Assembly (NCBI GenBank): GCA_964004625.1
Contig: CAXFOB010000033.1
Span: 23,820 to 87,819 of the forward strand
Direction of reading: 5' to 3'
DNA length: 64,000 nt
Source of the DNA: an uncultured Flavobacteriales bacterium
Lineage (GTDB): Bacteria > Bacteroidota > Bacteroidia > Flavobacteriales > BACL11
In this document: positions 1 to 64,000 of the stretch, piece by piece
Layout of the letters: each line of letters starts with the position of its first letter
Numbering within the stretch: position 1 is the first letter of the stretch
The notes under the pieces: generated by a model
Told to the model about the DNA's origin: nothing
Seen by the model: only the letters and a program-made list of their open reading frames with translations
The model's database searches: none
Made by a program: the position numbers and the translations under genes

Positions 1-394
1 AGATTTGAGATGCAGCAGACCCCCAATCTCCTCTACTCATCGCGGTCCCACTTCCTTGACTCATGCTAAATTGATGTCTGTTAACTGTTCCTGCAGGATA
101 TCCAGCAAGACCACTTTGTGAAGCAATTGCAGACCCAAAATTCGTGTTAAAATCTGTACCAGGTCCCTGTGGATTTGCGTAACCTCCAGTGTGAATATTT
201 ATTAAAAAAACATCATTTGGATTCGCATCATGTAGAGCTTGTCCAATTGCATGTCCATCTGGACAATATCCACAACTTATTCCAGTAAACTCTTCAAGAA
301 TGACATTTTTGTTTTCGGGACTTGTACTTACAAATGTTTGAGCATTTGCTAGAAATGTTCCGAGTACAAATAGAGAAAGTAAATTTGTTTTCAT
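1..394 (-). CDS. Omp28-related outer membrane/secreted protein with thioredoxin-like CxxC (3' end outside window)
   Basis: Hand-translated from ATG at 394: MKTNLLSLFVLGTFLANAQTFVSTSPENKNVILEEFTGISCGYCPDGH...LINIHTG...GYPAGTVNR. Signal peptide plus the LEEFTGxxCxxCP motif of Omp28-like proteins. Missing from the ORF track because it is truncated by the window edge. Confidence 0.85.
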   Translation of the reverse strand, partial: MKTNLLSLFVLGTFLANAQTFVSTSPENKNVILEEFTGISCGYCPDGHAIGQALHDANPNDVFLINIHTGGYANPQGPGTDFNTNFGSAIASQSGLAGYPAGTVNRHQFSMSQGSGTAMSRGDWGSAASQI

Positions 395-430
395 ATTGTT
401 TGATTTTTAGTTTAAATTTTATAGAGATAG

Positions 431-438
431 CAAATATA
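431..438 (-). promoter_or_regulatory. Bacteroidota sigma-A -7 element (TATATTTG) for the Omp28-like gene
   Basis: Exact TAnnTTTG match on the minus strand, 36 nt upstream of the ATG. Confidence 0.55.
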
Positions 439-539
439 ACTAATAATTGTATTTAATCGTATAAAAATAAAATTAATCTAAAGTCTATGTTTTTTAGGAC
501 TCAAAGATAAATTCCCTATATTAGCTAAAAATTTGAATT

Positions 540-1232
540 ATGAAGAAGATACTACTTTCTATTTTATTACTCTCGAATGCAACTATATCCTTTTCTCAAA
601 GTTTGTTGGTTACAGGAGATTCGCTTGTTAATGGAAATGCTTCTGATTTTCAGATTGAATCTCATTTATATGTAAAGAATATTTCTTCTGACACCGCTTT
701 TGTGTATTGTGAAAAAACAGTAATTCAACAAAATCAGACAGGAACAAATAATTTTTGCTGGGCTGGTACCTGTTATGGAGAATCTACAATGATATCAACC
801 AAAGTTGATACAATATTATCCGGTATAGAAAGCTCGGGTTTTGCTGGGTATTATCAACCATGGAATGAATCTGATATTGCGGTTGTAGAATATTGTTTTT
901 ACCTATCATCAGATATAAATGATAGGACTTGTAAAACTGTAACTTATGACGCAACGAAGGTTACAGATTTAAATCAGATTACATCTTCAGATAAAATAGG
1001 TTCTTTCTTCCCGAATCCTACAAAAGAATATACTAATTTTCAGTTTAATGTAAGTTTCCCTTCAATATTACAGATTGCAGATGTTTTAGGTAATGTTGTT
1101 AAAATAATTGAATTGGAAGGCTCTGGTGAAAAAACCATTTACCTTGGAGATTTATACAAAGGTATTTACTTTGGTAATCTTATTGAAAATGGTGAAATCG
1201 TAAAAATTAAAAAATTAATTATTAACAAGTAA
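540..1232 (+). CDS. Secreted protein with T9SS type A C-terminal sorting domain
   Basis: Signal peptide MKKILLSILLLSNATISFSQ. C-terminal FFPNP...DVLGNVV...LYKGIYF...KKLIINK pattern. Confidence 0.85.
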   Translation: MKKILLSILLLSNATISFSQSLLVTGDSLVNGNASDFQIESHLYVKNISSDTAFVYCEKTVIQQNQTGTNNFCWAGTCYGESTMISTKVDTILSGIESSGFAGYYQPWNESDIAVVEYCFYLSSDINDRTCKTVTYDATKVTDLNQITSSDKIGSFFPNPTKEYTNFQFNVSFPSILQIADVLGNVVKIIELEGSGEKTIYLGDLYKGIYFGNLIENGEIVKIKKLIINK

Positions 1233-1250
1233 TTTGTTTATTATATCCTG

Positions 1251-1280
1251 AAACCCCCTTATTTCTAAGGGGGTTTTTTT
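1251..1280 (+). terminator. Rho-independent terminator
   Basis: AAACCCCCTTA-TTTC-TAAGGGGGTTT stem-loop ending in a T7 run, 18 nt after the stop codon. Confidence 0.9.
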
Positions 1281-1292
1281 ATACATAAGCAG

Positions 1293-1300
1293 TATATTTG
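1293..1300 (+). promoter_or_regulatory. -7 promoter element (TATATTTG) for maeB-ruvA-sprA
   Basis: Exact TAnnTTTG match between the terminator and the maeB ATG. Confidence 0.6.
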
Positions 1301-1319
1301 TTGTTAAATTGTAAAAGTA

Positions 1320-3596
1320 ATGGCTAGAAAAATCAGTAAAAAAGCAGCGTTAGAATATCATAGTCAAGGAAGAGCGGGAAAGATTGAAGTCATTCCTACA
1401 AAAGCTCATAGTTCTCAAAGAGATCTTTCTTTGGCTTATTCCCCTGGAGTTGCAGAACCATGTATTCAGATTGATAAAAATAAAAAGGATGTTTACAAGT
1501 ATACAGCAAAAGGAAATCTAGTAGCGGTTATATCTAACGGAACAGCTGTTTTAGGTTTAGGAAATATAGGTCCAGAAGCTTCAAAGCCTGTAATGGAAGG
1601 AAAGGGATTGCTTTTTAAGATATTTGCAGATATTGATGTTTTTGATATTGAGGTAGATGCTACTGATGTAGATAAATTTGTAGACACTGTAAAAGCAATT
1701 TCTCCTACTTTTGGGGGAATTAATCTAGAGGATATTAAAGCTCCTGAATGTTTTGAGATTGAGAACAGGTTGAAGCAAGATTTAGATATTCCAATCATGC
1801 ATGACGACCAACATGGCACAGCAATTATCTCTTCAGCAGCTTTGCTTAATGCTTTGGAAATTGCAAAGAAGAAAATTGAAAAGGTTAAAGTAGTAGTAAA
1901 TGGAGCTGGAGCATCAGCCATTTCGTGTGCTATGTTATATGTCGCTCTAGGAGTTAAAAAAGAAAATATCATAATGTTAGATAGTAAAGGAGTAATTTCT
2001 AACAAGAGAGAAGATTTAACTGATGAAAAACAATTTTTCTCAACAAACAGAAGAGTAGAAACTTTGGAAGATACTATGAAAAATGCAGATGTTTTCTTAG
2101 GACTTTCAAAAGGAGGTATTGTAAGTAAGGAGATGATAATGTCAATGGCTATTAGACCTATTGTGTTTGCTTTAGCAAATCCTGATCCTGAAATTTCGTA
2201 TAAGGATGCAATGGAATGTAGAGATGATATTATTATGGCGACAGGAAGGTCAGATCATCCAAATCAAGTAAATAATGTATTAGGTTTCCCTTATATATTT
2301 AGAGGAGCTATGGATGTACGAGCTACTGAAATAAATGAGAATATGAAACTTGCTGCTGTAAAAGCTATTGCAAAATTAGCAAAAGAAACAGTAGTAGATG
2401 AAGTAAATCTTGCATATGATGATAATGCAATTTCATTCGGGAAAGATTATATTATTCCCAAACCATTAGATCCAAGATTAATTACAGCTGTAGCTCCTGC
2501 AGTAGCAAAGTCAGCAGTTAGAACAGGTGTCGCTCAAATAACAATTGAAGATTGGAAGAAGTATGAACAACAGCTAGACAAAAGATTAGGAAACGATAAT
2601 AAATTAATACGTCAACTAACTAATCGAGCAAAAAGAAACCCTAAAAGAATTGTATTTGCAGAAGCAGAGAACTACAAAGTACTAAAAGCTGTCGAGCAAG
2701 CTCTTGATGAGGGAATTATATCAACGCCAGTGTTATTAGGAAGAAGAGAGAAAATCAACTCTTTAATTGAAGAGTTTTCTTTTGAATTAGATAATATAGA
2801 AATAATTGATCCAAAGGAAAATAAACAAATTAAAAAAAGAGAGGAGTTCGGACTTCATCTCTGGAATAAAAGAAAGAGAAAGGGGTTAACACAGTTTGAG
2901 GCTACAAAACTGATGAGAGAACGAAATTATTATGGTTCCATGATGGTAGAGTTAGGAGAAGCAGATGCATTGATTTCTGGTATAACCAGGAATTATCCGA
3001 ATACCATAAAACCAGCAATGGAAGTGATTGGGAGTAGAGATGATGTGGGTAAAGTCTTAGGTATGTACATTATGAATACTAAAAAAGGGACTTTGTTTTT
3101 AGCGGATACTACAATTAATTTTCATCCTACAGAAGATGATGTTGTAGAGATCACGGAAATGGTTGCGAGGGCGATAAAGTCATTAAGAATAACCCCAAGA
3201 ATTGCTTTGTTGAGTTATTCTAATTTTGGATCGAGTAGAACATCAGATTCTAAAAAAATGGAACGTGCAACAGCAAGAATTAAAGAAAATAATCCTAATT
3301 TAATAATAGATGGTGAGATTCAAGCAGATTTTGCTCTAAACAAGGAAAAATTAAATCAACTTTTCAATTTTTCTTCTCTTTCAGATCAAACTGTAAACAC
3401 CTTAATTTTCCCAAATTTAGAGTCAGGAAATATTGCATATAAACTTATACAAGAATTAGAAGAGACAGATTCTATTGGTCCTATTTTGGTGGGGATGAAA
3501 AAACCGGTTCATATTTTGCAATTAGGTAGTACAGTTAGAGAAATAGTAAATATGATTACTTTAGCTGCAGTAGATGCTCAAATAATAAATAAATGA
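1320..3596 (+). CDS. maeB: NADP-dependent malic enzyme with C-terminal phosphotransacetylase-like domain
   Basis: LSLAYSPGVA, NGTAVLGLG, INLEDI, HDDQHGTA, ALANPDPE and NQVNNVL motifs. PTA-like C-terminal half (RIVFAE...IFPNL..GNIAYK). Confidence 0.96.
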   Translation: MARKISKKAALEYHSQGRAGKIEVIPTKAHSSQRDLSLAYSPGVAEPCIQIDKNKKDVYKYTAKGNLVAVISNGTAVLGLGNIGPEASKPVMEGKGLLFKIFADIDVFDIEVDATDVDKFVDTVKAISPTFGGINLEDIKAPECFEIENRLKQDLDIPIMHDDQHGTAIISSAALLNALEIAKKKIEKVKVVVNGAGASAISCAMLYVALGVKKENIIMLDSKGVISNKREDLTDEKQFFSTNRRVETLEDTMKNADVFLGLSKGGIVSKEMIMSMAIRPIVFALANPDPEISYKDAMECRDDIIMATGRSDHPNQVNNVLGFPYIFRGAMDVRATEINENMKLAAVKAIAKLAKETVVDEVNLAYDDNAISFGKDYIIPKPLDPRLITAVAPAVAKSAVRTGVAQITIEDWKKYEQQLDKRLGNDNKLIRQLTNRAKRNPKRIVFAEAENYKVLKAVEQALDEGIISTPVLLGRREKINSLIEEFSFELDNIEIIDPKENKQIKKREEFGLHLWNKRKRKGLTQFEATKLMRERNYYGSMMVELGEADALISGITRNYPNTIKPAMEVIGSRDDVGKVLGMYIMNTKKGTLFLADTTINFHPTEDDVVEITEMVARAIKSLRITPRIALLSYSNFGSSRTSDSKKMERATARIKENNPNLIIDGEIQADFALNKEKLNQLFNFSSLSDQTVNTLIFPNLESGNIAYKLIQELEETDSIGPILVGMKKPVHILQLGSTVREIVNMITLAAVDAQIINK

Positions 3597-4168
3597 TATC
3601 ACACATAAATGGACGATTAATAGAAAAAACACCAACATATGTAGTTATTGACTGTAATGGTGTTGGGTATAAACTAAATATATCTTTACAAACTTATTCT
3701 GCAATTCAAACAGAAAATTGCAAGTTACTTACTCATTTATCAATTAAAGAAGATGCGCATACTCTTTATGGATTTTACACTTCAGATGAGAGAGAGTTGT
3801 TTAGACAATTAATCTCAGTTTCTGGAGTAGGACCTAGTACAGCTCGAATGATATTATCAACTTATTCTTCAGAGGAAATAGTACAATATATTATTTCTGC
3901 AGATGTTGTTGCAATACAAAATGTAAAAGGAATTGGAGGAAAAACATCACAAAGAATAATTATAGATCTTAAAGATAAGGTTGGTAAAGGAAAAGAAGTT
4001 TCAGATTTATTATTTACACAAGACAATACTATTAAAGAAGAAGCGTTATCTGCCTTACTAGCTTTAGGATTTACTAAAAAAGTTGCTGAGAAAAAGGTGG
4101 ATCAAGTGATGAAAAATCATAATGGAGATATTACTGTAGAAGATTTAGTAAGAAAGTCTTTAGGGTAA
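3593..4168 (+). CDS. ruvA: Holliday junction branch migration protein RuvA
   Basis: NGVGY, LYGF, LISVSGVGP, GIGGKTSQRIIIDLKDK, EALSALLALGF. Confidence 0.96.
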   Translation: MISHINGRLIEKTPTYVVIDCNGVGYKLNISLQTYSAIQTENCKLLTHLSIKEDAHTLYGFYTSDERELFRQLISVSGVGPSTARMILSTYSSEEIVQYIISADVVAIQNVKGIGGKTSQRIIIDLKDKVGKGKEVSDLLFTQDNTIKEEALSALLALGFTKKVAEKKVDQVMKNHNGDITVEDLVRKSLG

Positions 4169-4178
4169 AACAAGAAAA

Positions 4179-7100
4179 TTGAATAAAGGAAATTCGTATA
4201 TATTTTTATTAACTATAGTTCTGTTACTTTGTACAAGTAAACAAGCAGAATCCTTTATTTTTTTATCAGACAATTCTATTTCAGACACTACATTAACCTA
4301 TCCTTTCCCTTCTAATCATTTTGGAGGATTGTATATGAATGTTCCTGAAAACTTTAAGAAGCAAATTGTTTACGATAAAAACACCGAAAAATATATTTTA
4401 TATCAGAGGATAGGAAATACAGATTTAGTCTCTCAAACTGTAATGTCTTTTCAAGAATATCTAGATTATCAATTAGAAGAAATGATGCAAAATCACTGGA
4501 CTCTAAGGAGTGGAGACAGACAGAAATCCACACAACAAAGTTATGGACTACCTAAACTATATGTTCGAGGAGAAGCTTTTGATAAAGTGTTTGGTGGTAA
4601 TACTGTAGATATTCGTCCACAAGGATCTGCAGAATTAATCTTTTCTTTAAGAGTAAATAGATTGGATAATCCTAATTATACTGTAAAACAAAGAAAGACT
4701 ACTTCCTTCGATTTTCAAGAGAAAATACAAATGAATGTAATTGGTAAAATTGGTGAAAAATTAAAACTTACTACTAATTTTAATACTGAAGCTACATTTA
4801 ATTTCGAAAACGATATGAAGTTAGAATATACCGGTTTTGAAGATGAAATTATAAAGAAGATTGAAGTTGGAAATGTTAGTTTACCTTTAAATGGAACCTT
4901 AATTACAGGAAGTCAGAGTTTGTTAGGTATAAAAACTCAATTACAATTTGGGAGAACAACTTTTACCGGAGTATTATCTCAACAAAGATCAACTACATCA
5001 GAAGTAGAAGTTACAGGAGGAGCTCAAACATCAGAATTTGATATATATGCAGATCAATATGAAGCTAACAAACATTTTTTCTTGTCTCATTATTTTAAAG
5101 ACAATTACAATACCGCTTTAGCTAATTTACCTTTTATAAACTCTCCAATCAACATTACTAAAGTTGAGGTTTGGATAACTAACAAAACAGGAGAAACAGA
5201 GAATAGTAGAAATATTATCTCATTCCTAGATTTAGGAGAAACATCTGGGAATTTGCAAAACACATCTTTTACAACTTCTTTAGGAGGTTCTTTTCCAGAT
5301 AATGATCAGGCAAATGATATGTATCAACATTTACTCTCTCAGTTTTCAGGTATAAGAGATGTAAATCAGGTAAATAATGAATTATCAATTCCATCAAATT
5401 TAAGTATTAATTTTATAGGAGGGCAAGATTTTGAAAAATTAGAAAGAGCTAGAAAACTTAAAGAAACAGAGTATACATTACATCCTCAATTAGGATATAT
5501 TTCATTAAATCAAGCACTAAACAATGATGAGGTTTTGGCGGTTGCTTTTCAATATACTATCGGAAATCAAGTTTATCAGGTTGGAGAATTAACTTCTACA
5601 GGACCTAATGCTCCAGATGCACTGATTGTAAAATTGTTGAAAGGGACGACTTTTTCGCCGTCATTAATGAACTGGGAATTGATGATGAAAAATATTTATG
5701 CGTTAGGAGCTTATCAGATGAGTTCTAATGAATTTGTGTTAGATGTTATTTATGAAAACACTGAGGAATCTGGAGGTTTAACAAATTATATTCCAGAAGG
5801 GACTGTAAATGGGATTCCGATTATTAAACTTCTTAATTTGGATAATTTGAATCAACAACAAGCTACGGTTTCGGATGGTACGTTTGATTTTATTGAAGGA
5901 CTAACTGCTCGATCTTCAAATGGTAGAATTATTTTCCCAGTTTTAAAACCTTTTGGGGAAGATTTAAGATTAAATTTTGATGATAATCAGATTGCGGACA
6001 AGTATGTTTATGATTATCTTTATGATTCTACCCTAACAGTAGCACAAAAATACCCAGAACTGAATAAATTTAGATTAATAGGTTCTTATAAATCTTCTTC
6101 CGGAGCAGAAATCTCACTAAATGCTATGAATGTTCCCGAAGGTTCAGTAACAGTTACAGCAGGGTCTCAAAAATTAGTTGAAAATCAGCACTATACAGTA
6201 GACTATATGCTCGGAAGAGTTACAATAATTGATGAAGGAATTTTAAATTCTGGGATTCCAATTAAGATTTCATTAGAGAATAATGCAATGTTTGGAATTC
6301 AGGATAAAACGTTAATAGGTTTTCATACAGATTATGAGATAAATAAAGATTTTATTATTGGAGGTACTTTATTAAAATTATCAGAATCTCCTTATGTAAA
6401 TAAAATTAATGCAGGAGACGAGCCAATCTCCAATACTATTCTAGGGCTAGACGGAACCTACCAAACAGAGTCTTTGTTTATAACAAGGATGGTAGACAAA
6501 TTACCATTCCTAGAAACAAAGTCAAAGTCAAGAATTATAGCAACTGCAGAAATTGCAAAACTTATCCCAGGTCACCATAGAAGGATTGATAATGGAGAAG
6601 GAGGAACATCTTATATTGATGATTTCGAGGCAAGTCGAAGTTCTATAGATATTAAAAATGTAAGGTCTTGGAATTTAGCTTCGATTCCACAAGGGCAAAA
6701 TGATATTTTTGAGAATGCAAGTTTAAATAACGATTTAACTTTAGGGTTCAGAAGAGCAAAATTATCGTGGTACACAATTGACCCTTCAGTATTTTTTAGA
6801 TCTACATCAAATACGCCTCCAGGAGTAAATAATAATATTATAGCTCCAAATAACTCTCAAGTTCCACAACAATCTTATCATTATACAAGAGAAATTCTAG
6901 AAAAAGAGGTTTTTCCTAATAAAGACCCTCAATATGGATCCCAGATTACAAATATGTCCATATTAGATTTGGCATATTATCCAGAAGAGAGAGGCCCATA
7001 TAATTATACAGTAAATGGATTATATTCTGATGGAACTCTTATGAATCCTCATAAAAATTGGGCAGGAATAATGAGAAAAATTGAAACAAATGATTTTGAG

Positions 7101-10100
7101 GCAGCTAATATTGAATTTGTTGAATTCTGGATGATGGATCCATTTAACTCAGAAGATGGAGATATTACTCATTCAGGAGGAGATTTATATATTCAATTAG
7201 GGAATGTTTCAGAAGATGTTTTAAAAGATGGTTATAAAAGTTTTGAAAATGGATTACCAATAAATTCTACCATTGTAGATGTGGATACCACCGTTTGGGG
7301 TAGAGTTCCTACTTCTTACTCTATTGTTGATGCTTTTGATAATGATCCTTTAGCAAGGGAATATCAAGATGTCGGTTTAGATGGTTTACGAGATGTAGAT
7401 GAGAGGTTGTTTTTTGAGGAGAATTATATTCAAGCGATTGCAGACAACCCGGCTTTAGGAACTTCTTCTGTTGCATATGAAAATGCTGTTAACGACCCAT
7501 CAGGTGATAACTTCCATTATTATATGGGTACTGACTTTGACAATGTTGAAATGAACTTATTAGATAGATATAAAAATTATAATAGTCCTGATGGTAACTC
7601 AGCTACTACCGAACAATCAATAGAATCGTATTCTACTTCAGCTACCTCCATCCCAAATTCAGAAGATATTAATAGAGATAATACATTAGGAGAATCGGAA
7701 AGTTATTTTCAATATAAAGTTAGACTTTCTCCCCAAAGTATGAATATTAGTAATCCATATATTTCGGATGTCTTGGAAACTACAGTTACAACTAAGAATG
7801 GCGAAGATAGAGCTATAAAGTGGTATCAATTTAGAGTCCCGGTATATAACCCAGAAAAGGTAATTGGTAGTATTCAAGATTTCAAATCTATTCGATTTAT
7901 GAGAATGGTGTTATCTGATTTTTCGAAACCAATTATTTGTCGTTTTGCTACGTTAGAGTTAGTAAGAGGAGAGTGGAGAAGATATGATTTAGATTTAACT
8001 CAAGGTGGAGAATATATACCTAATGATATTGATGATGAAACTTTATTTGATGTATCTTCAGTAAATGTTGAAGAGAATTCTCAACGATTTCCAATTAATT
8101 ATGTTTTACCTCCTGGTATTGAGCAAAATATTGATAATACAACTACCTTTTCTAGAAAAGATAATGAGCAGTCTTTAGTCTTAAAAGTATGTAATCTTGA
8201 AGATGGAGATTCTCGAGCGGCTTATAAAACTTCTGATTTAGATGTTAGAGCGTATAAAAGGTTAAAGATGTTTGTACATGCAGAGGGAGAAGAAGATGAT
8301 TTACAAGATGGTGATCTTTCTTGTTTTATTAGGTTGGGTACTGATTTTGTGTCAAATTATTATGAGTATGAAATACCTTTAAAAGTTACGAATCATGGTG
8401 CAAACGGCAGATTAGAGGTGTGGCCTGTAGAAAATAATATTGATATTCAATTTGAACAGTTTCAGTCTGCTAAGCAAGAAAGAAACTTCTCCACTACAGA
8501 TGTAAGCTCTCCATATGTAGTTTATTTGTCGGATGGTAAAAAGATAACAGTAGTTGGTAACCCTAATTTAAGTAGGGTCAAAACAATTATGTTAGGTGTT
8601 AGGAATCCAAAAAAGACATCTCTAGATTCGGATGATGATGGATTTTCAAAATGCGGTCAGATTTGGGTAAATGAATTAAGACTCACAGATTTTGATGAAT
8701 ATGGTGGTTGGGCTGCAAATGCAAGGTTTACAACAAAGTTAGCGGATTTTGGAACAGTTACAATGTCTGGGAGTATGAGTACAATAGGATTTGGTTCTAT
8801 TGAGAAAAAGGTAAATGAGAGACAAAAATCAAATGATTATCAATACGATCTATCCTCTAATTTAGATTTAGGAAAATTTTTTCCTGAGAAATATGGGGTT
8901 AAAATTCCTATGCATATCAGTTCTTCCGAACAAATAAGGAATCCTCAATATAACCCTTTAGACCCTGATATATTATTTAATACTACCTTAGAAACAATGG
9001 GTAGTAAATCTGCAAAAGATTCGTTAAAGCACATTGCTCAAGATTATGTAAGTAGACATAGTATTAATTTTACAAATGTCAGAAAACTTGCTACTCAGAA
9101 TAAGGCAACCTCAGAGAAAACAAGATCTCCTAAAATATATGACTTAGAAAACTTTACTCTTTCGTATTCAAAGGTAGAGGATTACATAAGAAATATAAAC
9201 ACAGAAGAGAATAGAACAAAAATATTTAGAGGAGCTCTTACTTATAATTTTAATACTCGTCCTAAAAATATCAAACCATTTTCAAAACTTAAAATAGGAA
9301 AAAGTCCGTATGCAAGATTAATCAAGGACATTAATTTCTACACAATGCCAAAGTCTTTCTCTTTCCGGTCAGATTTAGATAGAATGTATAATGTTACGCT
9401 TTTGAGGAATGTAAACAATTCATATATGTTGATTGAACCAACTTATAATAAGTACTTTAATTGGAATAAATCTTACGAATTAAAATATGACATTACTAGA
9501 ACATTAAAAGTGGATTTTTCAGCAAGAAACCAGGCAAGTATTGATGAGCCCGCAGGAAGGATGGATAGAGATTATGCTTACTTTAAGCAGAATAGAGATA
9601 CAGTTTGGAACAATTTTTGGAAAGGAGGCCGTCCTACTATGTATCATCATGATGTTTCGGTAAACTATCAATTACCATTAAATAAGATTCCTCTTACAAA
9701 CTTCTTAAGTTTAAATACTAGATATAGTGCAAACTTTGATTGGACAGCTGCTCCTTTAGCACTTTCAGATTTAGGAAATAATATTCAAAACTCTAATAAT
9801 GTACAATATAATGGTCAGATAAATTTAAGTACTCTTTACAATAAGGTTCCATATTTTAAGAAGATTTTAGCAAGTAATAAGAAAAAACAAAGAAATAGAG
9901 GAAGAGTGTCCAGAACAAATAACGAGAACAAGACAGAAGAGGTAGCAAAGAAACAAGAACGGTTTGTAATATTTAAGCATGCGGCTAAGTTTGTTTTAGG
10001 TGTAAAAAACATCTCAGTGAATCTTACAAAGAATCAAGGAACATTTATTCCAGGTTTCTTACCAGAAGCGAATTTCTTCGGACAACATTGGGGAAAATTG

Positions 10101-11342
10101 GCTCCAGGAATACCTTTTACTTTGGGTAGCCAAAGAGAATTAATTTCAATAGCGGGAGACAGAGGTTGGTTAACTCAAAACGAGAATATAAATACATTAT
10201 ATAAGAGAAATGCATCAACCAATATGGTAATTAGAAGTACAGTAGAACCATTTAATAAATTTAGGATAGAATTAACAGCAAATAAAAATAACTCTTTAAG
10301 TGAACAAGAATATTATCGTTGGTCTCCTGATGATAATATATTTGCGAGTTTTTCTGAAATGCAACAGGGTCAGTTTTCTATTTCATTTATTTCATGGGGT
10401 ACAGCATTCAATTCAGATAATGATAATTCGGAGTCTGCAACATTCCAAAAATTCAGAAATTACAGAAACGAAATTGCTAAAAGGATTGCATCTCAAAATC
10501 CAAACTATTCTGGGATAATTGATTCAACTGGATTTCCTCAAGGATATGGAGCGGCATCTCAGGATGTAATTATACCTGCATTTTTAGCTGCTTACTCAGG
10601 TGGAGATGCTTTGGGATCTTCTTTAAGTACCATGCCTTCTATTCCTTTGCCAAATTGGAGAGTGAATTATGATGGTTTAATGCAGGTGAAATTCATAAAA
10701 AAGAAATTCCAAACTTTTAGTTTAGGACATGCTTACAGAAGCACTTATTCAGTTGGTTCATTCATAAATAGTTTAGATTATGATGATAATGGTTCTGGAT
10801 GGTCATCAACAATAAATCCAAATACAGGAAATTATTTTTCTCAATTTGAAATAGGACAAGTTACAATTAATGAACAGTTTTCTCCGTTAATAAAAATAGA
10901 TATGACTTGGAAAAACAGTTTAATTACTAAATTAGAGGTAAAAAAGAATAGAACACTTAATTTGTCATTATCTAACAATCAGCTTACCGAAATAAAAGGA
11001 AGTGAATATGTGATTGGTACTGGGTATAGAATAAAAGATTTAGAATTTAGATTTAGATCAGGTGGAAGATCAAAGAAAATTTCATCTGATTTAGATTTAA
11101 AATTAGATTTAAATATAAGAAATAATGAAACGGTAATTAGAAAAATTGTAGAAAATGATGAACAAACAACTATGGGACAACAAACAATAAGTATTAAGTT
11201 TTCGGCAGATTATGTGGTAAATTCCAGATTAAATTTGAAAATGTTCTATGATAAAATAATAACTAATCCGTTTATCACAACCACTTATCCAGGAGCTATT
11301 ACTAATGCAGGATTTAGTTTACGATTTACTTTAGCTGGATAA
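4179..11342 (+). CDS. sprA: T9SS outer-membrane translocon / gliding motility protein SprA
   Basis: 2387 aa. FGGNTVDIRPQGS, FENDMKLEYTG.EDEIIKKIEVGNV, FVEFWMMDPF, WVNELRL motifs. Lies between ruvA and gcvH as in Flavobacteria. TTG start uncertain. Confidence 0.95.
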   Translation: MNKGNSYIFLLTIVLLLCTSKQAESFIFLSDNSISDTTLTYPFPSNHFGGLYMNVPENFKKQIVYDKNTEKYILYQRIGNTDLVSQTVMSFQEYLDYQLEEMMQNHWTLRSGDRQKSTQQSYGLPKLYVRGEAFDKVFGGNTVDIRPQGSAELIFSLRVNRLDNPNYTVKQRKTTSFDFQEKIQMNVIGKIGEKLKLTTNFNTEATFNFENDMKLEYTGFEDEIIKKIEVGNVSLPLNGTLITGSQSLLGIKTQLQFGRTTFTGVLSQQRSTTSEVEVTGGAQTSEFDIYADQYEANKHFFLSHYFKDNYNTALANLPFINSPINITKVEVWITNKTGETENSRNIISFLDLGETSGNLQNTSFTTSLGGSFPDNDQANDMYQHLLSQFSGIRDVNQVNNELSIPSNLSINFIGGQDFEKLERARKLKETEYTLHPQLGYISLNQALNNDEVLAVAFQYTIGNQVYQVGELTSTGPNAPDALIVKLLKGTTFSPSLMNWELMMKNIYALGAYQMSSNEFVLDVIYENTEESGGLTNYIPEGTVNGIPIIKLLNLDNLNQQQATVSDGTFDFIEGLTARSSNGRIIFPVLKPFGEDLRLNFDDNQIADKYVYDYLYDSTLTVAQKYPELNKFRLIGSYKSSSGAEISLNAMNVPEGSVTVTAGSQKLVENQHYTVDYMLGRVTIIDEGILNSGIPIKISLENNAMFGIQDKTLIGFHTDYEINKDFIIGGTLLKLSESPYVNKINAGDEPISNTILGLDGTYQTESLFITRMVDKLPFLETKSKSRIIATAEIAKLIPGHHRRIDNGEGGTSYIDDFEASRSSIDIKNVRSWNLASIPQGQNDIFENASLNNDLTLGFRRAKLSWYTIDPSVFFRSTSNTPPGVNNNIIAPNNSQVPQQSYHYTREILEKEVFPNKDPQYGSQITNMSILDLAYYPEERGPYNYTVNGLYSDGTLMNPHKNWAGIMRKIETNDFEAANIEFVEFWMMDPFNSEDGDITHSGGDLYIQLGNVSEDVLKDGYKSFENGLPINSTIVDVDTTVWGRVPTSYSIVDAFDNDPLAREYQDVGLDGLRDVDERLFFEENYIQAIADNPALGTSSVAYENAVNDPSGDNFHYYMGTDFDNVEMNLLDRYKNYNSPDGNSATTEQSIESYSTSATSIPNSEDINRDNTLGESESYFQYKVRLSPQSMNISNPYISDVLETTVTTKNGEDRAIKWYQFRVPVYNPEKVIGSIQDFKSIRFMRMVLSDFSKPIICRFATLELVRGEWRRYDLDLTQGGEYIPNDIDDETLFDVSSVNVEENSQRFPINYVLPPGIEQNIDNTTTFSRKDNEQSLVLKVCNLEDGDSRAAYKTSDLDVRAYKRLKMFVHAEGEEDDLQDGDLSCFIRLGTDFVSNYYEYEIPLKVTNHGANGRLEVWPVENNIDIQFEQFQSAKQERNFSTTDVSSPYVVYLSDGKKITVVGNPNLSRVKTIMLGVRNPKKTSLDSDDDGFSKCGQIWVNELRLTDFDEYGGWAANARFTTKLADFGTVTMSGSMSTIGFGSIEKKVNERQKSNDYQYDLSSNLDLGKFFPEKYGVKIPMHISSSEQIRNPQYNPLDPDILFNTTLETMGSKSAKDSLKHIAQDYVSRHSINFTNVRKLATQNKATSEKTRSPKIYDLENFTLSYSKVEDYIRNINTEENRTKIFRGALTYNFNTRPKNIKPFSKLKIGKSPYARLIKDINFYTMPKSFSFRSDLDRMYNVTLLRNVNNSYMLIEPTYNKYFNWNKSYELKYDITRTLKVDFSARNQASIDEPAGRMDRDYAYFKQNRDTVWNNFWKGGRPTMYHHDVSVNYQLPLNKIPLTNFLSLNTRYSANFDWTAAPLALSDLGNNIQNSNNVQYNGQINLSTLYNKVPYFKKILASNKKKQRNRGRVSRTNNENKTEEVAKKQERFVIFKHAAKFVLGVKNISVNLTKNQGTFIPGFLPEANFFGQHWGKLAPGIPFTLGSQRELISIAGDRGWLTQNENINTLYKRNASTNMVIRSTVEPFNKFRIELTANKNNSLSEQEYYRWSPDDNIFASFSEMQQGQFSISFISWGTAFNSDNDNSESATFQKFRNYRNEIAKRIASQNPNYSGIIDSTGFPQGYGAASQDVIIPAFLAAYSGGDALGSSLSTMPSIPLPNWRVNYDGLMQVKFIKKKFQTFSLGHAYRSTYSVGSFINSLDYDDNGSGWSSTINPNTGNYFSQFEIGQVTINEQFSPLIKIDMTWKNSLITKLEVKKNRTLNLSLSNNQLTEIKGSEYVIGTGYRIKDLEFRFRSGGRSKKISSDLDLKLDLNIRNNETVIRKIVENDEQTTMGQQTISIKFSADYVVNSRLNLKMFYDKIITNPFITTTYPGAITNAGFSLRFTLAG

Positions 11343-11365
11343 TTTTGATAACTGATGTAAAAGTG

Positions 11366-11373
11366 TATTTTTG
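11366..11373 (+). promoter_or_regulatory. -7 promoter element (TATTTTTG) for gcvH-tonB
   Basis: TAnnTTTG match, with an upstream TTTG at 11344-11347 as a possible -33 element. Confidence 0.55.
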
Positions 11374-11388
11374 TAAAAAAATTAGAAA

Positions 11389-11766
11389 ATGAATATTCCA
11401 GAAAATTTAAAATATACAAAAGATCATGAATGGGTAAAGATTGAAGGTGATATTGCAACTATTGGTATAACTTCATTTGCTCAATCAGAATTAGGAGACA
11501 TTGTATTTGTTGAAGTAGATACTGAAGGAGAATTACTCGAGGTAGAGGAAGTTTTTGGCACGATAGAGGCGGTAAAAACAGTTTCAGATTTATTTATGCC
11601 AATTAATGGAGAAGTAACAGAGTTTAATGAAGAATTGGAGGATACTCCTGAATTAATAAATTCTTCTCCATATGATGATGGTTGGATTATTAAATCAACT
11701 ATTTCTGATTATTCTGATTTAGATGTTTTACTTTCATCAGAAGAATATAAAAATTTAATATCATAA
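11389..11766 (+). CDS. gcvH: Glycine cleavage system H protein
   Basis: [23 protein letters not shown], lipoyl site [18 protein letters not shown]. Confidence 0.97.
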
Positions 11767-11770
11767 TATT

Positions 11771-12457
11771 ATGGAGTTAAAGAAAGACCCAAAAGTAGAT
11801 TTAGAGAATAAAAAAGGCATATTCCTTCAGATTGGATTAATTATTTCTTTATTATTAGTTATTGGTGCTTATGAATATAAATCATATGATGGCTTAGATA
11901 TTGATGGATTTGGTGATTTAGAAATGGATGCATTAGATGAAGAAGATATTGAGATTACAAGACCTGAAGAAGTAAAACCTCCTCCTCCACCAGAAGAAAA
12001 ACCACCTGAAGCTCCAGAAGAGATTGAAATAAAAGAGGATGATGAAGAATTAGAGACAGAATTAGATGTTGAAGATGCAGAAACTGATCAGAATGAAATG
12101 ATGGATATGGAAGAAGAATTCTCTGAGCCATTCATTTCTGTTGAACAAATGCCAATGCTAGGAGATTGTTCAGATGAGGCTTGTACTCAAACTGAAATAA
12201 TGAAATTTATTGCAAGAAACTTTAGATACCCAGAAATTGCTAAAGCTAATGGGGTAGAAGGAAGAGTAATTTTAGAGTTTGTTGTAGAAAAGGATGGTAA
12301 AGTAGGCAGAGTAAAAATACTAAGAGGGATAGATAAACATGTGGATAAAGCCTGTGTAAAAGTGGTAGAAGATTTACCTGAATTTTCTCCAGGAAAACAA
12401 ATTGGTAAAGCTGTTCCGGTAAAGTACACCGTACCAATTAAATGTACATTAGGTTAA
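11771..12457 (+). CDS. tonB: Energy transducer TonB
   Basis: N-terminal TM helix, Pro-rich PPPPPEEKPPEAP linker, TonB C-terminal YPEIAKANGVEGRV...FSPGKQ. Confidence 0.92.
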   Translation: MELKKDPKVDLENKKGIFLQIGLIISLLLVIGAYEYKSYDGLDIDGFGDLEMDALDEEDIEITRPEEVKPPPPPEEKPPEAPEEIEIKEDDEELETELDVEDAETDQNEMMDMEEEFSEPFISVEQMPMLGDCSDEACTQTEIMKFIARNFRYPEIAKANGVEGRVILEFVVEKDGKVGRVKILRGIDKHVDKACVKVVEDLPEFSPGKQIGKAVPVKYTVPIKCTLG

Positions 12458-12474
12458 CATCCTCAAACATAGAT

Positions 12475-12513
12475 TAAAAAATAAAAGTCCTATCTCAGGA
12501 CTTTTATTTTTTA
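12475..12513. terminator. Bidirectional terminator between convergent tonB and cysN
   Basis: Perfect 17-bp inverted repeat TAAAAAATAAAAGTCCT-ATCTC-AGGACTTTTATTTTTTA with T runs on both strands. Confidence 0.9.
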
Positions 12514-12533
12514 GTTTTAATAATTAGATAATT

Positions 12534-13802
12534 CTAAATCATCATACCAGCGGCAACTGTTTCATTTGTTGCTTCATCTACTAAAATAACACTGCCTGTA
12601 TTTCTATTTCTTCTGTAGCTATCAAAGAAAAGAGGTTTTGTAGTACGGATAGAAATTCTACCAATATCATTTAGTCCAATCTCTTTATCTTCTTCATTTC
12701 TATGCAATGTGTTAATATCCATTTTATATTTTACCTCTTTTATAATACATCTTACAGTTTGTGAAGTATGTCGGATAGTATATTTCCCTCTAGGCATCAT
12801 TTTTCGTTCAGTCATCCAGCAGACCATTAAATCAACATCTTGTTCAGTAGTAGGTTGATTGTTTTCTCTTACGATCATATCTCCTCTACTAATGTCAATA
12901 TCATCCTCTAGAGTCATGCAAACAGACATAGGTGAAAATGCTTGTACTATCTCACCATCAAAAGTATCGATAGATTTAATTTTTGAAGTGAATCCTGAAG
13001 GAAGTACTGTGACTTCATCACCAACCTTAAACACACCCCCTGCTATTCTTCCAGCATAACCTCTATAATCAGGATATTGTACAGATTGTGGTCTTATAAC
13101 ATATTGTACTGGAAATCTACAATCTACATGATTATGGTCTGAACCAATATGTATATTTTCCAATAGGTGCATTAAGGTTGAACCATCATACCAATCCATA
13201 TTTTCAGATCTATCAACAACATTATCTCCATTTAAAGCGGAAATTGGAATAAAACGAACATCTTTAATTTCTAATTTTGTTGAAAAATTCTCAAATTCCT
13301 TTTTAATTTTGTCAAAAACTTCTTTACTGTGGTCAACTAAATCCATTTTATTTATACAAACTGCAATATGTGGAATTTGTAAAAGAGATGCAATAAACGC
13401 ATGTCTTTTAGTTTGTTCAATTACTCCATGTCTTGCATCTACTAATAAAAGGGCTAAGTTTGCAGTTGATGCTCCTGTAACCATATTCCTAGTATACTGA
13501 ATATGCCCAGGCGTATCTGCTATAATAAATTTTCTTTTGGGGGTTGCAAAGTATCTATATGCAACATCAATGGTAATTCCTTGTTCTCTTTCCGATCTTA
13601 ATCCATCCGTAAGTAGAGCTAGGTTAATCCCCTCTTCTCCTCTTTGCTTACTTGTTTCTTCAAGTATATCCATTTGATCTTCAAAAATCGCTTTACTATC
13701 ATAAAGTAATCTTCCAATCAAAGTACTTTTACCGTCATCTACACTTCCAGCAGTAGTGAAGCGCAATAACTCCATATTTAAATATCCTTTTGTTTCGTTC
13801 AT
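12534..13802 (-). CDS. cysN: Sulfate adenylyltransferase subunit 1
   Basis: LLRFTTAGSVDDGKSTLIGRLL, EREQGITIDVAY, DTPGH, NKMD. Start moved to ATG 13802 (MNETKG) because the track start overlaps cysD. Confidence 0.95.
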   Translation of the reverse strand: MNETKGYLNMELLRFTTAGSVDDGKSTLIGRLLYDSKAIFEDQMDILEETSKQRGEEGINLALLTDGLRSEREQGITIDVAYRYFATPKRKFIIADTPGHIQYTRNMVTGASTANLALLLVDARHGVIEQTKRHAFIASLLQIPHIAVCINKMDLVDHSKEVFDKIKKEFENFSTKLEIKDVRFIPISALNGDNVVDRSENMDWYDGSTLMHLLENIHIGSDHNHVDCRFPVQYVIRPQSVQYPDYRGYAGRIAGGVFKVGDEVTVLPSGFTSKIKSIDTFDGEIVQAFSPMSVCMTLEDDIDISRGDMIVRENNQPTTEQDVDLMVCWMTERKMMPRGKYTIRHTSQTVRCIIKEVKYKMDINTLHRNEEDKEIGLNDIGRISIRTTKPLFFDSYRRNRNTGSVILVDEATNETVAAGMMI

Positions 13803-13815
13803 AGTTTTATCTTTT

Positions 13816-14721
13816 TTAAAAGTACCCCTCTTTCTTCCTATCTTCCATAGCAGCTTCTGATCTTTTATCGTCTGCTCTTCCTCCTCTTTCAGTAATTCTA
13901 GTAGATGCAACTTCTTCAACAATCTCTTCTAAGTCATTTGCCTCTGATTCTGCAACACCCGTACAGGTCATATCTCCAATAGTTCTACATCTTACTGTTT
14001 TTTCTTCCCATTTTTCCCCATCTTTTAGAGTAATATAATCGCATTTAGATAATAGAACCCCATCACGATTTACAACTTCTCTTTGGTGAGAAAAATATAA
14101 TGAAGGTAATGATATTTTTTCGTATAAAATATATTGCCATACATCCATCTCAGTCCAATTTGAAATCGGGAATACTCTAAAGTGTTCTCCTAGTTTCTTT
14201 CTTCCATTAAATAGATTCCAAAGTTCTGGTCTTTGATTTTTTGGGTCCCATTGTCCAAACTCATCCCTGTGTGAGAAAAACCTTTCTTTAGCTCTTGCTT
14301 TTTCTTCATCTCTTCTAGCTCCTCCCATTGCACAGTCATATTTTCCTTCTTCTAGACCCTCTAAAAGTGTAACAGTTTGAAGTCCATTTCTAGAAGGGTT
14401 TGGGCCAGTTTCTTCTACAGCAGTTCCTTTATCAATAGAATCTTGAACATATTTTACGATTAAAGTTTCTCCGGTTTCTTTCATTAATCTATCTCTAAAT
14501 TCAATAGTTTCTGGGAAGTTATGACCAGTATCTACATGCATTAAAGGAAATGGGATTTTACCAGGATAAAATGCCTTTCTGGCAAGATGAAACATAATAA
14601 TAGAATCTTTTCCTCCAGAAAATAACATTACAGGCTTTTCAAATTGTGCAGCTACCTCTCTTAGGATAAAAATTGCTTCTGATTCTAATTCTTTTAAGTG
14701 TGTTAAATTATACGAACTCAT
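13816..14721 (-). CDS. cysD: Sulfate adenylyltransferase subunit 2
   Basis: LFSGGKDS, HVDTG, GGARRDEEKARAKER, MEDRKKEGYF. Confidence 0.97.
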   Translation of the reverse strand: MSSYNLTHLKELESEAIFILREVAAQFEKPVMLFSGGKDSIIMFHLARKAFYPGKIPFPLMHVDTGHNFPETIEFRDRLMKETGETLIVKYVQDSIDKGTAVEETGPNPSRNGLQTVTLLEGLEEGKYDCAMGGARRDEEKARAKERFFSHRDEFGQWDPKNQRPELWNLFNGRKKLGEHFRVFPISNWTEMDVWQYILYEKISLPSLYFSHQREVVNRDGVLLSKCDYITLKDGEKWEEKTVRCRTIGDMTCTGVAESEANDLEEIVEEVASTRITERGGRADDKRSEAAMEDRKKEGYF

Positions 14722-14723
14722 TT

Positions 14724-15332
14724 TTATTTGTTTTTAATAATCGGTAAAATATAATCTAAAACTTTTTGCACCGATTCATCTATTGAAAGTTTAGATGTAT
14801 TGATTTCTATTTCAGGATTTTCTGGAGCTTCAAATGGAGAACTTATTCCAGTAAAATCTTTTATTTCTCCTTTTCTAGCTTTCTTATAAAGACCTTTCAC
14901 ATCTCTTTCTTCACAAGTTTCCAATGATGCATTAATATAAACTTCAATAAAGTTTTCTACTCCAACTATTTCTTTAGCAATGTTTCTGATTTCAATTGTT
15001 GGACTTACAAAACAATTTAATGTTACAATGCCACAATTTAAAAACAACCTACTTACTTCAGCAATTCTTCTGATATTCTCTGCTCTATCTTCACAAGAAA
15101 AAGTGAGATTATTACTTATTCCTACTCTAATATTATCCCCATCTAGAAGCTGATTTAATATTCCATTATTATGCAGGTATCTCTCGACACCTTTAGCAAT
15201 AGTTGTTTTACCAGATCCAGAAAGTCCTGTCATCCAAATCACTTTTGATTTTTGTTGTAGTAAAGATTCTTTATCTTCTCTTTGAAGAATATCATCAAAA
15301 ATGGTAAATATATTTTCTTTTGACTCTTTCAT
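14724..15332 (-). CDS. cysC: Adenylyl-sulfate (APS) kinase
   Basis: WMTGLSGSGKTT P-loop, LDGDNIR, RDVKGLYKKARKGEIKDFTGISSPFE. Confidence 0.97.
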   Translation of the reverse strand: MKESKENIFTIFDDILQREDKESLLQQKSKVIWMTGLSGSGKTTIAKGVERYLHNNGILNQLLDGDNIRVGISNNLTFSCEDRAENIRRIAEVSRLFLNCGIVTLNCFVSPTIEIRNIAKEIVGVENFIEVYINASLETCEERDVKGLYKKARKGEIKDFTGISSPFEAPENPEIEINTSKLSIDESVQKVLDYILPIIKNK

Positions 15333-15344
15333 AATTTAAGTGGG

Positions 15345-15407
15345 CAAATCTAACAAAAATATCTGAATCTAAAATTGTGAAAAATATGTATAAAATTAGT
15401 AGGTTTG
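15345..15407. promoter_or_regulatory. Divergent promoter pair for cysCDN (minus, TAGATTTG 15352-15345) and deoC-cysQ-wzx... (plus, TAGGTTTG 15400-15407)
   Basis: Two back-to-back TAnnTTTG matches in the short intergenic region. Confidence 0.55.
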
Positions 15408-15424
15408 TGAGAAATTCTTATTAT

Positions 15425-16132
15425 ATGAACATTGAAGATTATTTAGATTCAACTTATCTGAAAACTGCAGAACAAGCAATGATCTCTGAAGAAGAAAATA
15501 GGAATAATATTAAGGGTTTGATTAATGAGGCGATTAAACATAATTTTAAGTTAGTTATGATTCGTCCAAAGTATATTACTCTAGCTAAGGAATTGATAAA
15601 AAAATCTAAATCAAATGTTTTAGTTGGTACTGTAGTAGATTTCCCTCTTGGAGATTCTCCAACAGAGGATAAAATTAAAGAAGCCAAAGATGTAATAGAA
15701 TTAGGAGTGGATGATGTCGACTATGTTGCGGATTATAATATTTTTAAACAAAAAAGATTTGACAAATTTGATTTAGATATTTTAGAAGGAACAAGGTTAG
15801 GAGTAATTCATAATAAGACCGTAAAATGGATAATTGAAACAGGAGCTCTTTCTGTAGAAGAGATAAAAAGTATAACAAAACGAATTTCTCAAATTGTTTC
15901 AAAAGAGTTTTCTGATTATGTAGAAAAGGTCTTTATCAAAACTTCAACAGGTTATTATGGAGGCTTTGGAGCTACAATAAAAGATGTTAAAGTAATGAGA
16001 TCTGTATCTGGAGATTTACCTATAAAAGCTTCTGGTGGGGTGTCTAATTTTTCTGATTTTTCACAAATGATTGCGGCGGGAGCTACTAGAATTGGGACGT
16101 CAAAAGCATTAAAAATATTTAAAAAAGAATAA
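15425..16132 (+). CDS. deoC: Deoxyribose-phosphate aldolase (DeoC family)
   Basis: GTVVDFPLG, KWIIET, FIKTSTG, IKASGGV, AGATRIGTS. Start moved to ATG 15425, downstream of the promoter motif. Confidence 0.9.
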   Translation: MNIEDYLDSTYLKTAEQAMISEEENRNNIKGLINEAIKHNFKLVMIRPKYITLAKELIKKSKSNVLVGTVVDFPLGDSPTEDKIKEAKDVIELGVDDVDYVADYNIFKQKRFDKFDLDILEGTRLGVIHNKTVKWIIETGALSVEEIKSITKRISQIVSKEFSDYVEKVFIKTSTGYYGGFGATIKDVKVMRSVSGDLPIKASGGVSNFSDFSQMIAAGATRIGTSKALKIFKKE

Positions 16133-16150
16133 AAGAAAAACAAGTAAAAA

Positions 16151-16945
16151 ATGCGTTTTAACGAATTATTAAAAACCGCAATAAATGCCTCTATTGAGGG
16201 GGGGCATGCTATAATGAAGGTGTATGCTTCAGAATTTTCTGTAGAGCATAAAGATGACCAGTCACCTTTAACCTTAGCAGATAAAAATTGTAATGAGGTA
16301 ATCGAGAGTTTTCTTAAAAACACCCATATTCCTATATTAAGTGAAGAAGGAGCTAAGATTCCTTATTTAGAAAGAAAAGATTGGGAATATTCTTGGCTAA
16401 TAGACCCATTAGACGGAACAAAAGAGTTTATTAAAAGAAATGGGGAATTTACAGTAAATATTGCATTAATACATAAAGGGCATCCTGTTATGGGAGTTAT
16501 TTATGTTCCTGTAAAAGAAGATCTTTATTTTGCACTTGATGGAATGGGGTCTTATAAGAAATCCTTTTGTGTTGATACTATAGATGATTTGGAAAACCTT
16601 ATATCTTTGTCTTGTTCTTTACCAATTAAATCAGAAAGAGATTCCTATATTGTTGTTGGGTCAAGATCTCATATGACAAAAGAAACAGAAATGTTTTTTG
16701 AGAAAAAGAAACAAGAACATGGTAATGTTGAGGTGATGGCCGTTGGTTCTTCATTAAAACTTTGTATGGTTGCAGAAGGGAAAGCAGATTCTTATCCTAG
16801 ATATGCTCCTACTATGGAATGGGATACTGCAGCTGGAGATGCGATTTGTAGAATGGCAGGATTTCGGGTTTTACAATACAATTCTGATAAACCTGTCGAA
16901 TACAATAAAGAAGATTTATTAAATCCTTGGTTCTTGGTAAAATAA
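16151..16945 (+). CDS. cysQ: 3'(2'),5'-bisphosphate nucleotidase (PAP phosphatase)
   Basis: KDDQSPLTLAD, ILSEE, WLIDPLDGTKEF, GSSLK, TMEWDTAAG. Confidence 0.95.
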   Translation: MRFNELLKTAINASIEGGHAIMKVYASEFSVEHKDDQSPLTLADKNCNEVIESFLKNTHIPILSEEGAKIPYLERKDWEYSWLIDPLDGTKEFIKRNGEFTVNIALIHKGHPVMGVIYVPVKEDLYFALDGMGSYKKSFCVDTIDDLENLISLSCSLPIKSERDSYIVVGSRSHMTKETEMFFEKKKQEHGNVEVMAVGSSLKLCMVAEGKADSYPRYAPTMEWDTAAGDAICRMAGFRVLQYNSDKPVEYNKEDLLNPWFLVK

Positions 16946-16949
16946 ATCA

Positions 16950-18278
16950 ATGAAAGAAAAGTTAAAATCATCATTAAAAGATAAAGATTTTTCGGAACTT
17001 TTAAGAGGAAGTGGACTTTCCTTTTTTTTAAGGTCTGGAGGATTAGCAGCAGGATATCTTTTAACGTTAATAATTGCACATTTATTTGGTGCAAAAGGAT
17101 TAGGAGATTACGTTCTTGCAATTACCGTTTTACGACTTTTTACTCTTTTAGCAAAACTAGGATTAGATACAACGTCCATTAGATTTATCGCTTCTTTTGC
17201 AAGCAAAAACAAATGGACTAGTATTTTTAACTTTAGAAGAAAAATAGTTTTTGTTTTATTGTTTAGCTCTCTTACTTTTTCTGCTTTAATGTATTTTTTA
17301 GCACATCCTATTGCAGATTTAATTAATGCAAAAGTAGAGTACATAAAGTTAAATGCATTTTTTGTTTTACCTATGTCCTTTTTTATGTTGCATTATCAGA
17401 GTTTAAGAGGTCTTAAGCGAATTGCTGAATTTTCTTTTTTCTATAGAATGTCGCAAGCTTTATTTACAGTAATATCTATTGTAGTTATATATCAATTTTT
17501 TCAAGATGAAGAGGTTCCTGTATATGCTTATTTGGTTTCTTTACTATTGGTATCATTTTTATCTTTCCTTACTTTTAAATACTGGTTAAATAACAAATCT
17601 AGTGGAATAGAAAGTGCAGAACTTGAAGTTTTAAAATATTCTCAGATATTAAAAATTTCTATTCCATTAATGTTTGCACAATCAGTTCAGTTCATTATGG
17701 CATGGACAGATAAACTTATGTTAGGATCTATGACTACTATAGAGGATGTTGGTATTTATCACACTGCTTTTAAATTATCAATGTTTGCGGCTGTTGCATT
17801 GATGTCGGTAAATAGTATTGCTTCTCCAAAATTTGCTGAAATGTTTGCTAAAAATGATATGGAAGGATTAAAAAAGGTGGTACATCAGTCTACAAAAATG
17901 ATATTTTGGTCTTCCGTTCCCTTTGTTGTAGTATTTTTTATTTTTCCACACTTTTTATTAGGTCTTTTCGGAGAAGAGTTTAAAATTGGTGTAACTGCAT
18001 TTATCTTCTTATCTTGCGGAAGATTAATAAGCTCTCTATCAGGTTCGGTAGGAAATATCTTACAAATGACAGGTAATCAAAATATTTATGCTAGTATATT
18101 ACTTATAGGAGCACTTTTAAATATTGTTCTCAATCTTATTTTAATTCCTTTATACGGAATAAATGGAGCGGCACTAGCATCAATGTCAAGTTTAATTGTT
18201 TGGAATTTAAGTATGGTACTTGTTGTAAAAAAGAAATTCGGTTTTTATACTTTTTATATACCTTTTATAAATAAATGA
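16950..18278 (+). CDS. wzx: Polysaccharide flippase (Wzx family)
   Basis: Highly hydrophobic multi-TM protein. TDKLMLG...VGIY and NIVLNLILIPLYGINGAALA motifs. Confidence 0.88.
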   Translation: MKEKLKSSLKDKDFSELLRGSGLSFFLRSGGLAAGYLLTLIIAHLFGAKGLGDYVLAITVLRLFTLLAKLGLDTTSIRFIASFASKNKWTSIFNFRRKIVFVLLFSSLTFSALMYFLAHPIADLINAKVEYIKLNAFFVLPMSFFMLHYQSLRGLKRIAEFSFFYRMSQALFTVISIVVIYQFFQDEEVPVYAYLVSLLLVSFLSFLTFKYWLNNKSSGIESAELEVLKYSQILKISIPLMFAQSVQFIMAWTDKLMLGSMTTIEDVGIYHTAFKLSMFAAVALMSVNSIASPKFAEMFAKNDMEGLKKVVHQSTKMIFWSSVPFVVVFFIFPHFLLGLFGEEFKIGVTAFIFLSCGRLISSLSGSVGNILQMTGNQNIYASILLIGALLNIVLNLILIPLYGINGAALASMSSLIVWNLSMVLVVKKKFGFYTFYIPFINK

Positions 18279-19183
18279 AGAAAAGACTACCAAATTTTTT
18301 GATTGTTGGAGCTGCGAAAAGCGGCACCTCTTCTTTGCATAATTATTTAAACCAACATAAGGATATTTTTATGCCTTCATATAATAATAAGGGAATGAAG
18401 GTAAAAGAACCAAGGTTCCTCATAAAAGATTTGGTAGAACATAGATTGCATAATGGAATTTGGTCTTGGGAAGAGTATCAATCTTTGTTTGATTCTGTCA
18501 AGAAAGAAAAAGCGATTGGAGAGTCCACAGTTCTTTATTTGTATTATTATGAGTATGCAATTAATAATATTAAAAAACTCCTAGGGGATGATATAAAGAT
18601 TATTATCATGTTGAGAAGTCCCACTGATAGGGCCTATTCCGCATTTCAACATGTTTCTAGAGGATTTAAAGAGCAACATTCTTTTGAAGAGGCTTTAGAA
18701 ATAGAAGAGGGAAGATTAGATAGAAATCCAGAGTTGACGCCAATGGTTATGTACAAAGAAATGGGGATGTATTCTAAAATGGTACAAGCATATAAAAACG
18801 CATTTGAAAATGTTCATATTATATTATATGAAGATTTTAGAGATAATACCAAAGAAGAAATAATGAAAACATTTACGTTTTTAGAATTAAGTAAAGATGA
18901 AAATATAGATTTTATAACACAACATAATGTTGGAGGTAAAAGGTGGAAGAATAACCACATCAAATATATTTTCATGAATCAAAATCCAATCAAGTCGATA
19001 TTAAAAATTTTAATACCAAACAAAATTAGAGCTTCTTTGAGAAAGAAGCTGGTAAATATCTCAACAAATAAGGTAGAGGAAATGAATGATCAAACTCGAG
19101 AAAAACTAAATAGTATCTTTAAAGAGGATGTTAAGAAATTATCTAAAATAATAAATAGAGATGTAACTCATTGGACTAAATAA
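18275..19183 (+). CDS. PAPS-dependent sulfotransferase 1
   Basis: 5'-PSB loop PNFLIVGAAKSGTSSL, KEP, 3'-PB IIMLRSPTDRAYS. Confidence 0.92.
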   Translation: MKKRLPNFLIVGAAKSGTSSLHNYLNQHKDIFMPSYNNKGMKVKEPRFLIKDLVEHRLHNGIWSWEEYQSLFDSVKKEKAIGESTVLYLYYYEYAINNIKKLLGDDIKIIIMLRSPTDRAYSAFQHVSRGFKEQHSFEEALEIEEGRLDRNPELTPMVMYKEMGMYSKMVQAYKNAFENVHIILYEDFRDNTKEEIMKTFTFLELSKDENIDFITQHNVGGKRWKNNHIKYIFMNQNPIKSILKILIPNKIRASLRKKLVNISTNKVEEMNDQTREKLNSIFKEDVKKLSKIINRDVTHWTK

Positions 19184-20073
19184 TGGCTAAACCAAATTTA
19201 TTAATAGTAGGAGCGGCAAAAAGTGGTACCACGTCTTTGCATAATTATTTAAATCATCATGATGATGTTTTTATGTGTAACCCAAAGGAGCCCCATTTTC
19301 TAATTAATAATGAAATAGGAATAGATAGAATTCCGATAGGAGTTACAAAGCAAGAGGAATATGAGAATTTATTTTTAGAAGGATCAGAATTAAAATACAG
19401 AGGAGAATCTTCTGTTATGTATTTAATGTATCCAGAAATTGTAACAAAAAATATTAAAAAGTATTTAGGAGAGGATACAAAGATTATTATTATGTTGAGA
19501 AATCCTGTTGAGAGAGCCTATTCTGGTTACCAACATGTAAAAAGATATAATATGAAAGAGGATTTTACGGATTTTAAAACTGCTTGGGAGGTTTCAGAAG
19601 AAAGGTACTTTATCAATAAAAGTATGACTCCAGCATCACGATATAAGGAGTTAGGTTTGTATTACAAACAGGTGAAATATTTCATGGAAGAGTTTCGGAA
19701 TCTACATATTATTATTTATGAAGATTATAAATCTGACTTTCAGTCTGAAATCAATAAAGTTTTTGATTTTTTAGGCATAGTAAGAATTGATATCAACCCT
19801 GAAGAAAAGCATATGGTAGGAGGTTGGCAGTGGGAAAATGATAGTATTAAGAAACTAATGATACAGAAAAACCCCATTAAATCATTATTTAAATTTCTTC
19901 TTCCTTTTGAATCCTTAAGAAAAAATATTCGTAAGAATATTCAGAAAAGAAACACGATAGTGGTTCCTAGTATTTCTGATGAGGATGAACAAATGTTAAA
20001 GCAGTTCTATTATGAAGATGTAAGAAAGTTATCCAATTTATTAGGTAGGGATTTAAACCATTGGACAAAATGA
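19183..20073 (+). CDS. PAPS-dependent sulfotransferase 2
   Basis: LIVGAAKSGTTSL, KEPHF, IIMLRNPVERAYS. Confidence 0.92.
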   Translation: MAKPNLLIVGAAKSGTTSLHNYLNHHDDVFMCNPKEPHFLINNEIGIDRIPIGVTKQEEYENLFLEGSELKYRGESSVMYLMYPEIVTKNIKKYLGEDTKIIIMLRNPVERAYSGYQHVKRYNMKEDFTDFKTAWEVSEERYFINKSMTPASRYKELGLYYKQVKYFMEEFRNLHIIIYEDYKSDFQSEINKVFDFLGIVRIDINPEEKHMVGGWQWENDSIKKLMIQKNPIKSLFKFLLPFESLRKNIRKNIQKRNTIVVPSISDEDEQMLKQFYYEDVRKLSNLLGRDLNHWTK

Positions 20074-20951
20074 GTTTGCCAAATTTCATATGTTTAGGTG
20101 CAGCTAAAAGTGGAACCACTACTTTGTGTGATATTTTACGTCAACATCCAGAAATTTATATTCCATCTTTTAAAGAACCTCATTTCTTTGATATTCCTGA
20201 AAACTATAAGAATGGAATAGATTGGTATAAAAAGAATTATTATAGAAATGCACTAGCCAAGGTCATTGCTGACTTTACACCTTCTTATTTTTTTGACAAA
20301 GAAGCTCCAAAACGAATTTTTGAATCTTTAGGAGGTAAGGTAAAATTTGTTGTCATTCTTAGAAATCCTGTAGACAGAGCTTATTCTCATTATTTGCATT
20401 CTAAAAGAGATGATCATGAAGATTTAGAATTTAAAGAAGCTATACAGCATGAAAGTTCAAGGCTGAAACAATATGAAGAAAGTGGTGATTATCTATCTTA
20501 TTTAAGACAATCATATGTAAGTCAAGGGTTATACTATGATATGTTAGCAAGATATTTAGAATATTTTTCATTAGATAATTTCCTATTTATCCAATTTGAG
20601 GAAGAATTTATAAAACATCGAGAAGAAACAATTATTAAAATTTTAAATTTTCTTGAAATTAAGAATTTTAATTTGAAAACAGATATAAAAAGTAATCCTG
20701 CAAGTAAAGAAAAATCGAAAACTTTAAAAAGAATAATGAAAAAGAAAGGTTGGTGGAGGAAAATATTGAAGTTTTTAGTTCCTTCAATTCAATTACGACA
20801 AATTATCAGAAATAAGATACAACGAGCCAATATTATAGAAATTAAGGCAGGTAAATTGTCAGATGATTTAAAAAAAGAAATTTACAGAAATTATTTTTCT
20901 GAACAAATTGATTCTTTTAGTAAAATCTCAAATAAAAAAATATCATGGTGA
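20070..20951 (+). CDS. PAPS-dependent sulfotransferase 3
   Basis: PNFICLGAAKSGTTTL, KEPHFFD, DFTPSYF, ILRNPVDRAYSHY. ATG 20070 overlaps the previous stop (ATGA). Confidence 0.92.
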   Translation: MSLPNFICLGAAKSGTTTLCDILRQHPEIYIPSFKEPHFFDIPENYKNGIDWYKKNYYRNALAKVIADFTPSYFFDKEAPKRIFESLGGKVKFVVILRNPVDRAYSHYLHSKRDDHEDLEFKEAIQHESSRLKQYEESGDYLSYLRQSYVSQGLYYDMLARYLEYFSLDNFLFIQFEEEFIKHREETIIKILNFLEIKNFNLKTDIKSNPASKEKSKTLKRIMKKKGWWRKILKFLVPSIQLRQIIRNKIQRANIIEIKAGKLSDDLKKEIYRNYFSEQIDSFSKISNKKISW

Positions 20952-22180
20952 TGAGAATTACACAATCACATAAAATCCTAGATTCTATATTACTTTCTCT
21001 GTTGGTGTTTAGTGGAGGAGGATTACTGTTTGTTCTTAATAGAAATCTATTGTCAGTTTTATTATGTGTTGTTGCAGTTTTTGCGTTATTATTTTTTGGT
21101 AAAAAGATTACAAAGAATAATTTTAATTCGTCTTTTTTCGGTATAGCAATCTTAACATTTATTGTTTTAATGAATTATTTTGCATCACCTGGAAGTCAGA
21201 TATTTTTAAAATATGGTTTCCACTTATTAAATATTACATCTTGTGTGCTAATCTATCTGCATTTTCAAAACAATAGAACAGAAAAATATTTTTTACAAAG
21301 AATAAGATTTATTCTGAAGATAATAATGTATTACTCTTTGGTTAATTTCATAGCGTATTTTTTTATAAAAGGCAATCTAACAGATATTTATGGTGGATGG
21401 AATAATGATTTTGTTACAAAAACATTTAATTATATATTTTTTTATGAACCAGAAAAAAATGCTTTCAATTTTTTTGGTATCGAACTTATTAGGAATCAAG
21501 GATGGTTTTGGGAGCCTGGAGTAAATCAGGTTTACCTTAATTTATATCTGTATTTAGAGGGCTTTGTTTTTAAACGGTCAAAATGGACTATACCTTTGGT
21601 TGTTTTTGCCATTCTTACAACATATTCAACTACTGGAATTTTTATTATGATAGTTTTATTATTTTTTATCTTTCTAAAATTAATCAGAAGAAATCCGGTA
21701 CTTTATATAATTATAGGTTCTTTAATTTTAATGCCAATATATTATATCGCTCAAACAAATATTGAAGCAAAATCAACAGAAAAAGCATCTTCTATGAACA
21801 AAAGGATTTTTGATTTAGTCCAACCTTTTTATATCGCATTAGATCATCCTATTACAGGAGTAGGATTTGATCTTGAACATTTCCAGAAATTCAGATCAGA
21901 ATATTATCTTGATGATGAAACACAATCTTTGTTAATTACAGAAACGACAGAGAAAGGTAGTTCAAATTCAATTACTTTCTTGATGGCTACGACTGGTTTC
22001 CCCGTTTCATTATTTTTAATTTATTGTTTATTTAAACAACAATTGTTTCGGTACAGGCAAGAAATTTTTATGTTTATTATTGTTGTATCAGTAATGTCAG
22101 AACCTTTACTTTTGAGGCCATTTTATTTAATTTTGATAGTTTCAGGACTAATATCAATAATTAATAAATTTACAAAATAG
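20945..22180 (+). CDS. Probable O-antigen/repeat-unit polymerase (Wzy) or ligase-like membrane protein
   Basis: About 10 hydrophobic segments. RNQGWFWEPG, LTTYSTTG and HPITGVG motifs. Located within the polysaccharide locus. Confidence 0.75.
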   Translation: MVMRITQSHKILDSILLSLLVFSGGGLLFVLNRNLLSVLLCVVAVFALLFFGKKITKNNFNSSFFGIAILTFIVLMNYFASPGSQIFLKYGFHLLNITSCVLIYLHFQNNRTEKYFLQRIRFILKIIMYYSLVNFIAYFFIKGNLTDIYGGWNNDFVTKTFNYIFFYEPEKNAFNFFGIELIRNQGWFWEPGVNQVYLNLYLYLEGFVFKRSKWTIPLVVFAILTTYSTTGIFIMIVLLFFIFLKLIRRNPVLYIIIGSLILMPIYYIAQTNIEAKSTEKASSMNKRIFDLVQPFYIALDHPITGVGFDLEHFQKFRSEYYLDDETQSLLITETTEKGSSNSITFLMATTGFPVSLFLIYCLFKQQLFRYRQEIFMFIIVVSVMSEPLLLRPFYLILIVSGLISIINKFTK

Positions 22181-22191
22181 AAAAAAGAAAT

Positions 22192-23319
22192 ATGAAAAAC
22201 ATACTAATAACAGGAGGAGCGGGTTTTATAGGTTCAAGATTATGTGAAAGATTGTATGAAAAAGATTACAACATAACAGTTCTAGATAATTTATCTCCGC
22301 AAATACATGAAAGTGGTGAATCAATTCTTTACAGAAAAATAAAAGATAAATGTACGTTTATTAAGGGAGATGTAAGGAATAAAGAAGACTGGCAAAAAGC
22401 ATTAAAAGGACAAGAGGTTGTAGTTCATCTCGCTTCTGAAACTGGTACAGGACAATCTATGTATGAGATAGAAAAATATAATGATGTCAATGTAATGGGC
22501 ACCTCAAATATGTTAGAAGTACTATCGACATCCAGCCATTTAGTAAAAAAAATAATTTTGTCTTCTTCACGTTCAGTATATGGTGAAGGAAAATATAAAT
22601 CAAACAATCAAATTATTCAATATCCAAAATCAAGAAAGATTAAAGACTTAGATCAAGGAATCTTTAATTTATTATGTGAATACACAAATCAGGACATGAA
22701 ACCTATGCCCACTGATGAAGACTCTCTAATTAATCCAAAATCTATATACGCACTAACTAAGTACACTCAAGAAAAAATGATTTTATTAATTAGTGAATCA
22801 CTATTAATTAATCCAGTGGTTCTTAGATACCAAAATGTATTTGGACCTGGACAATCATTGTCAAATCCTTACACGGGAATCTTATCTATTTTTTCTACAA
22901 GGATATTAAATGGAAATGATTTAGATGTATATGAAGATGGATTAGAAAGTAGAGATTTTGTTTATATAGATGATGTTGTTGATGCGACAATTTTAGGAAT
23001 AGAGAATGAAAGAGCTAACGGTGAGATTTTTAATGTGGGTTCAGGAGTAGCTACAACAGTAAAGGAGGTAGCAGAGTCACTTAAAAAGTTCTATAATTCT
23101 AGTATAAATATAAATATAAGTGGAAAATTTCGTTTGGGTGATATTAGACATAATTATGCAGATTTATCAAAAATAGAATCACTATTAGGATTTAAACCTA
23201 AGTATGATTTTCAAAAAGGAATAGCTGAATTTGTAAGTTGGGTACAAACTCAAGAAATAAAGGAAGATAAATATGAAAGCACTGTAAAAGAATTGAAAGA
23301 TAAAGGATTGATGAAATGA
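22192..23319 (+). CDS. NAD-dependent nucleotide-sugar epimerase/dehydratase
   Basis: ITGGAGFIGS, HLASETGTGQS, YALTK, LRYQNVFGPGQS, RDFVYIDD. Confidence 0.9.
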   Translation: MKNILITGGAGFIGSRLCERLYEKDYNITVLDNLSPQIHESGESILYRKIKDKCTFIKGDVRNKEDWQKALKGQEVVVHLASETGTGQSMYEIEKYNDVNVMGTSNMLEVLSTSSHLVKKIILSSSRSVYGEGKYKSNNQIIQYPKSRKIKDLDQGIFNLLCEYTNQDMKPMPTDEDSLINPKSIYALTKYTQEKMILLISESLLINPVVLRYQNVFGPGQSLSNPYTGILSIFSTRILNGNDLDVYEDGLESRDFVYIDDVVDATILGIENERANGEIFNVGSGVATTVKEVAESLKKFYNSSININISGKFRLGDIRHNYADLSKIESLLGFKPKYDFQKGIAEFVSWVQTQEIKEDKYESTVKELKDKGLMK

Positions 23320-24656
23320 GAAATAATCTATTTATATTTATCTTATTTTTTTTTACTTATCTATTACCAGCTCAGAAAATAAATCCTGATATTTACGGAT
23401 TTGCAACTTCTAATACTTTTACATATTGTGATGTGTCAGACACTTCATTTCTTAATAAAGTTATAGCAATAAATCCGCAAGTTTTAAGGTTTCCTGGTGG
23501 TGCTGTAGGTAATTTCTATCATTTTGGTAAGAGTGGATATGGATTTGATTTTAATGAAATTGATAAATATCATAACGGTAAATTTCCTAAAAGATCAAGA
23601 GGATTAGAAAGTTCACGTAAGAAAAAACAACATCACCAGGATTATATTGATGATTTTATTACGTTAGCAAGAAAAACACAAGCAAAAGCTGTTCTGGTTG
23701 CAAATCCTTTTGTAGAAGATGATAATGATATTATTTTTATGATTCAAAAACTTTATAAAAATAATATTGAAATTATCGGAGTTGAGTTAGGTAGTGAATT
23801 ATCAAATCGAAGTTATTTCCTAAAAGGGTACACCATTGAAGATTATATATTTTTTGCACAAAGGTGTTCTAAAAATATCAAAAAACAATTTCCTGAAATA
23901 AAAACTGCAGTTGTAGCTGCTCCATTAGGTAAAAGAAAAGATCATAGGCATAATATTTGGAATAGTAGATTATCTGCAATGAATTTTTATGATGCAATTA
24001 TTATTCATTCATATGCAAAAGTTATACAAGGAAAGGCAATAGATGGCCAAATGGTTTCTGAAGATATTGAAGGTAAAAATAAAACAGAAGAGTTTGAAAT
24101 ATATAAGAATAGAGTGATTGATTATTTAGATACAGAATATGATCGTGAAGTTCAAGAATATGTTAGTATTTATAATAAACCTATTTGGGTTACAGAGTGG
24201 AATTTACAAATGTCAAAAACTACAGGAAATACTTTATTACAATCACTATTTGTTACTCAATACCTTTTAGAAGTTTATAGTAACCCCAGCTTATCATCTA
24301 TTGAATTGACCACTTATCATAATTTGGGTGGAAGAGATTTTTCAGGCTCAATTTTCAGAAATAATAAAGAGGTCTTAGAAATACAAAGCACTTATTACCC
24401 ACTAACCTTGTTAGGGAAAATATTTGATTATGATATTGTAAAAGTTGAAAAAGAACAAAGTGAAGAAATTTTTACTTATAATTGTTTTGATGCGAATAAT
24501 AAATTAATTATTTCATATGTTATTGATTGGAATAAGAATTACTTTAGATATAGTTTAGAAGAATCATTAGATAAAGAAATCGTTCATATATATGGAAGCG
24601 AAAATTTATTTGATATGCCTAATTTAAAAGGAGAGACTAGTTTAGAAAAAGATTAA
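23316..24656 (+). CDS. Secreted clan GH-A glycoside hydrolase (GH79/GH51-like TIM barrel)
   Basis: Signal peptide. LRFPGG, VELGSE (acid/base position), DAIIIHSY, PIWVTEWN (nucleophile position). Confidence 0.7.
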   Translation: MRNNLFIFILFFFTYLLPAQKINPDIYGFATSNTFTYCDVSDTSFLNKVIAINPQVLRFPGGAVGNFYHFGKSGYGFDFNEIDKYHNGKFPKRSRGLESSRKKKQHHQDYIDDFITLARKTQAKAVLVANPFVEDDNDIIFMIQKLYKNNIEIIGVELGSELSNRSYFLKGYTIEDYIFFAQRCSKNIKKQFPEIKTAVVAAPLGKRKDHRHNIWNSRLSAMNFYDAIIIHSYAKVIQGKAIDGQMVSEDIEGKNKTEEFEIYKNRVIDYLDTEYDREVQEYVSIYNKPIWVTEWNLQMSKTTGNTLLQSLFVTQYLLEVYSNPSLSSIELTTYHNLGGRDFSGSIFRNNKEVLEIQSTYYPLTLLGKIFDYDIVKVEKEQSEEIFTYNCFDANNKLIISYVIDWNKNYFRYSLEESLDKEIVHIYGSENLFDMPNLKGETSLEKD

Positions 24657-24663
24657 ATCTTAA

Positions 24664-25671
24664 TTGGATAAAACAAAACAAATATTTATAGTTGGTAATA
24701 GTAGAAGCGGAACTACTATGATGGGAAGAATATTAGATAATCATTCAGATATTTTCACTTTTAAAGAACTACATTTTTTTGGTCAATTATGGTCTTCAAA
24801 AGATCAATCTAAAATACTCTCACAAAAACAGGCAGTTGAATTGTGTTCACGATTACTTTGCATTCAAGAGTTTGGAATCTTAAATCAGGAGAAACCAACT
24901 CAGTTTGTTAATGTGTCGGAGACGATAATCAAAAGAAGTAATTTAACTCCTTTAGAAGTATTTAAATTGTTTCTTTCTCATGTCACTAGTAAAAATAATA
25001 ATATTATTTCTTGCAATCAAACGCCTAGAAATGTGTTCTATATAAATGAAATTCTACAGAATTTTCCAAATACAAAAATTATTAACATGGTAAGGGACCC
25101 TAGAGATGTTTTACTTTCTCAAAAGAATAAATGGAGAAGAAGATATTTCGGGGCATCAGGTATTCCTTTTAGAGAGGCAATTCGTTCGTATTTTAATTAT
25201 CATCCAATTACTATTTCCAAAATTTGGAATACCTCAATTAATAGTGTGAAAACTTCAAAAAGTGATAGAATAAAAACTGTAAGGTTTGAAGATTTAATTT
25301 TAAATGATAAGTCTACTTTAATAGACCTGTGTCAATTCTTGGGAATCAAATTTAATGAGGACATGTTAAAAGTTCCTAATATTGGATCTTCTACTGGATT
25401 AGACAATAACAATCTCTTAGGGTTTGATAAAAGTAAGATTGGTAGGTGGAAAAACGGAACATTGAGTTCCTCAGAGATTTATATCTGTCAGAAAATTTGT
25501 AAACAAAATATGTATGAGAATAATTACAATCCTAAGCCATTTAGTTCTCCTCCCTTATTAATTATTATCAGTATTTTAACCTTTCCTTTTAAGATATTTA
25601 TTTCATTTCTTCTTAATTTGCACAGGATTAAAAATATTAAAGAGTTAGTAACAAAACGCATTTTAAAGTAA
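24664..25671 (+). CDS. PAPS-dependent sulfotransferase 4 (different subfamily, Sulfotransfer_3-like)
   Basis: IFIVGNSRSGTTMM, QTPRN, INMVRDPRDVLLS, VRFEDL, KIGRWK. Hydrophobic C-terminal segment. TTG start. Confidence 0.88.
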   Translation: MDKTKQIFIVGNSRSGTTMMGRILDNHSDIFTFKELHFFGQLWSSKDQSKILSQKQAVELCSRLLCIQEFGILNQEKPTQFVNVSETIIKRSNLTPLEVFKLFLSHVTSKNNNIISCNQTPRNVFYINEILQNFPNTKIINMVRDPRDVLLSQKNKWRRRYFGASGIPFREAIRSYFNYHPITISKIWNTSINSVKTSKSDRIKTVRFEDLILNDKSTLIDLCQFLGIKFNEDMLKVPNIGSSTGLDNNNLLGFDKSKIGRWKNGTLSSSEIYICQKICKQNMYENNYNPKPFSSPPLLIIISILTFPFKIFISFLLNLHRIKNIKELVTKRILK

Positions 25672-26532
25672 ATGAAAGTCGGAATTTTTATAGTAGGAAC
25701 TCCAAAAGCAGGAACAACTTCCTTATATCATTATCTAAATGAATTTCCTGAAATTTTAATGAGTTCTGAGAAAGAGCCAGACTATTTTTCAGTTAAAGAG
25801 ATATTGGAGCAGGGATTATACTATGGAGAATCTAAAATTGATTCTTTGATAAAATACAATAATTTATTTTCCAAAAGAGATAAAGAACAATTTTTTGGAG
25901 AGGCCTCTGTATCTTATTTATTTTATCCTGAAGTATCAACAAGGATTAAGGCGTATAATCCAGAATCTAAAATAATTATAATGCTCCGAAACCCTATTGA
26001 AAGAGCATTCTCACATTATTTAATGGATTATAGATTAGGATTAACTTCCAAAAGTTTTGAAGAAGAATTTAAGAATCAGGAAAGTTTAAATTTTCAACAG
26101 TATTTCTTATTAGGAAATTACTATAATCAGGTAAAAAAATATCTAAAAGTATTCGAAACTAAAAATGTTCATATTATATGGTATTCAGACTTTAAACAAA
26201 ATGCCGAAAAGGAATTGCAAAAAGTAATTGATTTTATTGGTTTGAAATCAGATTTTAAAGTTGATTTGAGCAAAATTCATAATAGCTTTAGTATGCCGAG
26301 AAATAATATAATCAGAAAAATCTATTCAGTGGCTTGGCTCAGAAAAATCCTTACTTTTATTTTCCCCGAAACATTAGGAAACTCGATAAAGTCAATATTA
26401 TTTCGTAAAGGAAAAAAACCAAAATTATCTGAAGAAAATAGAAACATATTGTTCAGTTATTACAAGTCAGATATTGAAGATTTAGAACAGTTATTATCCG
26501 TAAATTTAAGTAGATGGAAAAAATTGGATTAG
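25672..26532 (+). CDS. PAPS-dependent sulfotransferase 5
   Basis: FIVGTPKAGTTSLY, KEPDYF, GEASVSY, IIMLRNPIERAFSHY. Confidence 0.92.
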   Translation: MKVGIFIVGTPKAGTTSLYHYLNEFPEILMSSEKEPDYFSVKEILEQGLYYGESKIDSLIKYNNLFSKRDKEQFFGEASVSYLFYPEVSTRIKAYNPESKIIIMLRNPIERAFSHYLMDYRLGLTSKSFEEEFKNQESLNFQQYFLLGNYYNQVKKYLKVFETKNVHIIWYSDFKQNAEKELQKVIDFIGLKSDFKVDLSKIHNSFSMPRNNIIRKIYSVAWLRKILTFIFPETLGNSIKSILFRKGKKPKLSEENRNILFSYYKSDIEDLEQLLSVNLSRWKKLD

Positions 26533-27422
26533 TGACAATAACATATAATTCTGCAGATGTAATTAGAGGTTTTTTGGAGTCTACACTTTCTCAAACATTT
26601 CAAAATTTTGTTATTTATATCATTGATAACAACTCCCAGGACATGACTCTTAAAATTCTGACAGAATATACGGATAATAGAATAAGGTTAGTAAAAAACA
26701 AGAAAAATGTTGGAGTTGCAAAAGCAAATAATCAAGGTATATTATTAGCATTAGAGGATAATTGCAGTCAAGTTCTCATCATTAATAATGATGTGGAATT
26801 TGAAAGACAACTGATTGAAAAAATGCTGCAAGTTCAACAGGATAATAAGTGTTCCTTAGTTGTTCCAAAAATGATGTATTTTGACAATCCTAATTATATT
26901 TGGTATGCTGGAAGTACATTTATTAAAAAGAAGGGATTTCTTCCAGTTCATAATGGGATAAAACAACAAGATATCTCTCAGTTTGATGGAGTTTATCCAG
27001 TAGAATACGCTCCCACATGTTGTTTATTGGTAAAAAAAGAAGTATTTCTGGATGTTGGTATGATGGATGAAAAATATTTTGTATATTTTGATGACACTGA
27101 TTTTTCTTACAGAGTTTTAAAAGATGGAAGACATAAATTATTCTTTTTTTCTGATACTAAATTTTATCACAAAGTAGGGAGTTTAACAAAGTCGGTAGAA
27201 AAAGAAAATAAACAAGAATATAGAGGAGATTTTTTTATAAAGCAAAATACAAGAAATCATATATATTTTCTTAAAAAAATTGGAGGTTTTTATGCTTATC
27301 TTTTTATATTATTCTTATTCTTTAAGAATAATATAAGATTTATAATAAATCCTAATTTTAGAAAAAATCTACGTACTTGGAAGTTAATAAATAAATCGTA
27401 CTTTGAAGGGTTGATAATGTAA
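26514..27422 (+). CDS. Glycosyltransferase family 2
   Basis: VTITYNS, IIDNNSQD, NVGVAKANNQG, INNDV, MDEKYFVYFDDTD. Confidence 0.9.
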   Translation: MEKIGLVTITYNSADVIRGFLESTLSQTFQNFVIYIIDNNSQDMTLKILTEYTDNRIRLVKNKKNVGVAKANNQGILLALEDNCSQVLIINNDVEFERQLIEKMLQVQQDNKCSLVVPKMMYFDNPNYIWYAGSTFIKKKGFLPVHNGIKQQDISQFDGVYPVEYAPTCCLLVKKEVFLDVGMMDEKYFVYFDDTDFSYRVLKDGRHKLFFFSDTKFYHKVGSLTKSVEKENKQEYRGDFFIKQNTRNHIYFLKKIGGFYAYLFILFLFFKNNIRFIINPNFRKNLRTWKLINKSYFEGLIM

Positions 27423-27423
27423 A

Positions 27424-28572
27424 ATGAAAGAAAAAATTGCGATAATTGATTCACTAGGAGCTCATGGGAGTTCATTTCATTTCTATGTTTTTGGACAAGC
27501 AAAAGGATTGTCAAAATCTGGATTAGATGTGTCTATTTACACAAATAATGTTACCAACAACCCTCATTATGAGAGAGTAAAATTTTATCAGTATTACAAG
27601 AATATTTTTGCGTCAAATTCAAAATTAATTTCTGGTTTCAGATATATTTGTGGATCACTTTTTTCCTTATTTCACGCAAGATTTTCTGGAGTTAAAATCT
27701 GTAACTACCACTTGTTTCATGTAAATGTTTTGGTATTGTTTGATTTCTTACTTACAAAAATGTTAATGATGAAAGTTGTGTATACTATTCATGATGTTAT
27801 TAGTTTTGAGAATGCAAACTCTTCACAAAAGATAAGTAATTTTATATATAATAATGCGGATAAAATTTTAACCCATAATAATTTTTCGAAAGAAATTTTC
27901 ACCAAAAAATATAATAAAGTATTAACGGAAATTGATATTGTTCCACATGGAAATTATCTCCCATTTTTAAATATAAAAACAGATAAACTAAAATCAAGAG
28001 CACGATTACGAATCCCGAAAGATAAAAAAGTATTGTTATTTTTTGGGATTATAAAACAAGTAAAAGGATTAGAAGTGTTACTCAATGCTTTGAAAGATGT
28101 AATATCTGTAAATCAGGATATAATTTTGGTAATAGCTGGTAGAGTTTGGAAGAATGATTTTTCAATTTATCAGAAAATAATTGATGATAATAATCTATCA
28201 GATTATTGCATAATTCATAATAGATGGATTCTACATGAAGAGGTGAATGATTATTATGCTTCTGCGGACTTGGTTGTTCTTCCTTATAAAAGAATTTATC
28301 AGAGCGGAGTGCTTTTAATGAGCATGAGTTATGAAAGAGCAGTATTAGTTTCAGATTTACCTCCACTAACAGAGGTTGTACAGGATATGAAAACAGGTTT
28401 TGTTTTTGAGTCAGAAAATCCCAAGTCACTTTCAAAGAAATTAAACATAATCTTTGCAGACACAAATAAATTAGAAGAAGTTCGTGTTAATGGTTTTAAT
28501 TATATAAAGTCCAAATATAATTGGTTAGAAATAGGAAAAGAAACGAAAAAAAGTTATCAATCTATTTTGTAG
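27424..28572 (+). CDS. Glycosyltransferase family 4
   Basis: VYTIHD, VPHG, LFFGIIKQVKGLE, DLVVLPY...QSGV. Confidence 0.9.
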   Translation: MKEKIAIIDSLGAHGSSFHFYVFGQAKGLSKSGLDVSIYTNNVTNNPHYERVKFYQYYKNIFASNSKLISGFRYICGSLFSLFHARFSGVKICNYHLFHVNVLVLFDFLLTKMLMMKVVYTIHDVISFENANSSQKISNFIYNNADKILTHNNFSKEIFTKKYNKVLTEIDIVPHGNYLPFLNIKTDKLKSRARLRIPKDKKVLLFFGIIKQVKGLEVLLNALKDVISVNQDIILVIAGRVWKNDFSIYQKIIDDNNLSDYCIIHNRWILHEEVNDYYASADLVVLPYKRIYQSGVLLMSMSYERAVLVSDLPPLTEVVQDMKTGFVFESENPKSLSKKLNIIFADTNKLEEVRVNGFNYIKSKYNWLEIGKETKKSYQSIL

Positions 28573-28597
28573 TATATTAGCACATAATAAACAAAAT

Positions 28598-29170
28598 ATG
28601 AAAAGTAGAATTGAAAATTTCATACAAGCATCTATAAAAGTAAAACAGAAAATGCTTTCCTCAGAAGATATTTTAGATTGCATTGAATTAATTGTGTCTA
28701 AATCTGTTATAGCTTTTAATAATGATAAAAAGATGCTTTTGTGTGGAAATGGCGGTAGTGCTTCTGATGCTCAACACATTGCGGCTGAATTGAGTGGTAG
28801 ATTTTATAAAGATAGAAAGGCACTTTTTGCAGAAGCTTTACATGTAAATTCTTCATTTGTTACAGCAGTAGCAAATGATTATGGATATGATAATATTTAT
28901 TCTAGGATGGTTGAAGCCGCGGGAAAAAATGGAGATATTCTCATTGGGATTTCCACGTCTGGAAACTCTAGAAATGTGGTAAATGCTATTAAAAAAGCAA
29001 AGGAAATAGGAATGATTACAATTGGGTTCACAGGTGCTAAATTTGGAGAAATGGATCAATTATGTGATATAATTATTAAAGTTCCTACTTCTGACGTCCC
29101 AAGAATTCAGGAATCCCATATTTTAATAGGACATATTATTTGTCAACTTATTGAAGAGAAATTGTTTTAA
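28598..29170 (+). CDS. gmhA: Sedoheptulose-7-phosphate isomerase
   Basis: CGNGGSASDAQHIAAEL, ANDYG, GISTSGNS, RIQESH. Confidence 0.93.
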   Translation: MKSRIENFIQASIKVKQKMLSSEDILDCIELIVSKSVIAFNNDKKMLLCGNGGSASDAQHIAAELSGRFYKDRKALFAEALHVNSSFVTAVANDYGYDNIYSRMVEAAGKNGDILIGISTSGNSRNVVNAIKKAKEIGMITIGFTGAKFGEMDQLCDIIIKVPTSDVPRIQESHILIGHIICQLIEEKLF

Positions 29171-29670
29171 TGAATTTGAAAGAATATACGACACTTTTTT
29201 TAGATAGAGATGGAGTAATTAATTATAAAATTGATGGATATGTTCAGTATTTTTCTGAATTCAATTTTATTGAAGGAGTATTGGAATCGATCTCAGATTT
29301 AACGGATTATTTTGATAGGATAATAATAGTTACAAATCAGCAGGGAATTGGGAAACAATTAATGACTGAGAAGGAACTTCTTGAGTTGCACTCAGAAATG
29401 TTAAAGGAAATAGAAAAAAATGGAGGAAAGATTGATAAAATCTATTATTGTCCACATTTAGCAACTTTAGATTGTAATTGTAGAAAACCAGAACCCGGTA
29501 TGCTAAAAAAAGCAAAGCAAGATTTTAAAGAGATAATATTTGAAAAATCAATATTATTAGGAGATTCAGATACAGATATTGAAGCTGCAGAAAAGGTAGG
29601 TGTACAATCTGTTAAAGTATGTTCAAAATACACCTTGACACACTGGACTAGGGATTTCTTATTAAATTAG
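29170..29670 (+). CDS. gmhB: Heptose 1,7-bisphosphate phosphatase (HAD-IIIA)
   Basis: [22 protein letters not shown]...CNCRKP.PGM, GDSDTD. Confidence 0.88.
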
Positions 29671-29701
29671 TATCTTTACTGCCCCAAAAAGTAGAACTAA
29701 A

Positions 29702-30736
29702 ATGAAAAAGGCAATAATCACAGGTATAACCGGACAGGATGGAGCCTATTTAGCAGAGCTTTTGTTAAATAAAGGTTATAAGGTGTATGGTGCTTATAGA
29801 AGAACAAGTTCTCAGAATTTCTGGAGAATTGACTATTTAGGAATCAGAAATAATCCTAATCTGAGGCTAGTTGAGCATGACTTAATTGATGCAGCTAGCA
29901 CTATCAGAATGGTGTCTGAAATTAGACCTGATGAAATATATAATCTTGCTGCACAAAGTTTTGTACATGTATCTTTTGACCAGCCTTTAGCTACAAGTAT
30001 GATTACTGGTATTGGAGTAACTCATTTACTAGAAGCTATCAGAATTGTAAATAAGGATATAAAATTTTACCAAGCTTCAACCTCAGAGTTGTATGGTAAA
30101 GTTCAGGAAGTTCCTCAGAAAGAAACAACCCCATTTTATCCAAGGAGTCCGTATGGTGTTTCAAAATTATATGCACATTGGATGGTGACAAATTATAGAG
30201 AGTCTTACGACATGTTTGCATGTAGCGGGATTTTGTTTAATCATGAATCTCCATTAAGAGGAATGGAATTTGTAACTAGAAAGATATCAGATAGTGTAGC
30301 TAAAATTTCTGAGGGTTTACAAGATTGTTTAGAACTTGGCAACTTAGATGCGAGTCGGGATTGGGGTTATGCTCCCGAGTACGTAGATGGAATGTATAAA
30401 ATGCTACAACATGAGAAACCAGATTCCTTTGTACTTGCAACTAGCAAAGCGTATACTGTTCGTCAGTTTGTAGAATTTGCATTTAATGTTGGTGGGATTG
30501 ATATAATATGGGAAGGAAGTGGAATATCTGAAATAGGAATTAATTCAAAGACTGGAAAAACAATTATTAAAGTAAATAACGATTTTTTCAGATTATCTGA
30601 GGTTGATGCTTTGATAGGTGATTACTCAAAAGCTGAGAAAGAATTGGGGTGGGTTCCTATGACTAATATTAAGAATCTGTGTCAGATTATGGTAGAATCA
30701 GATTTACAAGCTTTAAAAACTAATCTAAAAAGCTAA
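29702..30736 (+). CDS. gmd: GDP-mannose 4,6-dehydratase
   Basis: [51 protein letters not shown]. Confidence 0.95.
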
Positions 30737-30738
30737 TC

Positions 30739-31794
30739 ATGTTTGATTTACTGTTTAACATCGCTTTTCCCTTAGTAACATCTTTTATACTTACCTTTCT
30801 AGCCATTCCAAAGATCATTCATTTTTCAAGAAAGAGTAGGTTGTTTGCTAGCGTAGGTAAAAGAAACTCTCATATAGGGGAGATACCTATCTTTGGTGGA
30901 ATAGCAATATTTGCTGGTTTGTTATTTTCTTTAATTTTATGGGCGGAGTTAGAAAGTATACAATTTATACTTGTTAGTTTAATAATAGTATTTTTTATTG
31001 GAGTTTTAGATGATTTACTTTCTTTATCTCCTATGAGAAAATTAGCAGGTCAGATTTCTTCAATTTTAGTAATTATGTTTTTAGCAGAATTAAAAATAGA
31101 TAGTTTTCACGGTCTATTTGGAATTACTATTATTCCAGAATGGGTTTCAATATTATTCACAGTATTTGTATTTGTAGTTGTTACAAATGCATATAATTTA
31201 ATTGATGGAATTGATGGACTCGCGGGTGGGGTAGGAACTATTGCTGCTACTTTCTTTGGAGTAGTTTTTTTACTGAATCATGACATTCAGATGGCTATTT
31301 TATCTTTTACATTAGTAGGCTCCTTATTAGCATTTTTAAAATATAATTTTAATCCAGCTAGTATCTTTATGGGAGATACAGGTTCACTATTAATTGGTTT
31401 AATTTTATCAGTTTTATCAATAAGATTAATAAATACAGGAGTCAATATACCTCATGAAAAATTATATATTAATAAAGGTCCGTTTATTGTTATTGCTACC
31501 TTAGCAGTTCCTTTATACGATACCTTTAGGGTGTTTTGTATTCGTATTTTGTCCGGATATCATCCATTAAGACCGGATAGAAATCATATACATCATGCAT
31601 TACTAGATTTAGGTTTTGGACATAAAAAGGCTACACTAATCTTATATGTTTTTAGCCTATTTATCATGTTCCTATCGTACTTTATGATTAATATGAGTCT
31701 TGGCCTTTCTATATTTCTTTTGTCTATAATTGTATTAGGATTAATGGCTATTCCTTTTGTGATATTACAGATAAAAAAGAAAAGTGGTGCATAA
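30739..31794 (+). CDS. Undecaprenyl-phosphate GlcNAc-1-phosphate transferase (WecA/MraY family)
   Basis: PIFGGIAI, GVLDD, NAYNLIDGIDGLA, IFMGDTGS, DRNHIHH. Confidence 0.92.
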   Translation: MFDLLFNIAFPLVTSFILTFLAIPKIIHFSRKSRLFASVGKRNSHIGEIPIFGGIAIFAGLLFSLILWAELESIQFILVSLIIVFFIGVLDDLLSLSPMRKLAGQISSILVIMFLAELKIDSFHGLFGITIIPEWVSILFTVFVFVVVTNAYNLIDGIDGLAGGVGTIAATFFGVVFLLNHDIQMAILSFTLVGSLLAFLKYNFNPASIFMGDTGSLLIGLILSVLSIRLINTGVNIPHEKLYINKGPFIVIATLAVPLYDTFRVFCIRILSGYHPLRPDRNHIHHALLDLGFGHKKATLILYVFSLFIMFLSYFMINMSLGLSIFLLSIIVLGLMAIPFVILQIKKKSGA

Positions 31795-33358
31795 ATTTAA
31801 ACTTCTTTTTCTTTTTGAATTTTGTGTTATAATTGTTTATGCACAACAATCTAATTCTACTTTTTCTAGGAGTTTTAATTTATTTTCAGATAACGAACTA
31901 CATGTGATAGAAACAGATTATCATACAAGTATAAAACCTTTTTTACTGTCTAATTTGGATTCTACTGTAAAAAAAGAGAAAGGAACTTGGTTGTTTAGAA
32001 AATGGAATAAAGAACATTTTATCCAGTTAGAAAATGAGGAGTATAGCTTGGTAGTTAACCCAATTTTAAATATAATGATAGCTAAAGAAATGGGATCTGA
32101 AAAAACTGTTTGGAATAATACAAGAGGAATAATTGCAGATGGAAAGTTAGGAAGTAGATTCACTTTTTATTCATCTTTTTTAGAAAATCAATCTGTATTT
32201 CCTTCTTATTTAATGAATACAATTGTAGGGAAATCAGCTTGGATTGTACCAGGACAAGGAGAATCTCGTTGGTCTCTTGATTCTCTACTTGATTATACAA
32301 TGGCTTCTGGTCATTTTACATATAATCTCTCTAAATTTTCAGACATACAATTTGGTACAGGAAAGAATTTTATTGGAGATGGGTACCGATCTATGATATT
32401 ATCAGACAATGCTTTTAATTATCCTTTTCTAAGAGTTCAGACTGCAGCAGGTATTTTTCAATATACAAATCTATATATGGAACATATGGATTTAATATCT
32501 AACCCCTCAGAAGAATTTGCATATGATAAAAAATACATGACATTACACCACTTAAGTACTAATATTACAGACAGATTAAATGTTGGGATTTTTGAGTCTA
32601 TTATTTGGGAACATACTAGAACCCCAGAATTGTCGGGTTTTGATATTTCTTATTTAAATCCAATTATTTTTTTAAGACCAGTTGAGTTCTCTTTAAATTC
32701 ATCTGATAATGCATTAATGGGATTAAACTATAAATTTAAAACTACAAATAATTCTCATATTTATGGACAGTTTTTAATAGATGAACTTTCTTTACCTTCC
32801 TTAAATGCAGGAGATAATTGGTGGGGTAAAAAATATGCTTATCAAATGGGCGGAAAGTATTTTGATGCATTTGGATTAGATAATTTAATTTTTCAAATAG
32901 AATATAACTTTGCCAGACCATATACTTACTCTCATTATAATACTTCTCAAAATTATGGACATTATTTTCAGTCTTTAGCACATCCTTTAGGAGCTAATTT
33001 TAATGAGATTTTATTTTTTACAGATTATAAATGTAAAAAATGGGAGATTCATTCTCAATTAATGACAGCGAGATACGGAGGTAAAGTAAAAGGAGATTCT
33101 ACAAGCTTCGGAAATGATATTTTTATGTCAAATTCTGATAGACCTTCAGATTATAGTATAGAGATGTTTCAAGGAAATGACACGAAATTATTTTATTCCA
33201 AAACTACACTCTCGTATTTATTTAACCCAAAAACAAATCTTAAGATCGAGACTGGCTATGTATATAGAATGTTAGAGGACGATTATGGAAAATATAAAAC
33301 AAATTTTATTTTCTTTGCGTTTAAATCAGATTTATTCAACCGATATTACGATTTTTAA
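31784..33358 (+). CDS. Outer-membrane protein, RemB-like / capsule assembly Wzi-like
   Basis: Signal peptide. GKNFIGDGYRS..LSD, FD.SYLNPIIFLRPVE, RPYTYSH, LAHPLGANF motifs. Aromatic C-terminus YYDF. Confidence 0.6.
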   Translation: MVHKFKLLFLFEFCVIIVYAQQSNSTFSRSFNLFSDNELHVIETDYHTSIKPFLLSNLDSTVKKEKGTWLFRKWNKEHFIQLENEEYSLVVNPILNIMIAKEMGSEKTVWNNTRGIIADGKLGSRFTFYSSFLENQSVFPSYLMNTIVGKSAWIVPGQGESRWSLDSLLDYTMASGHFTYNLSKFSDIQFGTGKNFIGDGYRSMILSDNAFNYPFLRVQTAAGIFQYTNLYMEHMDLISNPSEEFAYDKKYMTLHHLSTNITDRLNVGIFESIIWEHTRTPELSGFDISYLNPIIFLRPVEFSLNSSDNALMGLNYKFKTTNNSHIYGQFLIDELSLPSLNAGDNWWGKKYAYQMGGKYFDAFGLDNLIFQIEYNFARPYTYSHYNTSQNYGHYFQSLAHPLGANFNEILFFTDYKCKKWEIHSQLMTARYGGKVKGDSTSFGNDIFMSNSDRPSDYSIEMFQGNDTKLFYSKTTLSYLFNPKTNLKIETGYVYRMLEDDYGKYKTNFIFFAFKSDLFNRYYDF

Positions 33359-33359
33359 A

Positions 33360-34034
33360 TTGGCTTTAATTTTAAATATAGAAACTTCCACAAAGAAATG
33401 TTCAGTTGCTTTGTTTGATAATCTTAGACTTGTTGCTGAGAAGTCATTGCTTTCTGAGAAGTACTCACATTCTGAAACTCTTACCGTTTTTATTGAAGAA
33501 ATTTTTAATGAGATTCAATATTCAATTAAGGAACTAGATGCTATATCCGTTAGTAAAGGTCCAGGTTCTTATACTGGTTTAAGAATTGGGGTTTCTACAG
33601 CAAAAGGACTAAGTTATGCCCTCAATAAACCACTTATTTCTATTTCAACACTAAAGTCAATGGCTTACTCTATGTCTAAAAAGAGAAAAGAATTTGATTT
33701 ATACTGTCCTATGATAGACGCTAGAAGAATGGAAGTTTTTTCTGCTTTTTATAATAAGAAAAATGAATTAGTGAGAGAGGTAAAAGCAGATATCATTGTT
33801 CCAGATTCTTATACTAATTTACTGTATAAGAAAATTTTATTTTTCGGAGACGGATCTTTAAAATGTAAGGATATGTTAGTCTCAGAGAATGCATATTTTG
33901 AAGAAGGTATTCATCCTTGTGCTTCAGATATGTCTGAGTTATCTTATCTAAAATATAAGAATAAAGAGTTCGAGGATGTCGCTTATTTTGAACCGTTTTA
34001 TTTAAAAGACTTTATTCCTGGAGTCAAGAAATAA
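33360..34034 (+). CDS. tsaB: tRNA threonylcarbamoyladenosine biosynthesis protein TsaB
   Basis: ILNIETST..CSVAL, GPGSYTGLRIG, IDARRMEV, FEPFYLK. Start moved to TTG 33360, just after the upstream stop. Confidence 0.93.
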   Translation: MALILNIETSTKKCSVALFDNLRLVAEKSLLSEKYSHSETLTVFIEEIFNEIQYSIKELDAISVSKGPGSYTGLRIGVSTAKGLSYALNKPLISISTLKSMAYSMSKKRKEFDLYCPMIDARRMEVFSAFYNKKNELVREVKADIIVPDSYTNLLYKKILFFGDGSLKCKDMLVSENAYFEEGIHPCASDMSELSYLKYKNKEFEDVAYFEPFYLKDFIPGVKK

Positions 34035-35816
34035 TTACTTTCTTCTACTTCTCCTTCCGCTATTGCTGTCTTTAAATCTACTCTTAAAAGATTTCCCACT
34101 TCCAGATTTTCTTTTATTCCCACTAATCTCACTTCTTCTATTCCCACTATACCCTTTTCTTCTTCTTCTTTCAGTGCTTGTTGATTTACCTCTTCTTTTC
34201 CCTCTATCATTTTTAGGTTTAGAAACTTCAACTGTAAGTTGATACCCGTTCCACTGGCTGTCTGCAAAACCTTTTAACACATCTTTTTCTGCAGTAGATT
34301 CTACTTCAAAGAAAGAGAATCCCTTCATTATATCAATTTTCCCAATTTGTAAATTTCTGTTTCTAGTGTATTCATTTACTAATCCTATTAAATTCTGAGG
34401 CTCTAATTTATGTGTTTTTCCTAGGTTAATAAAAAATCTTGTGAATCCTTCATCCGCATGTCTTTTTCTATCTCCTCCATCTTTTCGTTTTGACGTCGAG
34501 ATATTTAAGTCTGGAGCATTCTTATAAAAAGAAAGAAATCTATTAAACTCAGTAGAAACAAAATGCTTAACTAGATCTTCTTTGTTAAAATGAGATAGTT
34601 TTTCCTCTATAATTGGCAAATGTTTCTCTATTTGAGGACTTACATCTGTTTTTACAATTTTATCAATTAAATTAAGTAATTGAATTTCGCAAATTTCATC
34701 TCCTCCAGGAACTTTCTGCAGAATTAGATCTCTTTGAATCATCTTTTCTATAGATTGTAACTTCCTTTTTTCTCTACTATGAGATATGATAATCGAAATC
34801 CCTTTGTTTCCAGCTCTTCCGGTTCTCCCCGATCTATGAACATATACTTCATTGTCATCAGGAAGGTTATAATTGATAACATGTGTTAATTCATTAATAT
34901 CAATTCCCCTAGCTGCTACATCCGTTGCTACTAAAATTTGAAGATTTCTTTTTCGGAATCTATTCATTACATGATCTCTTTGAGCTTGTGATAAATCTCC
35001 ATGAATAGCATCCGCATTATAACCATCCTGCATTAACTTATCAGAAACATCTTTGGTTTCTCTCCTTGTCCTGCAAAATACAATACCATAAATATCAGGA
35101 TTAACATCGCATATTCTTCTTAATGCTTTATATCTATCTCTTGCGTTTACAACGTAGTAATGATGATCAACATTTTTCGCTCCTTCATTTCTGCCAGATA
35201 CCTCTATTCTATGAGGAGAGAACATGTAATCTTTTGTGATCTTTAAAACCTCCTTTGGCATTGTTGCAGAAAACAGAAGTGTTTGTTTCTCTTCAGGAGT
35301 TTCTGCTAAAATAGTATCCAAATCATCTTTAAATCCCATATTTAACATTTCATCCGCTTCATCTAAAACAACAAATTCAACATCTTTTAATTTTAATTTT
35401 TTTCTATTAATTAAGTCAATAACTCTTCCAGGTGTACCAACCACAATTTGACTTCCTGAGTTTAGCTTTCTTATTTGCGTTTGAATATTTGCTCCACCAT
35501 AAACAGCAGTAACTTTTAATTTCTTAGTGTATTTAGAATAAGTTTCTAAATCTTTTGCAATCTGAAGACAAAGTTCTCTGGTAGGACACAGAATTATAGA
35601 TTGAGTTTGAGTTTTGTTTTCATCTATTTTCTGAATAACTGGTAGTCCGAAAGCTGCAGTTTTACCAGTACCTGTTTGAGCAAGCGCTATCAAGTCTGTT
35701 TCTTCAGAAAGAACAAATGGAATAGCTTCTTTTTGAATAGGGGTAGGATTCTCAAATCCTAAATCTGTTATTGCTTTTAGGACGTCCTTATTTAATCCTA
35801 TTTCAGAAAATGTCAT
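34035..35816 (-). CDS. DEAD-box RNA helicase with DbpA-type RNA-binding domain (DeaD-like)
   Basis: AQTGTGKT, PTREL, DEAD, SAT, HRSGRTGRAG. Basic Arg-rich tail. Confidence 0.95.
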   Translation of the reverse strand: MTFSEIGLNKDVLKAITDLGFENPTPIQKEAIPFVLSEETDLIALAQTGTGKTAAFGLPVIQKIDENKTQTQSIILCPTRELCLQIAKDLETYSKYTKKLKVTAVYGGANIQTQIRKLNSGSQIVVGTPGRVIDLINRKKLKLKDVEFVVLDEADEMLNMGFKDDLDTILAETPEEKQTLLFSATMPKEVLKITKDYMFSPHRIEVSGRNEGAKNVDHHYYVVNARDRYKALRRICDVNPDIYGIVFCRTRRETKDVSDKLMQDGYNADAIHGDLSQAQRDHVMNRFRKRNLQILVATDVAARGIDINELTHVINYNLPDDNEVYVHRSGRTGRAGNKGISIIISHSREKRKLQSIEKMIQRDLILQKVPGGDEICEIQLLNLIDKIVKTDVSPQIEKHLPIIEEKLSHFNKEDLVKHFVSTEFNRFLSFYKNAPDLNISTSKRKDGGDRKRHADEGFTRFFINLGKTHKLEPQNLIGLVNEYTRNRNLQIGKIDIMKGFSFFEVESTAEKDVLKGFADSQWNGYQLTVEVSKPKNDRGKRRGKSTSTERRRRKGYSGNRRSEISGNKRKSGSGKSFKSRFKDSNSGRRSRRK

Positions 35817-35870
35817 ATCTTAAATTTTCTGTAAAACTACTCTTTTATTATGATTTAGAGTATTTAATCT

Positions 35871-35900
35871 AAAAAAAGCCCTTTCGTTATAAAAAGGATT
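35871..35900 (-). terminator. Possible weak terminator after the PLD-domain gene
   Basis: Minus strand TCCTTTT-TATAAC-GAAAGGG stem (two G-U pairs) followed by C and a T7 run. Confidence 0.3.
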
Positions 35901-35918
35901 TGATTAGTTTATTTTGTA

Positions 35919-38057
35919 CTATTGAATAATTACTTTTCTAATAGTGCTCTTTCCATTTTTCAGGAAAACTTTAATAAAGTAAGTTCCACTATAAGGTATC
36001 GTGAAGTAATTTAAAGTTGTTGAATTTATAATATCTCCATTTACACTATATATCTTTATACCTACTATAACCTCCTCAGAAAAAACTTTTATTTTCCCAT
36101 CACTAGGATTTGGAAATAATTCTACGCTAATATTATTCAGCGACTCTATTTCAGTAGAGGAGAGTTCCTGCCATCTTTTTTCGAATTCTTGAAGATAAAT
36201 GTTTGCAATGGTTCCATCATGTATTATTAAAGTATTTTCATCAGAATTATTTTCGGCATTTGCACTCCAATTATGTGAACCTGTTAATATAGAAGGGTTT
36301 GATCCATTAATATTTGCGTCTGCAATTGCATATTTATGATGAAATTGATGAGTAACTCCAGTATGACTTTTTACATTCACCCCATTAGCAATTAAATTAT
36401 CATACTCACTACCAGTGACATTTTGTTGTTCAATTATACCTCTAATTCCAATATTAAATCCTGTAAGTTTCTTGTCCACAACCGCATCACCTATATCATT
36501 TTTAGTAAATGAAAGGATCCCAAACTCTAATGTATAGTCAACATTATTTATAAACTCAATGATTTTAGTTGTTGTTTGATCCGAAGGAGAAAAATACAAT
36601 TCTATTTCTATTCCGTTTACATTAAATAGATGTGGAGTGTTATCTTCTTTATGATGTCCAAAAGTTCCTGACCACATTTCTTCAAATTCTAATGTATAGG
36701 CCTTAGCTAAAGCTTGGTCTTGTATAAAAATTAAATTATTATAATCATTAAAAAGATTTGATGGATTTGTCCAGTTTGTTGAGCCACTTAATATCCAAGA
36801 ATTTGTTACTGAACCTACATCAATTATAATAAATTTATTATGCATAATTCCAGCAATAGCTGGGTTTCTATAAACAATTGGTATGTTTGGGTCTAAACTA
36901 TTTAACATTGAGTTTGTAACATCATCATCAGCAATATAACGAACCTGTACTCCTCTATTATACGCATCATTGATTGCAGTTGCGATTGTTGCATCAGATG
37001 CATTATAAACACAGATATCTAAAGTGTTTTGAGCTAAATCCATATAGGCTTTTATCGTGTCGTTAAAATATGTTGTTATATTCTGAGCATTAACACCAGT
37101 AGAAAATGAATTATCTACAGTATGGTTAAAATATGGTCTTATTTTACCTGATGAATTTGATGAGGTGGTATATACTCCTATATTAGAAAAAGCCGTATCA
37201 CTACCGTTAATAGAGAAACATTGCACATAATAGACAGTAGCAGGCTGTAAACCATTTAATATTATACTGTGAGAACTTGCATTTCCTCCATTATTAATCG
37301 TGTTTCCTAATAAATTGGTTGTTCCATAATAACAGTTAGTGCTTCCATTCATCGATGTATTCCAACTTAATTCGAAACTATTAGTAGTAATATTATCTTG
37401 AGACACAGCAGAAGTTAACATAATGTTGGTTGGTAAGATAATATCTATAGAATCTCTAACAAGAATTTGATATCCATCATTTGCAGGTATTGAGAATGTA
37501 TATTGTGAAGAGATTCCAATTATTGAAACTGGAATTAAAGGAATAAAAGTTCCTAATAACGGGCTACTTGCATGTATGTAGATTTTTCCTTGTTGACCAT
37601 TTGAAGTGAAATCATATGTTGTATTAGCAAACACACTTCCTCCTTGTGAGAAAACAGCATTATCAATTCTAATTAACTCACTTTCTGTAGTTTCTCCTAT
37701 TTGTGATGGATTTATGATTTGTGGTGATGGCAATATATTTCCAGTTGAATGTATAATTGCTGGACTATTTGGATTCATTTCCAAGAGACCATTATAATCA
37801 ACAAGTAATCCTGTAATTGTAATGCTATCTCCTCTGACAACTCCGTTTAAATAATTATTTGTTGTTAGATCATATATAGCAATTCCTCCAGTAACGTCTT
37901 CAACATATCTTATTATCCCTAATTCATCTCCGTTAGTCACAATCCCGCTAACTGTTACAGTAGATCCAATTCCTTGAGATCTTGCAGTTGCAATATCTTG
38001 AGAGAAACTTGTTATTGATACTAAGTATGATAAAATTAATAAAGTTGTCTTTTTCAT
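35919..38057 (-). CDS. T9SS-secreted phospholipase D-superfamily protein (OB-fold-like + FN3 + two HKD domains)
   Basis: Signal peptide. IATAR...VTVSGIVT...GDSITITG OB-like N-terminus. FN3-like LSWNT...GLQPATVYY. MHNKFIIID...SGSTNWT and FHHKYAIAD...TGSHNWS...DEN. LFPNP CTD. Confidence 0.85.
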   Translation of the reverse strand: MKKTTLLILSYLVSITSFSQDIATARSQGIGSTVTVSGIVTNGDELGIIRYVEDVTGGIAIYDLTTNNYLNGVVRGDSITITGLLVDYNGLLEMNPNSPAIIHSTGNILPSPQIINPSQIGETTESELIRIDNAVFSQGGSVFANTTYDFTSNGQQGKIYIHASSPLLGTFIPLIPVSIIGISSQYTFSIPANDGYQILVRDSIDIILPTNIMLTSAVSQDNITTNSFELSWNTSMNGSTNCYYGTTNLLGNTINNGGNASSHSIILNGLQPATVYYVQCFSINGSDTAFSNIGVYTTSSNSSGKIRPYFNHTVDNSFSTGVNAQNITTYFNDTIKAYMDLAQNTLDICVYNASDATIATAINDAYNRGVQVRYIADDDVTNSMLNSLDPNIPIVYRNPAIAGIMHNKFIIIDVGSVTNSWILSGSTNWTNPSNLFNDYNNLIFIQDQALAKAYTLEFEEMWSGTFGHHKEDNTPHLFNVNGIEIELYFSPSDQTTTKIIEFINNVDYTLEFGILSFTKNDIGDAVVDKKLTGFNIGIRGIIEQQNVTGSEYDNLIANGVNVKSHTGVTHQFHHKYAIADANINGSNPSILTGSHNWSANAENNSDENTLIIHDGTIANIYLQEFEKRWQELSSTEIESLNNISVELFPNPSDGKIKVFSEEVIVGIKIYSVNGDIINSTTLNYFTIPYSGTYFIKVFLKNGKSTIRKVIIQ

Positions 38058-38068
38058 TTTTTTACTTT

Positions 38069-40903
38069 TTAAAAATTAATTTTTGCTGAAATATTAAATC
38101 TTCTACCAAGTCCGAAAAATACACCGGCAGATTTTGCGTCAAAATCTTGATAGTTTGCATTGTAAGGGTCATTATTTTGTGCGTCAGAAATATAAATCTT
38201 ATCTAATAGATTGAGAATGCTAAACTTAATATCTAATTTGTTTTTAGGAGTTATACTAATTTTATAACCTGCATGTAAATCTATTAATTGATATGCAGGT
38301 ATCTTCCAGCTTTCCCTACCCGCATTTTCTCCATTTAAACTTAAAGGATCAAAATCAGAATAGTAATCATCAAAATGAGTTCCCCTAACTTTTAAGTAAG
38401 AATTGCTTGTTGGTTCATATCTTAGACTAATCCCATATTGAGTTTGTGCAGCATCACCAACATGTACTCTCTCAGCATTAAAAGTTGCGATAACTTCATT
38501 CCCAGATTCATCTATTACAGGATTGTTATCATCATCATAAAAACGTACTGTATCAGATGAAGTCCATCTCCAATCTCCTAATGAAACAAGACCTTCCAAA
38601 GTTAGTTTATTACTTAGTTTATAAGCAAAATCCATTTCAATTCCTTGATGAAGTGCATTCATTCCATTGATATTTGCTCTATACGGAACTTCATCTACCT
38701 CAATTATAACCCCTCCATTAGAGGGTTTATTTATCCATGAAGTATGATATGCATTTAAGTTAGCAGATAAAGATCTAGAACGATAGGAATACCCTCCTTC
38801 AACAGCTTTAACTTGTTCGTTTTGTATGTCTCTAAAAAGTTGATTATTATAGTCAAAGACATTATTAAACCTTGGAGCTTTTGAAATGTATCCAATATTA
38901 AAGAATACATTATTTAGTTCATCAATATTATAATTTATTCCTGTTTTAATTGTAAATCCTTTTATCCACTTCCAATCTGTAATAGCACTTCTAGCTTCTG
39001 GAGAATTCATTGTATATTTTTGTCCATTATATTCAAATGTGTCGACTGATATTGTTTTATGATATCCATTTGGGTTAAGAGAAGATATGTATATAGAGTC
39101 TTGTAACAAAGCAACTGAAGTTCCTAATACTTCAGAAAATGTTGTGTCAGATAAAACCAAATCTTTCTTTTTAAAGTAATCATGCCTACTATATCCAGAA
39201 TTAGACCCAGAAATATTAAAGAAAGTTGAAACTTTTCCATTATTATATTCTACTTGCCCAAACCCTCCTATCCATTTTACAAAACCGTCATTATGATATC
39301 CTACAATATCCCCTACATTCTTCACTTGAGTTAATTGTAATTCATTTGATTCATCAATTGCATAATCTCCTCCTAATAAATCATAAACTTCTCTATAGTG
39401 CTCTCCTTTATATGTTCTTAAGTCTAGCCCTCCAGAGATTGATATTTTTTCAGAGGGGTTATAATTAGCCGTAGAAAGGATACCGTACCAATAATGATTG
39501 TTAATAGAGCTTCTTAAGTAAGTACTAGCCTTAAAATCAGTATCCGAATATAAAGGATCTATATATGATCCACTAGAACTAGCGCTGTCAACATTTCCAT
39601 TATATGCATCTTGCAAATTGTATTGACCAAAGACATCATAATTATTTGTGTTACCACTTATTCCAGTACCACCACCATTTCCAATAGAAGCATACAAAAT
39701 ATTAGAAACATAGAATTTTTCATTTACAACCCAAAAATGTCTTAACGAATATTGTGGTTTATGGAAATAGTTTTGTTTTGTATTTAAAATAGAATGATTA
39801 TGGATTGTATCTCCATTTGCATCTAATGTCCATCTGTCAATATTTCCCCAATGCTTGTTGTAGTCAATACCTTGATTTATAATTCTTCCTTCAAAAGAAG
39901 ATGTATCCCCTAATGATTGAGCAAAAGTTGTGTCGTAAGTTGCAATATCGCTTTTATAACTTCTTTGACCGTGTTTTTGTGGAGCTCCCATTGCAGAAAA
40001 TGTCAAGGTATGATTTCCGATTTCTTTTTGAATTTTTGCATAATAAAAATACCCTTCAGTCCAAGTTTCTTCTACAAATCCGTTCCCTCTCTTATAAGAA
40101 CCTGCTAGAGTGAATCCCCAACCATTATCCATTTTCCCTGAGTTATATCCAATAGAAGTTTTGAGTCTCCCAAAAGAACCGATATCTTGTTTTATAGTTC
40201 CACTTTGCTTATTTCCAATACCTTTTGTAATAATATTCATTGTACCTCCAACAGAAGGTATAGCAATTTTTGAAGCTCCTAATCCTCTCTGAACTTGAAT
40301 ATTTGAGGTTACCGCATCTAATCCTGACCAATTAGACCAATATACCCATCCATTTTCCATGTCGTTTACCGGAATACCGTCAATCATAACTGCTACATTT
40401 CTTTGATTAAATCCTCTAATTGTTATTCTAGCATCTCCATCACCACCTCCACTCTGAGTAGCATAAACACCAGGGGTTGAATTCAGAATCATTGGAATAT
40501 CTTGTGAAGCTAATTCTTCATTTACTTTCTTTAATGAAATAGTAGAAAAGGCAACAGGAGTTTCTCTCTCTTTTGCCACATCTCCAACAATATGTACTTC
40601 CGAGAGTTGAATAGGTTTTAATTTGAATTTTACTATAACAGTATTTCCTTCCGCTTTTATTGATTTACTTTGCTGTTGATATCCTACATATGAAACAGTT
40701 ATTTTTCTGTCACCATTAGGAACTGAAAACGAAAAGTTTCCATCATAATCAGCAGAAATTCCCATCCCTTTTCCATAAACAATAGACGCTCCGATTAAAG
40801 TTTCCCCAGTATTAGCATCTATTACACTTCCACTAATTGTAGTATTTTGTCCATAAATAAAAGTAGTAAAAAGACTAAGAATTAGAAGTAAGTATTGTTT
40901 CAT
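38069..40903 (-). CDS. TonB-dependent receptor with carboxypeptidase-regulatory-like N-terminal domain
   Basis: GETLIGAS...VSYVGY, plug domain ITIRGF...IDGIPVND, QVQRGLG, C-terminal NLLDKIY...KINF. Confidence 0.92.
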   Translation of the reverse strand: MKQYLLLILSLFTTFIYGQNTTISGSVIDANTGETLIGASIVYGKGMGISADYDGNFSFSVPNGDRKITVSYVGYQQQSKSIKAEGNTVIVKFKLKPIQLSEVHIVGDVAKERETPVAFSTISLKKVNEELASQDIPMILNSTPGVYATQSGGGDGDARITIRGFNQRNVAVMIDGIPVNDMENGWVYWSNWSGLDAVTSNIQVQRGLGASKIAIPSVGGTMNIITKGIGNKQSGTIKQDIGSFGRLKTSIGYNSGKMDNGWGFTLAGSYKRGNGFVEETWTEGYFYYAKIQKEIGNHTLTFSAMGAPQKHGQRSYKSDIATYDTTFAQSLGDTSSFEGRIINQGIDYNKHWGNIDRWTLDANGDTIHNHSILNTKQNYFHKPQYSLRHFWVVNEKFYVSNILYASIGNGGGTGISGNTNNYDVFGQYNLQDAYNGNVDSASSSGSYIDPLYSDTDFKASTYLRSSINNHYWYGILSTANYNPSEKISISGGLDLRTYKGEHYREVYDLLGGDYAIDESNELQLTQVKNVGDIVGYHNDGFVKWIGGFGQVEYNNGKVSTFFNISGSNSGYSRHDYFKKKDLVLSDTTFSEVLGTSVALLQDSIYISSLNPNGYHKTISVDTFEYNGQKYTMNSPEARSAITDWKWIKGFTIKTGINYNIDELNNVFFNIGYISKAPRFNNVFDYNNQLFRDIQNEQVKAVEGGYSYRSRSLSANLNAYHTSWINKPSNGGVIIEVDEVPYRANINGMNALHQGIEMDFAYKLSNKLTLEGLVSLGDWRWTSSDTVRFYDDDNNPVIDESGNEVIATFNAERVHVGDAAQTQYGISLRYEPTSNSYLKVRGTHFDDYYSDFDPLSLNGENAGRESWKIPAYQLIDLHAGYKISITPKNKLDIKFSILNLLDKIYISDAQNNDPYNANYQDFDAKSAGVFFGLGRRFNISAKINF

Positions 40904-40920
40904 GAATCAAATTTCACCCT

Positions 40921-40950
40921 AAAATACTGATGGTTGGTCATCAATATTTT
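40921..40950 (-). promoter_or_regulatory. Intergenic RNA hairpin between the lamin-tail gene and the TonB-dependent receptor
   Basis: Minus strand AAAATATTGATG-ACCAAC-CATCAGTATTTT: 12-bp stem with one U-G pair. Confidence 0.55.
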
Positions 40951-40966
40951 TAATAATTTGTATATA

Positions 40967-41875
40967 TTAATCAATAATAAGTTTATTTCTTACAGACTTC
41001 CCGTTCTCAAAATATATATTAATCAAATAAGTACCTTTCAATAAGATTTCTGTTGAAATTCTTGATGTTCTTTCTGAGATTATTTTTTCTCCTAAAATAT
41101 TATATATTTCAATATATGAAATATCAGATTTTGAATTGATTATAACATTTTTGCCTTGCGGAGTAGGATTTGGATACATTACATATGTAATATCTGGACT
41201 TCCAATTGAACTGGTAATGCAATCACAAATATGAGATCCCATTTCAATGTAAGTTGCATCAGGTAAAGAGTCATACTCTGTTGTTGGGTTGAATAAAAGA
41301 GGATTTAGTATTACTCCTTTCTTAACAGATGGTTTTCTAATTAATGTTTGTCTTTTTGTCCACCAAGTTCCTCCATTTGCATCAGTAAAGCCAGCAGTTA
41401 CATCATCAGTCCAAGCAGCACCAGGGTCTTCTCCTACCTTTCCAAAAATATCAATAACATTTCCATCTTTCTCTAATGTCATTGCGTCATCTCCATTAAA
41501 ATAAAATGTTGAATTATTATCATAATCTCCATTACAATGAAAGTCTAACATAGAATAAAAAACAGGATCTACTGGTAAAGACCAATATGTAGATACCCAA
41601 ACAGAATCAATTTGTCCATTACCAATTACAATCACATCTCCTGAAGCAATGGAACCTCCTAATTGCCATGATTCAGGCCCCGAGCTAGATCCATTACTAT
41701 ATCTATTTATAATGTATCCTCCTAAATCAATTGTTCCATTTGTAGGATTATAAATTTCAATCGCGTTATTGTTTCCTGGACCTTCAATATATTCTGATAT
41801 AAATAATTCAGAGCAATCTTGAGAGAAGACATTTAATGAGCATATTAAAGATAAGGAGAGGAGAATTTTTTTCAT
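40967..41875 (-). CDS. T9SS-secreted lamin-tail-domain protein
   Basis: Signal peptide. LFISEYIEG..NN.AIEIYNPT...IDL..Y, FNGDDA, IDIFG, TLIRK. MYPNP CTD. Confidence 0.85.
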   Translation of the reverse strand: MKKILLSLSLICSLNVFSQDCSELFISEYIEGPGNNNAIEIYNPTNGTIDLGGYIINRYSNGSSSGPESWQLGGSIASGDVIVIGNGQIDSVWVSTYWSLPVDPVFYSMLDFHCNGDYDNNSTFYFNGDDAMTLEKDGNVIDIFGKVGEDPGAAWTDDVTAGFTDANGGTWWTKRQTLIRKPSVKKGVILNPLLFNPTTEYDSLPDATYIEMGSHICDCITSSIGSPDITYVMYPNPTPQGKNVIINSKSDISYIEIYNILGEKIISERTSRISTEILLKGTYLINIYFENGKSVRNKLIID

Positions 41876-41903
41876 AGTTTTCTAGATTTAATAATTAATA
41901 AGG

Positions 41904-41911
41904 CAAATGTA
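41904..41911 (-). promoter_or_regulatory. -7 promoter element (TACATTTG) for the LTD-TBDR-PLD unit
   Basis: Exact TAnnTTTG match 28 nt upstream of the ATG. Confidence 0.55.
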
Positions 41912-42014
41912 CGAATTTTTCGTTTTTTTAAAAAGAAGATTAAGGTTTTATTTATTCATTTTTCTATATTTGGAAAATGCGGACTACAATAAGTGTTTTA
42001 TAAATCTGTTTAAT

Positions 42015-42022
42015 TATTTTTG
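42015..42022 (+). promoter_or_regulatory. -7 promoter element (TATTTTTG), 4 nt before ATG 42027
   Basis: Exact TAnnTTTG match. Confidence 0.55.
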
Positions 42023-42026
42023 CCAC

Positions 42027-42758
42027 ATGTCAGACAGTTTAATAATCATTCCTACATATAACGAAAAGGAAAATATTGAGAAAATAATAAGAAAAGTTTT
42101 CTCATTAGATAAACCGTTTCATATTTTAGTAATAGAAGATGGATCTCCTGATGGAACCGCGAATATTGTGAAGGAATTACAAAAAGAATTTACTGACAAT
42201 TTATTTATAGAAGAAAGGACTGGAAAACTTGGTCTTGGAACTGCATACATTCATGGGTTTAAGTGGGCATTAAAAAAAGATTATCAATATATTTTTGAAA
42301 TGGATGCCGATTTCTCTCACAATCCAGATGATCTTATTAGATTATATTATGCATGTAAGAAATCAGGTGGTCAAGTTGCTATTGGATCTAGATATGTTCA
42401 GGGTGTAAATATTGTAAATTGGCCTATGTCAAGATTATTAATGTCCTTTTTTGCATCGAAATACGTTAAAATAATAACCGGAATGCCAGTAAATGATGCA
42501 ACTGCAGGATTTAAGTGTTATAAAAGAGAGGTTTTAGAAACAATTAAGTTTAACAAAATTCAGTTTGTAGGTTATGCATTTCAGATTGAAATGAAGTTTA
42601 AGTCTTGGAAATATGGATTTAATATTATAGAAGTTCCGGTAATCTTTACTGATAGAACTGAAGGAGACTCAAAAATGAGCGGTGGTATTTTTAGAGAAGC
42701 TGTTTTTGGAGTAATCCAGATGAAGGTAAAAAGCCTTTTTCGAAAATTTAATAGATAA
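42027..42758 (+). CDS. Polyprenol monophosphomannose synthase (DPM1-like GT2)
   Basis: IIPTYNEKENI, DGSPDGTA, GKLGLGTAY, EMDADFSH, GSRY, DATAGF. Start moved to ATG 42027. Confidence 0.92.
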   Translation: MSDSLIIIPTYNEKENIEKIIRKVFSLDKPFHILVIEDGSPDGTANIVKELQKEFTDNLFIEERTGKLGLGTAYIHGFKWALKKDYQYIFEMDADFSHNPDDLIRLYYACKKSGGQVAIGSRYVQGVNIVNWPMSRLLMSFFASKYVKIITGMPVNDATAGFKCYKREVLETIKFNKIQFVGYAFQIEMKFKSWKYGFNIIEVPVIFTDRTEGDSKMSGGIFREAVFGVIQMKVKSLFRKFNR

Positions 42759-44089
42759 TGCGTACACTAATTAAAAATGCTTCTATAGTAAATGAAGGGG
42801 AAATTTATACTTCAGATGTACTTATAGAGGAGGAGAGAATACAGCAAATTTCGGAGAATATAGAGATAGATGCAGATTTGGAAATTGATGCATCTGGAAA
42901 ATATTTGTTCCCTGGAATAATTGATGATCAAGTACATTTTAGAGAGCCTGGTCTTACTCATAAAGCAAATATATATACCGAAAGTAAGGCAGCAATTGCG
43001 GGGGGAATAACCTCTTTTATGGAAATGCCAAACACAAACCCTCATTCTCTTACTCAAGAATTGTTAGAGGAGAAATTTAAAATTGCAGAAAGTACTTCTC
43101 TTGCAAACTATACTTTTTTTATGGGTGTTTCTAATAATAATCTTGAGGAGGTATTAAAAACAGATCCGAAAACTGTAGGTGCTTTAAAGATTTTCATGGG
43201 GTCTTCAACAGGTGATATGTTAGTGGATGATAGAAAAGTTCTCGAGGAAATATTTGAGAAATCTCCAATGCTTATAGCGGTTCATTGTGAGGATGAAGAT
43301 ATAATCAGACACAATATAGAAAAGGCAAAAAATCAATACGGAGAGAATGTTCCTATTTCAGAACATCCCAATATTCGTTCTTCTGAAGCATGTTATAAAT
43401 CTTCCTCAATGGCAGTTGAACTTGCGAAGAAATACAATACAAGACTTCACGTTTTCCATCTTTCTACTGAAAAAGAGTTAGAGTTATTTGATAATACAAT
43501 TCCTTTGTCTGAAAAAAGAATTACAGCTGAGGTTTGTATTCATCATTTATGGTTTAATAAAGATATGTACAAAGAAAAAGGGACACTTATTAAATGGAAT
43601 CCTGCAGTAAAAAAAGAGAGCGATAGATCAGCTTTGTTCCAAGCTTTATTGGATGATAAATTAGATGTAATAGCAACAGATCATGCTCCTCATACCTTAG
43701 AGGAAAAATCGAATACTTATTTTAAAGCTCCATCTGGAGGCCCTTTAGTTCAGCATGCTCTTCCAGTAATGATTGAATTTTACAAACAGGGTAAAATTTC
43801 TTTAGAAAAAATAGTAGAAAAGATGTGCCATAACCCTGCTATTTTATTTCAGATTCAAGAAAGAGGATATGTGAAAGAAGGCTTTTATGCAGATTTAGTA
43901 TTAGTCGACTTAGAAAAATCTTGGAATGTAAATAAGGATAATATATTATATAAATGTGGATGGTCTCCATTTGAAGGGTATAACTTTACATCTAAAGTGA
44001 GTCATACTTTTGTAAATGGAAACCTTGTGTATAAATATGGTGTTTTTGATGAATCAATAAAAGGTAAAAGATTAAGGTTTAACCGATAA
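42758..44089 (+). CDS. pyrC: Dihydroorotase
   Basis: PGIIDDQVHFREPG, EMPNT, KIFMGSSTG, VHCE, KWNP, ATDHAPH. Confidence 0.92.
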   Translation: MRTLIKNASIVNEGEIYTSDVLIEEERIQQISENIEIDADLEIDASGKYLFPGIIDDQVHFREPGLTHKANIYTESKAAIAGGITSFMEMPNTNPHSLTQELLEEKFKIAESTSLANYTFFMGVSNNNLEEVLKTDPKTVGALKIFMGSSTGDMLVDDRKVLEEIFEKSPMLIAVHCEDEDIIRHNIEKAKNQYGENVPISEHPNIRSSEACYKSSSMAVELAKKYNTRLHVFHLSTEKELELFDNTIPLSEKRITAEVCIHHLWFNKDMYKEKGTLIKWNPAVKKESDRSALFQALLDDKLDVIATDHAPHTLEEKSNTYFKAPSGGPLVQHALPVMIEFYKQGKISLEKIVEKMCHNPAILFQIQERGYVKEGFYADLVLVDLEKSWNVNKDNILYKCGWSPFEGYNFTSKVSHTFVNGNLVYKYGVFDESIKGKRLRFNR

Positions 44090-44165
44090 AAAAGATATAT
44101 ATTTTTTTTAAAAGTTTATATTTTGAGTATGGTTTTAATTAAGAATATTTTTCTAACCTCTTCAA

Positions 44166-44354
44166 TTATTTTGTGATAGTTTCATGAATAGTTGTGTCAG
44201 TTTCTTCTGTAACACAACATTCTTTTTTCACACTTTCCTCACAAACCTCTTTGGTGTCTGAAAAAACATCAGTTTTGTTAGCGTCTCCACAAGACATGAA
44301 TGTTATCGTGAATAAAAATAACATAATTCTGAAAATTGGTGTTGTTTTTTTCAT
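44166..44354 (-). CDS. Small Cys-containing lipoprotein (62 aa)
   Basis: MKKTTPIFRIMLFLFTITFMS-C lipobox. Start moved to ATG 44354. TATATTTG element at 44391-44384. Confidence 0.65.
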   Translation of the reverse strand: MKKTTPIFRIMLFLFTITFMSCGDANKTDVFSDTKEVCEESVKKECCVTEETDTTIHETITK

Positions 44355-44408
44355 TTTATAAATGTATCTAATTAATAATATATCAAATATATTAAACAAA
44401 AAATATAT

Positions 44409-44440
44409 AAAAAAAGGATATCCAATTGGATATCCTTTTT
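44409..44440 (-). terminator. Terminator formed by a perfect 30-bp palindrome
   Basis: AAAAAGGATATCCAATTGGATATCCTTTTT (44411-44440). Gives a T7 tail on the minus strand, 16 nt after the stop at 44457. Confidence 0.85.
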
Positions 44441-44456
44441 GACTTTTTGAGTAAAA

Positions 44457-44633
44457 TTACTCAGCAGAATCTTCATCATCAGTTTCTGAAACTTCTTCAT
44501 TAGCAACTTCTTCAGTAGCAACCTCTTCAGTAGCAACCTCTTCAGTAGTAACTTCGTCAGCACCTCCACAAGAAGATAGTACTAGAGCAAACAAAAATGA
44601 GATCACTCCAAACATGGACATTAATTTTTTCAT
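44457..44633 (-). CDS. Small acidic lipoprotein (58 aa) with EEVAT repeats, not in the ORF track
   Basis: Hand translation MKKLMSMFGVISFLFALVLSS-CGGADEVTTEEVATEEVATEEVANEEVSETDDEDSAE. Has its own promoter motif and terminator. Confidence 0.85.
   Translation of the reverse strand: MKKLMSMFGVISFLFALVLSSCGGADEVTTEEVATEEVATEEVANEEVSETDDEDSAE
44488..44558 (-). repeat. 15-bp tandem repeat (about 4-5 imperfect copies) encoding EEVAT
   Basis: Plus-strand unit AGTAGCAACCTCTTC and variants. Ends approximate. Confidence 0.8.
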
Positions 44634-44664
44634 TTTTAATAAAATTGTTTGATTAATAATAGTG

Positions 44665-44692
44665 CAAATATATCTAATTAAAAATACATTTG
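44665..44692. promoter_or_regulatory. Closely spaced divergent -7 elements (TATATTTG minus 44672-44665; TACATTTG plus 44685-44692)
   Basis: Two exact TAnnTTTG matches in a 63-nt intergenic region. Confidence 0.6.
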
Positions 44693-44696
44693 CAAT

Positions 44697-45035
44697 GTGA
44701 AACGGATTTTTTTTATTGTATTAATTTCCCTAATTGCTTGTGATAATAATTCAAGTCAAAAAATAGATATTGCAAGTATCTCTATAGATGAGTTTTCCGT
44801 AATACTAGAGGAAGTACATGTGGCAGAGGCAACATACCAACTGAACAAGATAAGTGATTTAAAAAGTGCGGAAAAAGATCTTTTACAAGCTTACGCTAGA
44901 ATCTTTAAAGAGAATAATACTACCAAATCTGAGTTTAAAAGAAATTTAAAATACTATTCTAAAAATTTAGAGGAGTTAGATAAAGTTTACGAAAAAATTT
45001 TAGAAAGTCTAAAAGAAATCCAATCAAATCTTTAG
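44697..45035 (+). CDS. DUF4296-like lipoprotein
   Basis: Lipobox LIA-C. ILEEVHVAEA...FKRNLKYYS...VYE pattern. GTG start. Confidence 0.7.
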   Translation: MKRIFFIVLISLIACDNNSSQKIDIASISIDEFSVILEEVHVAEATYQLNKISDLKSAEKDLLQAYARIFKENNTTKSEFKRNLKYYSKNLEELDKVYEKILESLKEIQSNL

Positions 45036-46039
45036 TCAATTTTTTCAGAAAACCAATTACAGTATTTACGAATACTATCTTTAATAGGAGTAAACTTATA
45101 CCCCAAAATTTTGTCTATTTTTTTCGTTGAATAGTAAGATTTGTTCATAGCAGAATTTGCAGACTCCCTTGTGATTAATTCTTTTTTTCCAGTTAGAAAA
45201 GAAATAATATATTCGGCCCTCCAAGCAATTTCTTTTAAAAACGGAGTTACTTTAATAGTTGCTCTTTTTTTTCCAAATCCATCTGCAATCCAATCAAATA
45301 CATCTCTATATTTCAGGTTTTCTCCGTTTATAATAAAACGTTCATTTTTTATATCAGAATGAAGTAATAAAATTGCGCAATTTGCCACATCTACTACATC
45401 TACATATCCTGTACTTCCACTAGTATAAAATTTTAATCCGTGATATATTTTCTGAAAAATTTGAGAACTTCCTTTTGTCCAATCTCCAGGACCTAAAATA
45501 AAAGAAGGGTTGGAGATTACTACATCTAACCCCTCTTGTGACGCGCGCCAAACTTCTTGTTCGGAATAATATTTAGATAAAGAGTAGTTACTTTCCTTGT
45601 GATTAATTTTAAAATAGCATTCTTCATCTATAATCTTTTGTTCACATGTATTTCTACCTAATGCTGCAATCGAACTAATATAGGACACTTTTTTCATTCC
45701 TAATGAAATAGCAAGATTCATGACATTTTTAGTGCCTTCTATATTTATTTTGTTCATCTGTTCAGCATCTTCTTTATGAAATGATACCATAGCTGCAGCA
45801 TGAATAACTTTATTACAATCTTTCATAGCTTCTTCTAAAGATGGGATATCGTTCACATCTCCATTTTCCCAAATGATGGAATTAAAAAGATGGTCTGCTT
45901 CATAGTAGTTAAACACATTTTTACAAATATCTAGTGAGCTATTTTTTCTTTTTAGGGCCTTAAATGGAATCTTTTGCTGAGATAATTTAAGTAATATATG
46001 CGATCCAACAAGTCCTGTTCCTCCAGTAATAAATATCAT
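45032..46039 (-). CDS. NAD-dependent epimerase/dehydratase (dihydroflavonol reductase-like)
   Basis: ITGGTGLVGS, HAAAMVSF, SSIAALG, YSLSK. Confidence 0.88.
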   Translation of the reverse strand: MIFITGGTGLVGSHILLKLSQQKIPFKALKRKNSSLDICKNVFNYYEADHLFNSIIWENGDVNDIPSLEEAMKDCNKVIHAAAMVSFHKEDAEQMNKINIEGTKNVMNLAISLGMKKVSYISSIAALGRNTCEQKIIDEECYFKINHKESNYSLSKYYSEQEVWRASQEGLDVVISNPSFILGPGDWTKGSSQIFQKIYHGLKFYTSGSTGYVDVVDVANCAILLLHSDIKNERFIINGENLKYRDVFDWIADGFGKKRATIKVTPFLKEIAWRAEYIISFLTGKKELITRESANSAMNKSYYSTKKIDKILGYKFTPIKDSIRKYCNWFSEKID

Positions 46040-46043
46040 ATTG

Positions 46044-46111
46044 CAAAGATAGGAGAATACAGATTAGTTGAGTGATATTGGAGTGTAGATTTAAAAAATT
46101 GTCTATTTTTG
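46044..46111. promoter_or_regulatory. Divergent -7 elements (TATCTTTG minus 46051-46044; TATTTTTG plus 46104-46111)
   Basis: Two exact TAnnTTTG matches. Confidence 0.55.
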
Positions 46112-46126
46112 AAAAAAATAAAACAT

Positions 46127-47395
46127 ATGAATTTTGTAGAAGAATTAAAATGGAGGGGGATGATACATGATATCATGCCAGGGACGGAAGATCAATTTCA
46201 GAAGGAAATGACTTCTGCCTACATTGGTTTTGATCCCACTTCAGATTCTCTACATATCGGTAGTTTAGTGCAAATCATGATATTAGTTCATTTACAAATA
46301 TGTGGACACAAACCTATTGCACTTGTTGGTGGAGCAACAGGAATGGTTGGGGATCCTTCTGGTAAAAGTGAGGAGAGAAACTTGTTGGATGAAAAAACAC
46401 TAAATCATAATTTAAGTTGTGTTCAAAATCAATTGGAGAGATTTTTGGATTTTGACTGTGGAGAAAACTCTGCAGAGGTAGTAAATAATTACGATTGGTT
46501 TAAGGAATTTAATTTTTTGGATTTTATCCGTGATATTGGGAAACATGTGTCGGTAAATTACATGATGGCAAAAGATTCTGTGAAAAGTAGATTGGAAACC
46601 GGAATGAGTTTTACTGAATTCTCTTACCAATTAGTTCAAGGATATGACTTTTACTGGCTTTGGAAAAACAAAAATTGTAAAGTACAATTAGGAGGTTCTG
46701 ACCAGTGGGGAAATATTGTTACTGGAACGGAATTAGTTAGAAGAAAAGGAGGGGGAAAAGCATTTGCTGTAACAACTCCACTGATTAAAAAGGCAGATGG
46801 CGGTAAATTTGGGAAAACTGAAAGTGGTAATGTATGGTTGGATAAAACAAAAACATCTCCTTACAAATTCTACCAATTTTGGTTAAACTCCACTGATGAA
46901 GATTCTAAAAAATACATTAAGATTTTCACTCTTTTATCTCAAACAGAAATAGAAAATTTAATGGACGAACATGATAAAAATCCTCATTTACGGATTTTAC
47001 AAAAAGCAATTGCAGACGAAGTGACTACAAGAGTGCATAGCAAGGAAGACTTGCAAATGGCTATAAAAGCATCAAATATTTTATTTGGTAAATCAACTAC
47101 TGAAGATTTAAAAAGTTTAGATGAAGAAACATTTCTTTCTGTTTTTGAAGGAGTCCCACAATTTGAGATGAAAAAGCAAGATTTAGAACTAGGAATTTTG
47201 GATGTTGTTGCAGAAAAAACCAAAATATTTGGATCAAAAGGTGAGGCGAGGCGAATGATTAAAAGTAATGCGGTTAGTATAAATAAAGATAAAATTACTG
47301 AAGATGTTCAATTATCTGAAAATGACTTATTGAACGGAAAATATATTTTAGCACAAAAGGGTAAAAAGAATTATTTTTTAATTATTATTTCCTAA
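46127..47395 (+). CDS. tyrS: Tyrosine--tRNA ligase
   Basis: [31 protein letters not shown]4-like C-terminus. Start moved to ATG 46127. Confidence 0.97.
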
Positions 47396-47834
47396 CTTGT
47401 TTTAAAGCCTTTGCTAATTCATGGTGTTTTTGGCTTCCGAACAAAATGTTTGTTCCATTTTTCAAGAAAATTTTCACACCTTTATTCCCACATATATTAT
47501 AAGCCTTGCCTTTAAATCCATACCTAATTCCCCATCCTCCATATTCTGCTAATGGTTTGTATTGCAAAGGTTCTATTTTTTCTATTTCTTCAGTTTTTAT
47601 AGTGTGAGATTTTAAGTGAAATGGAAAAAATTGGTAGTGCAATCCTTTTTCATTTACCTTTATCCTCAACTGAAAAAAATAAAATAAGAGTGGTAGTGCT
47701 ACTCCTATTAAGACGTGATTGTAATTTATTTCTTTCTCATCAAAAGGACCAAATGCCATTATTGGGAATGAGAGTAATATTACCCATAACCACCATTGTG
47801 TAAATCTTTGATTTTCTTCAAATATATGTTTCAT
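47385..47834 (-). CDS. Small membrane protein (DUF6141-like)
   Basis: [13 protein letters not shown], two TM segments, [12 protein letters not shown]. Confidence 0.65.
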
Positions 47835-47837
47835 TGT

Positions 47838-49226
47838 TTAATTATAATTTGCGACGTAATTTTCAAAGAAGTGAGGAATAGTTTCAATTCCTTTTAAGTA
47901 ATTAAAAATTCCATAATGTTCATTTGGGGAATGAATAGCGTCTGAATCCAAACCAAAACCAAGTAAAATAGATTTTACACCTAATTCTTTTTCAAATAAA
48001 GCGACAATAGGGATAGACCCTCCACTTTTCACAGGAACAGGTTTTTTTCCATAAGTAGTTTCCATAGCCTTACTCGCTGCGACATACGCAGGGATATCAG
48101 TTGGAGAAACATAAGGTTCTCCTCCATGATGAGGGTTAACTTGAACTTTTACTGACTTGGGAGCTATACTTTTAAAATAGTCAGAGAATAAGTTTGTGAT
48201 TTCTTCATCTGATTGATTAGGAACTAATCTCATAGAAATTTTAGCATAGGCTTTTGATGCAATTACTGTTTTTGCTCCTTCACCAGTATACCCTCCCCAA
48301 ATTCCGTTTACATCCAATGTTGGACGTATTCCTGTACGTTCCATAGTAGAATAACCTTCTTCTCCATGTATATCTGATAATTCTAAAGCGGCTTTGTACT
48401 TGTCTAATGAAAAAGGAGATCTAGCAATATCTCTCCTCTCTTCATTTGAAAGTTCCACAACATTGTCGTAAAAACCAGGAATTGTAATATGATTGTTCTC
48501 GTCTTTCATTTTCGCAATCATCTTACATAAAATATTGATAGGATTCGCAACAGCACCACCGTATAATCCTGAATGTAAATCACGATTGGGACCCGTAACT
48601 TCTACCTCAATATAACTCAATCCTCTTAATCCTGTTGTAATTGATGGTGTGTCATTTGCAATAATTCCAGTGTCTGAAATTAAGATAGCATCACAATTTA
48701 ATCTTTCTTTATTTGATTGCACAAAAACCCCTAGATTCTCAGAACCAACTTCTTCTTCACCTTCAATCATGAACTTGATATTACAAGGCAAAGTATTAGT
48801 TCTCATCATCAACTCAAACGCCTTTATATGCATGTAGAACTGACCTTTGTCATCACAAGCTCCTCTAGCAAATATTGCTCCTTCAGGATGAATATTAGTC
48901 TTTTTAATTACTGGTTCAAAAGGTCCGCTTGTCCATAATTCTAAAGGATCAGCAGGTTGTACATCATAATGCCCGTATACCAAAACAGTTGGTAAATCTG
49001 GGTTTATAATTTTTTCTGCATAAACAATTGGGTATCCTGCTGTTTTACAAATTTCAATATTGTCAGCGCCAGCATCTTGCATGGATTTTGCTACTGCTTC
49101 TGCACAATTCAATACATCTGTTTTGTAATCTGGGTCAGCAGAAATTGAAGGTATTTTCAATAACTCAATCAATTCATGAATAAATCTATCCTTGTTTTCG
49201 TGTATGTAATTATTTATATGTTCCAT
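47838..49226 (-). CDS. M20-family dipeptidase
   Basis: YGHYDVQP, ARGACDDKGQ, EGEEEVGS, DLHSG, GGSIP, HSPNE. Confidence 0.92.
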   Translation of the reverse strand: MEHINNYIHENKDRFIHELIELLKIPSISADPDYKTDVLNCAEAVAKSMQDAGADNIEICKTAGYPIVYAEKIINPDLPTVLVYGHYDVQPADPLELWTSGPFEPVIKKTNIHPEGAIFARGACDDKGQFYMHIKAFELMMRTNTLPCNIKFMIEGEEEVGSENLGVFVQSNKERLNCDAILISDTGIIANDTPSITTGLRGLSYIEVEVTGPNRDLHSGLYGGAVANPINILCKMIAKMKDENNHITIPGFYDNVVELSNEERRDIARSPFSLDKYKAALELSDIHGEEGYSTMERTGIRPTLDVNGIWGGYTGEGAKTVIASKAYAKISMRLVPNQSDEEITNLFSDYFKSIAPKSVKVQVNPHHGGEPYVSPTDIPAYVAASKAMETTYGKKPVPVKSGGSIPIVALFEKELGVKSILLGFGLDSDAIHSPNEHYGIFNYLKGIETIPHFFENYVANYN

Positions 49227-49229
49227 TTT

Positions 49230-50747
49230 TTATTTTATTAGGATTTTACCAGTCATTTCTTTTGGGATTTCTAATCCTAATATTTCTAGGATTGTAGGAG
49301 CAATATCTCCCAACTTTCCATCTTCTATTGTGTCTCTTCCAGTGTTAAGAGCGAAACAAGGCACCATATTTGTGCTGTGGGCAGTGTTTGGAGTTCCATC
49401 AGGATTTATGGCGAAATCTGCATTTCCATGGTCCGCAATAATGATAAAAGCATAGTCATTTTTTAGTCCTGCTTCCACCACTTTTTGCGTGCAATTATCT
49501 ACTGTTTCTACTGCTTTTTTAATTGCATTATAATCTCCCGTGTGTCCCACCATATCAGGATTAGCAAAGTTCAAACACACAAAATCCGTTTCTCCTTTTC
49601 CTAATTCTGTAACAATAGTTGAAGTTACTTTTGGAGCACTCATCTCTGGTTGTAAATTATAAGTAGCTACGTTAGGAGATTTTACCATCAATCTTTTTTC
49701 TCCCACAAATTCTGCTTCTCTACCTCCTGAAAAGAAGAAAGTGACATGTGGATATTTTTCTGTTTCTGCAATTCGGATTTGGGTTTTATTATTATTTTCT
49801 AGTACTTCACCCAAAGTATTTTTAATATTTTCTTTATCGTAAATGACATTTATATTTTTGTAAGTTTCATCATAATTGGTCATGGTAGTATAATGCAGGT
49901 TTAAAGTATTCATTCCAAACTCGGGCATATTAGTTTGTGTTAAAACAGTAGTGATTTCTCTACATCTATCTGTTCTGAAATTGAAGCAAATTACCGCATC
50001 TCCCTCTTTTATTGTTGTAATTGGATTGTTATTCTTATTCACTGAAACAATAGGTTTGATGAATTCATCTGTTATTCCATTGTCGTAAGAATTCTGAATA
50101 CTTTCAGAAAGGTTTCGAGTAGCTTCACCTTTGCCTTTGGTTAGTAAATTATAAGCAAGTTGTATTCTTTCCCATCTTTTGTCTCTATCCATTGCAAAAT
50201 ATCTACCACAAACAGAAGCAATTTTTGCATCAAATAAATTTTGTTCCAACTGTTCAATAAACCCTTTACCACTTTTAGGATCACAATCTCTACCATCAGT
50301 AAAAGCATGCACAAATACATTCTTAATTCCTTCCTTTTGTGCTAATTCACATAATTTATATAAATGATTTTGATGAGAATGAATTCCTCCATCAGAAACC
50401 AAACCAATTAAATGAAGTGCTTGATTGTTTTCTTTTACGTAAGTAAATGTTTTTTTCAAATTCTCTTTTTCTGAAATAGAATTGTCCTTACAAGATAAAT
50501 TTATTTTAACTAAATTTTGATAAACAATTCTACCAGCACCTATATTCACATGGCCAACCTCTGAATTCCCCATTTGCCCTTGTGGTAACCCAACATGTTC
50601 TCCAAAAGTTTTCAGTTCACAATTTGGATATTTTGAATAAAGAGAATTTATAAAAGGTGTATTCGCATGATGAATAGCGTCTGATTTAGTTTTGTCTCCA
50701 TGCCCCCAACCATCTAAAATAATAAGTGCTGTTTTTTTACCTTTCAT
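49230..50747 (-). CDS. gpmI: 2,3-bisphosphoglycerate-independent phosphoglycerate mutase
   Basis: LIILDGWG, GQMGNSEVGH, SDGGIHSH, GRYFAMDRD, AETEKYPHVTFFF, ADHGN. Start moved to ATG 50747. Confidence 0.97.
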   Translation of the reverse strand: MKGKKTALIILDGWGHGDKTKSDAIHHANTPFINSLYSKYPNCELKTFGEHVGLPQGQMGNSEVGHVNIGAGRIVYQNLVKINLSCKDNSISEKENLKKTFTYVKENNQALHLIGLVSDGGIHSHQNHLYKLCELAQKEGIKNVFVHAFTDGRDCDPKSGKGFIEQLEQNLFDAKIASVCGRYFAMDRDKRWERIQLAYNLLTKGKGEATRNLSESIQNSYDNGITDEFIKPIVSVNKNNNPITTIKEGDAVICFNFRTDRCREITTVLTQTNMPEFGMNTLNLHYTTMTNYDETYKNINVIYDKENIKNTLGEVLENNNKTQIRIAETEKYPHVTFFFSGGREAEFVGEKRLMVKSPNVATYNLQPEMSAPKVTSTIVTELGKGETDFVCLNFANPDMVGHTGDYNAIKKAVETVDNCTQKVVEAGLKNDYAFIIIADHGNADFAINPDGTPNTAHSTNMVPCFALNTGRDTIEDGKLGDIAPTILEILGLEIPKEMTGKILIK

Positions 50748-50756
50748 ACTTATCAG

Positions 50757-50764
50757 CAAAGATA
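50757..50764 (-). promoter_or_regulatory. -7 promoter element (TATCTTTG) for gpmI
   Basis: Exact TAnnTTTG match 9 nt upstream of the ATG. Confidence 0.55.
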
Positions 50765-50796
50765 AGGTTTAGTAAATAATTTAATGTATAAATAAA

Positions 50797-51252
50797 TCAA
50801 AAGGTGGAAGAGATTAGAGGCCATACTAATATTATGAAAGTCAATGCAATTAAAACTCCTAAATTAATAGCGATTAAAGATTTTTTATAATTTATTTTAA
50901 AAATATAAGAGGCAATAGTTGCAATATAAGCTCCTGTAAATGGTAATGGAATCATTACAAAGATCATTAGCCCAATAGAGCCATATTTTTGAACTACTGG
51001 TCCTGTTTTTCTTCTAGCTCGTAAAGACAAATAAATTGCAGCCTTTCTGTACCATCTATGCTTCAAAAAGTGATTGTTGAAAAACTCAATTGCCTTATAA
51101 AAAAGTGGAAACACTAATAGGTTTGCTGACAATCCAATTATAAAAACCCAACTAGGAAGAAGTCCTTGCTCAATACCATATGGAATCCCTACACGAGCCT
51201 CACCAAAAGGAGAAAAGCTAATTAAGAAAGTAAATAAAATGTCTTGAATCAT
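50797..51252 (-). CDS. Small multidrug export-like membrane protein (COG2426-like)
   Basis: SPFGEARVGIPYG and GLMIFVMIPLPFTGAY motifs. About four TM segments. Confidence 0.75.
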   Translation of the reverse strand: MIQDILFTFLISFSPFGEARVGIPYGIEQGLLPSWVFIIGLSANLLVFPLFYKAIEFFNNHFLKHRWYRKAAIYLSLRARRKTGPVVQKYGSIGLMIFVMIPLPFTGAYIATIASYIFKINYKKSLIAINLGVLIALTFIILVWPLISSTF

Positions 51253-51332
51253 TGTTGAGATTTAAGATGGCGAATGTAATAAAAAAAACAGATTAACTAT
51301 CTTTAATTCAACAGATTATTGTTAGTGAAATA

Positions 51333-52055
51333 TTATTTATTTATTTCTTTAAAGAAACTGGATCTCATTCTGATATGTATTGGGTTGTTTTTTTCTAATC
51401 TTTCAGGATGAAATTGAACTGCAATCATAAAGGGATGGATGTTTTTATTCATTACTACCGCTTCTGGCAGTCCATCAAAGGATCGAGCAATGACCCTTAA
51501 ATGTTTAGGTATTTTTTTTAATCCTTGGTGATGCCAAGAGTTGACCATTATAGTATCTGTATCTATTGGAAAAATTAATGTAGAACTATCACACAAAACT
51601 ATCTCGTGATTGACCTCCCCCTTGTTTCTGTGGATAACTTTGGTTCCAATTTCTGTTGGTAAATCTCCATATAATGTTCCTCCGCTTACTACATTCATCA
51701 TTTGCATGCCTCTACAAACACCAATTAGAGGTATTTTGTTTTCAAAAGCAAAATCAAATAATTTACGTTCCAAGGTATCTCTTTTATAATTTATAGGTCC
51801 ACAAACTTTTATGTTGTTTGTGTCGTTGTATTCTAAGGGATTTATATCTTCTCCTCCAGTTAAGATGATTCCATCTGTTAATTGTAATATGGAATCAGTA
51901 TTTCTAATTGTATATGCGTCTAAGATGATTATGTTTTCATTTTGCATCCATTCTACATATTTTTCAGATGCTTTGGAGAGGACAATTATCTTTTTTTCTT
52001 GGTATTGGCAAGAAAGTAGAACAAGTGAGAATAAAAAGAGTATTATTTTATGCAT
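51333..52055 (-). CDS. Gamma-glutamyl hydrolase family (peptidase C26) lipoprotein
   Basis: Lipobox LLS-C. DGIILTGGEDINP, RDTLE, GVCRGMQ, VNSWHHQ, VQFHPE. Confidence 0.85.
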   Translation of the reverse strand: MHKIILFLFSLVLLSCQYQEKKIIVLSKASEKYVEWMQNENIIILDAYTIRNTDSILQLTDGIILTGGEDINPLEYNDTNNIKVCGPINYKRDTLERKLFDFAFENKIPLIGVCRGMQMMNVVSGGTLYGDLPTEIGTKVIHRNKGEVNHEIVLCDSSTLIFPIDTDTIMVNSWHHQGLKKIPKHLRVIARSFDGLPEAVVMNKNIHPFMIAVQFHPERLEKNNPIHIRMRSSFFKEINK

Positions 52056-52135
52056 TATTTCTTTTTTCCTAGGTAAAAATAAAAAAATAAAATTATAACA
52101 ATAGCTGCAATTAGTAAATAAGTTATTCGAATCAT
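52055..52135 (-). CDS. Putative 26-aa single-TM small protein, not in the ORF track
   Basis: MIRITYLLIAAIVIILFFYFYLGKKK. Its stop overlaps the C26 gene start (TAATG). Confidence 0.45.
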   Translation of the reverse strand: MIRITYLLIAAIVIILFFYFYLGKKK

Positions 52136-52293
52136 GTTTAACGGTTTTTGGTCATTATTTTACAATTTTAGACATTTTTTGTTGAATTTAAGTTGTTTTA
52201 GTGCATTTTAATGCTTTTTTAGGATATTTGTATTATTGAAAAATAATTTTTGAATATTATAAAAAACAATAATTTACAAAAAAATACACTATT

Positions 52294-53628
52294 TTAAACT
52301 AAAAACAACATTTTTTGCATTATTTCGTCAGTATTCCACACTTTTTCTATATTTTTTGTTTTCATTACTTCTTCCATTAATTTCTCTTGTTTCATGCCAA
52401 TTTTCCATGCTTCAGCATACGAAATATTGCTAAAACTTACCATAGAATATAGAGGTGTCCATTTTTTCGGATAAAGATTAGAGAATTTTTTTTCTATTTT
52501 CTTTTGAATCAAAAACATTGGATCTGCAGTTTTATCTCTCATTACAATAAAGTTATGCATTGAAAGATCTTGAAGACCATCCCCATTTGGTTTTCTTATT
52601 TCTGAAAATATTTTGAAACATTTATTAATATCTTCATTGTTTTTTTCTAACAATTCATCAAGAATTCTGCAATCCTCAAATCCACAATTCATCCCTTGTC
52701 CATAAAATGGAACAGTTGCATGTGCGGAATCTCCTATAAGTAATGTTGAGTCCTTGACATGCCATGGATAAGTTCTAATAATTCCTAAATTAGATGTAGG
52801 GTTAGTTTGCCACTGTTCGTAGAGATTAGGAACTATTTCAAAGAAATCAGGAAATAAACTTTTGAAATAATTTTCAACTTCTTTTTTGTTATTTAATCCT
52901 TCAAAAGAGTTTTTTCCTTTTTTTGGAGCGAATAAAGTACACGTAAAACTACCATCTAAATTAGCAAGTGCCATTAGCATGAATTCACCTCTAGGCCAAA
53001 TATGTAATGCGTTTTTTTCCATCAAGTAACATCCATTCTTGCCAGCTGGAATAAGCAATTCCTTATAGTCATGGTCTATTTCATTATACTCATAGTGATG
53101 ATTATATTTATCAACCATTTGCTTTCTTACATTCGAAAAGGCCCCATCAGCACCAATGATAAAATCCGAATTAATACTTTTTCTTTTTTTAGTTAATGTA
53201 TTTTCAAATTTTATTTGATTTTTATTAAAATCTACATCAATACACTTTTCATTAAAATTAAGATTAGCACCATTTTTTTCAGCTAAATCCATCATTAGGA
53301 GGTTCATTAATACTCTAGAAACTGAATATATACATTGTCCTTCATTTCCATATGGTTGATTAGTTAAGTTACCTTTTTCGTCATGCATAACTCTTTTATA
53401 CACCGGTATTGCAATTTTTTTAACTTCAGATTCTACGCCTGCTTTTTTTAATGCAGTCCATCCTCTATTAGATAATGCTAGATTAATAGATTTTCCAGCA
53501 GTAATAATTTCGGATCTTAAATCTTTCCTTCTTTCAAATACATTAACGATATAACCTCTTCTTGTCATGTATAATGAACATAATGACCCTACAAGGCCGG
53601 CTCCAACTATAGTTATCTCTTTTTTCAT
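52294..53628 (-). CDS. kmo: Kynurenine 3-monooxygenase
   Basis: VGAGLVG, GKSINLALSNRG, GADGAFS, NALHIWPR, GDSAHATVPFYGQGMNCGFED. Confidence 0.93.
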   Translation of the reverse strand: MKKEITIVGAGLVGSLCSLYMTRRGYIVNVFERRKDLRSEIITAGKSINLALSNRGWTALKKAGVESEVKKIAIPVYKRVMHDEKGNLTNQPYGNEGQCIYSVSRVLMNLLMMDLAEKNGANLNFNEKCIDVDFNKNQIKFENTLTKKRKSINSDFIIGADGAFSNVRKQMVDKYNHHYEYNEIDHDYKELLIPAGKNGCYLMEKNALHIWPRGEFMLMALANLDGSFTCTLFAPKKGKNSFEGLNNKKEVENYFKSLFPDFFEIVPNLYEQWQTNPTSNLGIIRTYPWHVKDSTLLIGDSAHATVPFYGQGMNCGFEDCRILDELLEKNNEDINKCFKIFSEIRKPNGDGLQDLSMHNFIVMRDKTADPMFLIQKKIEKKFSNLYPKKWTPLYSMVSFSNISYAEAWKIGMKQEKLMEEVMKTKNIEKVWNTDEIMQKMLFLV

Positions 53629-54878
53629 TAAAGAATATCTTTTAGTATTGAATAAAATTTATAAACATCTATATAGCTATTGTATAATGGTACAGGAGCA
53701 ACACGAATAACATCTGGTTCTCTCCAATCAGCAATTACTCCGTTTTCTGTAATCTCGTCAAATAAAGTTTTATTTCCATTTTTCATTCTGATAGAAAGTT
53801 GAGAACCTCTTTCTTTAGGTGTAATAATTTCTATTCTATTGGTTTCAATTGAATCCAAAAGAAACAATAAGTAATTTGTAAGTTTTTTTGATTTTTGAAC
53901 TAATTTATCCATTCCCACCTCATCAAAAATAGAAAGTGAAGCACGAATTGCTGCTAAGGACAAAATAGGAGGGTTAGATAGTTGCCATCCTTCAGCAGAT
54001 TCAATTGGATTAAATTCATCTGGCATTTTAAATCTTTCTTCTTTATTGTGTCCCCACCAACCTGCAAATCTAGGTAAATTACTTTGGTGGTGCTTTTCAT
54101 GAACAAAAGCAGCTCCTAACGAACCAGGTCCAGAATTCAAGTATTTATATGAACACCAAACCGCAAAATCTACTCCCCAGTTATGGAGTTCTAGTTTGAT
54201 ATTTCCCGCTGCGTGTGCCAAATCAAAACCAACCTTTATTCCTTTCTCTTGAGATATTTTAGTTATATTCTTAAAATCAAAAACTTGTCCCGTATAATAA
54301 TTAACTCCTCCAAGCATAATTAACGCAATGGAATCTCCTTCCTTTTCTATTATTTCTTCAATATCTTCTGTTCTTATGGAGGCTTCTCCGTCTCTTGGAG
54401 TAAGTTTAATTAAGGAATTTTCCACATTAAATCCATGATGTTTTATTTGAGATTCTACACTATAAATATCAGAAGGAAATGCATCCCCTTCAATAATAAT
54501 TTTAAATCTTTTTTGTGTTGGTCTATAGAAAGAAACCATCATTAAATGAAGGTTTACAGTAAGGGTGTTCATCGCTACTACCTCTGTATTTTTGGCTCCC
54601 ACTATTTTAGCATAACTTTCAGTTAGAAATTCATGATAAGGCATCCATGGATTTTGAGCATGAAAATGACCTTCTACTCCAAAATTTGCCCAATCATCTA
54701 ACTCCTGAATTAAGTATTTTTTCGTTCGTTTAGGCTGTAATCCTAAAGAATTACCACACATATAAATATGTTCCTCTCCACTTTTTTGTAATGGAATGTG
54801 AAACTCTGTTCGATATTTCTTTAATTCATCTTTTGAATCTAATTCTAATGCAAATTCAATTGTATTTTTATATCTCAT
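53628..54878 (-). CDS. kynU: Kynureninase
   Basis: YMCGNSLGLQP, MNTLTVNLH, DLAHAAGN, WCSYKYLNSGPG, GWWGH. Start moved to ATG 54878. Confidence 0.95.
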   Translation of the reverse strand: MRYKNTIEFALELDSKDELKKYRTEFHIPLQKSGEEHIYMCGNSLGLQPKRTKKYLIQELDDWANFGVEGHFHAQNPWMPYHEFLTESYAKIVGAKNTEVVAMNTLTVNLHLMMVSFYRPTQKRFKIIIEGDAFPSDIYSVESQIKHHGFNVENSLIKLTPRDGEASIRTEDIEEIIEKEGDSIALIMLGGVNYYTGQVFDFKNITKISQEKGIKVGFDLAHAAGNIKLELHNWGVDFAVWCSYKYLNSGPGSLGAAFVHEKHHQSNLPRFAGWWGHNKEERFKMPDEFNPIESAEGWQLSNPPILSLAAIRASLSIFDEVGMDKLVQKSKKLTNYLLFLLDSIETNRIEIITPKERGSQLSIRMKNGNKTLFDEITENGVIADWREPDVIRVAPVPLYNSYIDVYKFYSILKDIL

Positions 54879-55668
54879 TGATTTTATATAAAATAGGTCT
54901 GCTTGGTGCTGCATCTGAAACAAATGCAGGTATTTGTAGATTTAATAAATATTTTCCGTCATTTATTATATTTGGTACAAATATCATTTCAGTAATGGTT
55001 TTATTTTGGGTATTTGGATTCAACTCTTTGCTTTTGGTTTGCCAAAAAATATTATGATTAGAAAGGTGTCCATCATCAAATAAGCGATCTACTGAAGGAG
55101 TATCTACTAATAAATGTTTTACTCCTAAACTAACCAAATATTCCATTGCTTCTATACTGAAAAATGAGGGGGATTCTTTCATATAATTTCTATTTTTTTT
55201 TGTCTCTAAATTTGGAAGAGTGCGAATTACTAGAGCTTTTAGAAAATATGTATTAGCTTGTTCTAAACTTTTTTTTAAAGAAGATTGTGTAATAACCAAG
55301 TCATCATGATTTAGTTCTGGAGTGTAATTTTCTGATGTATTCTCTGGAGTAACTGAGATTAAAGTAGACGGAATCAACTCCTCATTCAAAGACGATAAAA
55401 TTGAAATTCTTTCATTTGTAATATGTCCAATACATTCAGTGTGGGTACCATTACAATGTGGAGTTAATGTGTATGTTTCAAAGTTACACGGCCCGCCTCT
55501 ACGAGTATCTCCAATAAATTGTGTGTCCTCATACGATTTTGATGAAGCAATATCTACTCCATATGTGTTCGGCTGTAATCCATTAAAAACTAAAGGTATT
55601 GAGATATCATATTTTTCTGAGAAATCAACAGAATATTCACTAGAACCTATTTCAAATTTACCTTTCAT
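54868..55668 (-). CDS. kynB: Cyclase-family protein, probable kynurenine formamidase
   Basis: PHCNGTHTEC.GH metal motif, DTPSVDR, TE, DAAPSRP. Operon context. Start moved to ATG 55668 (ATGA overlap). Confidence 0.75.
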   Translation of the reverse strand: MKGKFEIGSSEYSVDFSEKYDISIPLVFNGLQPNTYGVDIASSKSYEDTQFIGDTRRGGPCNFETYTLTPHCNGTHTECIGHITNERISILSSLNEELIPSTLISVTPENTSENYTPELNHDDLVITQSSLKKSLEQANTYFLKALVIRTLPNLETKKNRNYMKESPSFFSIEAMEYLVSLGVKHLLVDTPSVDRLFDDGHLSNHNIFWQTKSKELNPNTQNKTITEMIFVPNIINDGKYLLNLQIPAFVSDAAPSRPILYKINEI

Positions 55669-56708
55669 TGAGTAATATTTTCTTTTTTCAATCCTAACCA
55701 TTCTAAAACATTTTTACACCATATGTCTTTTCCCTCCTGATTTGTCACTATTCCTGTTTCTATAGCATAATCTAAAACTCTTCCTGGATATGAGGTTCCT
55801 ACACCTTCAATTTCACCCAATGGATAAGGGTCGTCTAATCCCATTATTATTTGACTAACTCCAACGCGCTTCTTTAATAATTCTAAAGTATGTGCATCAT
55901 GTACTAATGTGTCGAAGTATAGATTTTTGTGTCCTAATGTTTTTCTAGGATCATGTAATTTGTCAAAAATATCTGGTCGACCATCAAATCCTTGAATTCT
56001 TCTTCCATAATTAGCTATTCCTAGCATTCCTCCATGTGCAAAGCTCGTTCGTAAATTTGGATATCTATTTGGTAAATCTCTAAGAGCAAAAATATGCAAT
56101 GTGTCAGCACATTGAGCCATCATCCAAATTAAATGAAATCTCCAGTATTGGTTTTTTAAAGCAATCATTTTCTCTCCATCGTATGGATGAATTTGTAAGG
56201 CTAATCCGTATTTATCAGCTAATTCAAAAATAGGGTCAACCTCTTCTTCAGCGACAGATGACCATTCACTATTTGCATTTAAAAAATGAGTTGGTAGACA
56301 CAGTAATTTTAGACCGAATTCGTTTACACATCTGTCAATTTCTTTAAGAGCGTGATCTATATATAATGGTTGAACTACAAATCCACAGGTAAATTTCCTT
56401 GGAAAATTACTTTGAATAGAGGCGTTGAAATCATTTTGAAAACGTATTGCGTCAGCACAATCTTGTTCTTCCCAACCATTACAATATAACTGTGAAAGAC
56501 ATAACATAACAGCATGGTCGATATTATGTTGTTCCATCCATTCTATTTTCTCTTGAATAAAAAAACCTGTACCACTAATTGGTCTAGACCAATCTCCTTG
56601 CCTCATAAACTTCTTATCTTTATCAACCGAAAAAAGTTTCTTTTCTTTCATGAAATTTGGAATCTGAGCAGGTTCAGGTAGTATATGTCCGTGTGCATTT
56701 ATTCGCAT
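55665..56708 (-). CDS. Amidohydrolase, probable 2-amino-3-carboxymuconate-6-semialdehyde decarboxylase (ACMSD)
   Basis: HGHILP, IHPYD, FAHGG, LYFDTLVHD, GLDDPYPLGE. Lies directly after HAO. Confidence 0.8.
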   Translation of the reverse strand: MRINAHGHILPEPAQIPNFMKEKKLFSVDKDKKFMRQGDWSRPISGTGFFIQEKIEWMEQHNIDHAVMLCLSQLYCNGWEEQDCADAIRFQNDFNASIQSNFPRKFTCGFVVQPLYIDHALKEIDRCVNEFGLKLLCLPTHFLNANSEWSSVAEEEVDPIFELADKYGLALQIHPYDGEKMIALKNQYWRFHLIWMMAQCADTLHIFALRDLPNRYPNLRTSFAHGGMLGIANYGRRIQGFDGRPDIFDKLHDPRKTLGHKNLYFDTLVHDAHTLELLKKRVGVSQIIMGLDDPYPLGEIEGVGTSYPGRVLDYAIETGIVTNQEGKDIWCKNVLEWLGLKKENITQ

Positions 56709-56717
56709 AATACAATT

Positions 56718-57251
56718 TTACTCATCTGTATATTTTTTATCAACCTCCATAATTTCCCCTGTTTGAGGACAAGTTCTTAGTTTTTCATTGGAATAAAATC
56801 TTTTAAATACAGGTATAAAATCTTTTTCTACATTTGTTAAGTGAAAATATTCCTCGTATAACAGCTCATTTGCGGTGTCAGAAAACCACATTAAACCATC
56901 CTTGTGTTGCTCATTTCTTTTTCTTTCAATTACTAATCCTATTGATCCTTCTGATCTAACTGGTGAATGTGGTATTTTTGGAGGTAAAAGAAACATCTCT
57001 CCTTCTTTAATTTCATATTGAACTAACTTCCCTTCTTGTTGAGTTTTTACAATTATATCTCCTTCTATCTGATAGAATAATTCTTCTGTCTCATTGTAAT
57101 GATAATCTTTTCTTGCGTTAGGGCCAGCCACTATCATAACAATGTAATCTTCTGATTCTACATATAAATTTTTATTTCCTACAGGAGGTTTTAGTAAATG
57201 TCTATTCTCATCAATCCATTTGTGTAAGTTAAAAGGTTTTTTTATTTCCAT
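56718..57251 (-). CDS. nbaC: 3-hydroxyanthranilate 3,4-dioxygenase
   Basis: LKPPVGNK, GPNARKDYH, EELFYQ, PHSPVR, LVIERKR. Confidence 0.95.
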   Translation of the reverse strand: MEIKKPFNLHKWIDENRHLLKPPVGNKNLYVESEDYIVMIVAGPNARKDYHYNETEELFYQIEGDIIVKTQQEGKLVQYEIKEGEMFLLPPKIPHSPVRSEGSIGLVIERKRNEQHKDGLMWFSDTANELLYEEYFHLTNVEKDFIPVFKRFYSNEKLRTCPQTGEIMEVDKKYTDE

Positions 57252-57260
57252 TTTTTTTTT

Positions 57261-57677
57261 TTAAATAGTTGCTATTACTTTTAATTCTATTGCTATAGGT
57301 GTAGGTAAACTTTTTATTTCAATAGTGGTTCTGCATGGTTGATTATCTTTAAAATAATCTGCATAAATTTTATTATAGGTTTTGAAATCATCTTTCATAT
57401 TGGTAAGGAAAACCTGAATATCAACAATATTATCCCAAGAAGAACCTGCGTCTTCTAAGATGAAACGAATATTCTGGAATACAGAATGACATTGAGTTGC
57501 AATATCATAACTTTCAATCTCTCCAAGTTCATTCAATATTACTCCGGGAATATGTGTTTCTCCTGCTTTTCTAGGCCCCACTCCAGATAAATATAAGAAA
57601 TTACCTATTTTTCTAGCATGAGGATATAAACCTACTGCCCCAGGAGCTCTATCTGAATTAAATTTTTCTCCATTCAT
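57261..57677 (-). CDS. RidA-family protein, probable 2-aminomuconate deaminase
   Basis: GLYPHAR, LSGVGPR, PCRTT, LPTPIAIELKVIA. Operon context. Confidence 0.8.
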   Translation of the reverse strand: MNGEKFNSDRAPGAVGLYPHARKIGNFLYLSGVGPRKAGETHIPGVILNELGEIESYDIATQCHSVFQNIRFILEDAGSSWDNIVDIQVFLTNMKDDFKTYNKIYADYFKDNQPCRTTIEIKSLPTPIAIELKVIATI

Positions 57678-58133
57678 TTATTTTATTCTTTTATACATAT
57701 AATAATGTGGTCCTATGTCTGAAATATCAAACAAATCTCCTTTCGCTTCGAATCCGACATATTGATAAAAAGGAAAAGCAATAAGACGAGCATTGCACCA
57801 TATTAAATCACAATTTCTATTTTTTAAAATATTAAATGCTTCTGTCATTATTTTCATTCCATATCCATTACGGGAATAATTTATGTCAGTAGCCATTCCT
57901 CTCAATCGATATGCGTTTTTAGCATGTGCTTTATCTGTATTCTGAGGATAGAACGTAGCGCAGCTTACAATCTGATTTTCTACAAAAACTCCTAAATGAA
58001 ATGTGTCTTTCTCATCATCTCTTTTGTAGGAAGTACTAGAAAACTCTTTTCCTTTTCGTAGCATTTTATGTCGTAAAGGTCGAATATCCTCCGCTTCTAC
58101 AAGTTGAATATGTGAATTTGTTTGAATTTGCAT
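57678..58133 (-). CDS. GNAT-family N-acetyltransferase
   Basis: LRHKMLR, LRGMAT...RNGYG, WCNAR...FY...GF. Confidence 0.85.
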   Translation of the reverse strand: MQIQTNSHIQLVEAEDIRPLRHKMLRKGKEFSSTSYKRDDEKDTFHLGVFVENQIVSCATFYPQNTDKAHAKNAYRLRGMATDINYSRNGYGMKIMTEAFNILKNRNCDLIWCNARLIAFPFYQYVGFEAKGDLFDISDIGPHYYMYKRIK

Positions 58134-58135
58134 TT

Positions 58136-59578
58136 CTAAATTTTAACACATACATTTTTAGGTTCTGTAAAAAAATGTAAGGATTTAAAACCTCCTTCTC
58201 TACCTACACCTGAGTGCTTCATCCCTCCAAATGGAATTCTTAAATCTCTCAATAGCCAAGTGTTAATCCATACCACTCCAGAGTCAATTTCTGCAGCAAC
58301 TCTATGTGCTCTACTTACATTTTCTGTAAAGATAGAGGCGGATAATCCATATTTAGTAGAATTAGCCATTTCAATTACTTCCTCCTCTGTTTTAAAAGGA
58401 ATAATACTCACCACAGGTCCAAATATTTCTTCTTGATTTACTTCACATTCAGAAGAAAGTCCTTCAATAATTGTAGGTTGAACATAATATCCTTCTTTTA
58501 GATCTCCTTCTAAGACTGCTCGTTCTCCTCCTAAAAGTATTTTACCACCTAGTTGTTTCGCTAATTCTATTTTACTCAAAATCTTTTCCATATGTTCTTT
58601 AGAAACCACCGCTCCCAAATTAGTGTTTACATTTTTCGGGTCCCCAACTTTTAATTTAGCAGCTTTTTTTACAAGTGCATCTCTAAACTTTTCGTAAATT
58701 TCTTCTTGTACAAATAATCGGGAACCACATAAACATATTTGTCCCTGATTAGTAAATGCAGCTCGAGAGGCAAAACTTACCGCTTTGTCAAAATCTGCAT
58801 CTGCAAATACAATATTTGGATTTTTACCACCTAACTCTAAAGAAAGTTTCTTAAACATCGGAGCTGTAACAGTTGCAATGTGTTTTCCGGTAACTGTACC
58901 TCCAGTAAAGGAAACGATAGGAGTGTCCGGGTGTGTGGTAAGCGGATCTCCAGTTCTACTCCCCAATCCATGAACAATATTTAAAACTCCTTTAGGTAAT
59001 CCTGCCTCTATGCATATTTTACTAAACAAATAAGCAGTCATAGGAGTAATTTCGGAGGGTTTTGCAACTACAGTATTTCCTGAAGCAAGTGCAGGGGCAA
59101 TTTTCCAAGTAAGCAAATACAAAGGTAAATTCCAAGGAGAAATACAAGCTGCTACTCCAACTGGTTGACGCAAAGTATAGTTGATTGCAGTTCCGTCCAT
59201 TTCGTGCATTTTTGAACTATCGTGTAAGATTGCTCCTGCAAAAAATCGGATGTTGGCAGGTGCTCTTGGGATATCTACATGTGCAGCTAAAGTTTCTGGC
59301 TTCCCATTATCTTTACTTTCTGCTTTTATCAATTCATCAGAATACTTTTCAATCGTATCAGCTAGTGTCATTAGGATGTCTGAACGTTGTTGCTTTGGTG
59401 TTTTACTCCAAGTTTTAAAAGCTTCTTTTGCAGATGCTACAGCTATATCAATATCTTCTTTCCTAGAATCCGGAATTAAGGAATAAACTTCACCATTAGA
59501 AGGGTTGAAATTGTCTAAATACTTGCCATTTATTGGTGATACCAACTGTCCATTAATATAGTTTAAAATTTTCTCCAC
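58136..59578 (-). CDS. Aldehyde dehydrogenase, probable 2-aminomuconate-6-semialdehyde dehydrogenase
   Basis: ISPWNLPLYLLTWK, FTGGT, LELGGKN, NQGQICLCGSR, EEIFGP. Start moved to GTG 59578. Confidence 0.88.
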   Translation of the reverse strand: MEKILNYINGQLVSPINGKYLDNFNPSNGEVYSLIPDSRKEDIDIAVASAKEAFKTWSKTPKQQRSDILMTLADTIEKYSDELIKAESKDNGKPETLAAHVDIPRAPANIRFFAGAILHDSSKMHEMDGTAINYTLRQPVGVAACISPWNLPLYLLTWKIAPALASGNTVVAKPSEITPMTAYLFSKICIEAGLPKGVLNIVHGLGSRTGDPLTTHPDTPIVSFTGGTVTGKHIATVTAPMFKKLSLELGGKNPNIVFADADFDKAVSFASRAAFTNQGQICLCGSRLFVQEEIYEKFRDALVKKAAKLKVGDPKNVNTNLGAVVSKEHMEKILSKIELAKQLGGKILLGGERAVLEGDLKEGYYVQPTIIEGLSSECEVNQEEIFGPVVSIIPFKTEEEVIEMANSTKYGLSASIFTENVSRAHRVAAEIDSGVVWINTWLLRDLRIPFGGMKHSGVGREGGFKSLHFFTEPKNVCVKI

Positions 59579-59579
59579 T

Positions 59580-60359
59580 TTATAAACTTTTAGTTCTTCC
59601 TCCATCTACAGGCACATTAATTCCATTTATGTAAGAAGCTGCAGGAGTACATAAAAATACCACTGCGTTTGCTACTTCATTTGCTGTTCCAAATCTTGCG
59701 GCAGGAACTGTTGATTTCATTTCATTTGAAATTTCTTCTTCAGATTTCCCTTGCACTTCTGCTTTCGTTGCAATTAGACTTTTTAGCCTGTTCGTATTTG
59801 TAAATCCTGGCAGCACATTATTTACGGTAATACCATACGCTCCTAGCTCTATAGATAAAGTTTTGGACCAATTCGCAACTGCAGCTCTAATGGTGTTAGA
59901 TACTCCCAAACCAGGTATGGGAGCTTTTACAGAAGTAGAAATAATATTTACAATTCTTCCATATCCTTCCGCCTTCATATTTTCTACAACTTTTTGCACT
60001 AAAATCTGATTGTTTACTAAATGCATTCTAAAGGCATTTTCAAAAGAATCGGTATTTGCTTCAGTAATCGGACCTCCTGCAGGTCCTCCAGTATTGTTTA
60101 CTAAAATATGATAACTACCTTCTAATAAATTTACTTCTTCTTTTAGTTTTTTAGAGTCCGAAAAATCAATACAAAGAAAGGAATGTACTTGTCCTTGAGA
60201 TTTGTCTAATTCGTTTAAAACATTTAATAATTTACTTTCATTTCTTGCAATTAGAGTAATATTTGCTCCCAATTTTGCTAATTCTATTGCAGAAGCCTCT
60301 CCAATTCCCTGGGTACTTCCACATACAATTGCATTTTTATTTTTTAAGTCTAAGTTCAT
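59580..60359 (-). CDS. Short-chain dehydrogenase/reductase, atypical (no YxxxK)
   Basis: CGSTQGIG, LVNNTGGP, SNTIR at the YxxxK position, VNNVLPG, VDGG. Confidence 0.85.
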   Translation of the reverse strand: MNLDLKNKNAIVCGSTQGIGEASAIELAKLGANITLIARNESKLLNVLNELDKSQGQVHSFLCIDFSDSKKLKEEVNLLEGSYHILVNNTGGPAGGPITEANTDSFENAFRMHLVNNQILVQKVVENMKAEGYGRIVNIISTSVKAPIPGLGVSNTIRAAVANWSKTLSIELGAYGITVNNVLPGFTNTNRLKSLIATKAEVQGKSEEEISNEMKSTVPAARFGTANEVANAVVFLCTPAASYINGINVPVDGGRTKSL

Positions 60360-61447
60360 TATTTTGTATAATTAAATCCTAAAGTATCTTTTATGTTTTG
60401 AGGAAGTTCTGGTAAGTAGGAACGAGAAATCATAAGAGTGGAAATATTTGCCAGATCCGTAAATAGTTTGTGTTTGTCTACTGTTTCCTTTAGATATCCC
60501 TGTCCCGAACTTCCTCCAGTTCCAATTTTTTGTCCTAGCATTTTCTCAACCATCTGAACATGTCTAAAACGCCACGTTGAGATTTTATGATCCAGCTCTA
60601 CTAAGCTTCTTAAAAATTGATAAGGCAAATGTAATATTGGTTCATCTCTATATAAATTTATCAGCAGTGAGGACATTGTTGCCTTGTATGAAAGAGAAGT
60701 TTCTCCTTCTTCCATTGCTTTATTATGTTCTGTCTCAGAGAGTACTCTTTCAAAATACTTTTTATTTTCCTCAATCATACGAATTCTAATCTCTATATCA
60801 CTATCTGTTAAATTTGCCTCTTTAATTCCTGTAATCTCTTTATCTAACATCTGATTTACAGACTGCTCATATTTTGAGGTAAAATCAAATCCATCCATAT
60901 TCAAAAATGGAATACGTTCTAACCATTTTTCTACTAAAGTAAATAAGGATTGATTTTCTTCTAAATTTAAAATCTCTTCTTTCTTATCTCCTTCAAATTG
61001 GGAGTGATAAGGACATCCTCCAAATTGATGTCTTTTCTTAATTTTTAAGCCCAATGTAACCTCTAACTTTCGGAATTGATGGGATTGAAACCCAGACGCA
61101 GGTGAAAGGTAATGACGAAAATCTAGGAAGTCTAAAGAAGTCATAGTCTCCAAAATATCTAGTTGCCCTACTAAGGTCGTCATTATTTTATTTACCCTAT
61201 CCATTCTTCCGACAATTATTCCCATTGAAGATTCGTCTACCTTGTCTTCTTTAAAAAGATTCATTATGGATTTTACTTCATGTAATATTTGCTTGAACCA
61301 CAATTCGTAAGTTTGATGGATAATAATAAATAACATTTCCTCATGTGCCTCGCCTCCTTTTTCTTTACTTACAGGGTGTTGAGCATCTAGTATTTTATCT
61401 AAATCTAAGTAATTTATATAATGTAGGGATGAAATTTTTTCTGACAT
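60359..61447 (-). CDS. kynA: Tryptophan 2,3-dioxygenase (long form)
   Basis: HEEMLFIIIHQTYELWFKQ, FLDFR..LSPASGFQS, WRFRH, GTGGSSG..YL. Confidence 0.95.
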   Translation of the reverse strand: MSEKISSLHYINYLDLDKILDAQHPVSKEKGGEAHEEMLFIIIHQTYELWFKQILHEVKSIMNLFKEDKVDESSMGIIVGRMDRVNKIMTTLVGQLDILETMTSLDFLDFRHYLSPASGFQSHQFRKLEVTLGLKIKKRHQFGGCPYHSQFEGDKKEEILNLEENQSLFTLVEKWLERIPFLNMDGFDFTSKYEQSVNQMLDKEITGIKEANLTDSDIEIRIRMIEENKKYFERVLSETEHNKAMEEGETSLSYKATMSSLLINLYRDEPILHLPYQFLRSLVELDHKISTWRFRHVQMVEKMLGQKIGTGGSSGQGYLKETVDKHKLFTDLANISTLMISRSYLPELPQNIKDTLGFNYTK

Positions 61448-61490
61448 CAAATTAAAATATTATAAAGTTGTAAAAGTAAGCAATCTGAAT

Positions 61491-62309
61491 TTAAATGAAA
61501 AGAGAAATCATTAAAAAGAGATAGAAGAAAATACTTAAAGATTCTATCCAAAATGAGAAATAGAAATCATCTTTATTTTCGTCAGATTTAATAATTAAAA
61601 CACTAGAAAAACAGCAACAAAGAATTATTGCGATCAATATATTAACACTCAAATTATAATACAGATGTTGATAAAAAGAAATAATTTTCAAAGCAATTAA
61701 TGAAAGAATTGCAATAAGTCTGGAAAAAAAAGTACCTAATAAAACGGGGATTGTTTTTATATTATTCTTGTCGTATTTTACATCTCGAATATCAAATGGT
61801 ATTGTTATTGCAAACACAAATAAAAATCTAGAAAAAAGTTGTAAAATAGTATTTGAATTTAACGGAAGGTTATTTTCTGAAATTAGCAATCCCATACTAC
61901 TAATGGTCCAGATAGATGAAATAATAAATATTTTTAAGAAAGGAATTTTTCTTAAACCAAAAGGGTATAAAACAGAGATAATTCCTGTAGTTAATATAAG
62001 AATTTGTGTGTTTGGTTTAAACTGAAAAAAGAAAAATAAACTAATAAAACCAGAGAAGGTAATTAAAGAATAAATAAAAGCAAGATTATTCAATAACCAT
62101 TCTTTTCTTTTATGAGCAATCCCATTTTTTATTCGAACTATTCGTTGAAAATTATATGTAAAAATTGTTGAGAAAAACACAAAAACATTAATATAACCAT
62201 TCTTACTTTCTAAAAGAATTTGAGAGCTTAATGCTAGAACAATAATACAGGTAGCAACAAAAATATTTGAATTGATTAAATGATTAAAAATACTTTTTAC
62301 TCCATTCAT
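61491..62309 (-). CDS. UbiA-prenyltransferase-like membrane protein
   Basis: Multi-TM. LRKIPFLKIF and PFDIRDVKYD...TIP motifs. Confidence 0.7.
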   Translation of the reverse strand: MNGVKSIFNHLINSNIFVATCIIVLALSSQILLESKNGYINVFVFFSTIFTYNFQRIVRIKNGIAHKRKEWLLNNLAFIYSLITFSGFISLFFFFQFKPNTQILILTTGIISVLYPFGLRKIPFLKIFIISSIWTISSMGLLISENNLPLNSNTILQLFSRFLFVFAITIPFDIRDVKYDKNNIKTIPVLLGTFFSRLIAILSLIALKIISFYQHLYYNLSVNILIAIILCCCFSSVLIIKSDENKDDFYFSFWIESLSIFFYLFLMISLFI

Positions 62310-62313
62310 GTTT

Positions 62314-62371
62314 CAAAAGTATGATTTTTTATTAACAATTGACTTTATTAGAATTTCAATGCTTAATTTTG
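62314..62371. promoter_or_regulatory. Divergent -7 elements (TACTTTTG minus 62321-62314; TAATTTTG plus 62364-62371)
   Basis: Two exact TAnnTTTG matches between the UbiA-like gene and gcvP. Confidence 0.55.
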
Positions 62372-62397
62372 CACTATTAAAAATTTAATTTATTAAT

Positions 62398-64000
62398 ATG
62401 AATAATTTCTCTGAAAGGCATAATGGAATAGTAAAAGAGGATCTAAAGAAAATGTTGACTGATATTGGAGTACAATCTCTTGAAGAATTAATAGAACAAA
62501 CTATACCTTCCTCTATTAGGTTAGAAAATGAGTTAGATTTACCAAAAGCCTTAAGCGAAAGCCGTTTTTTGGAACACATGTATTCACTTGCTAAAAAGAA
62601 TAAAAATTATAGATCTTATATAGGGATGGGTTATTTTAACACTATTCTACCTCCTGTCATTCAAAGAAATATATTAGAAAATCCAAGTTGGTATACCGCT
62701 TATACGCCTTATCAGGCGGAGATAGCCCAGGGGAGATTAGAAGCCCTGTTAAATTTTCAGACAATGGTTTGCGATTTGACTGGAATGGAAATATCAAATT
62801 CCTCATTATTAGATGAAGGTACAGCAGCTGCCGAATCAATGTGCATGTTGTATAATACGATGAGTAGGGTAAAAAAGAAATCAGGTTCAAATAAGTTTTT
62901 TATATCAGAACTTTGTTACCCTCAAACAATTGATGTGCTAAAAACAAGAGCAGAGCCGCTAGGAATTGAGTTAGTGATAGGGGACTATAATACTGTTGTT
63001 TTATCACAAGATTTTTTTGGGATATTATTACAATATCCTGCTAAATATGGAGAAGTATTAGATTATTCTGAAATTGTTAATAAAGCAAAATCTTATGAGG
63101 CTGGAGTAGCTGTAGCAGCAGATTTGCTTAGTCTTTCTATTCTTACTCCTCCAGGTGAGTGGGGAGCAGATGTAGTGATTGGTACCTCCCAAAGATTTGG
63201 TATTCCAATGGGATACGGTGGCCCTCATGCAGCTTATTTTGCGACTCATGAAAAATATAAAAGAAATATCCCTGGAAGAATTGTAGGAGTAACAAGAGAT
63301 GTTGATGGAAATAGAGCGTTAAGAATGGCTCTTCAAACAAGAGAACAACACATTAAAAGAGAAAAAGCTACTTCTAATATATGTACTGCACAAGTATTGT
63401 TAGCGGTCATGGCTTCTATGTATGGAGTGTTTCATGGACCTAAAGGATTAAGGTCAATCGGTAAAAAAATACATTCTTTAACCTCAAAACTTTCTGAAGG
63501 ATTAACTCAATTAGGTTACAAACAGATCAACAAAACCTATTTTGATACCATTTTAATAAATGTAGGTAATGTATCTATGGAAAACGTAAATACTTATGCG
63601 GAAGATGCTAAAATAAACTTTAATTATATTGATGAAAAAACATTATCAATTAGCTTAGATGAGAAGGATGATATAAGTAACATTAATGATATTCTGGATG
63701 TATTTGCAAAAAGTTGTAACCATTCTGACTCAAAAAACTTAATTGATGAAGTATTAAAAGGGAATTATAATGAAGCGTACAATAGAATTCCTGAGAATCT
63801 GTATAGAACATCAGAGTATTTACAAAATGAGGTGTTTAATTCTTATCATTCCGAAACAGAAATGATGAGGTATATTAAAAGATTAGAGAATAAAGATTTA
63901 TCTTTAACTCATTCTATGATTTCTCTTGGGAGTTGTACTATGAAATTAAATGCTGCATCTGAATTATTACCGTTAAGTTGGATGGAGCTTGGTAATCTTC
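62398..64000 (+). CDS. gcvP: Glycine dehydrogenase (decarboxylating), 3' end outside window
   Basis: Hand translation MNNFSERHNG...SYIGMGY...ILENPSWYTAYTPYQAEIAQGRLEALLNFQT...QRFGIPMGYGGPHAAY...TREQHIKREKATSNICTAQ...LGSCTMKLN. Confidence 0.97.
   Translation, partial: MNNFSERHNGIVKEDLKKMLTDIGVQSLEELIEQTIPSSIRLENELDLPKALSESRFLEHMYSLAKKNKNYRSYIGMGYFNTILPPVIQRNILENPSWYTAYTPYQAEIAQGRLEALLNFQTMVCDLTGMEISNSSLLDEGTAAAESMCMLYNTMSRVKKKSGSNKFFISELCYPQTIDVLKTRAEPLGIELVIGDYNTVVLSQDFFGILLQYPAKYGEVLDYSEIVNKAKSYEAGVAVAADLLSLSILTPPGEWGADVVIGTSQRFGIPMGYGGPHAAYFATHEKYKRNIPGRIVGVTRDVDGNRALRMALQTREQHIKREKATSNICTAQVLLAVMASMYGVFHGPKGLRSIGKKIHSLTSKLSEGLTQLGYKQINKTYFDTILINVGNVSMENVNTYAEDAKINFNYIDEKTLSISLDEKDDISNINDILDVFAKSCNHSDSKNLIDEVLKGNYNEAYNRIPENLYRTSEYLQNEVFNSYHSETEMMRYIKRLENKDLSLTHSMISLGSCTMKLNAASELLPLSWMELGNL

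Follow-up and report, generated by a model that had tools for sequence, protein, structure and literature searches.

What does an uncultured marine bacterium build from a locus that sets genes for PAPS supply beside five sulfotransferase genes, and does it have a counterpart among known systems? The locus lies in a stretch of 64,000 nt of Flavobacteriales DNA, referred to here as the window.

The locus and its core cassette

All the genes named in an earlier, sequence-only reading of the window are present, in the order and on the strands that it gave. The cysN, cysD and cysC genes lie on the minus strand, and the genes from deoC through the outer-membrane gene follow on the plus strand, as listed here.

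12475..12513, minus: terminator-like hairpin with an 18-bp stem, between the convergent tonB and cysN genes (consensus scan; 2 found vs. 1.3 by chance)
12534..13802, minus: cysN, ATP sulfurylase GTPase subunit (TIGR02034 above cut-off; 422-aa relatives)
13816..14721, minus: cysD, ATP sulfurylase catalytic subunit (TIGR02039 above cut-off)
14724..15332, minus: cysC, APS kinase (TIGR00455 above cut-off)
15377..16132, plus: deoC, deoxyribose-phosphate aldolase, passenger (TIGR00126; retained where the cassette is lost)
16151..16945, plus: cysQ, PAP phosphatase (TIGR01331 above cut-off)
16950..18278, plus: wzx flippase, which opens the core cassette (PF01943/PF01554)
18275..19183, plus: ST1, PAPS-dependent sulfotransferase (PF00685; PDB 3rnl, E 5e-44; own clade)
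19183..20073, plus: ST2, sulfotransferase, mutually exclusive with a hexapeptide acetyltransferase among relatives (Pfam; own clade; locus counts)
20061..20951, plus: ST3, sulfotransferase (Pfam; own clade; PAPS motifs)
20945..22180, plus: Wzy-like polymerase (PF04932)
22192..23319, plus: WbiB/Tle-like epimerase, predicted to make dTDP-6-deoxy-L-talose (JGI homologue names; residue spacing; insertion)
23316..24656, plus: clan GH-A glycoside hydrolase (GH) with a GH51/GH79-like fold, likely periplasmic (predicted fold; E161 and E294 invariant)
24664..25671, plus: ST4, sulfotransferase that belongs to another subtype, CurM/TPST-like (Pfam; own clade)
25672..26532, plus: ST5, sulfotransferase (Pfam; own clade; PAPS motifs)
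26514..27422, plus: GT2, candidate 6-deoxytalose transferase (TIGR01556, E 1e-24, below cut-off; invariant in the cassette)
27424..28572, plus: GT4 glycosyltransferase, which closes the core cassette (PF00534)
28598..29670, plus: gmhA and gmhB, passengers that likely supply ADP-heptose for LPS (NCBIfam; retained where the cassette is lost)
29702..30736, plus: gmd, GDP-mannose 4,6-dehydratase (TIGR01472; missing from most relatives' loci)
30739..31794, plus: WecA-like initiating transferase, candidate initiator (PF00953; TIGR02380 below cut-off)
31784..33358, plus: outer-membrane protein, Wzi-like by language-model features alone, passenger (retained by G016 and G465)

From deoC to the outer-membrane gene, the intergenic gaps range from -19 to +31 nt, and the genes are spaced as in one operon. 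The longest cysN reading frame (12534-13922) shares 107 nt with cysD; a start at ATG 13802 is likelier, giving a predicted protein of 422 aa, the length seen in two relatives. A sigma-70 promoter scan gave 18 sites vs. 18.7 expected by chance, and neither Rfam matches nor tRNAs were found in the window. RNA contigs from 4 runs in 3 studies cover 27, 24, 17 and 15 of 30 bins, respectively, a coverage that has no silent-stretch control and hence is not proof of transcription.

Two genomes, G016 (closed, 99%) and G465, lack exactly the segment from wzx to GT4 and retain the PAPS, heptose and porin-like genes around it. Because precisely this segment is cleanly absent, we define it as the core cassette (16950-28572). 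The deoC, gmhA, gmhB, gmd and outer-membrane genes are passengers of the locus; hldA-like, hldC and GT9 genes are located elsewhere in the genome. A GDP-6-deoxyheptose route through gmhAB and gmd was considered and rejected: the sole GHMP kinase identified resembles IspE, an ADP-heptose set exists and gmhAB persist where the cassette is lost. The language-model features of the outer-membrane protein include a neighbouring cluster with PF14052 on 15% of its members, and a PDB sequence search with this protein gave zero matches. RemB is a candidate name for it.

The cassette Wzy was found in 52 of 68 family genomes (19/21 near-complete ones) and in 16/16 genera, and Wzy also occupies the same chromosomal site in two sister families. 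The family consists of small-genome uncultured marine Flavobacteriales, which carry the cassette at one fixed chromosomal site. Epimerase, GT2 and wzy occur in 49/49 complete loci, as does wzx, the latter by definition of the count. A synteny check recovered the same gene order in dozens of genomes, and the arrangement is therefore not due to chance. At the level of the phylum, wzy matches numbered 2/400, both in loci without sulfotransferase matches. A matching cassette lies beside wza-wzc in Parafilimonas terrae DSM 28286, a cultured soil bacterium and type strain, in the order wza-wzc-wzx-ST-wzy-ST-ST-epi-ST-GT2-ST-GH-GT4-GT4. G016 does without the cassette.

PAPS supply and sulfotransferases

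CysDN and CysC together make PAPS, and CysQ removes PAP. Sulfite reductase (PF01077) was found in none of 61 family genomes (0/21 near-complete), so the PAPS made here is likely used for sulfation, and we reject cysteine synthesis as the role of the cys genes. The gene content supports the earlier proposal of a Wzx/Wzy-type pathway, supplied with PAPS, that makes a surface glycan with multiple sulfates. A phmmer search for a second ORF with a PAPS-reductase domain found none. We consider the PAPS genes to be shared, since genome G000 encodes nine more sulfotransferase-like genes, mostly within three further glycan loci. A small candidate ATP sulfurylase replaces cysDN in 16/68 relatives, and ATP sulfurylase or this candidate substitute is present in 21/21 near-complete genomes. 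The predicted structure of the small nucleotidyltransferase is poor (pLDDT 49), and nothing published on it was found among CC-licensed PMC and bioRxiv papers (supplements excluded). The site offers a clean in-situ swap of CysDN for this candidate.

All five sulfotransferases score above the PF00685 and PF13469 cut-offs. Each has intact, conserved 5'-PSB and 3'-PB PAPS motifs, none has a signal peptide, and each forms its own position-specific clade in a quick tree. Complete loci (n=49) encode 2 to 5 sulfotransferases, most of them four and twelve of them two; ST1 or ST2 may be missing from a locus. Among 57 loci, ST2 is present in 36, an acetyltransferase in 19, neither in 2 and both in 0, with corresponding counts of 31, 5, 1 and 0 in 37 metagenome loci. 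The state changes label 6 times across the GT2 tree. The likely explanation is that an O-acetyltransferase takes over the position of ST2 in these relatives.

The predicted repeat unit and its export

The backbone had been called glycosaminoglycan (GAG)-like, a description that we do not retain, because the sole invariant sugar enzyme matches the dTDP-L-rhamnose 4-epimerases WbiB (Burkholderia thailandensis) and Tle (Mycobacterium abscessus), which points to 6-deoxy-L-talose; a GAG synthase is also absent. The WbiB/Tle label is based on automatic names and residue spacing rather than on direct alignment to WbiB. Among the matches listed, 10/120 epimerase homologues bear the JGI name dTDP-L-rhamnose 4-epimerase. 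The five functional residues are spaced alike (S126, Y186, K190, N215 and R254 here vs. S121, Y181, K185, N210 and R249 in Tle, a constant offset of +5), and an insertion of about 38 residues is common to all three enzymes (a gap at 134-166 relative to solved epimerases, with its Tle counterpart at 128-165), according to excerpts of PMC11549994. With moderate confidence, we predict that the enzyme converts dTDP-L-rhamnose to dTDP-6-deoxy-L-talose; rmlA, B, C and D candidates were found in G000. In the same excerpts, WbiB and Tle supply O-antigen or glycopeptidolipid, unlike the sulfated glycan predicted here. A close epimerase also lies beside 7/11 distant wzy homologues, whose loci have no sulfotransferases. 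An E. coli blastn search with the epimerase gene, which sought a tie to known O-antigens, gave zero matches, and a plasmid tblastn search returned only homologues of unannotated function.

The hydrolase has a sub-threshold Pfam match and zero matches in a PDB sequence search, with a confident clan GH-A fold (model pLDDT 92.6), a TIM barrel in which E161 and E294, invariant in 26 sequences, follow strands 4 and 7. At 14% identity, this fold falls between GH51 (Z 28.6) and GH79 (Z 25.1, rmsd 3.7, 352 aligned). Its nearness to GH79 heparanase and glucuronidases would suit a truly GAG-like chain of alternating hexosamine and uronic acid with N- and O-sulfates, as would the weak likeness of ST1 to the heparan N-sulfotransferase domain (NDST1, E 4e-5), the HexNAc-1-P that WecA transfers, and the UDP-sugar dehydrogenase gene that comes first in the Parafilimonas locus, with another elsewhere in G000. 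We nevertheless consider such a chain highly improbable: the invariant epimerase leads to a 6-deoxyhexose, the cassette has no N-deacetylase, the hydrolase scores higher with GH51 than with GH79, and wecA is not in every carrier. Moreover, GT2 consists of one 302-aa domain whose matches are weak and generic, not a two-domain chondroitin/heparosan or hyaluronan synthase, and its match to chondroitin synthase spans 72 residues only (E 9e-7). A uronic acid somewhere in the repeat is possible.

A repeat of three sugars, with more than one sulfate per sugar, had been deduced from one initiator, two glycosyltransferases and five sulfotransferases. The two glycosyltransferases stand as invariant, the best NCBIfam match of GT2 being a rhamnosyltransferase (below cut-off). 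The initiator does not: wecA was not found in carriers G014 (100% complete), G461 and G035, and cassette-less G465 retains it, which makes both the initiator and the repeat length insecure. Alternative PF02397 initiators occur in 53/68 family genomes. The count of three sugars is further weakened by a third glycosyltransferase at the Parafilimonas locus, which has a homologue elsewhere in G000, and the step from sulfotransferase number to density by Vibrio KMM 8419, whose locus has three sulfotransferases but whose capsule carries a single sulfate per disaccharide (PMC11641403, in excerpt). We give roughly even odds to a longer repeat or partly redundant sulfotransferases, leading to moderate sulfation of at most one sulfate per sugar; the dispensability of ST1 or ST2 and the prevalence of loci with four or two sulfotransferases are consistent with this. 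Against it, the sulfotransferase clades are position-specific and of old origin, no glycosyltransferase but GT2 and GT4 is invariant and these two are lost along with the cassette, and synechan obeys a rule of one enzyme, one sulfate (PMC8205485, in excerpt). This alternative concerns density alone and is compatible with the pathway proposed below.

Wzx was assigned by a PF01943 match above cut-off. The PF04932 family spans polymerases and ligases alike, and the wza-wzc context in Parafilimonas favours a polymerase over a ligase. The marine locus itself has no wza or wzc; G000 has a stand-alone wza-wzc pair. A full-length stand-alone wza orthologue occurs in 55/68 genomes and is missing from G016 and G465, a co-loss with the cassette that amounts to two genomes of one genus. 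In G469 (96%), wzy is present and no Wza of any kind was found. The sulfated repeat could instead be an LPS O-chain or an anionic anchor like the A-LPS of Porphyromonas, polymerised with the help of a conserved long Wza-like/Wzz pair and then ligated onto lipid A-core, where it might anchor type IX cargo at the cell surface. A-LPS anchors cargo. It is reported to be an anionic polymer linked to lipid A (PMC3684754). The marine locus without wza and wzc, the LPS heptose genes within it, the ligases in PF04932 and the long Wza-like protein adjoining a Wzz-like gene on C8 of G000 would all fit, and an envelope role would suit the family-wide conservation. We think this unlikely, given that wza-wzc lie in cis in Parafilimonas, that both cassette-less genomes lack the short wza yet keep the long Wza-like gene, and that G016 still has sprA without the cassette.

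The explanation that we consider likely is that wzx to GT4 builds a short lipid-linked repeat of three to four sugars, predicted to include 6-deoxy-L-talose and to be sulfated at several fixed positions, which is exported as capsule or slime. CysDN and CysC would make the PAPS and CysQ clear the PAP, as their family assignments and established functions indicate. RmlABCD, encoded elsewhere, would provide dTDP-L-rhamnose, from which the epimerase may well produce dTDP-6-deoxy-L-talose. The repeat would be assembled on undecaprenyl-PP by an initiator (WecA or a different one), by GT4 and GT2 and possibly by a further glycosyltransferase in trans, and the sulfotransferases would act on it at the cytoplasmic face, one position each. 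Wzx would then flip the repeat, Wzy polymerise it and the stand-alone Wza-Wzc pair export the chain. The hydrolase, dispensable in some lineages, may trim or clear periplasmic polymer.

Relation to known systems

A bolder reading, which we offer tentatively and hold to be doubtful, is that this abundant, streamlined ocean family shares a 'common antigen' throughout: a repeat of three or four sugars including 6-deoxytalose, with as many as five regiospecific sulfates, which would exceed in density all bacterial glycans characterised so far, its surface charge tuned by sulfotransferase/acetyltransferase swaps at fixed slots. If so, the product would resemble fucoidan or ulvan more closely than heparin, and these bacteria would be a standing seawater source of heavily sulfated polysaccharide. 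Enterobacterial common antigen is likewise a Wzx/Wzy surface glycan conserved through a whole bacterial family; it is unsulfated and near-invariant, whereas the set of decorations differs among the loci here, and loss of the cassette occurs.

The predicted sulfated coat is kept by bacteria whose genomes measure 1.2 to 2.1 Mb and which are unable to assimilate sulfate; this implies strong selection; phage or grazer evasion, a non-stick surface or metal binding are our guesses at its cause. Such a coat would also imply a bacterial share in marine sulfated glycans. The acceptor is known for few bacterial polysaccharide sulfotransferases (excerpts of PMC11641403 and PMC7356697). The locus provides six orthologous groups of them that are predicted to share a backbone, together with natural variants, by gene gain or loss and by exchange of sulfate for acetyl, through which enzymes can be assigned to positions, and with a type strain at hand for tests.

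The sequence-only reading had put the locus forward as a candidate for an undescribed system. This was too strong, in that the general design is published for synechan and for Vibrio and Cobetia capsules; the identical gene set was not found in the literature, and no paper on this locus was found among CC-licensed PMC and bioRxiv papers (supplements excluded). The putative sulfated GAG cluster of Pontiella sulfatireligans is also marine, with a GAG-type sulfotransferase homologue among glycosyltransferases and a sulfated exopolymer detected; unlike the locus here, it has one sulfotransferase, eight glycosyltransferases and mainly N-sulfation (PMC7356697, in excerpt). Vibrio sp. KMM 8419 and Cobetia marina KMM 1449 also combine cysDNC and sulfotransferases in a marine glycan locus, the latter with cysQ as here, and their sulfated sugar, L-rhamnose, is a 6-deoxyhexose, like the sugar class predicted here (excerpts of PMC11641403 and PMC11766843, respectively). 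They differ in their ABC-transporter export, their strain-variable clusters of 70-80 genes and their one sulfate per disaccharide (same excerpts), and the Vibrio genomes are described as lacking Wzy (PMC11641403, in excerpt); no Kps ABC transporter was found among the 21 locus genes scanned. By gene content, the locus would work like the synechan (xss) system of Synechocystis PCC 6803, a Wzx/Wzy-dependent pathway with sulfotransferases in the cluster and an OPX gene elsewhere (PMC8205485, in excerpt). The synechan cluster, on a plasmid with its own regulators, has two sulfotransferases and eight glycosyltransferases, and its product two sulfates per eight sugars (same excerpt); here, five sulfotransferases accompany two invariant glycosyltransferases in a chromosomal locus with adjacent PAPS genes, conserved family-wide, and the product is predicted to be far denser in sulfate than synechan.

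Limits and gene content of the locus

The sequence-only reading had listed 21 genes for the locus, and all were found as stated in the source genome (G000), a 1.64-Mb assembly of 42 contigs that is 99.8% complete. The deoC gene and all genes 3′ of it abut or overlap. GC content is 26-28% over the stretch from wzx to GT4 vs. about 31% around it, a lowering that is usual in glycan genes. Two relatives, G016 (one contig, 99% complete) and G465, carry the order cysN cysD cysC deoC cysQ gmhA gmhB (wecA) omp tsaB at this site, the cysN of G465 lying past the contig end. Since the genes from wzx to GT4 are missing from the site in both while the flanks are kept, we take the following as the functional cassette:

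16950-28572, plus strand: wzx, sulfotransferases ST1-ST3, wzy, epimerase, hydrolase, ST4-ST5, GT2, GT4

The flanking gmhA and gmhB are the sole copies in G000; the rest of an ADP-heptose route is encoded elsewhere in the genome by genes for an hldA-like kinase (below cut-off) and a GT9 transferase and by two hldC genes. A few sister-family loci have gmd-fcl in place of gmhA and gmhB, and others lack them without a replacement; gmd lies 3′ of gmhB in few loci only. Scattered relatives (L030, L032-L035, L037, L039, L052) have a divergent deoC and two aldehyde-dehydrogenase-like genes in the cysC-cysQ interval instead of deoC. Genus g13 differs in that its cysCDN and a homologue of wecA now lie in another glycan locus, to which they have moved (G018:C1:258000-264000, G036:C2:28900-34200), the cassette itself still lying 3′ of sprA-gcvH-tonB. 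Two other regions of the window hold:

4179-12457: type IX translocon gene (presumably sprA, from sequence and context), gcvH and tonB, beside the locus here and in most relatives
52294-61450, minus strand: kynurenine pathway cluster (tryptophan dioxygenase, kynureninase, flavin monooxygenase, cyclase, amidohydrolase, aldehyde dehydrogenase)

Elsewhere in G000, the block radA, hldC, panC, glmS occurs in two diverged copies (C22:8920-17650 and C34:2296-11326; 47-72% identity), which suggests that one contig comes from a related organism.

Conservation of the cassette and exchange of decoration genes

Wzy profile matches were found in 52 of the 68 family genomes, in 19 of the 21 near-complete ones and in all 16 genera. 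Of the two near-complete genomes without a match, G016 represents a true loss, and in G464 the locus is interrupted by a contig end. Elsewhere in the phylum Wzy was matched in 2/400 genomes, with no sulfotransferase match in the 35-40 kb examined near either. A GTDB scan gave 79 loci: 67 marine (cassette or part of it), which probably overlap our family genomes so that the two sets of counts are not independent, one in Parafilimonas terrae and 11 distant wzy loci with no sulfotransferase match. Where a record with this wzy bears a name, it is nearly always a MAG or single-cell genome of marine Flavobacteriales or Bacteroidota. In Pedobacter, Flavobacterium, Sediminibacterium and Methylotenera records (L136, L138-L142, L147), distant wzy homologues lie beside a close epimerase homologue and acetyltransferases, without sulfotransferase matches.

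The cultured carrier, P. terrae DSM 28286, encodes a UDP-sugar dehydrogenase, wza, wzc, wzx, five sulfotransferases, wzy, epimerase, GT2, GT4 and hydrolase. Identities to the window are 33% for wzy, 56% for the epimerase, 46% for GT2, 32% for GT4 and 23% for the hydrolase (inverted); four sulfotransferases match ST3, ST5, ST1 and ST4 (34-40%) and the fifth is divergent. A separate contig of this genome encodes the APS kinase and a Sat-like protein.

In 49 loci the whole wzx-GT4 stretch is present; all of these contain wzy, epimerase and GT2, and 36 contain the hydrolase; their sulfotransferases number two (12 loci), three (3), four (26) or five (8). ST1-ST5 share pairwise identities of 27-45% or less, and in a quick tree of 139 rows the sulfotransferases group by gene position (SH-aLRT at least 97 per clade, 85 for ST1), with one divergent ST1-labelled row and two from unrelated loci outside the clades and four rows forming a sixth group. 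The 5′-PSB and 3′-PB motifs are conserved among orthologues; for the ST4 3′-PB, the pattern used missed 19/24 rows, yet found the motif in the window's ST4. None of ST1-ST5 has an N-terminal hydrophobic stretch, so sulfation is likely cytoplasmic, preceding flipping.

The wzx-wzy interval of 57 loci holds ST2 in 36, a hexapeptide acetyltransferase in 19, neither in 2 and both in none; the 37 of 80 metagenome loci with a complete interval divide into 31, 5 and one with neither. On a GT2 tree (32 rows) the acetyltransferase label requires 6 changes, of which strong branches force at least 4, so either the swap is recurrent or a segment moves between lineages. In the 3′ part, a sixth sulfotransferase and a second acetyltransferase replace ST4 and ST5 in 7/58 loci, and 16/58 have an inserted MBOAT pair. 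We read the cassette as encoding one constant backbone whose decorations can be exchanged, and infer that acetyl and sulfate occupy one shared position.

Backbone sugar, repeat length and export

The polysaccharide had been called glycosaminoglycan-like, and the fold likeness of ST1 and the hydrolase to heparan-sulfate enzymes would fit such a backbone. The hydrolase model (pLDDT 92.6), in which both glutamates are invariant across homologues, matches GH51 (Z 28.6, rmsd 3.6, 369 aligned) and GH79 heparanase (Z 25.1, rmsd 3.7, 352 aligned). A glycosaminoglycan backbone is nevertheless unlikely. Among the 120 epimerase homologues listed, 10 carry the JGI name dTDP-L-rhamnose 4-epimerase and none another specific name. 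Residues S126, Y186, K190, N215 and R254 correspond, at a constant offset of five, to those tested or named for Tle (PMC11549994), and the Tle-type insertion is present. G000 encodes rmlA, rmlB, rmlC and, just below cut-off, rmlD, and the best family match of GT2 is a rhamnosyltransferase. On these grounds we predict, with moderate confidence, a 6-deoxy-L-talose backbone sugar; a uronic acid may also enter the repeat via the GT4 donor. The hydrolase would clear or trim the polymer, by analogy with PslG-type enzymes.

The proposed three-sugar repeat is a minimum estimate, because wecA is not universal and Parafilimonas has a further transferase, a DUF1972 GT4 directly 3′ of the cassette, just short of the contig end (its G000 homologue is in a different locus). 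The wecA gene occurs in 43/68 genomes, was not found in the wzy carriers G014 (100% complete), G461 and G035, and persists in the cassette-less G465; other initiators occur in 53/68. A full-length stand-alone wza orthologue is, by our count, present in 55/68 genomes and missing in G016, G465, G483 and G484, and also in G469 despite its wzy.

Sulfate supply and comparison with known systems

Searches for a sulfite reductase were negative in G000 and in 60 other family genomes, so PAPS likely serves sulfation only. This supply is shared between the cassette and other loci: a home-made profile (most of the ORFs were in its training set) finds 14 sulfotransferase-like ORFs in G000, those of the cassette included; six outside the cassette exceed Pfam cut-offs. 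The nine further ORFs fall in three glycan loci and two single genes:

C28:22900-45100, glycan locus with its own wza-wzc, a NeuB-like gene and a carbamoyltransferase
C21:13270-22170, glycan locus
C12:19390-29810, glycan locus
C33:126953-127774, single gene
C39:119999-120847, single gene

Of the 68 genomes, 41 encode cysD, 16 a HIGH-motif nucleotidyltransferase of ~155 aa (in one case a weak hit, 34%) and 1 Sat, with no genome having more than one of these; the 10 lacking all three are incomplete, and the 21 near-complete genomes split 14 and 7. The small nucleotidyltransferase gene, absent from the window, occupies the cysDN position adjoining divergent cysC (e.g. L031:16996-17469). Among 53 viral loci, of which some are near-duplicates, 48 have it next to cysC or fused with it (14 fusions) and 27 contain a sulfotransferase match; kinase fusions also occur in cultured phages. 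It resembles NMN adenylyltransferases in sequence and is a candidate ATP sulfurylase replacing cysDN.

By gene content the locus belongs to the sulfated Wzx/Wzy class, with a predicted sulfated product. A literature search of main texts turned up no paper describing these genes as a set; Table S4 of PMC7356697 might hold related enzymes (further comparisons drew on PMC7356697, PMC11549994 and PMC4891872). The cassette would work like the synechan pathway of Synechocystis (PMC8205485), and the Vibrio and Cobetia clusters (PMC11641403, PMC11766843) share with the locus the hallmark of PAPS genes with sulfotransferases. What appears to be new is the definition of the unit by its deletion, the predicted 6-deoxytalose, the exchange between sulfate and acetyl, and a carrier in culture.
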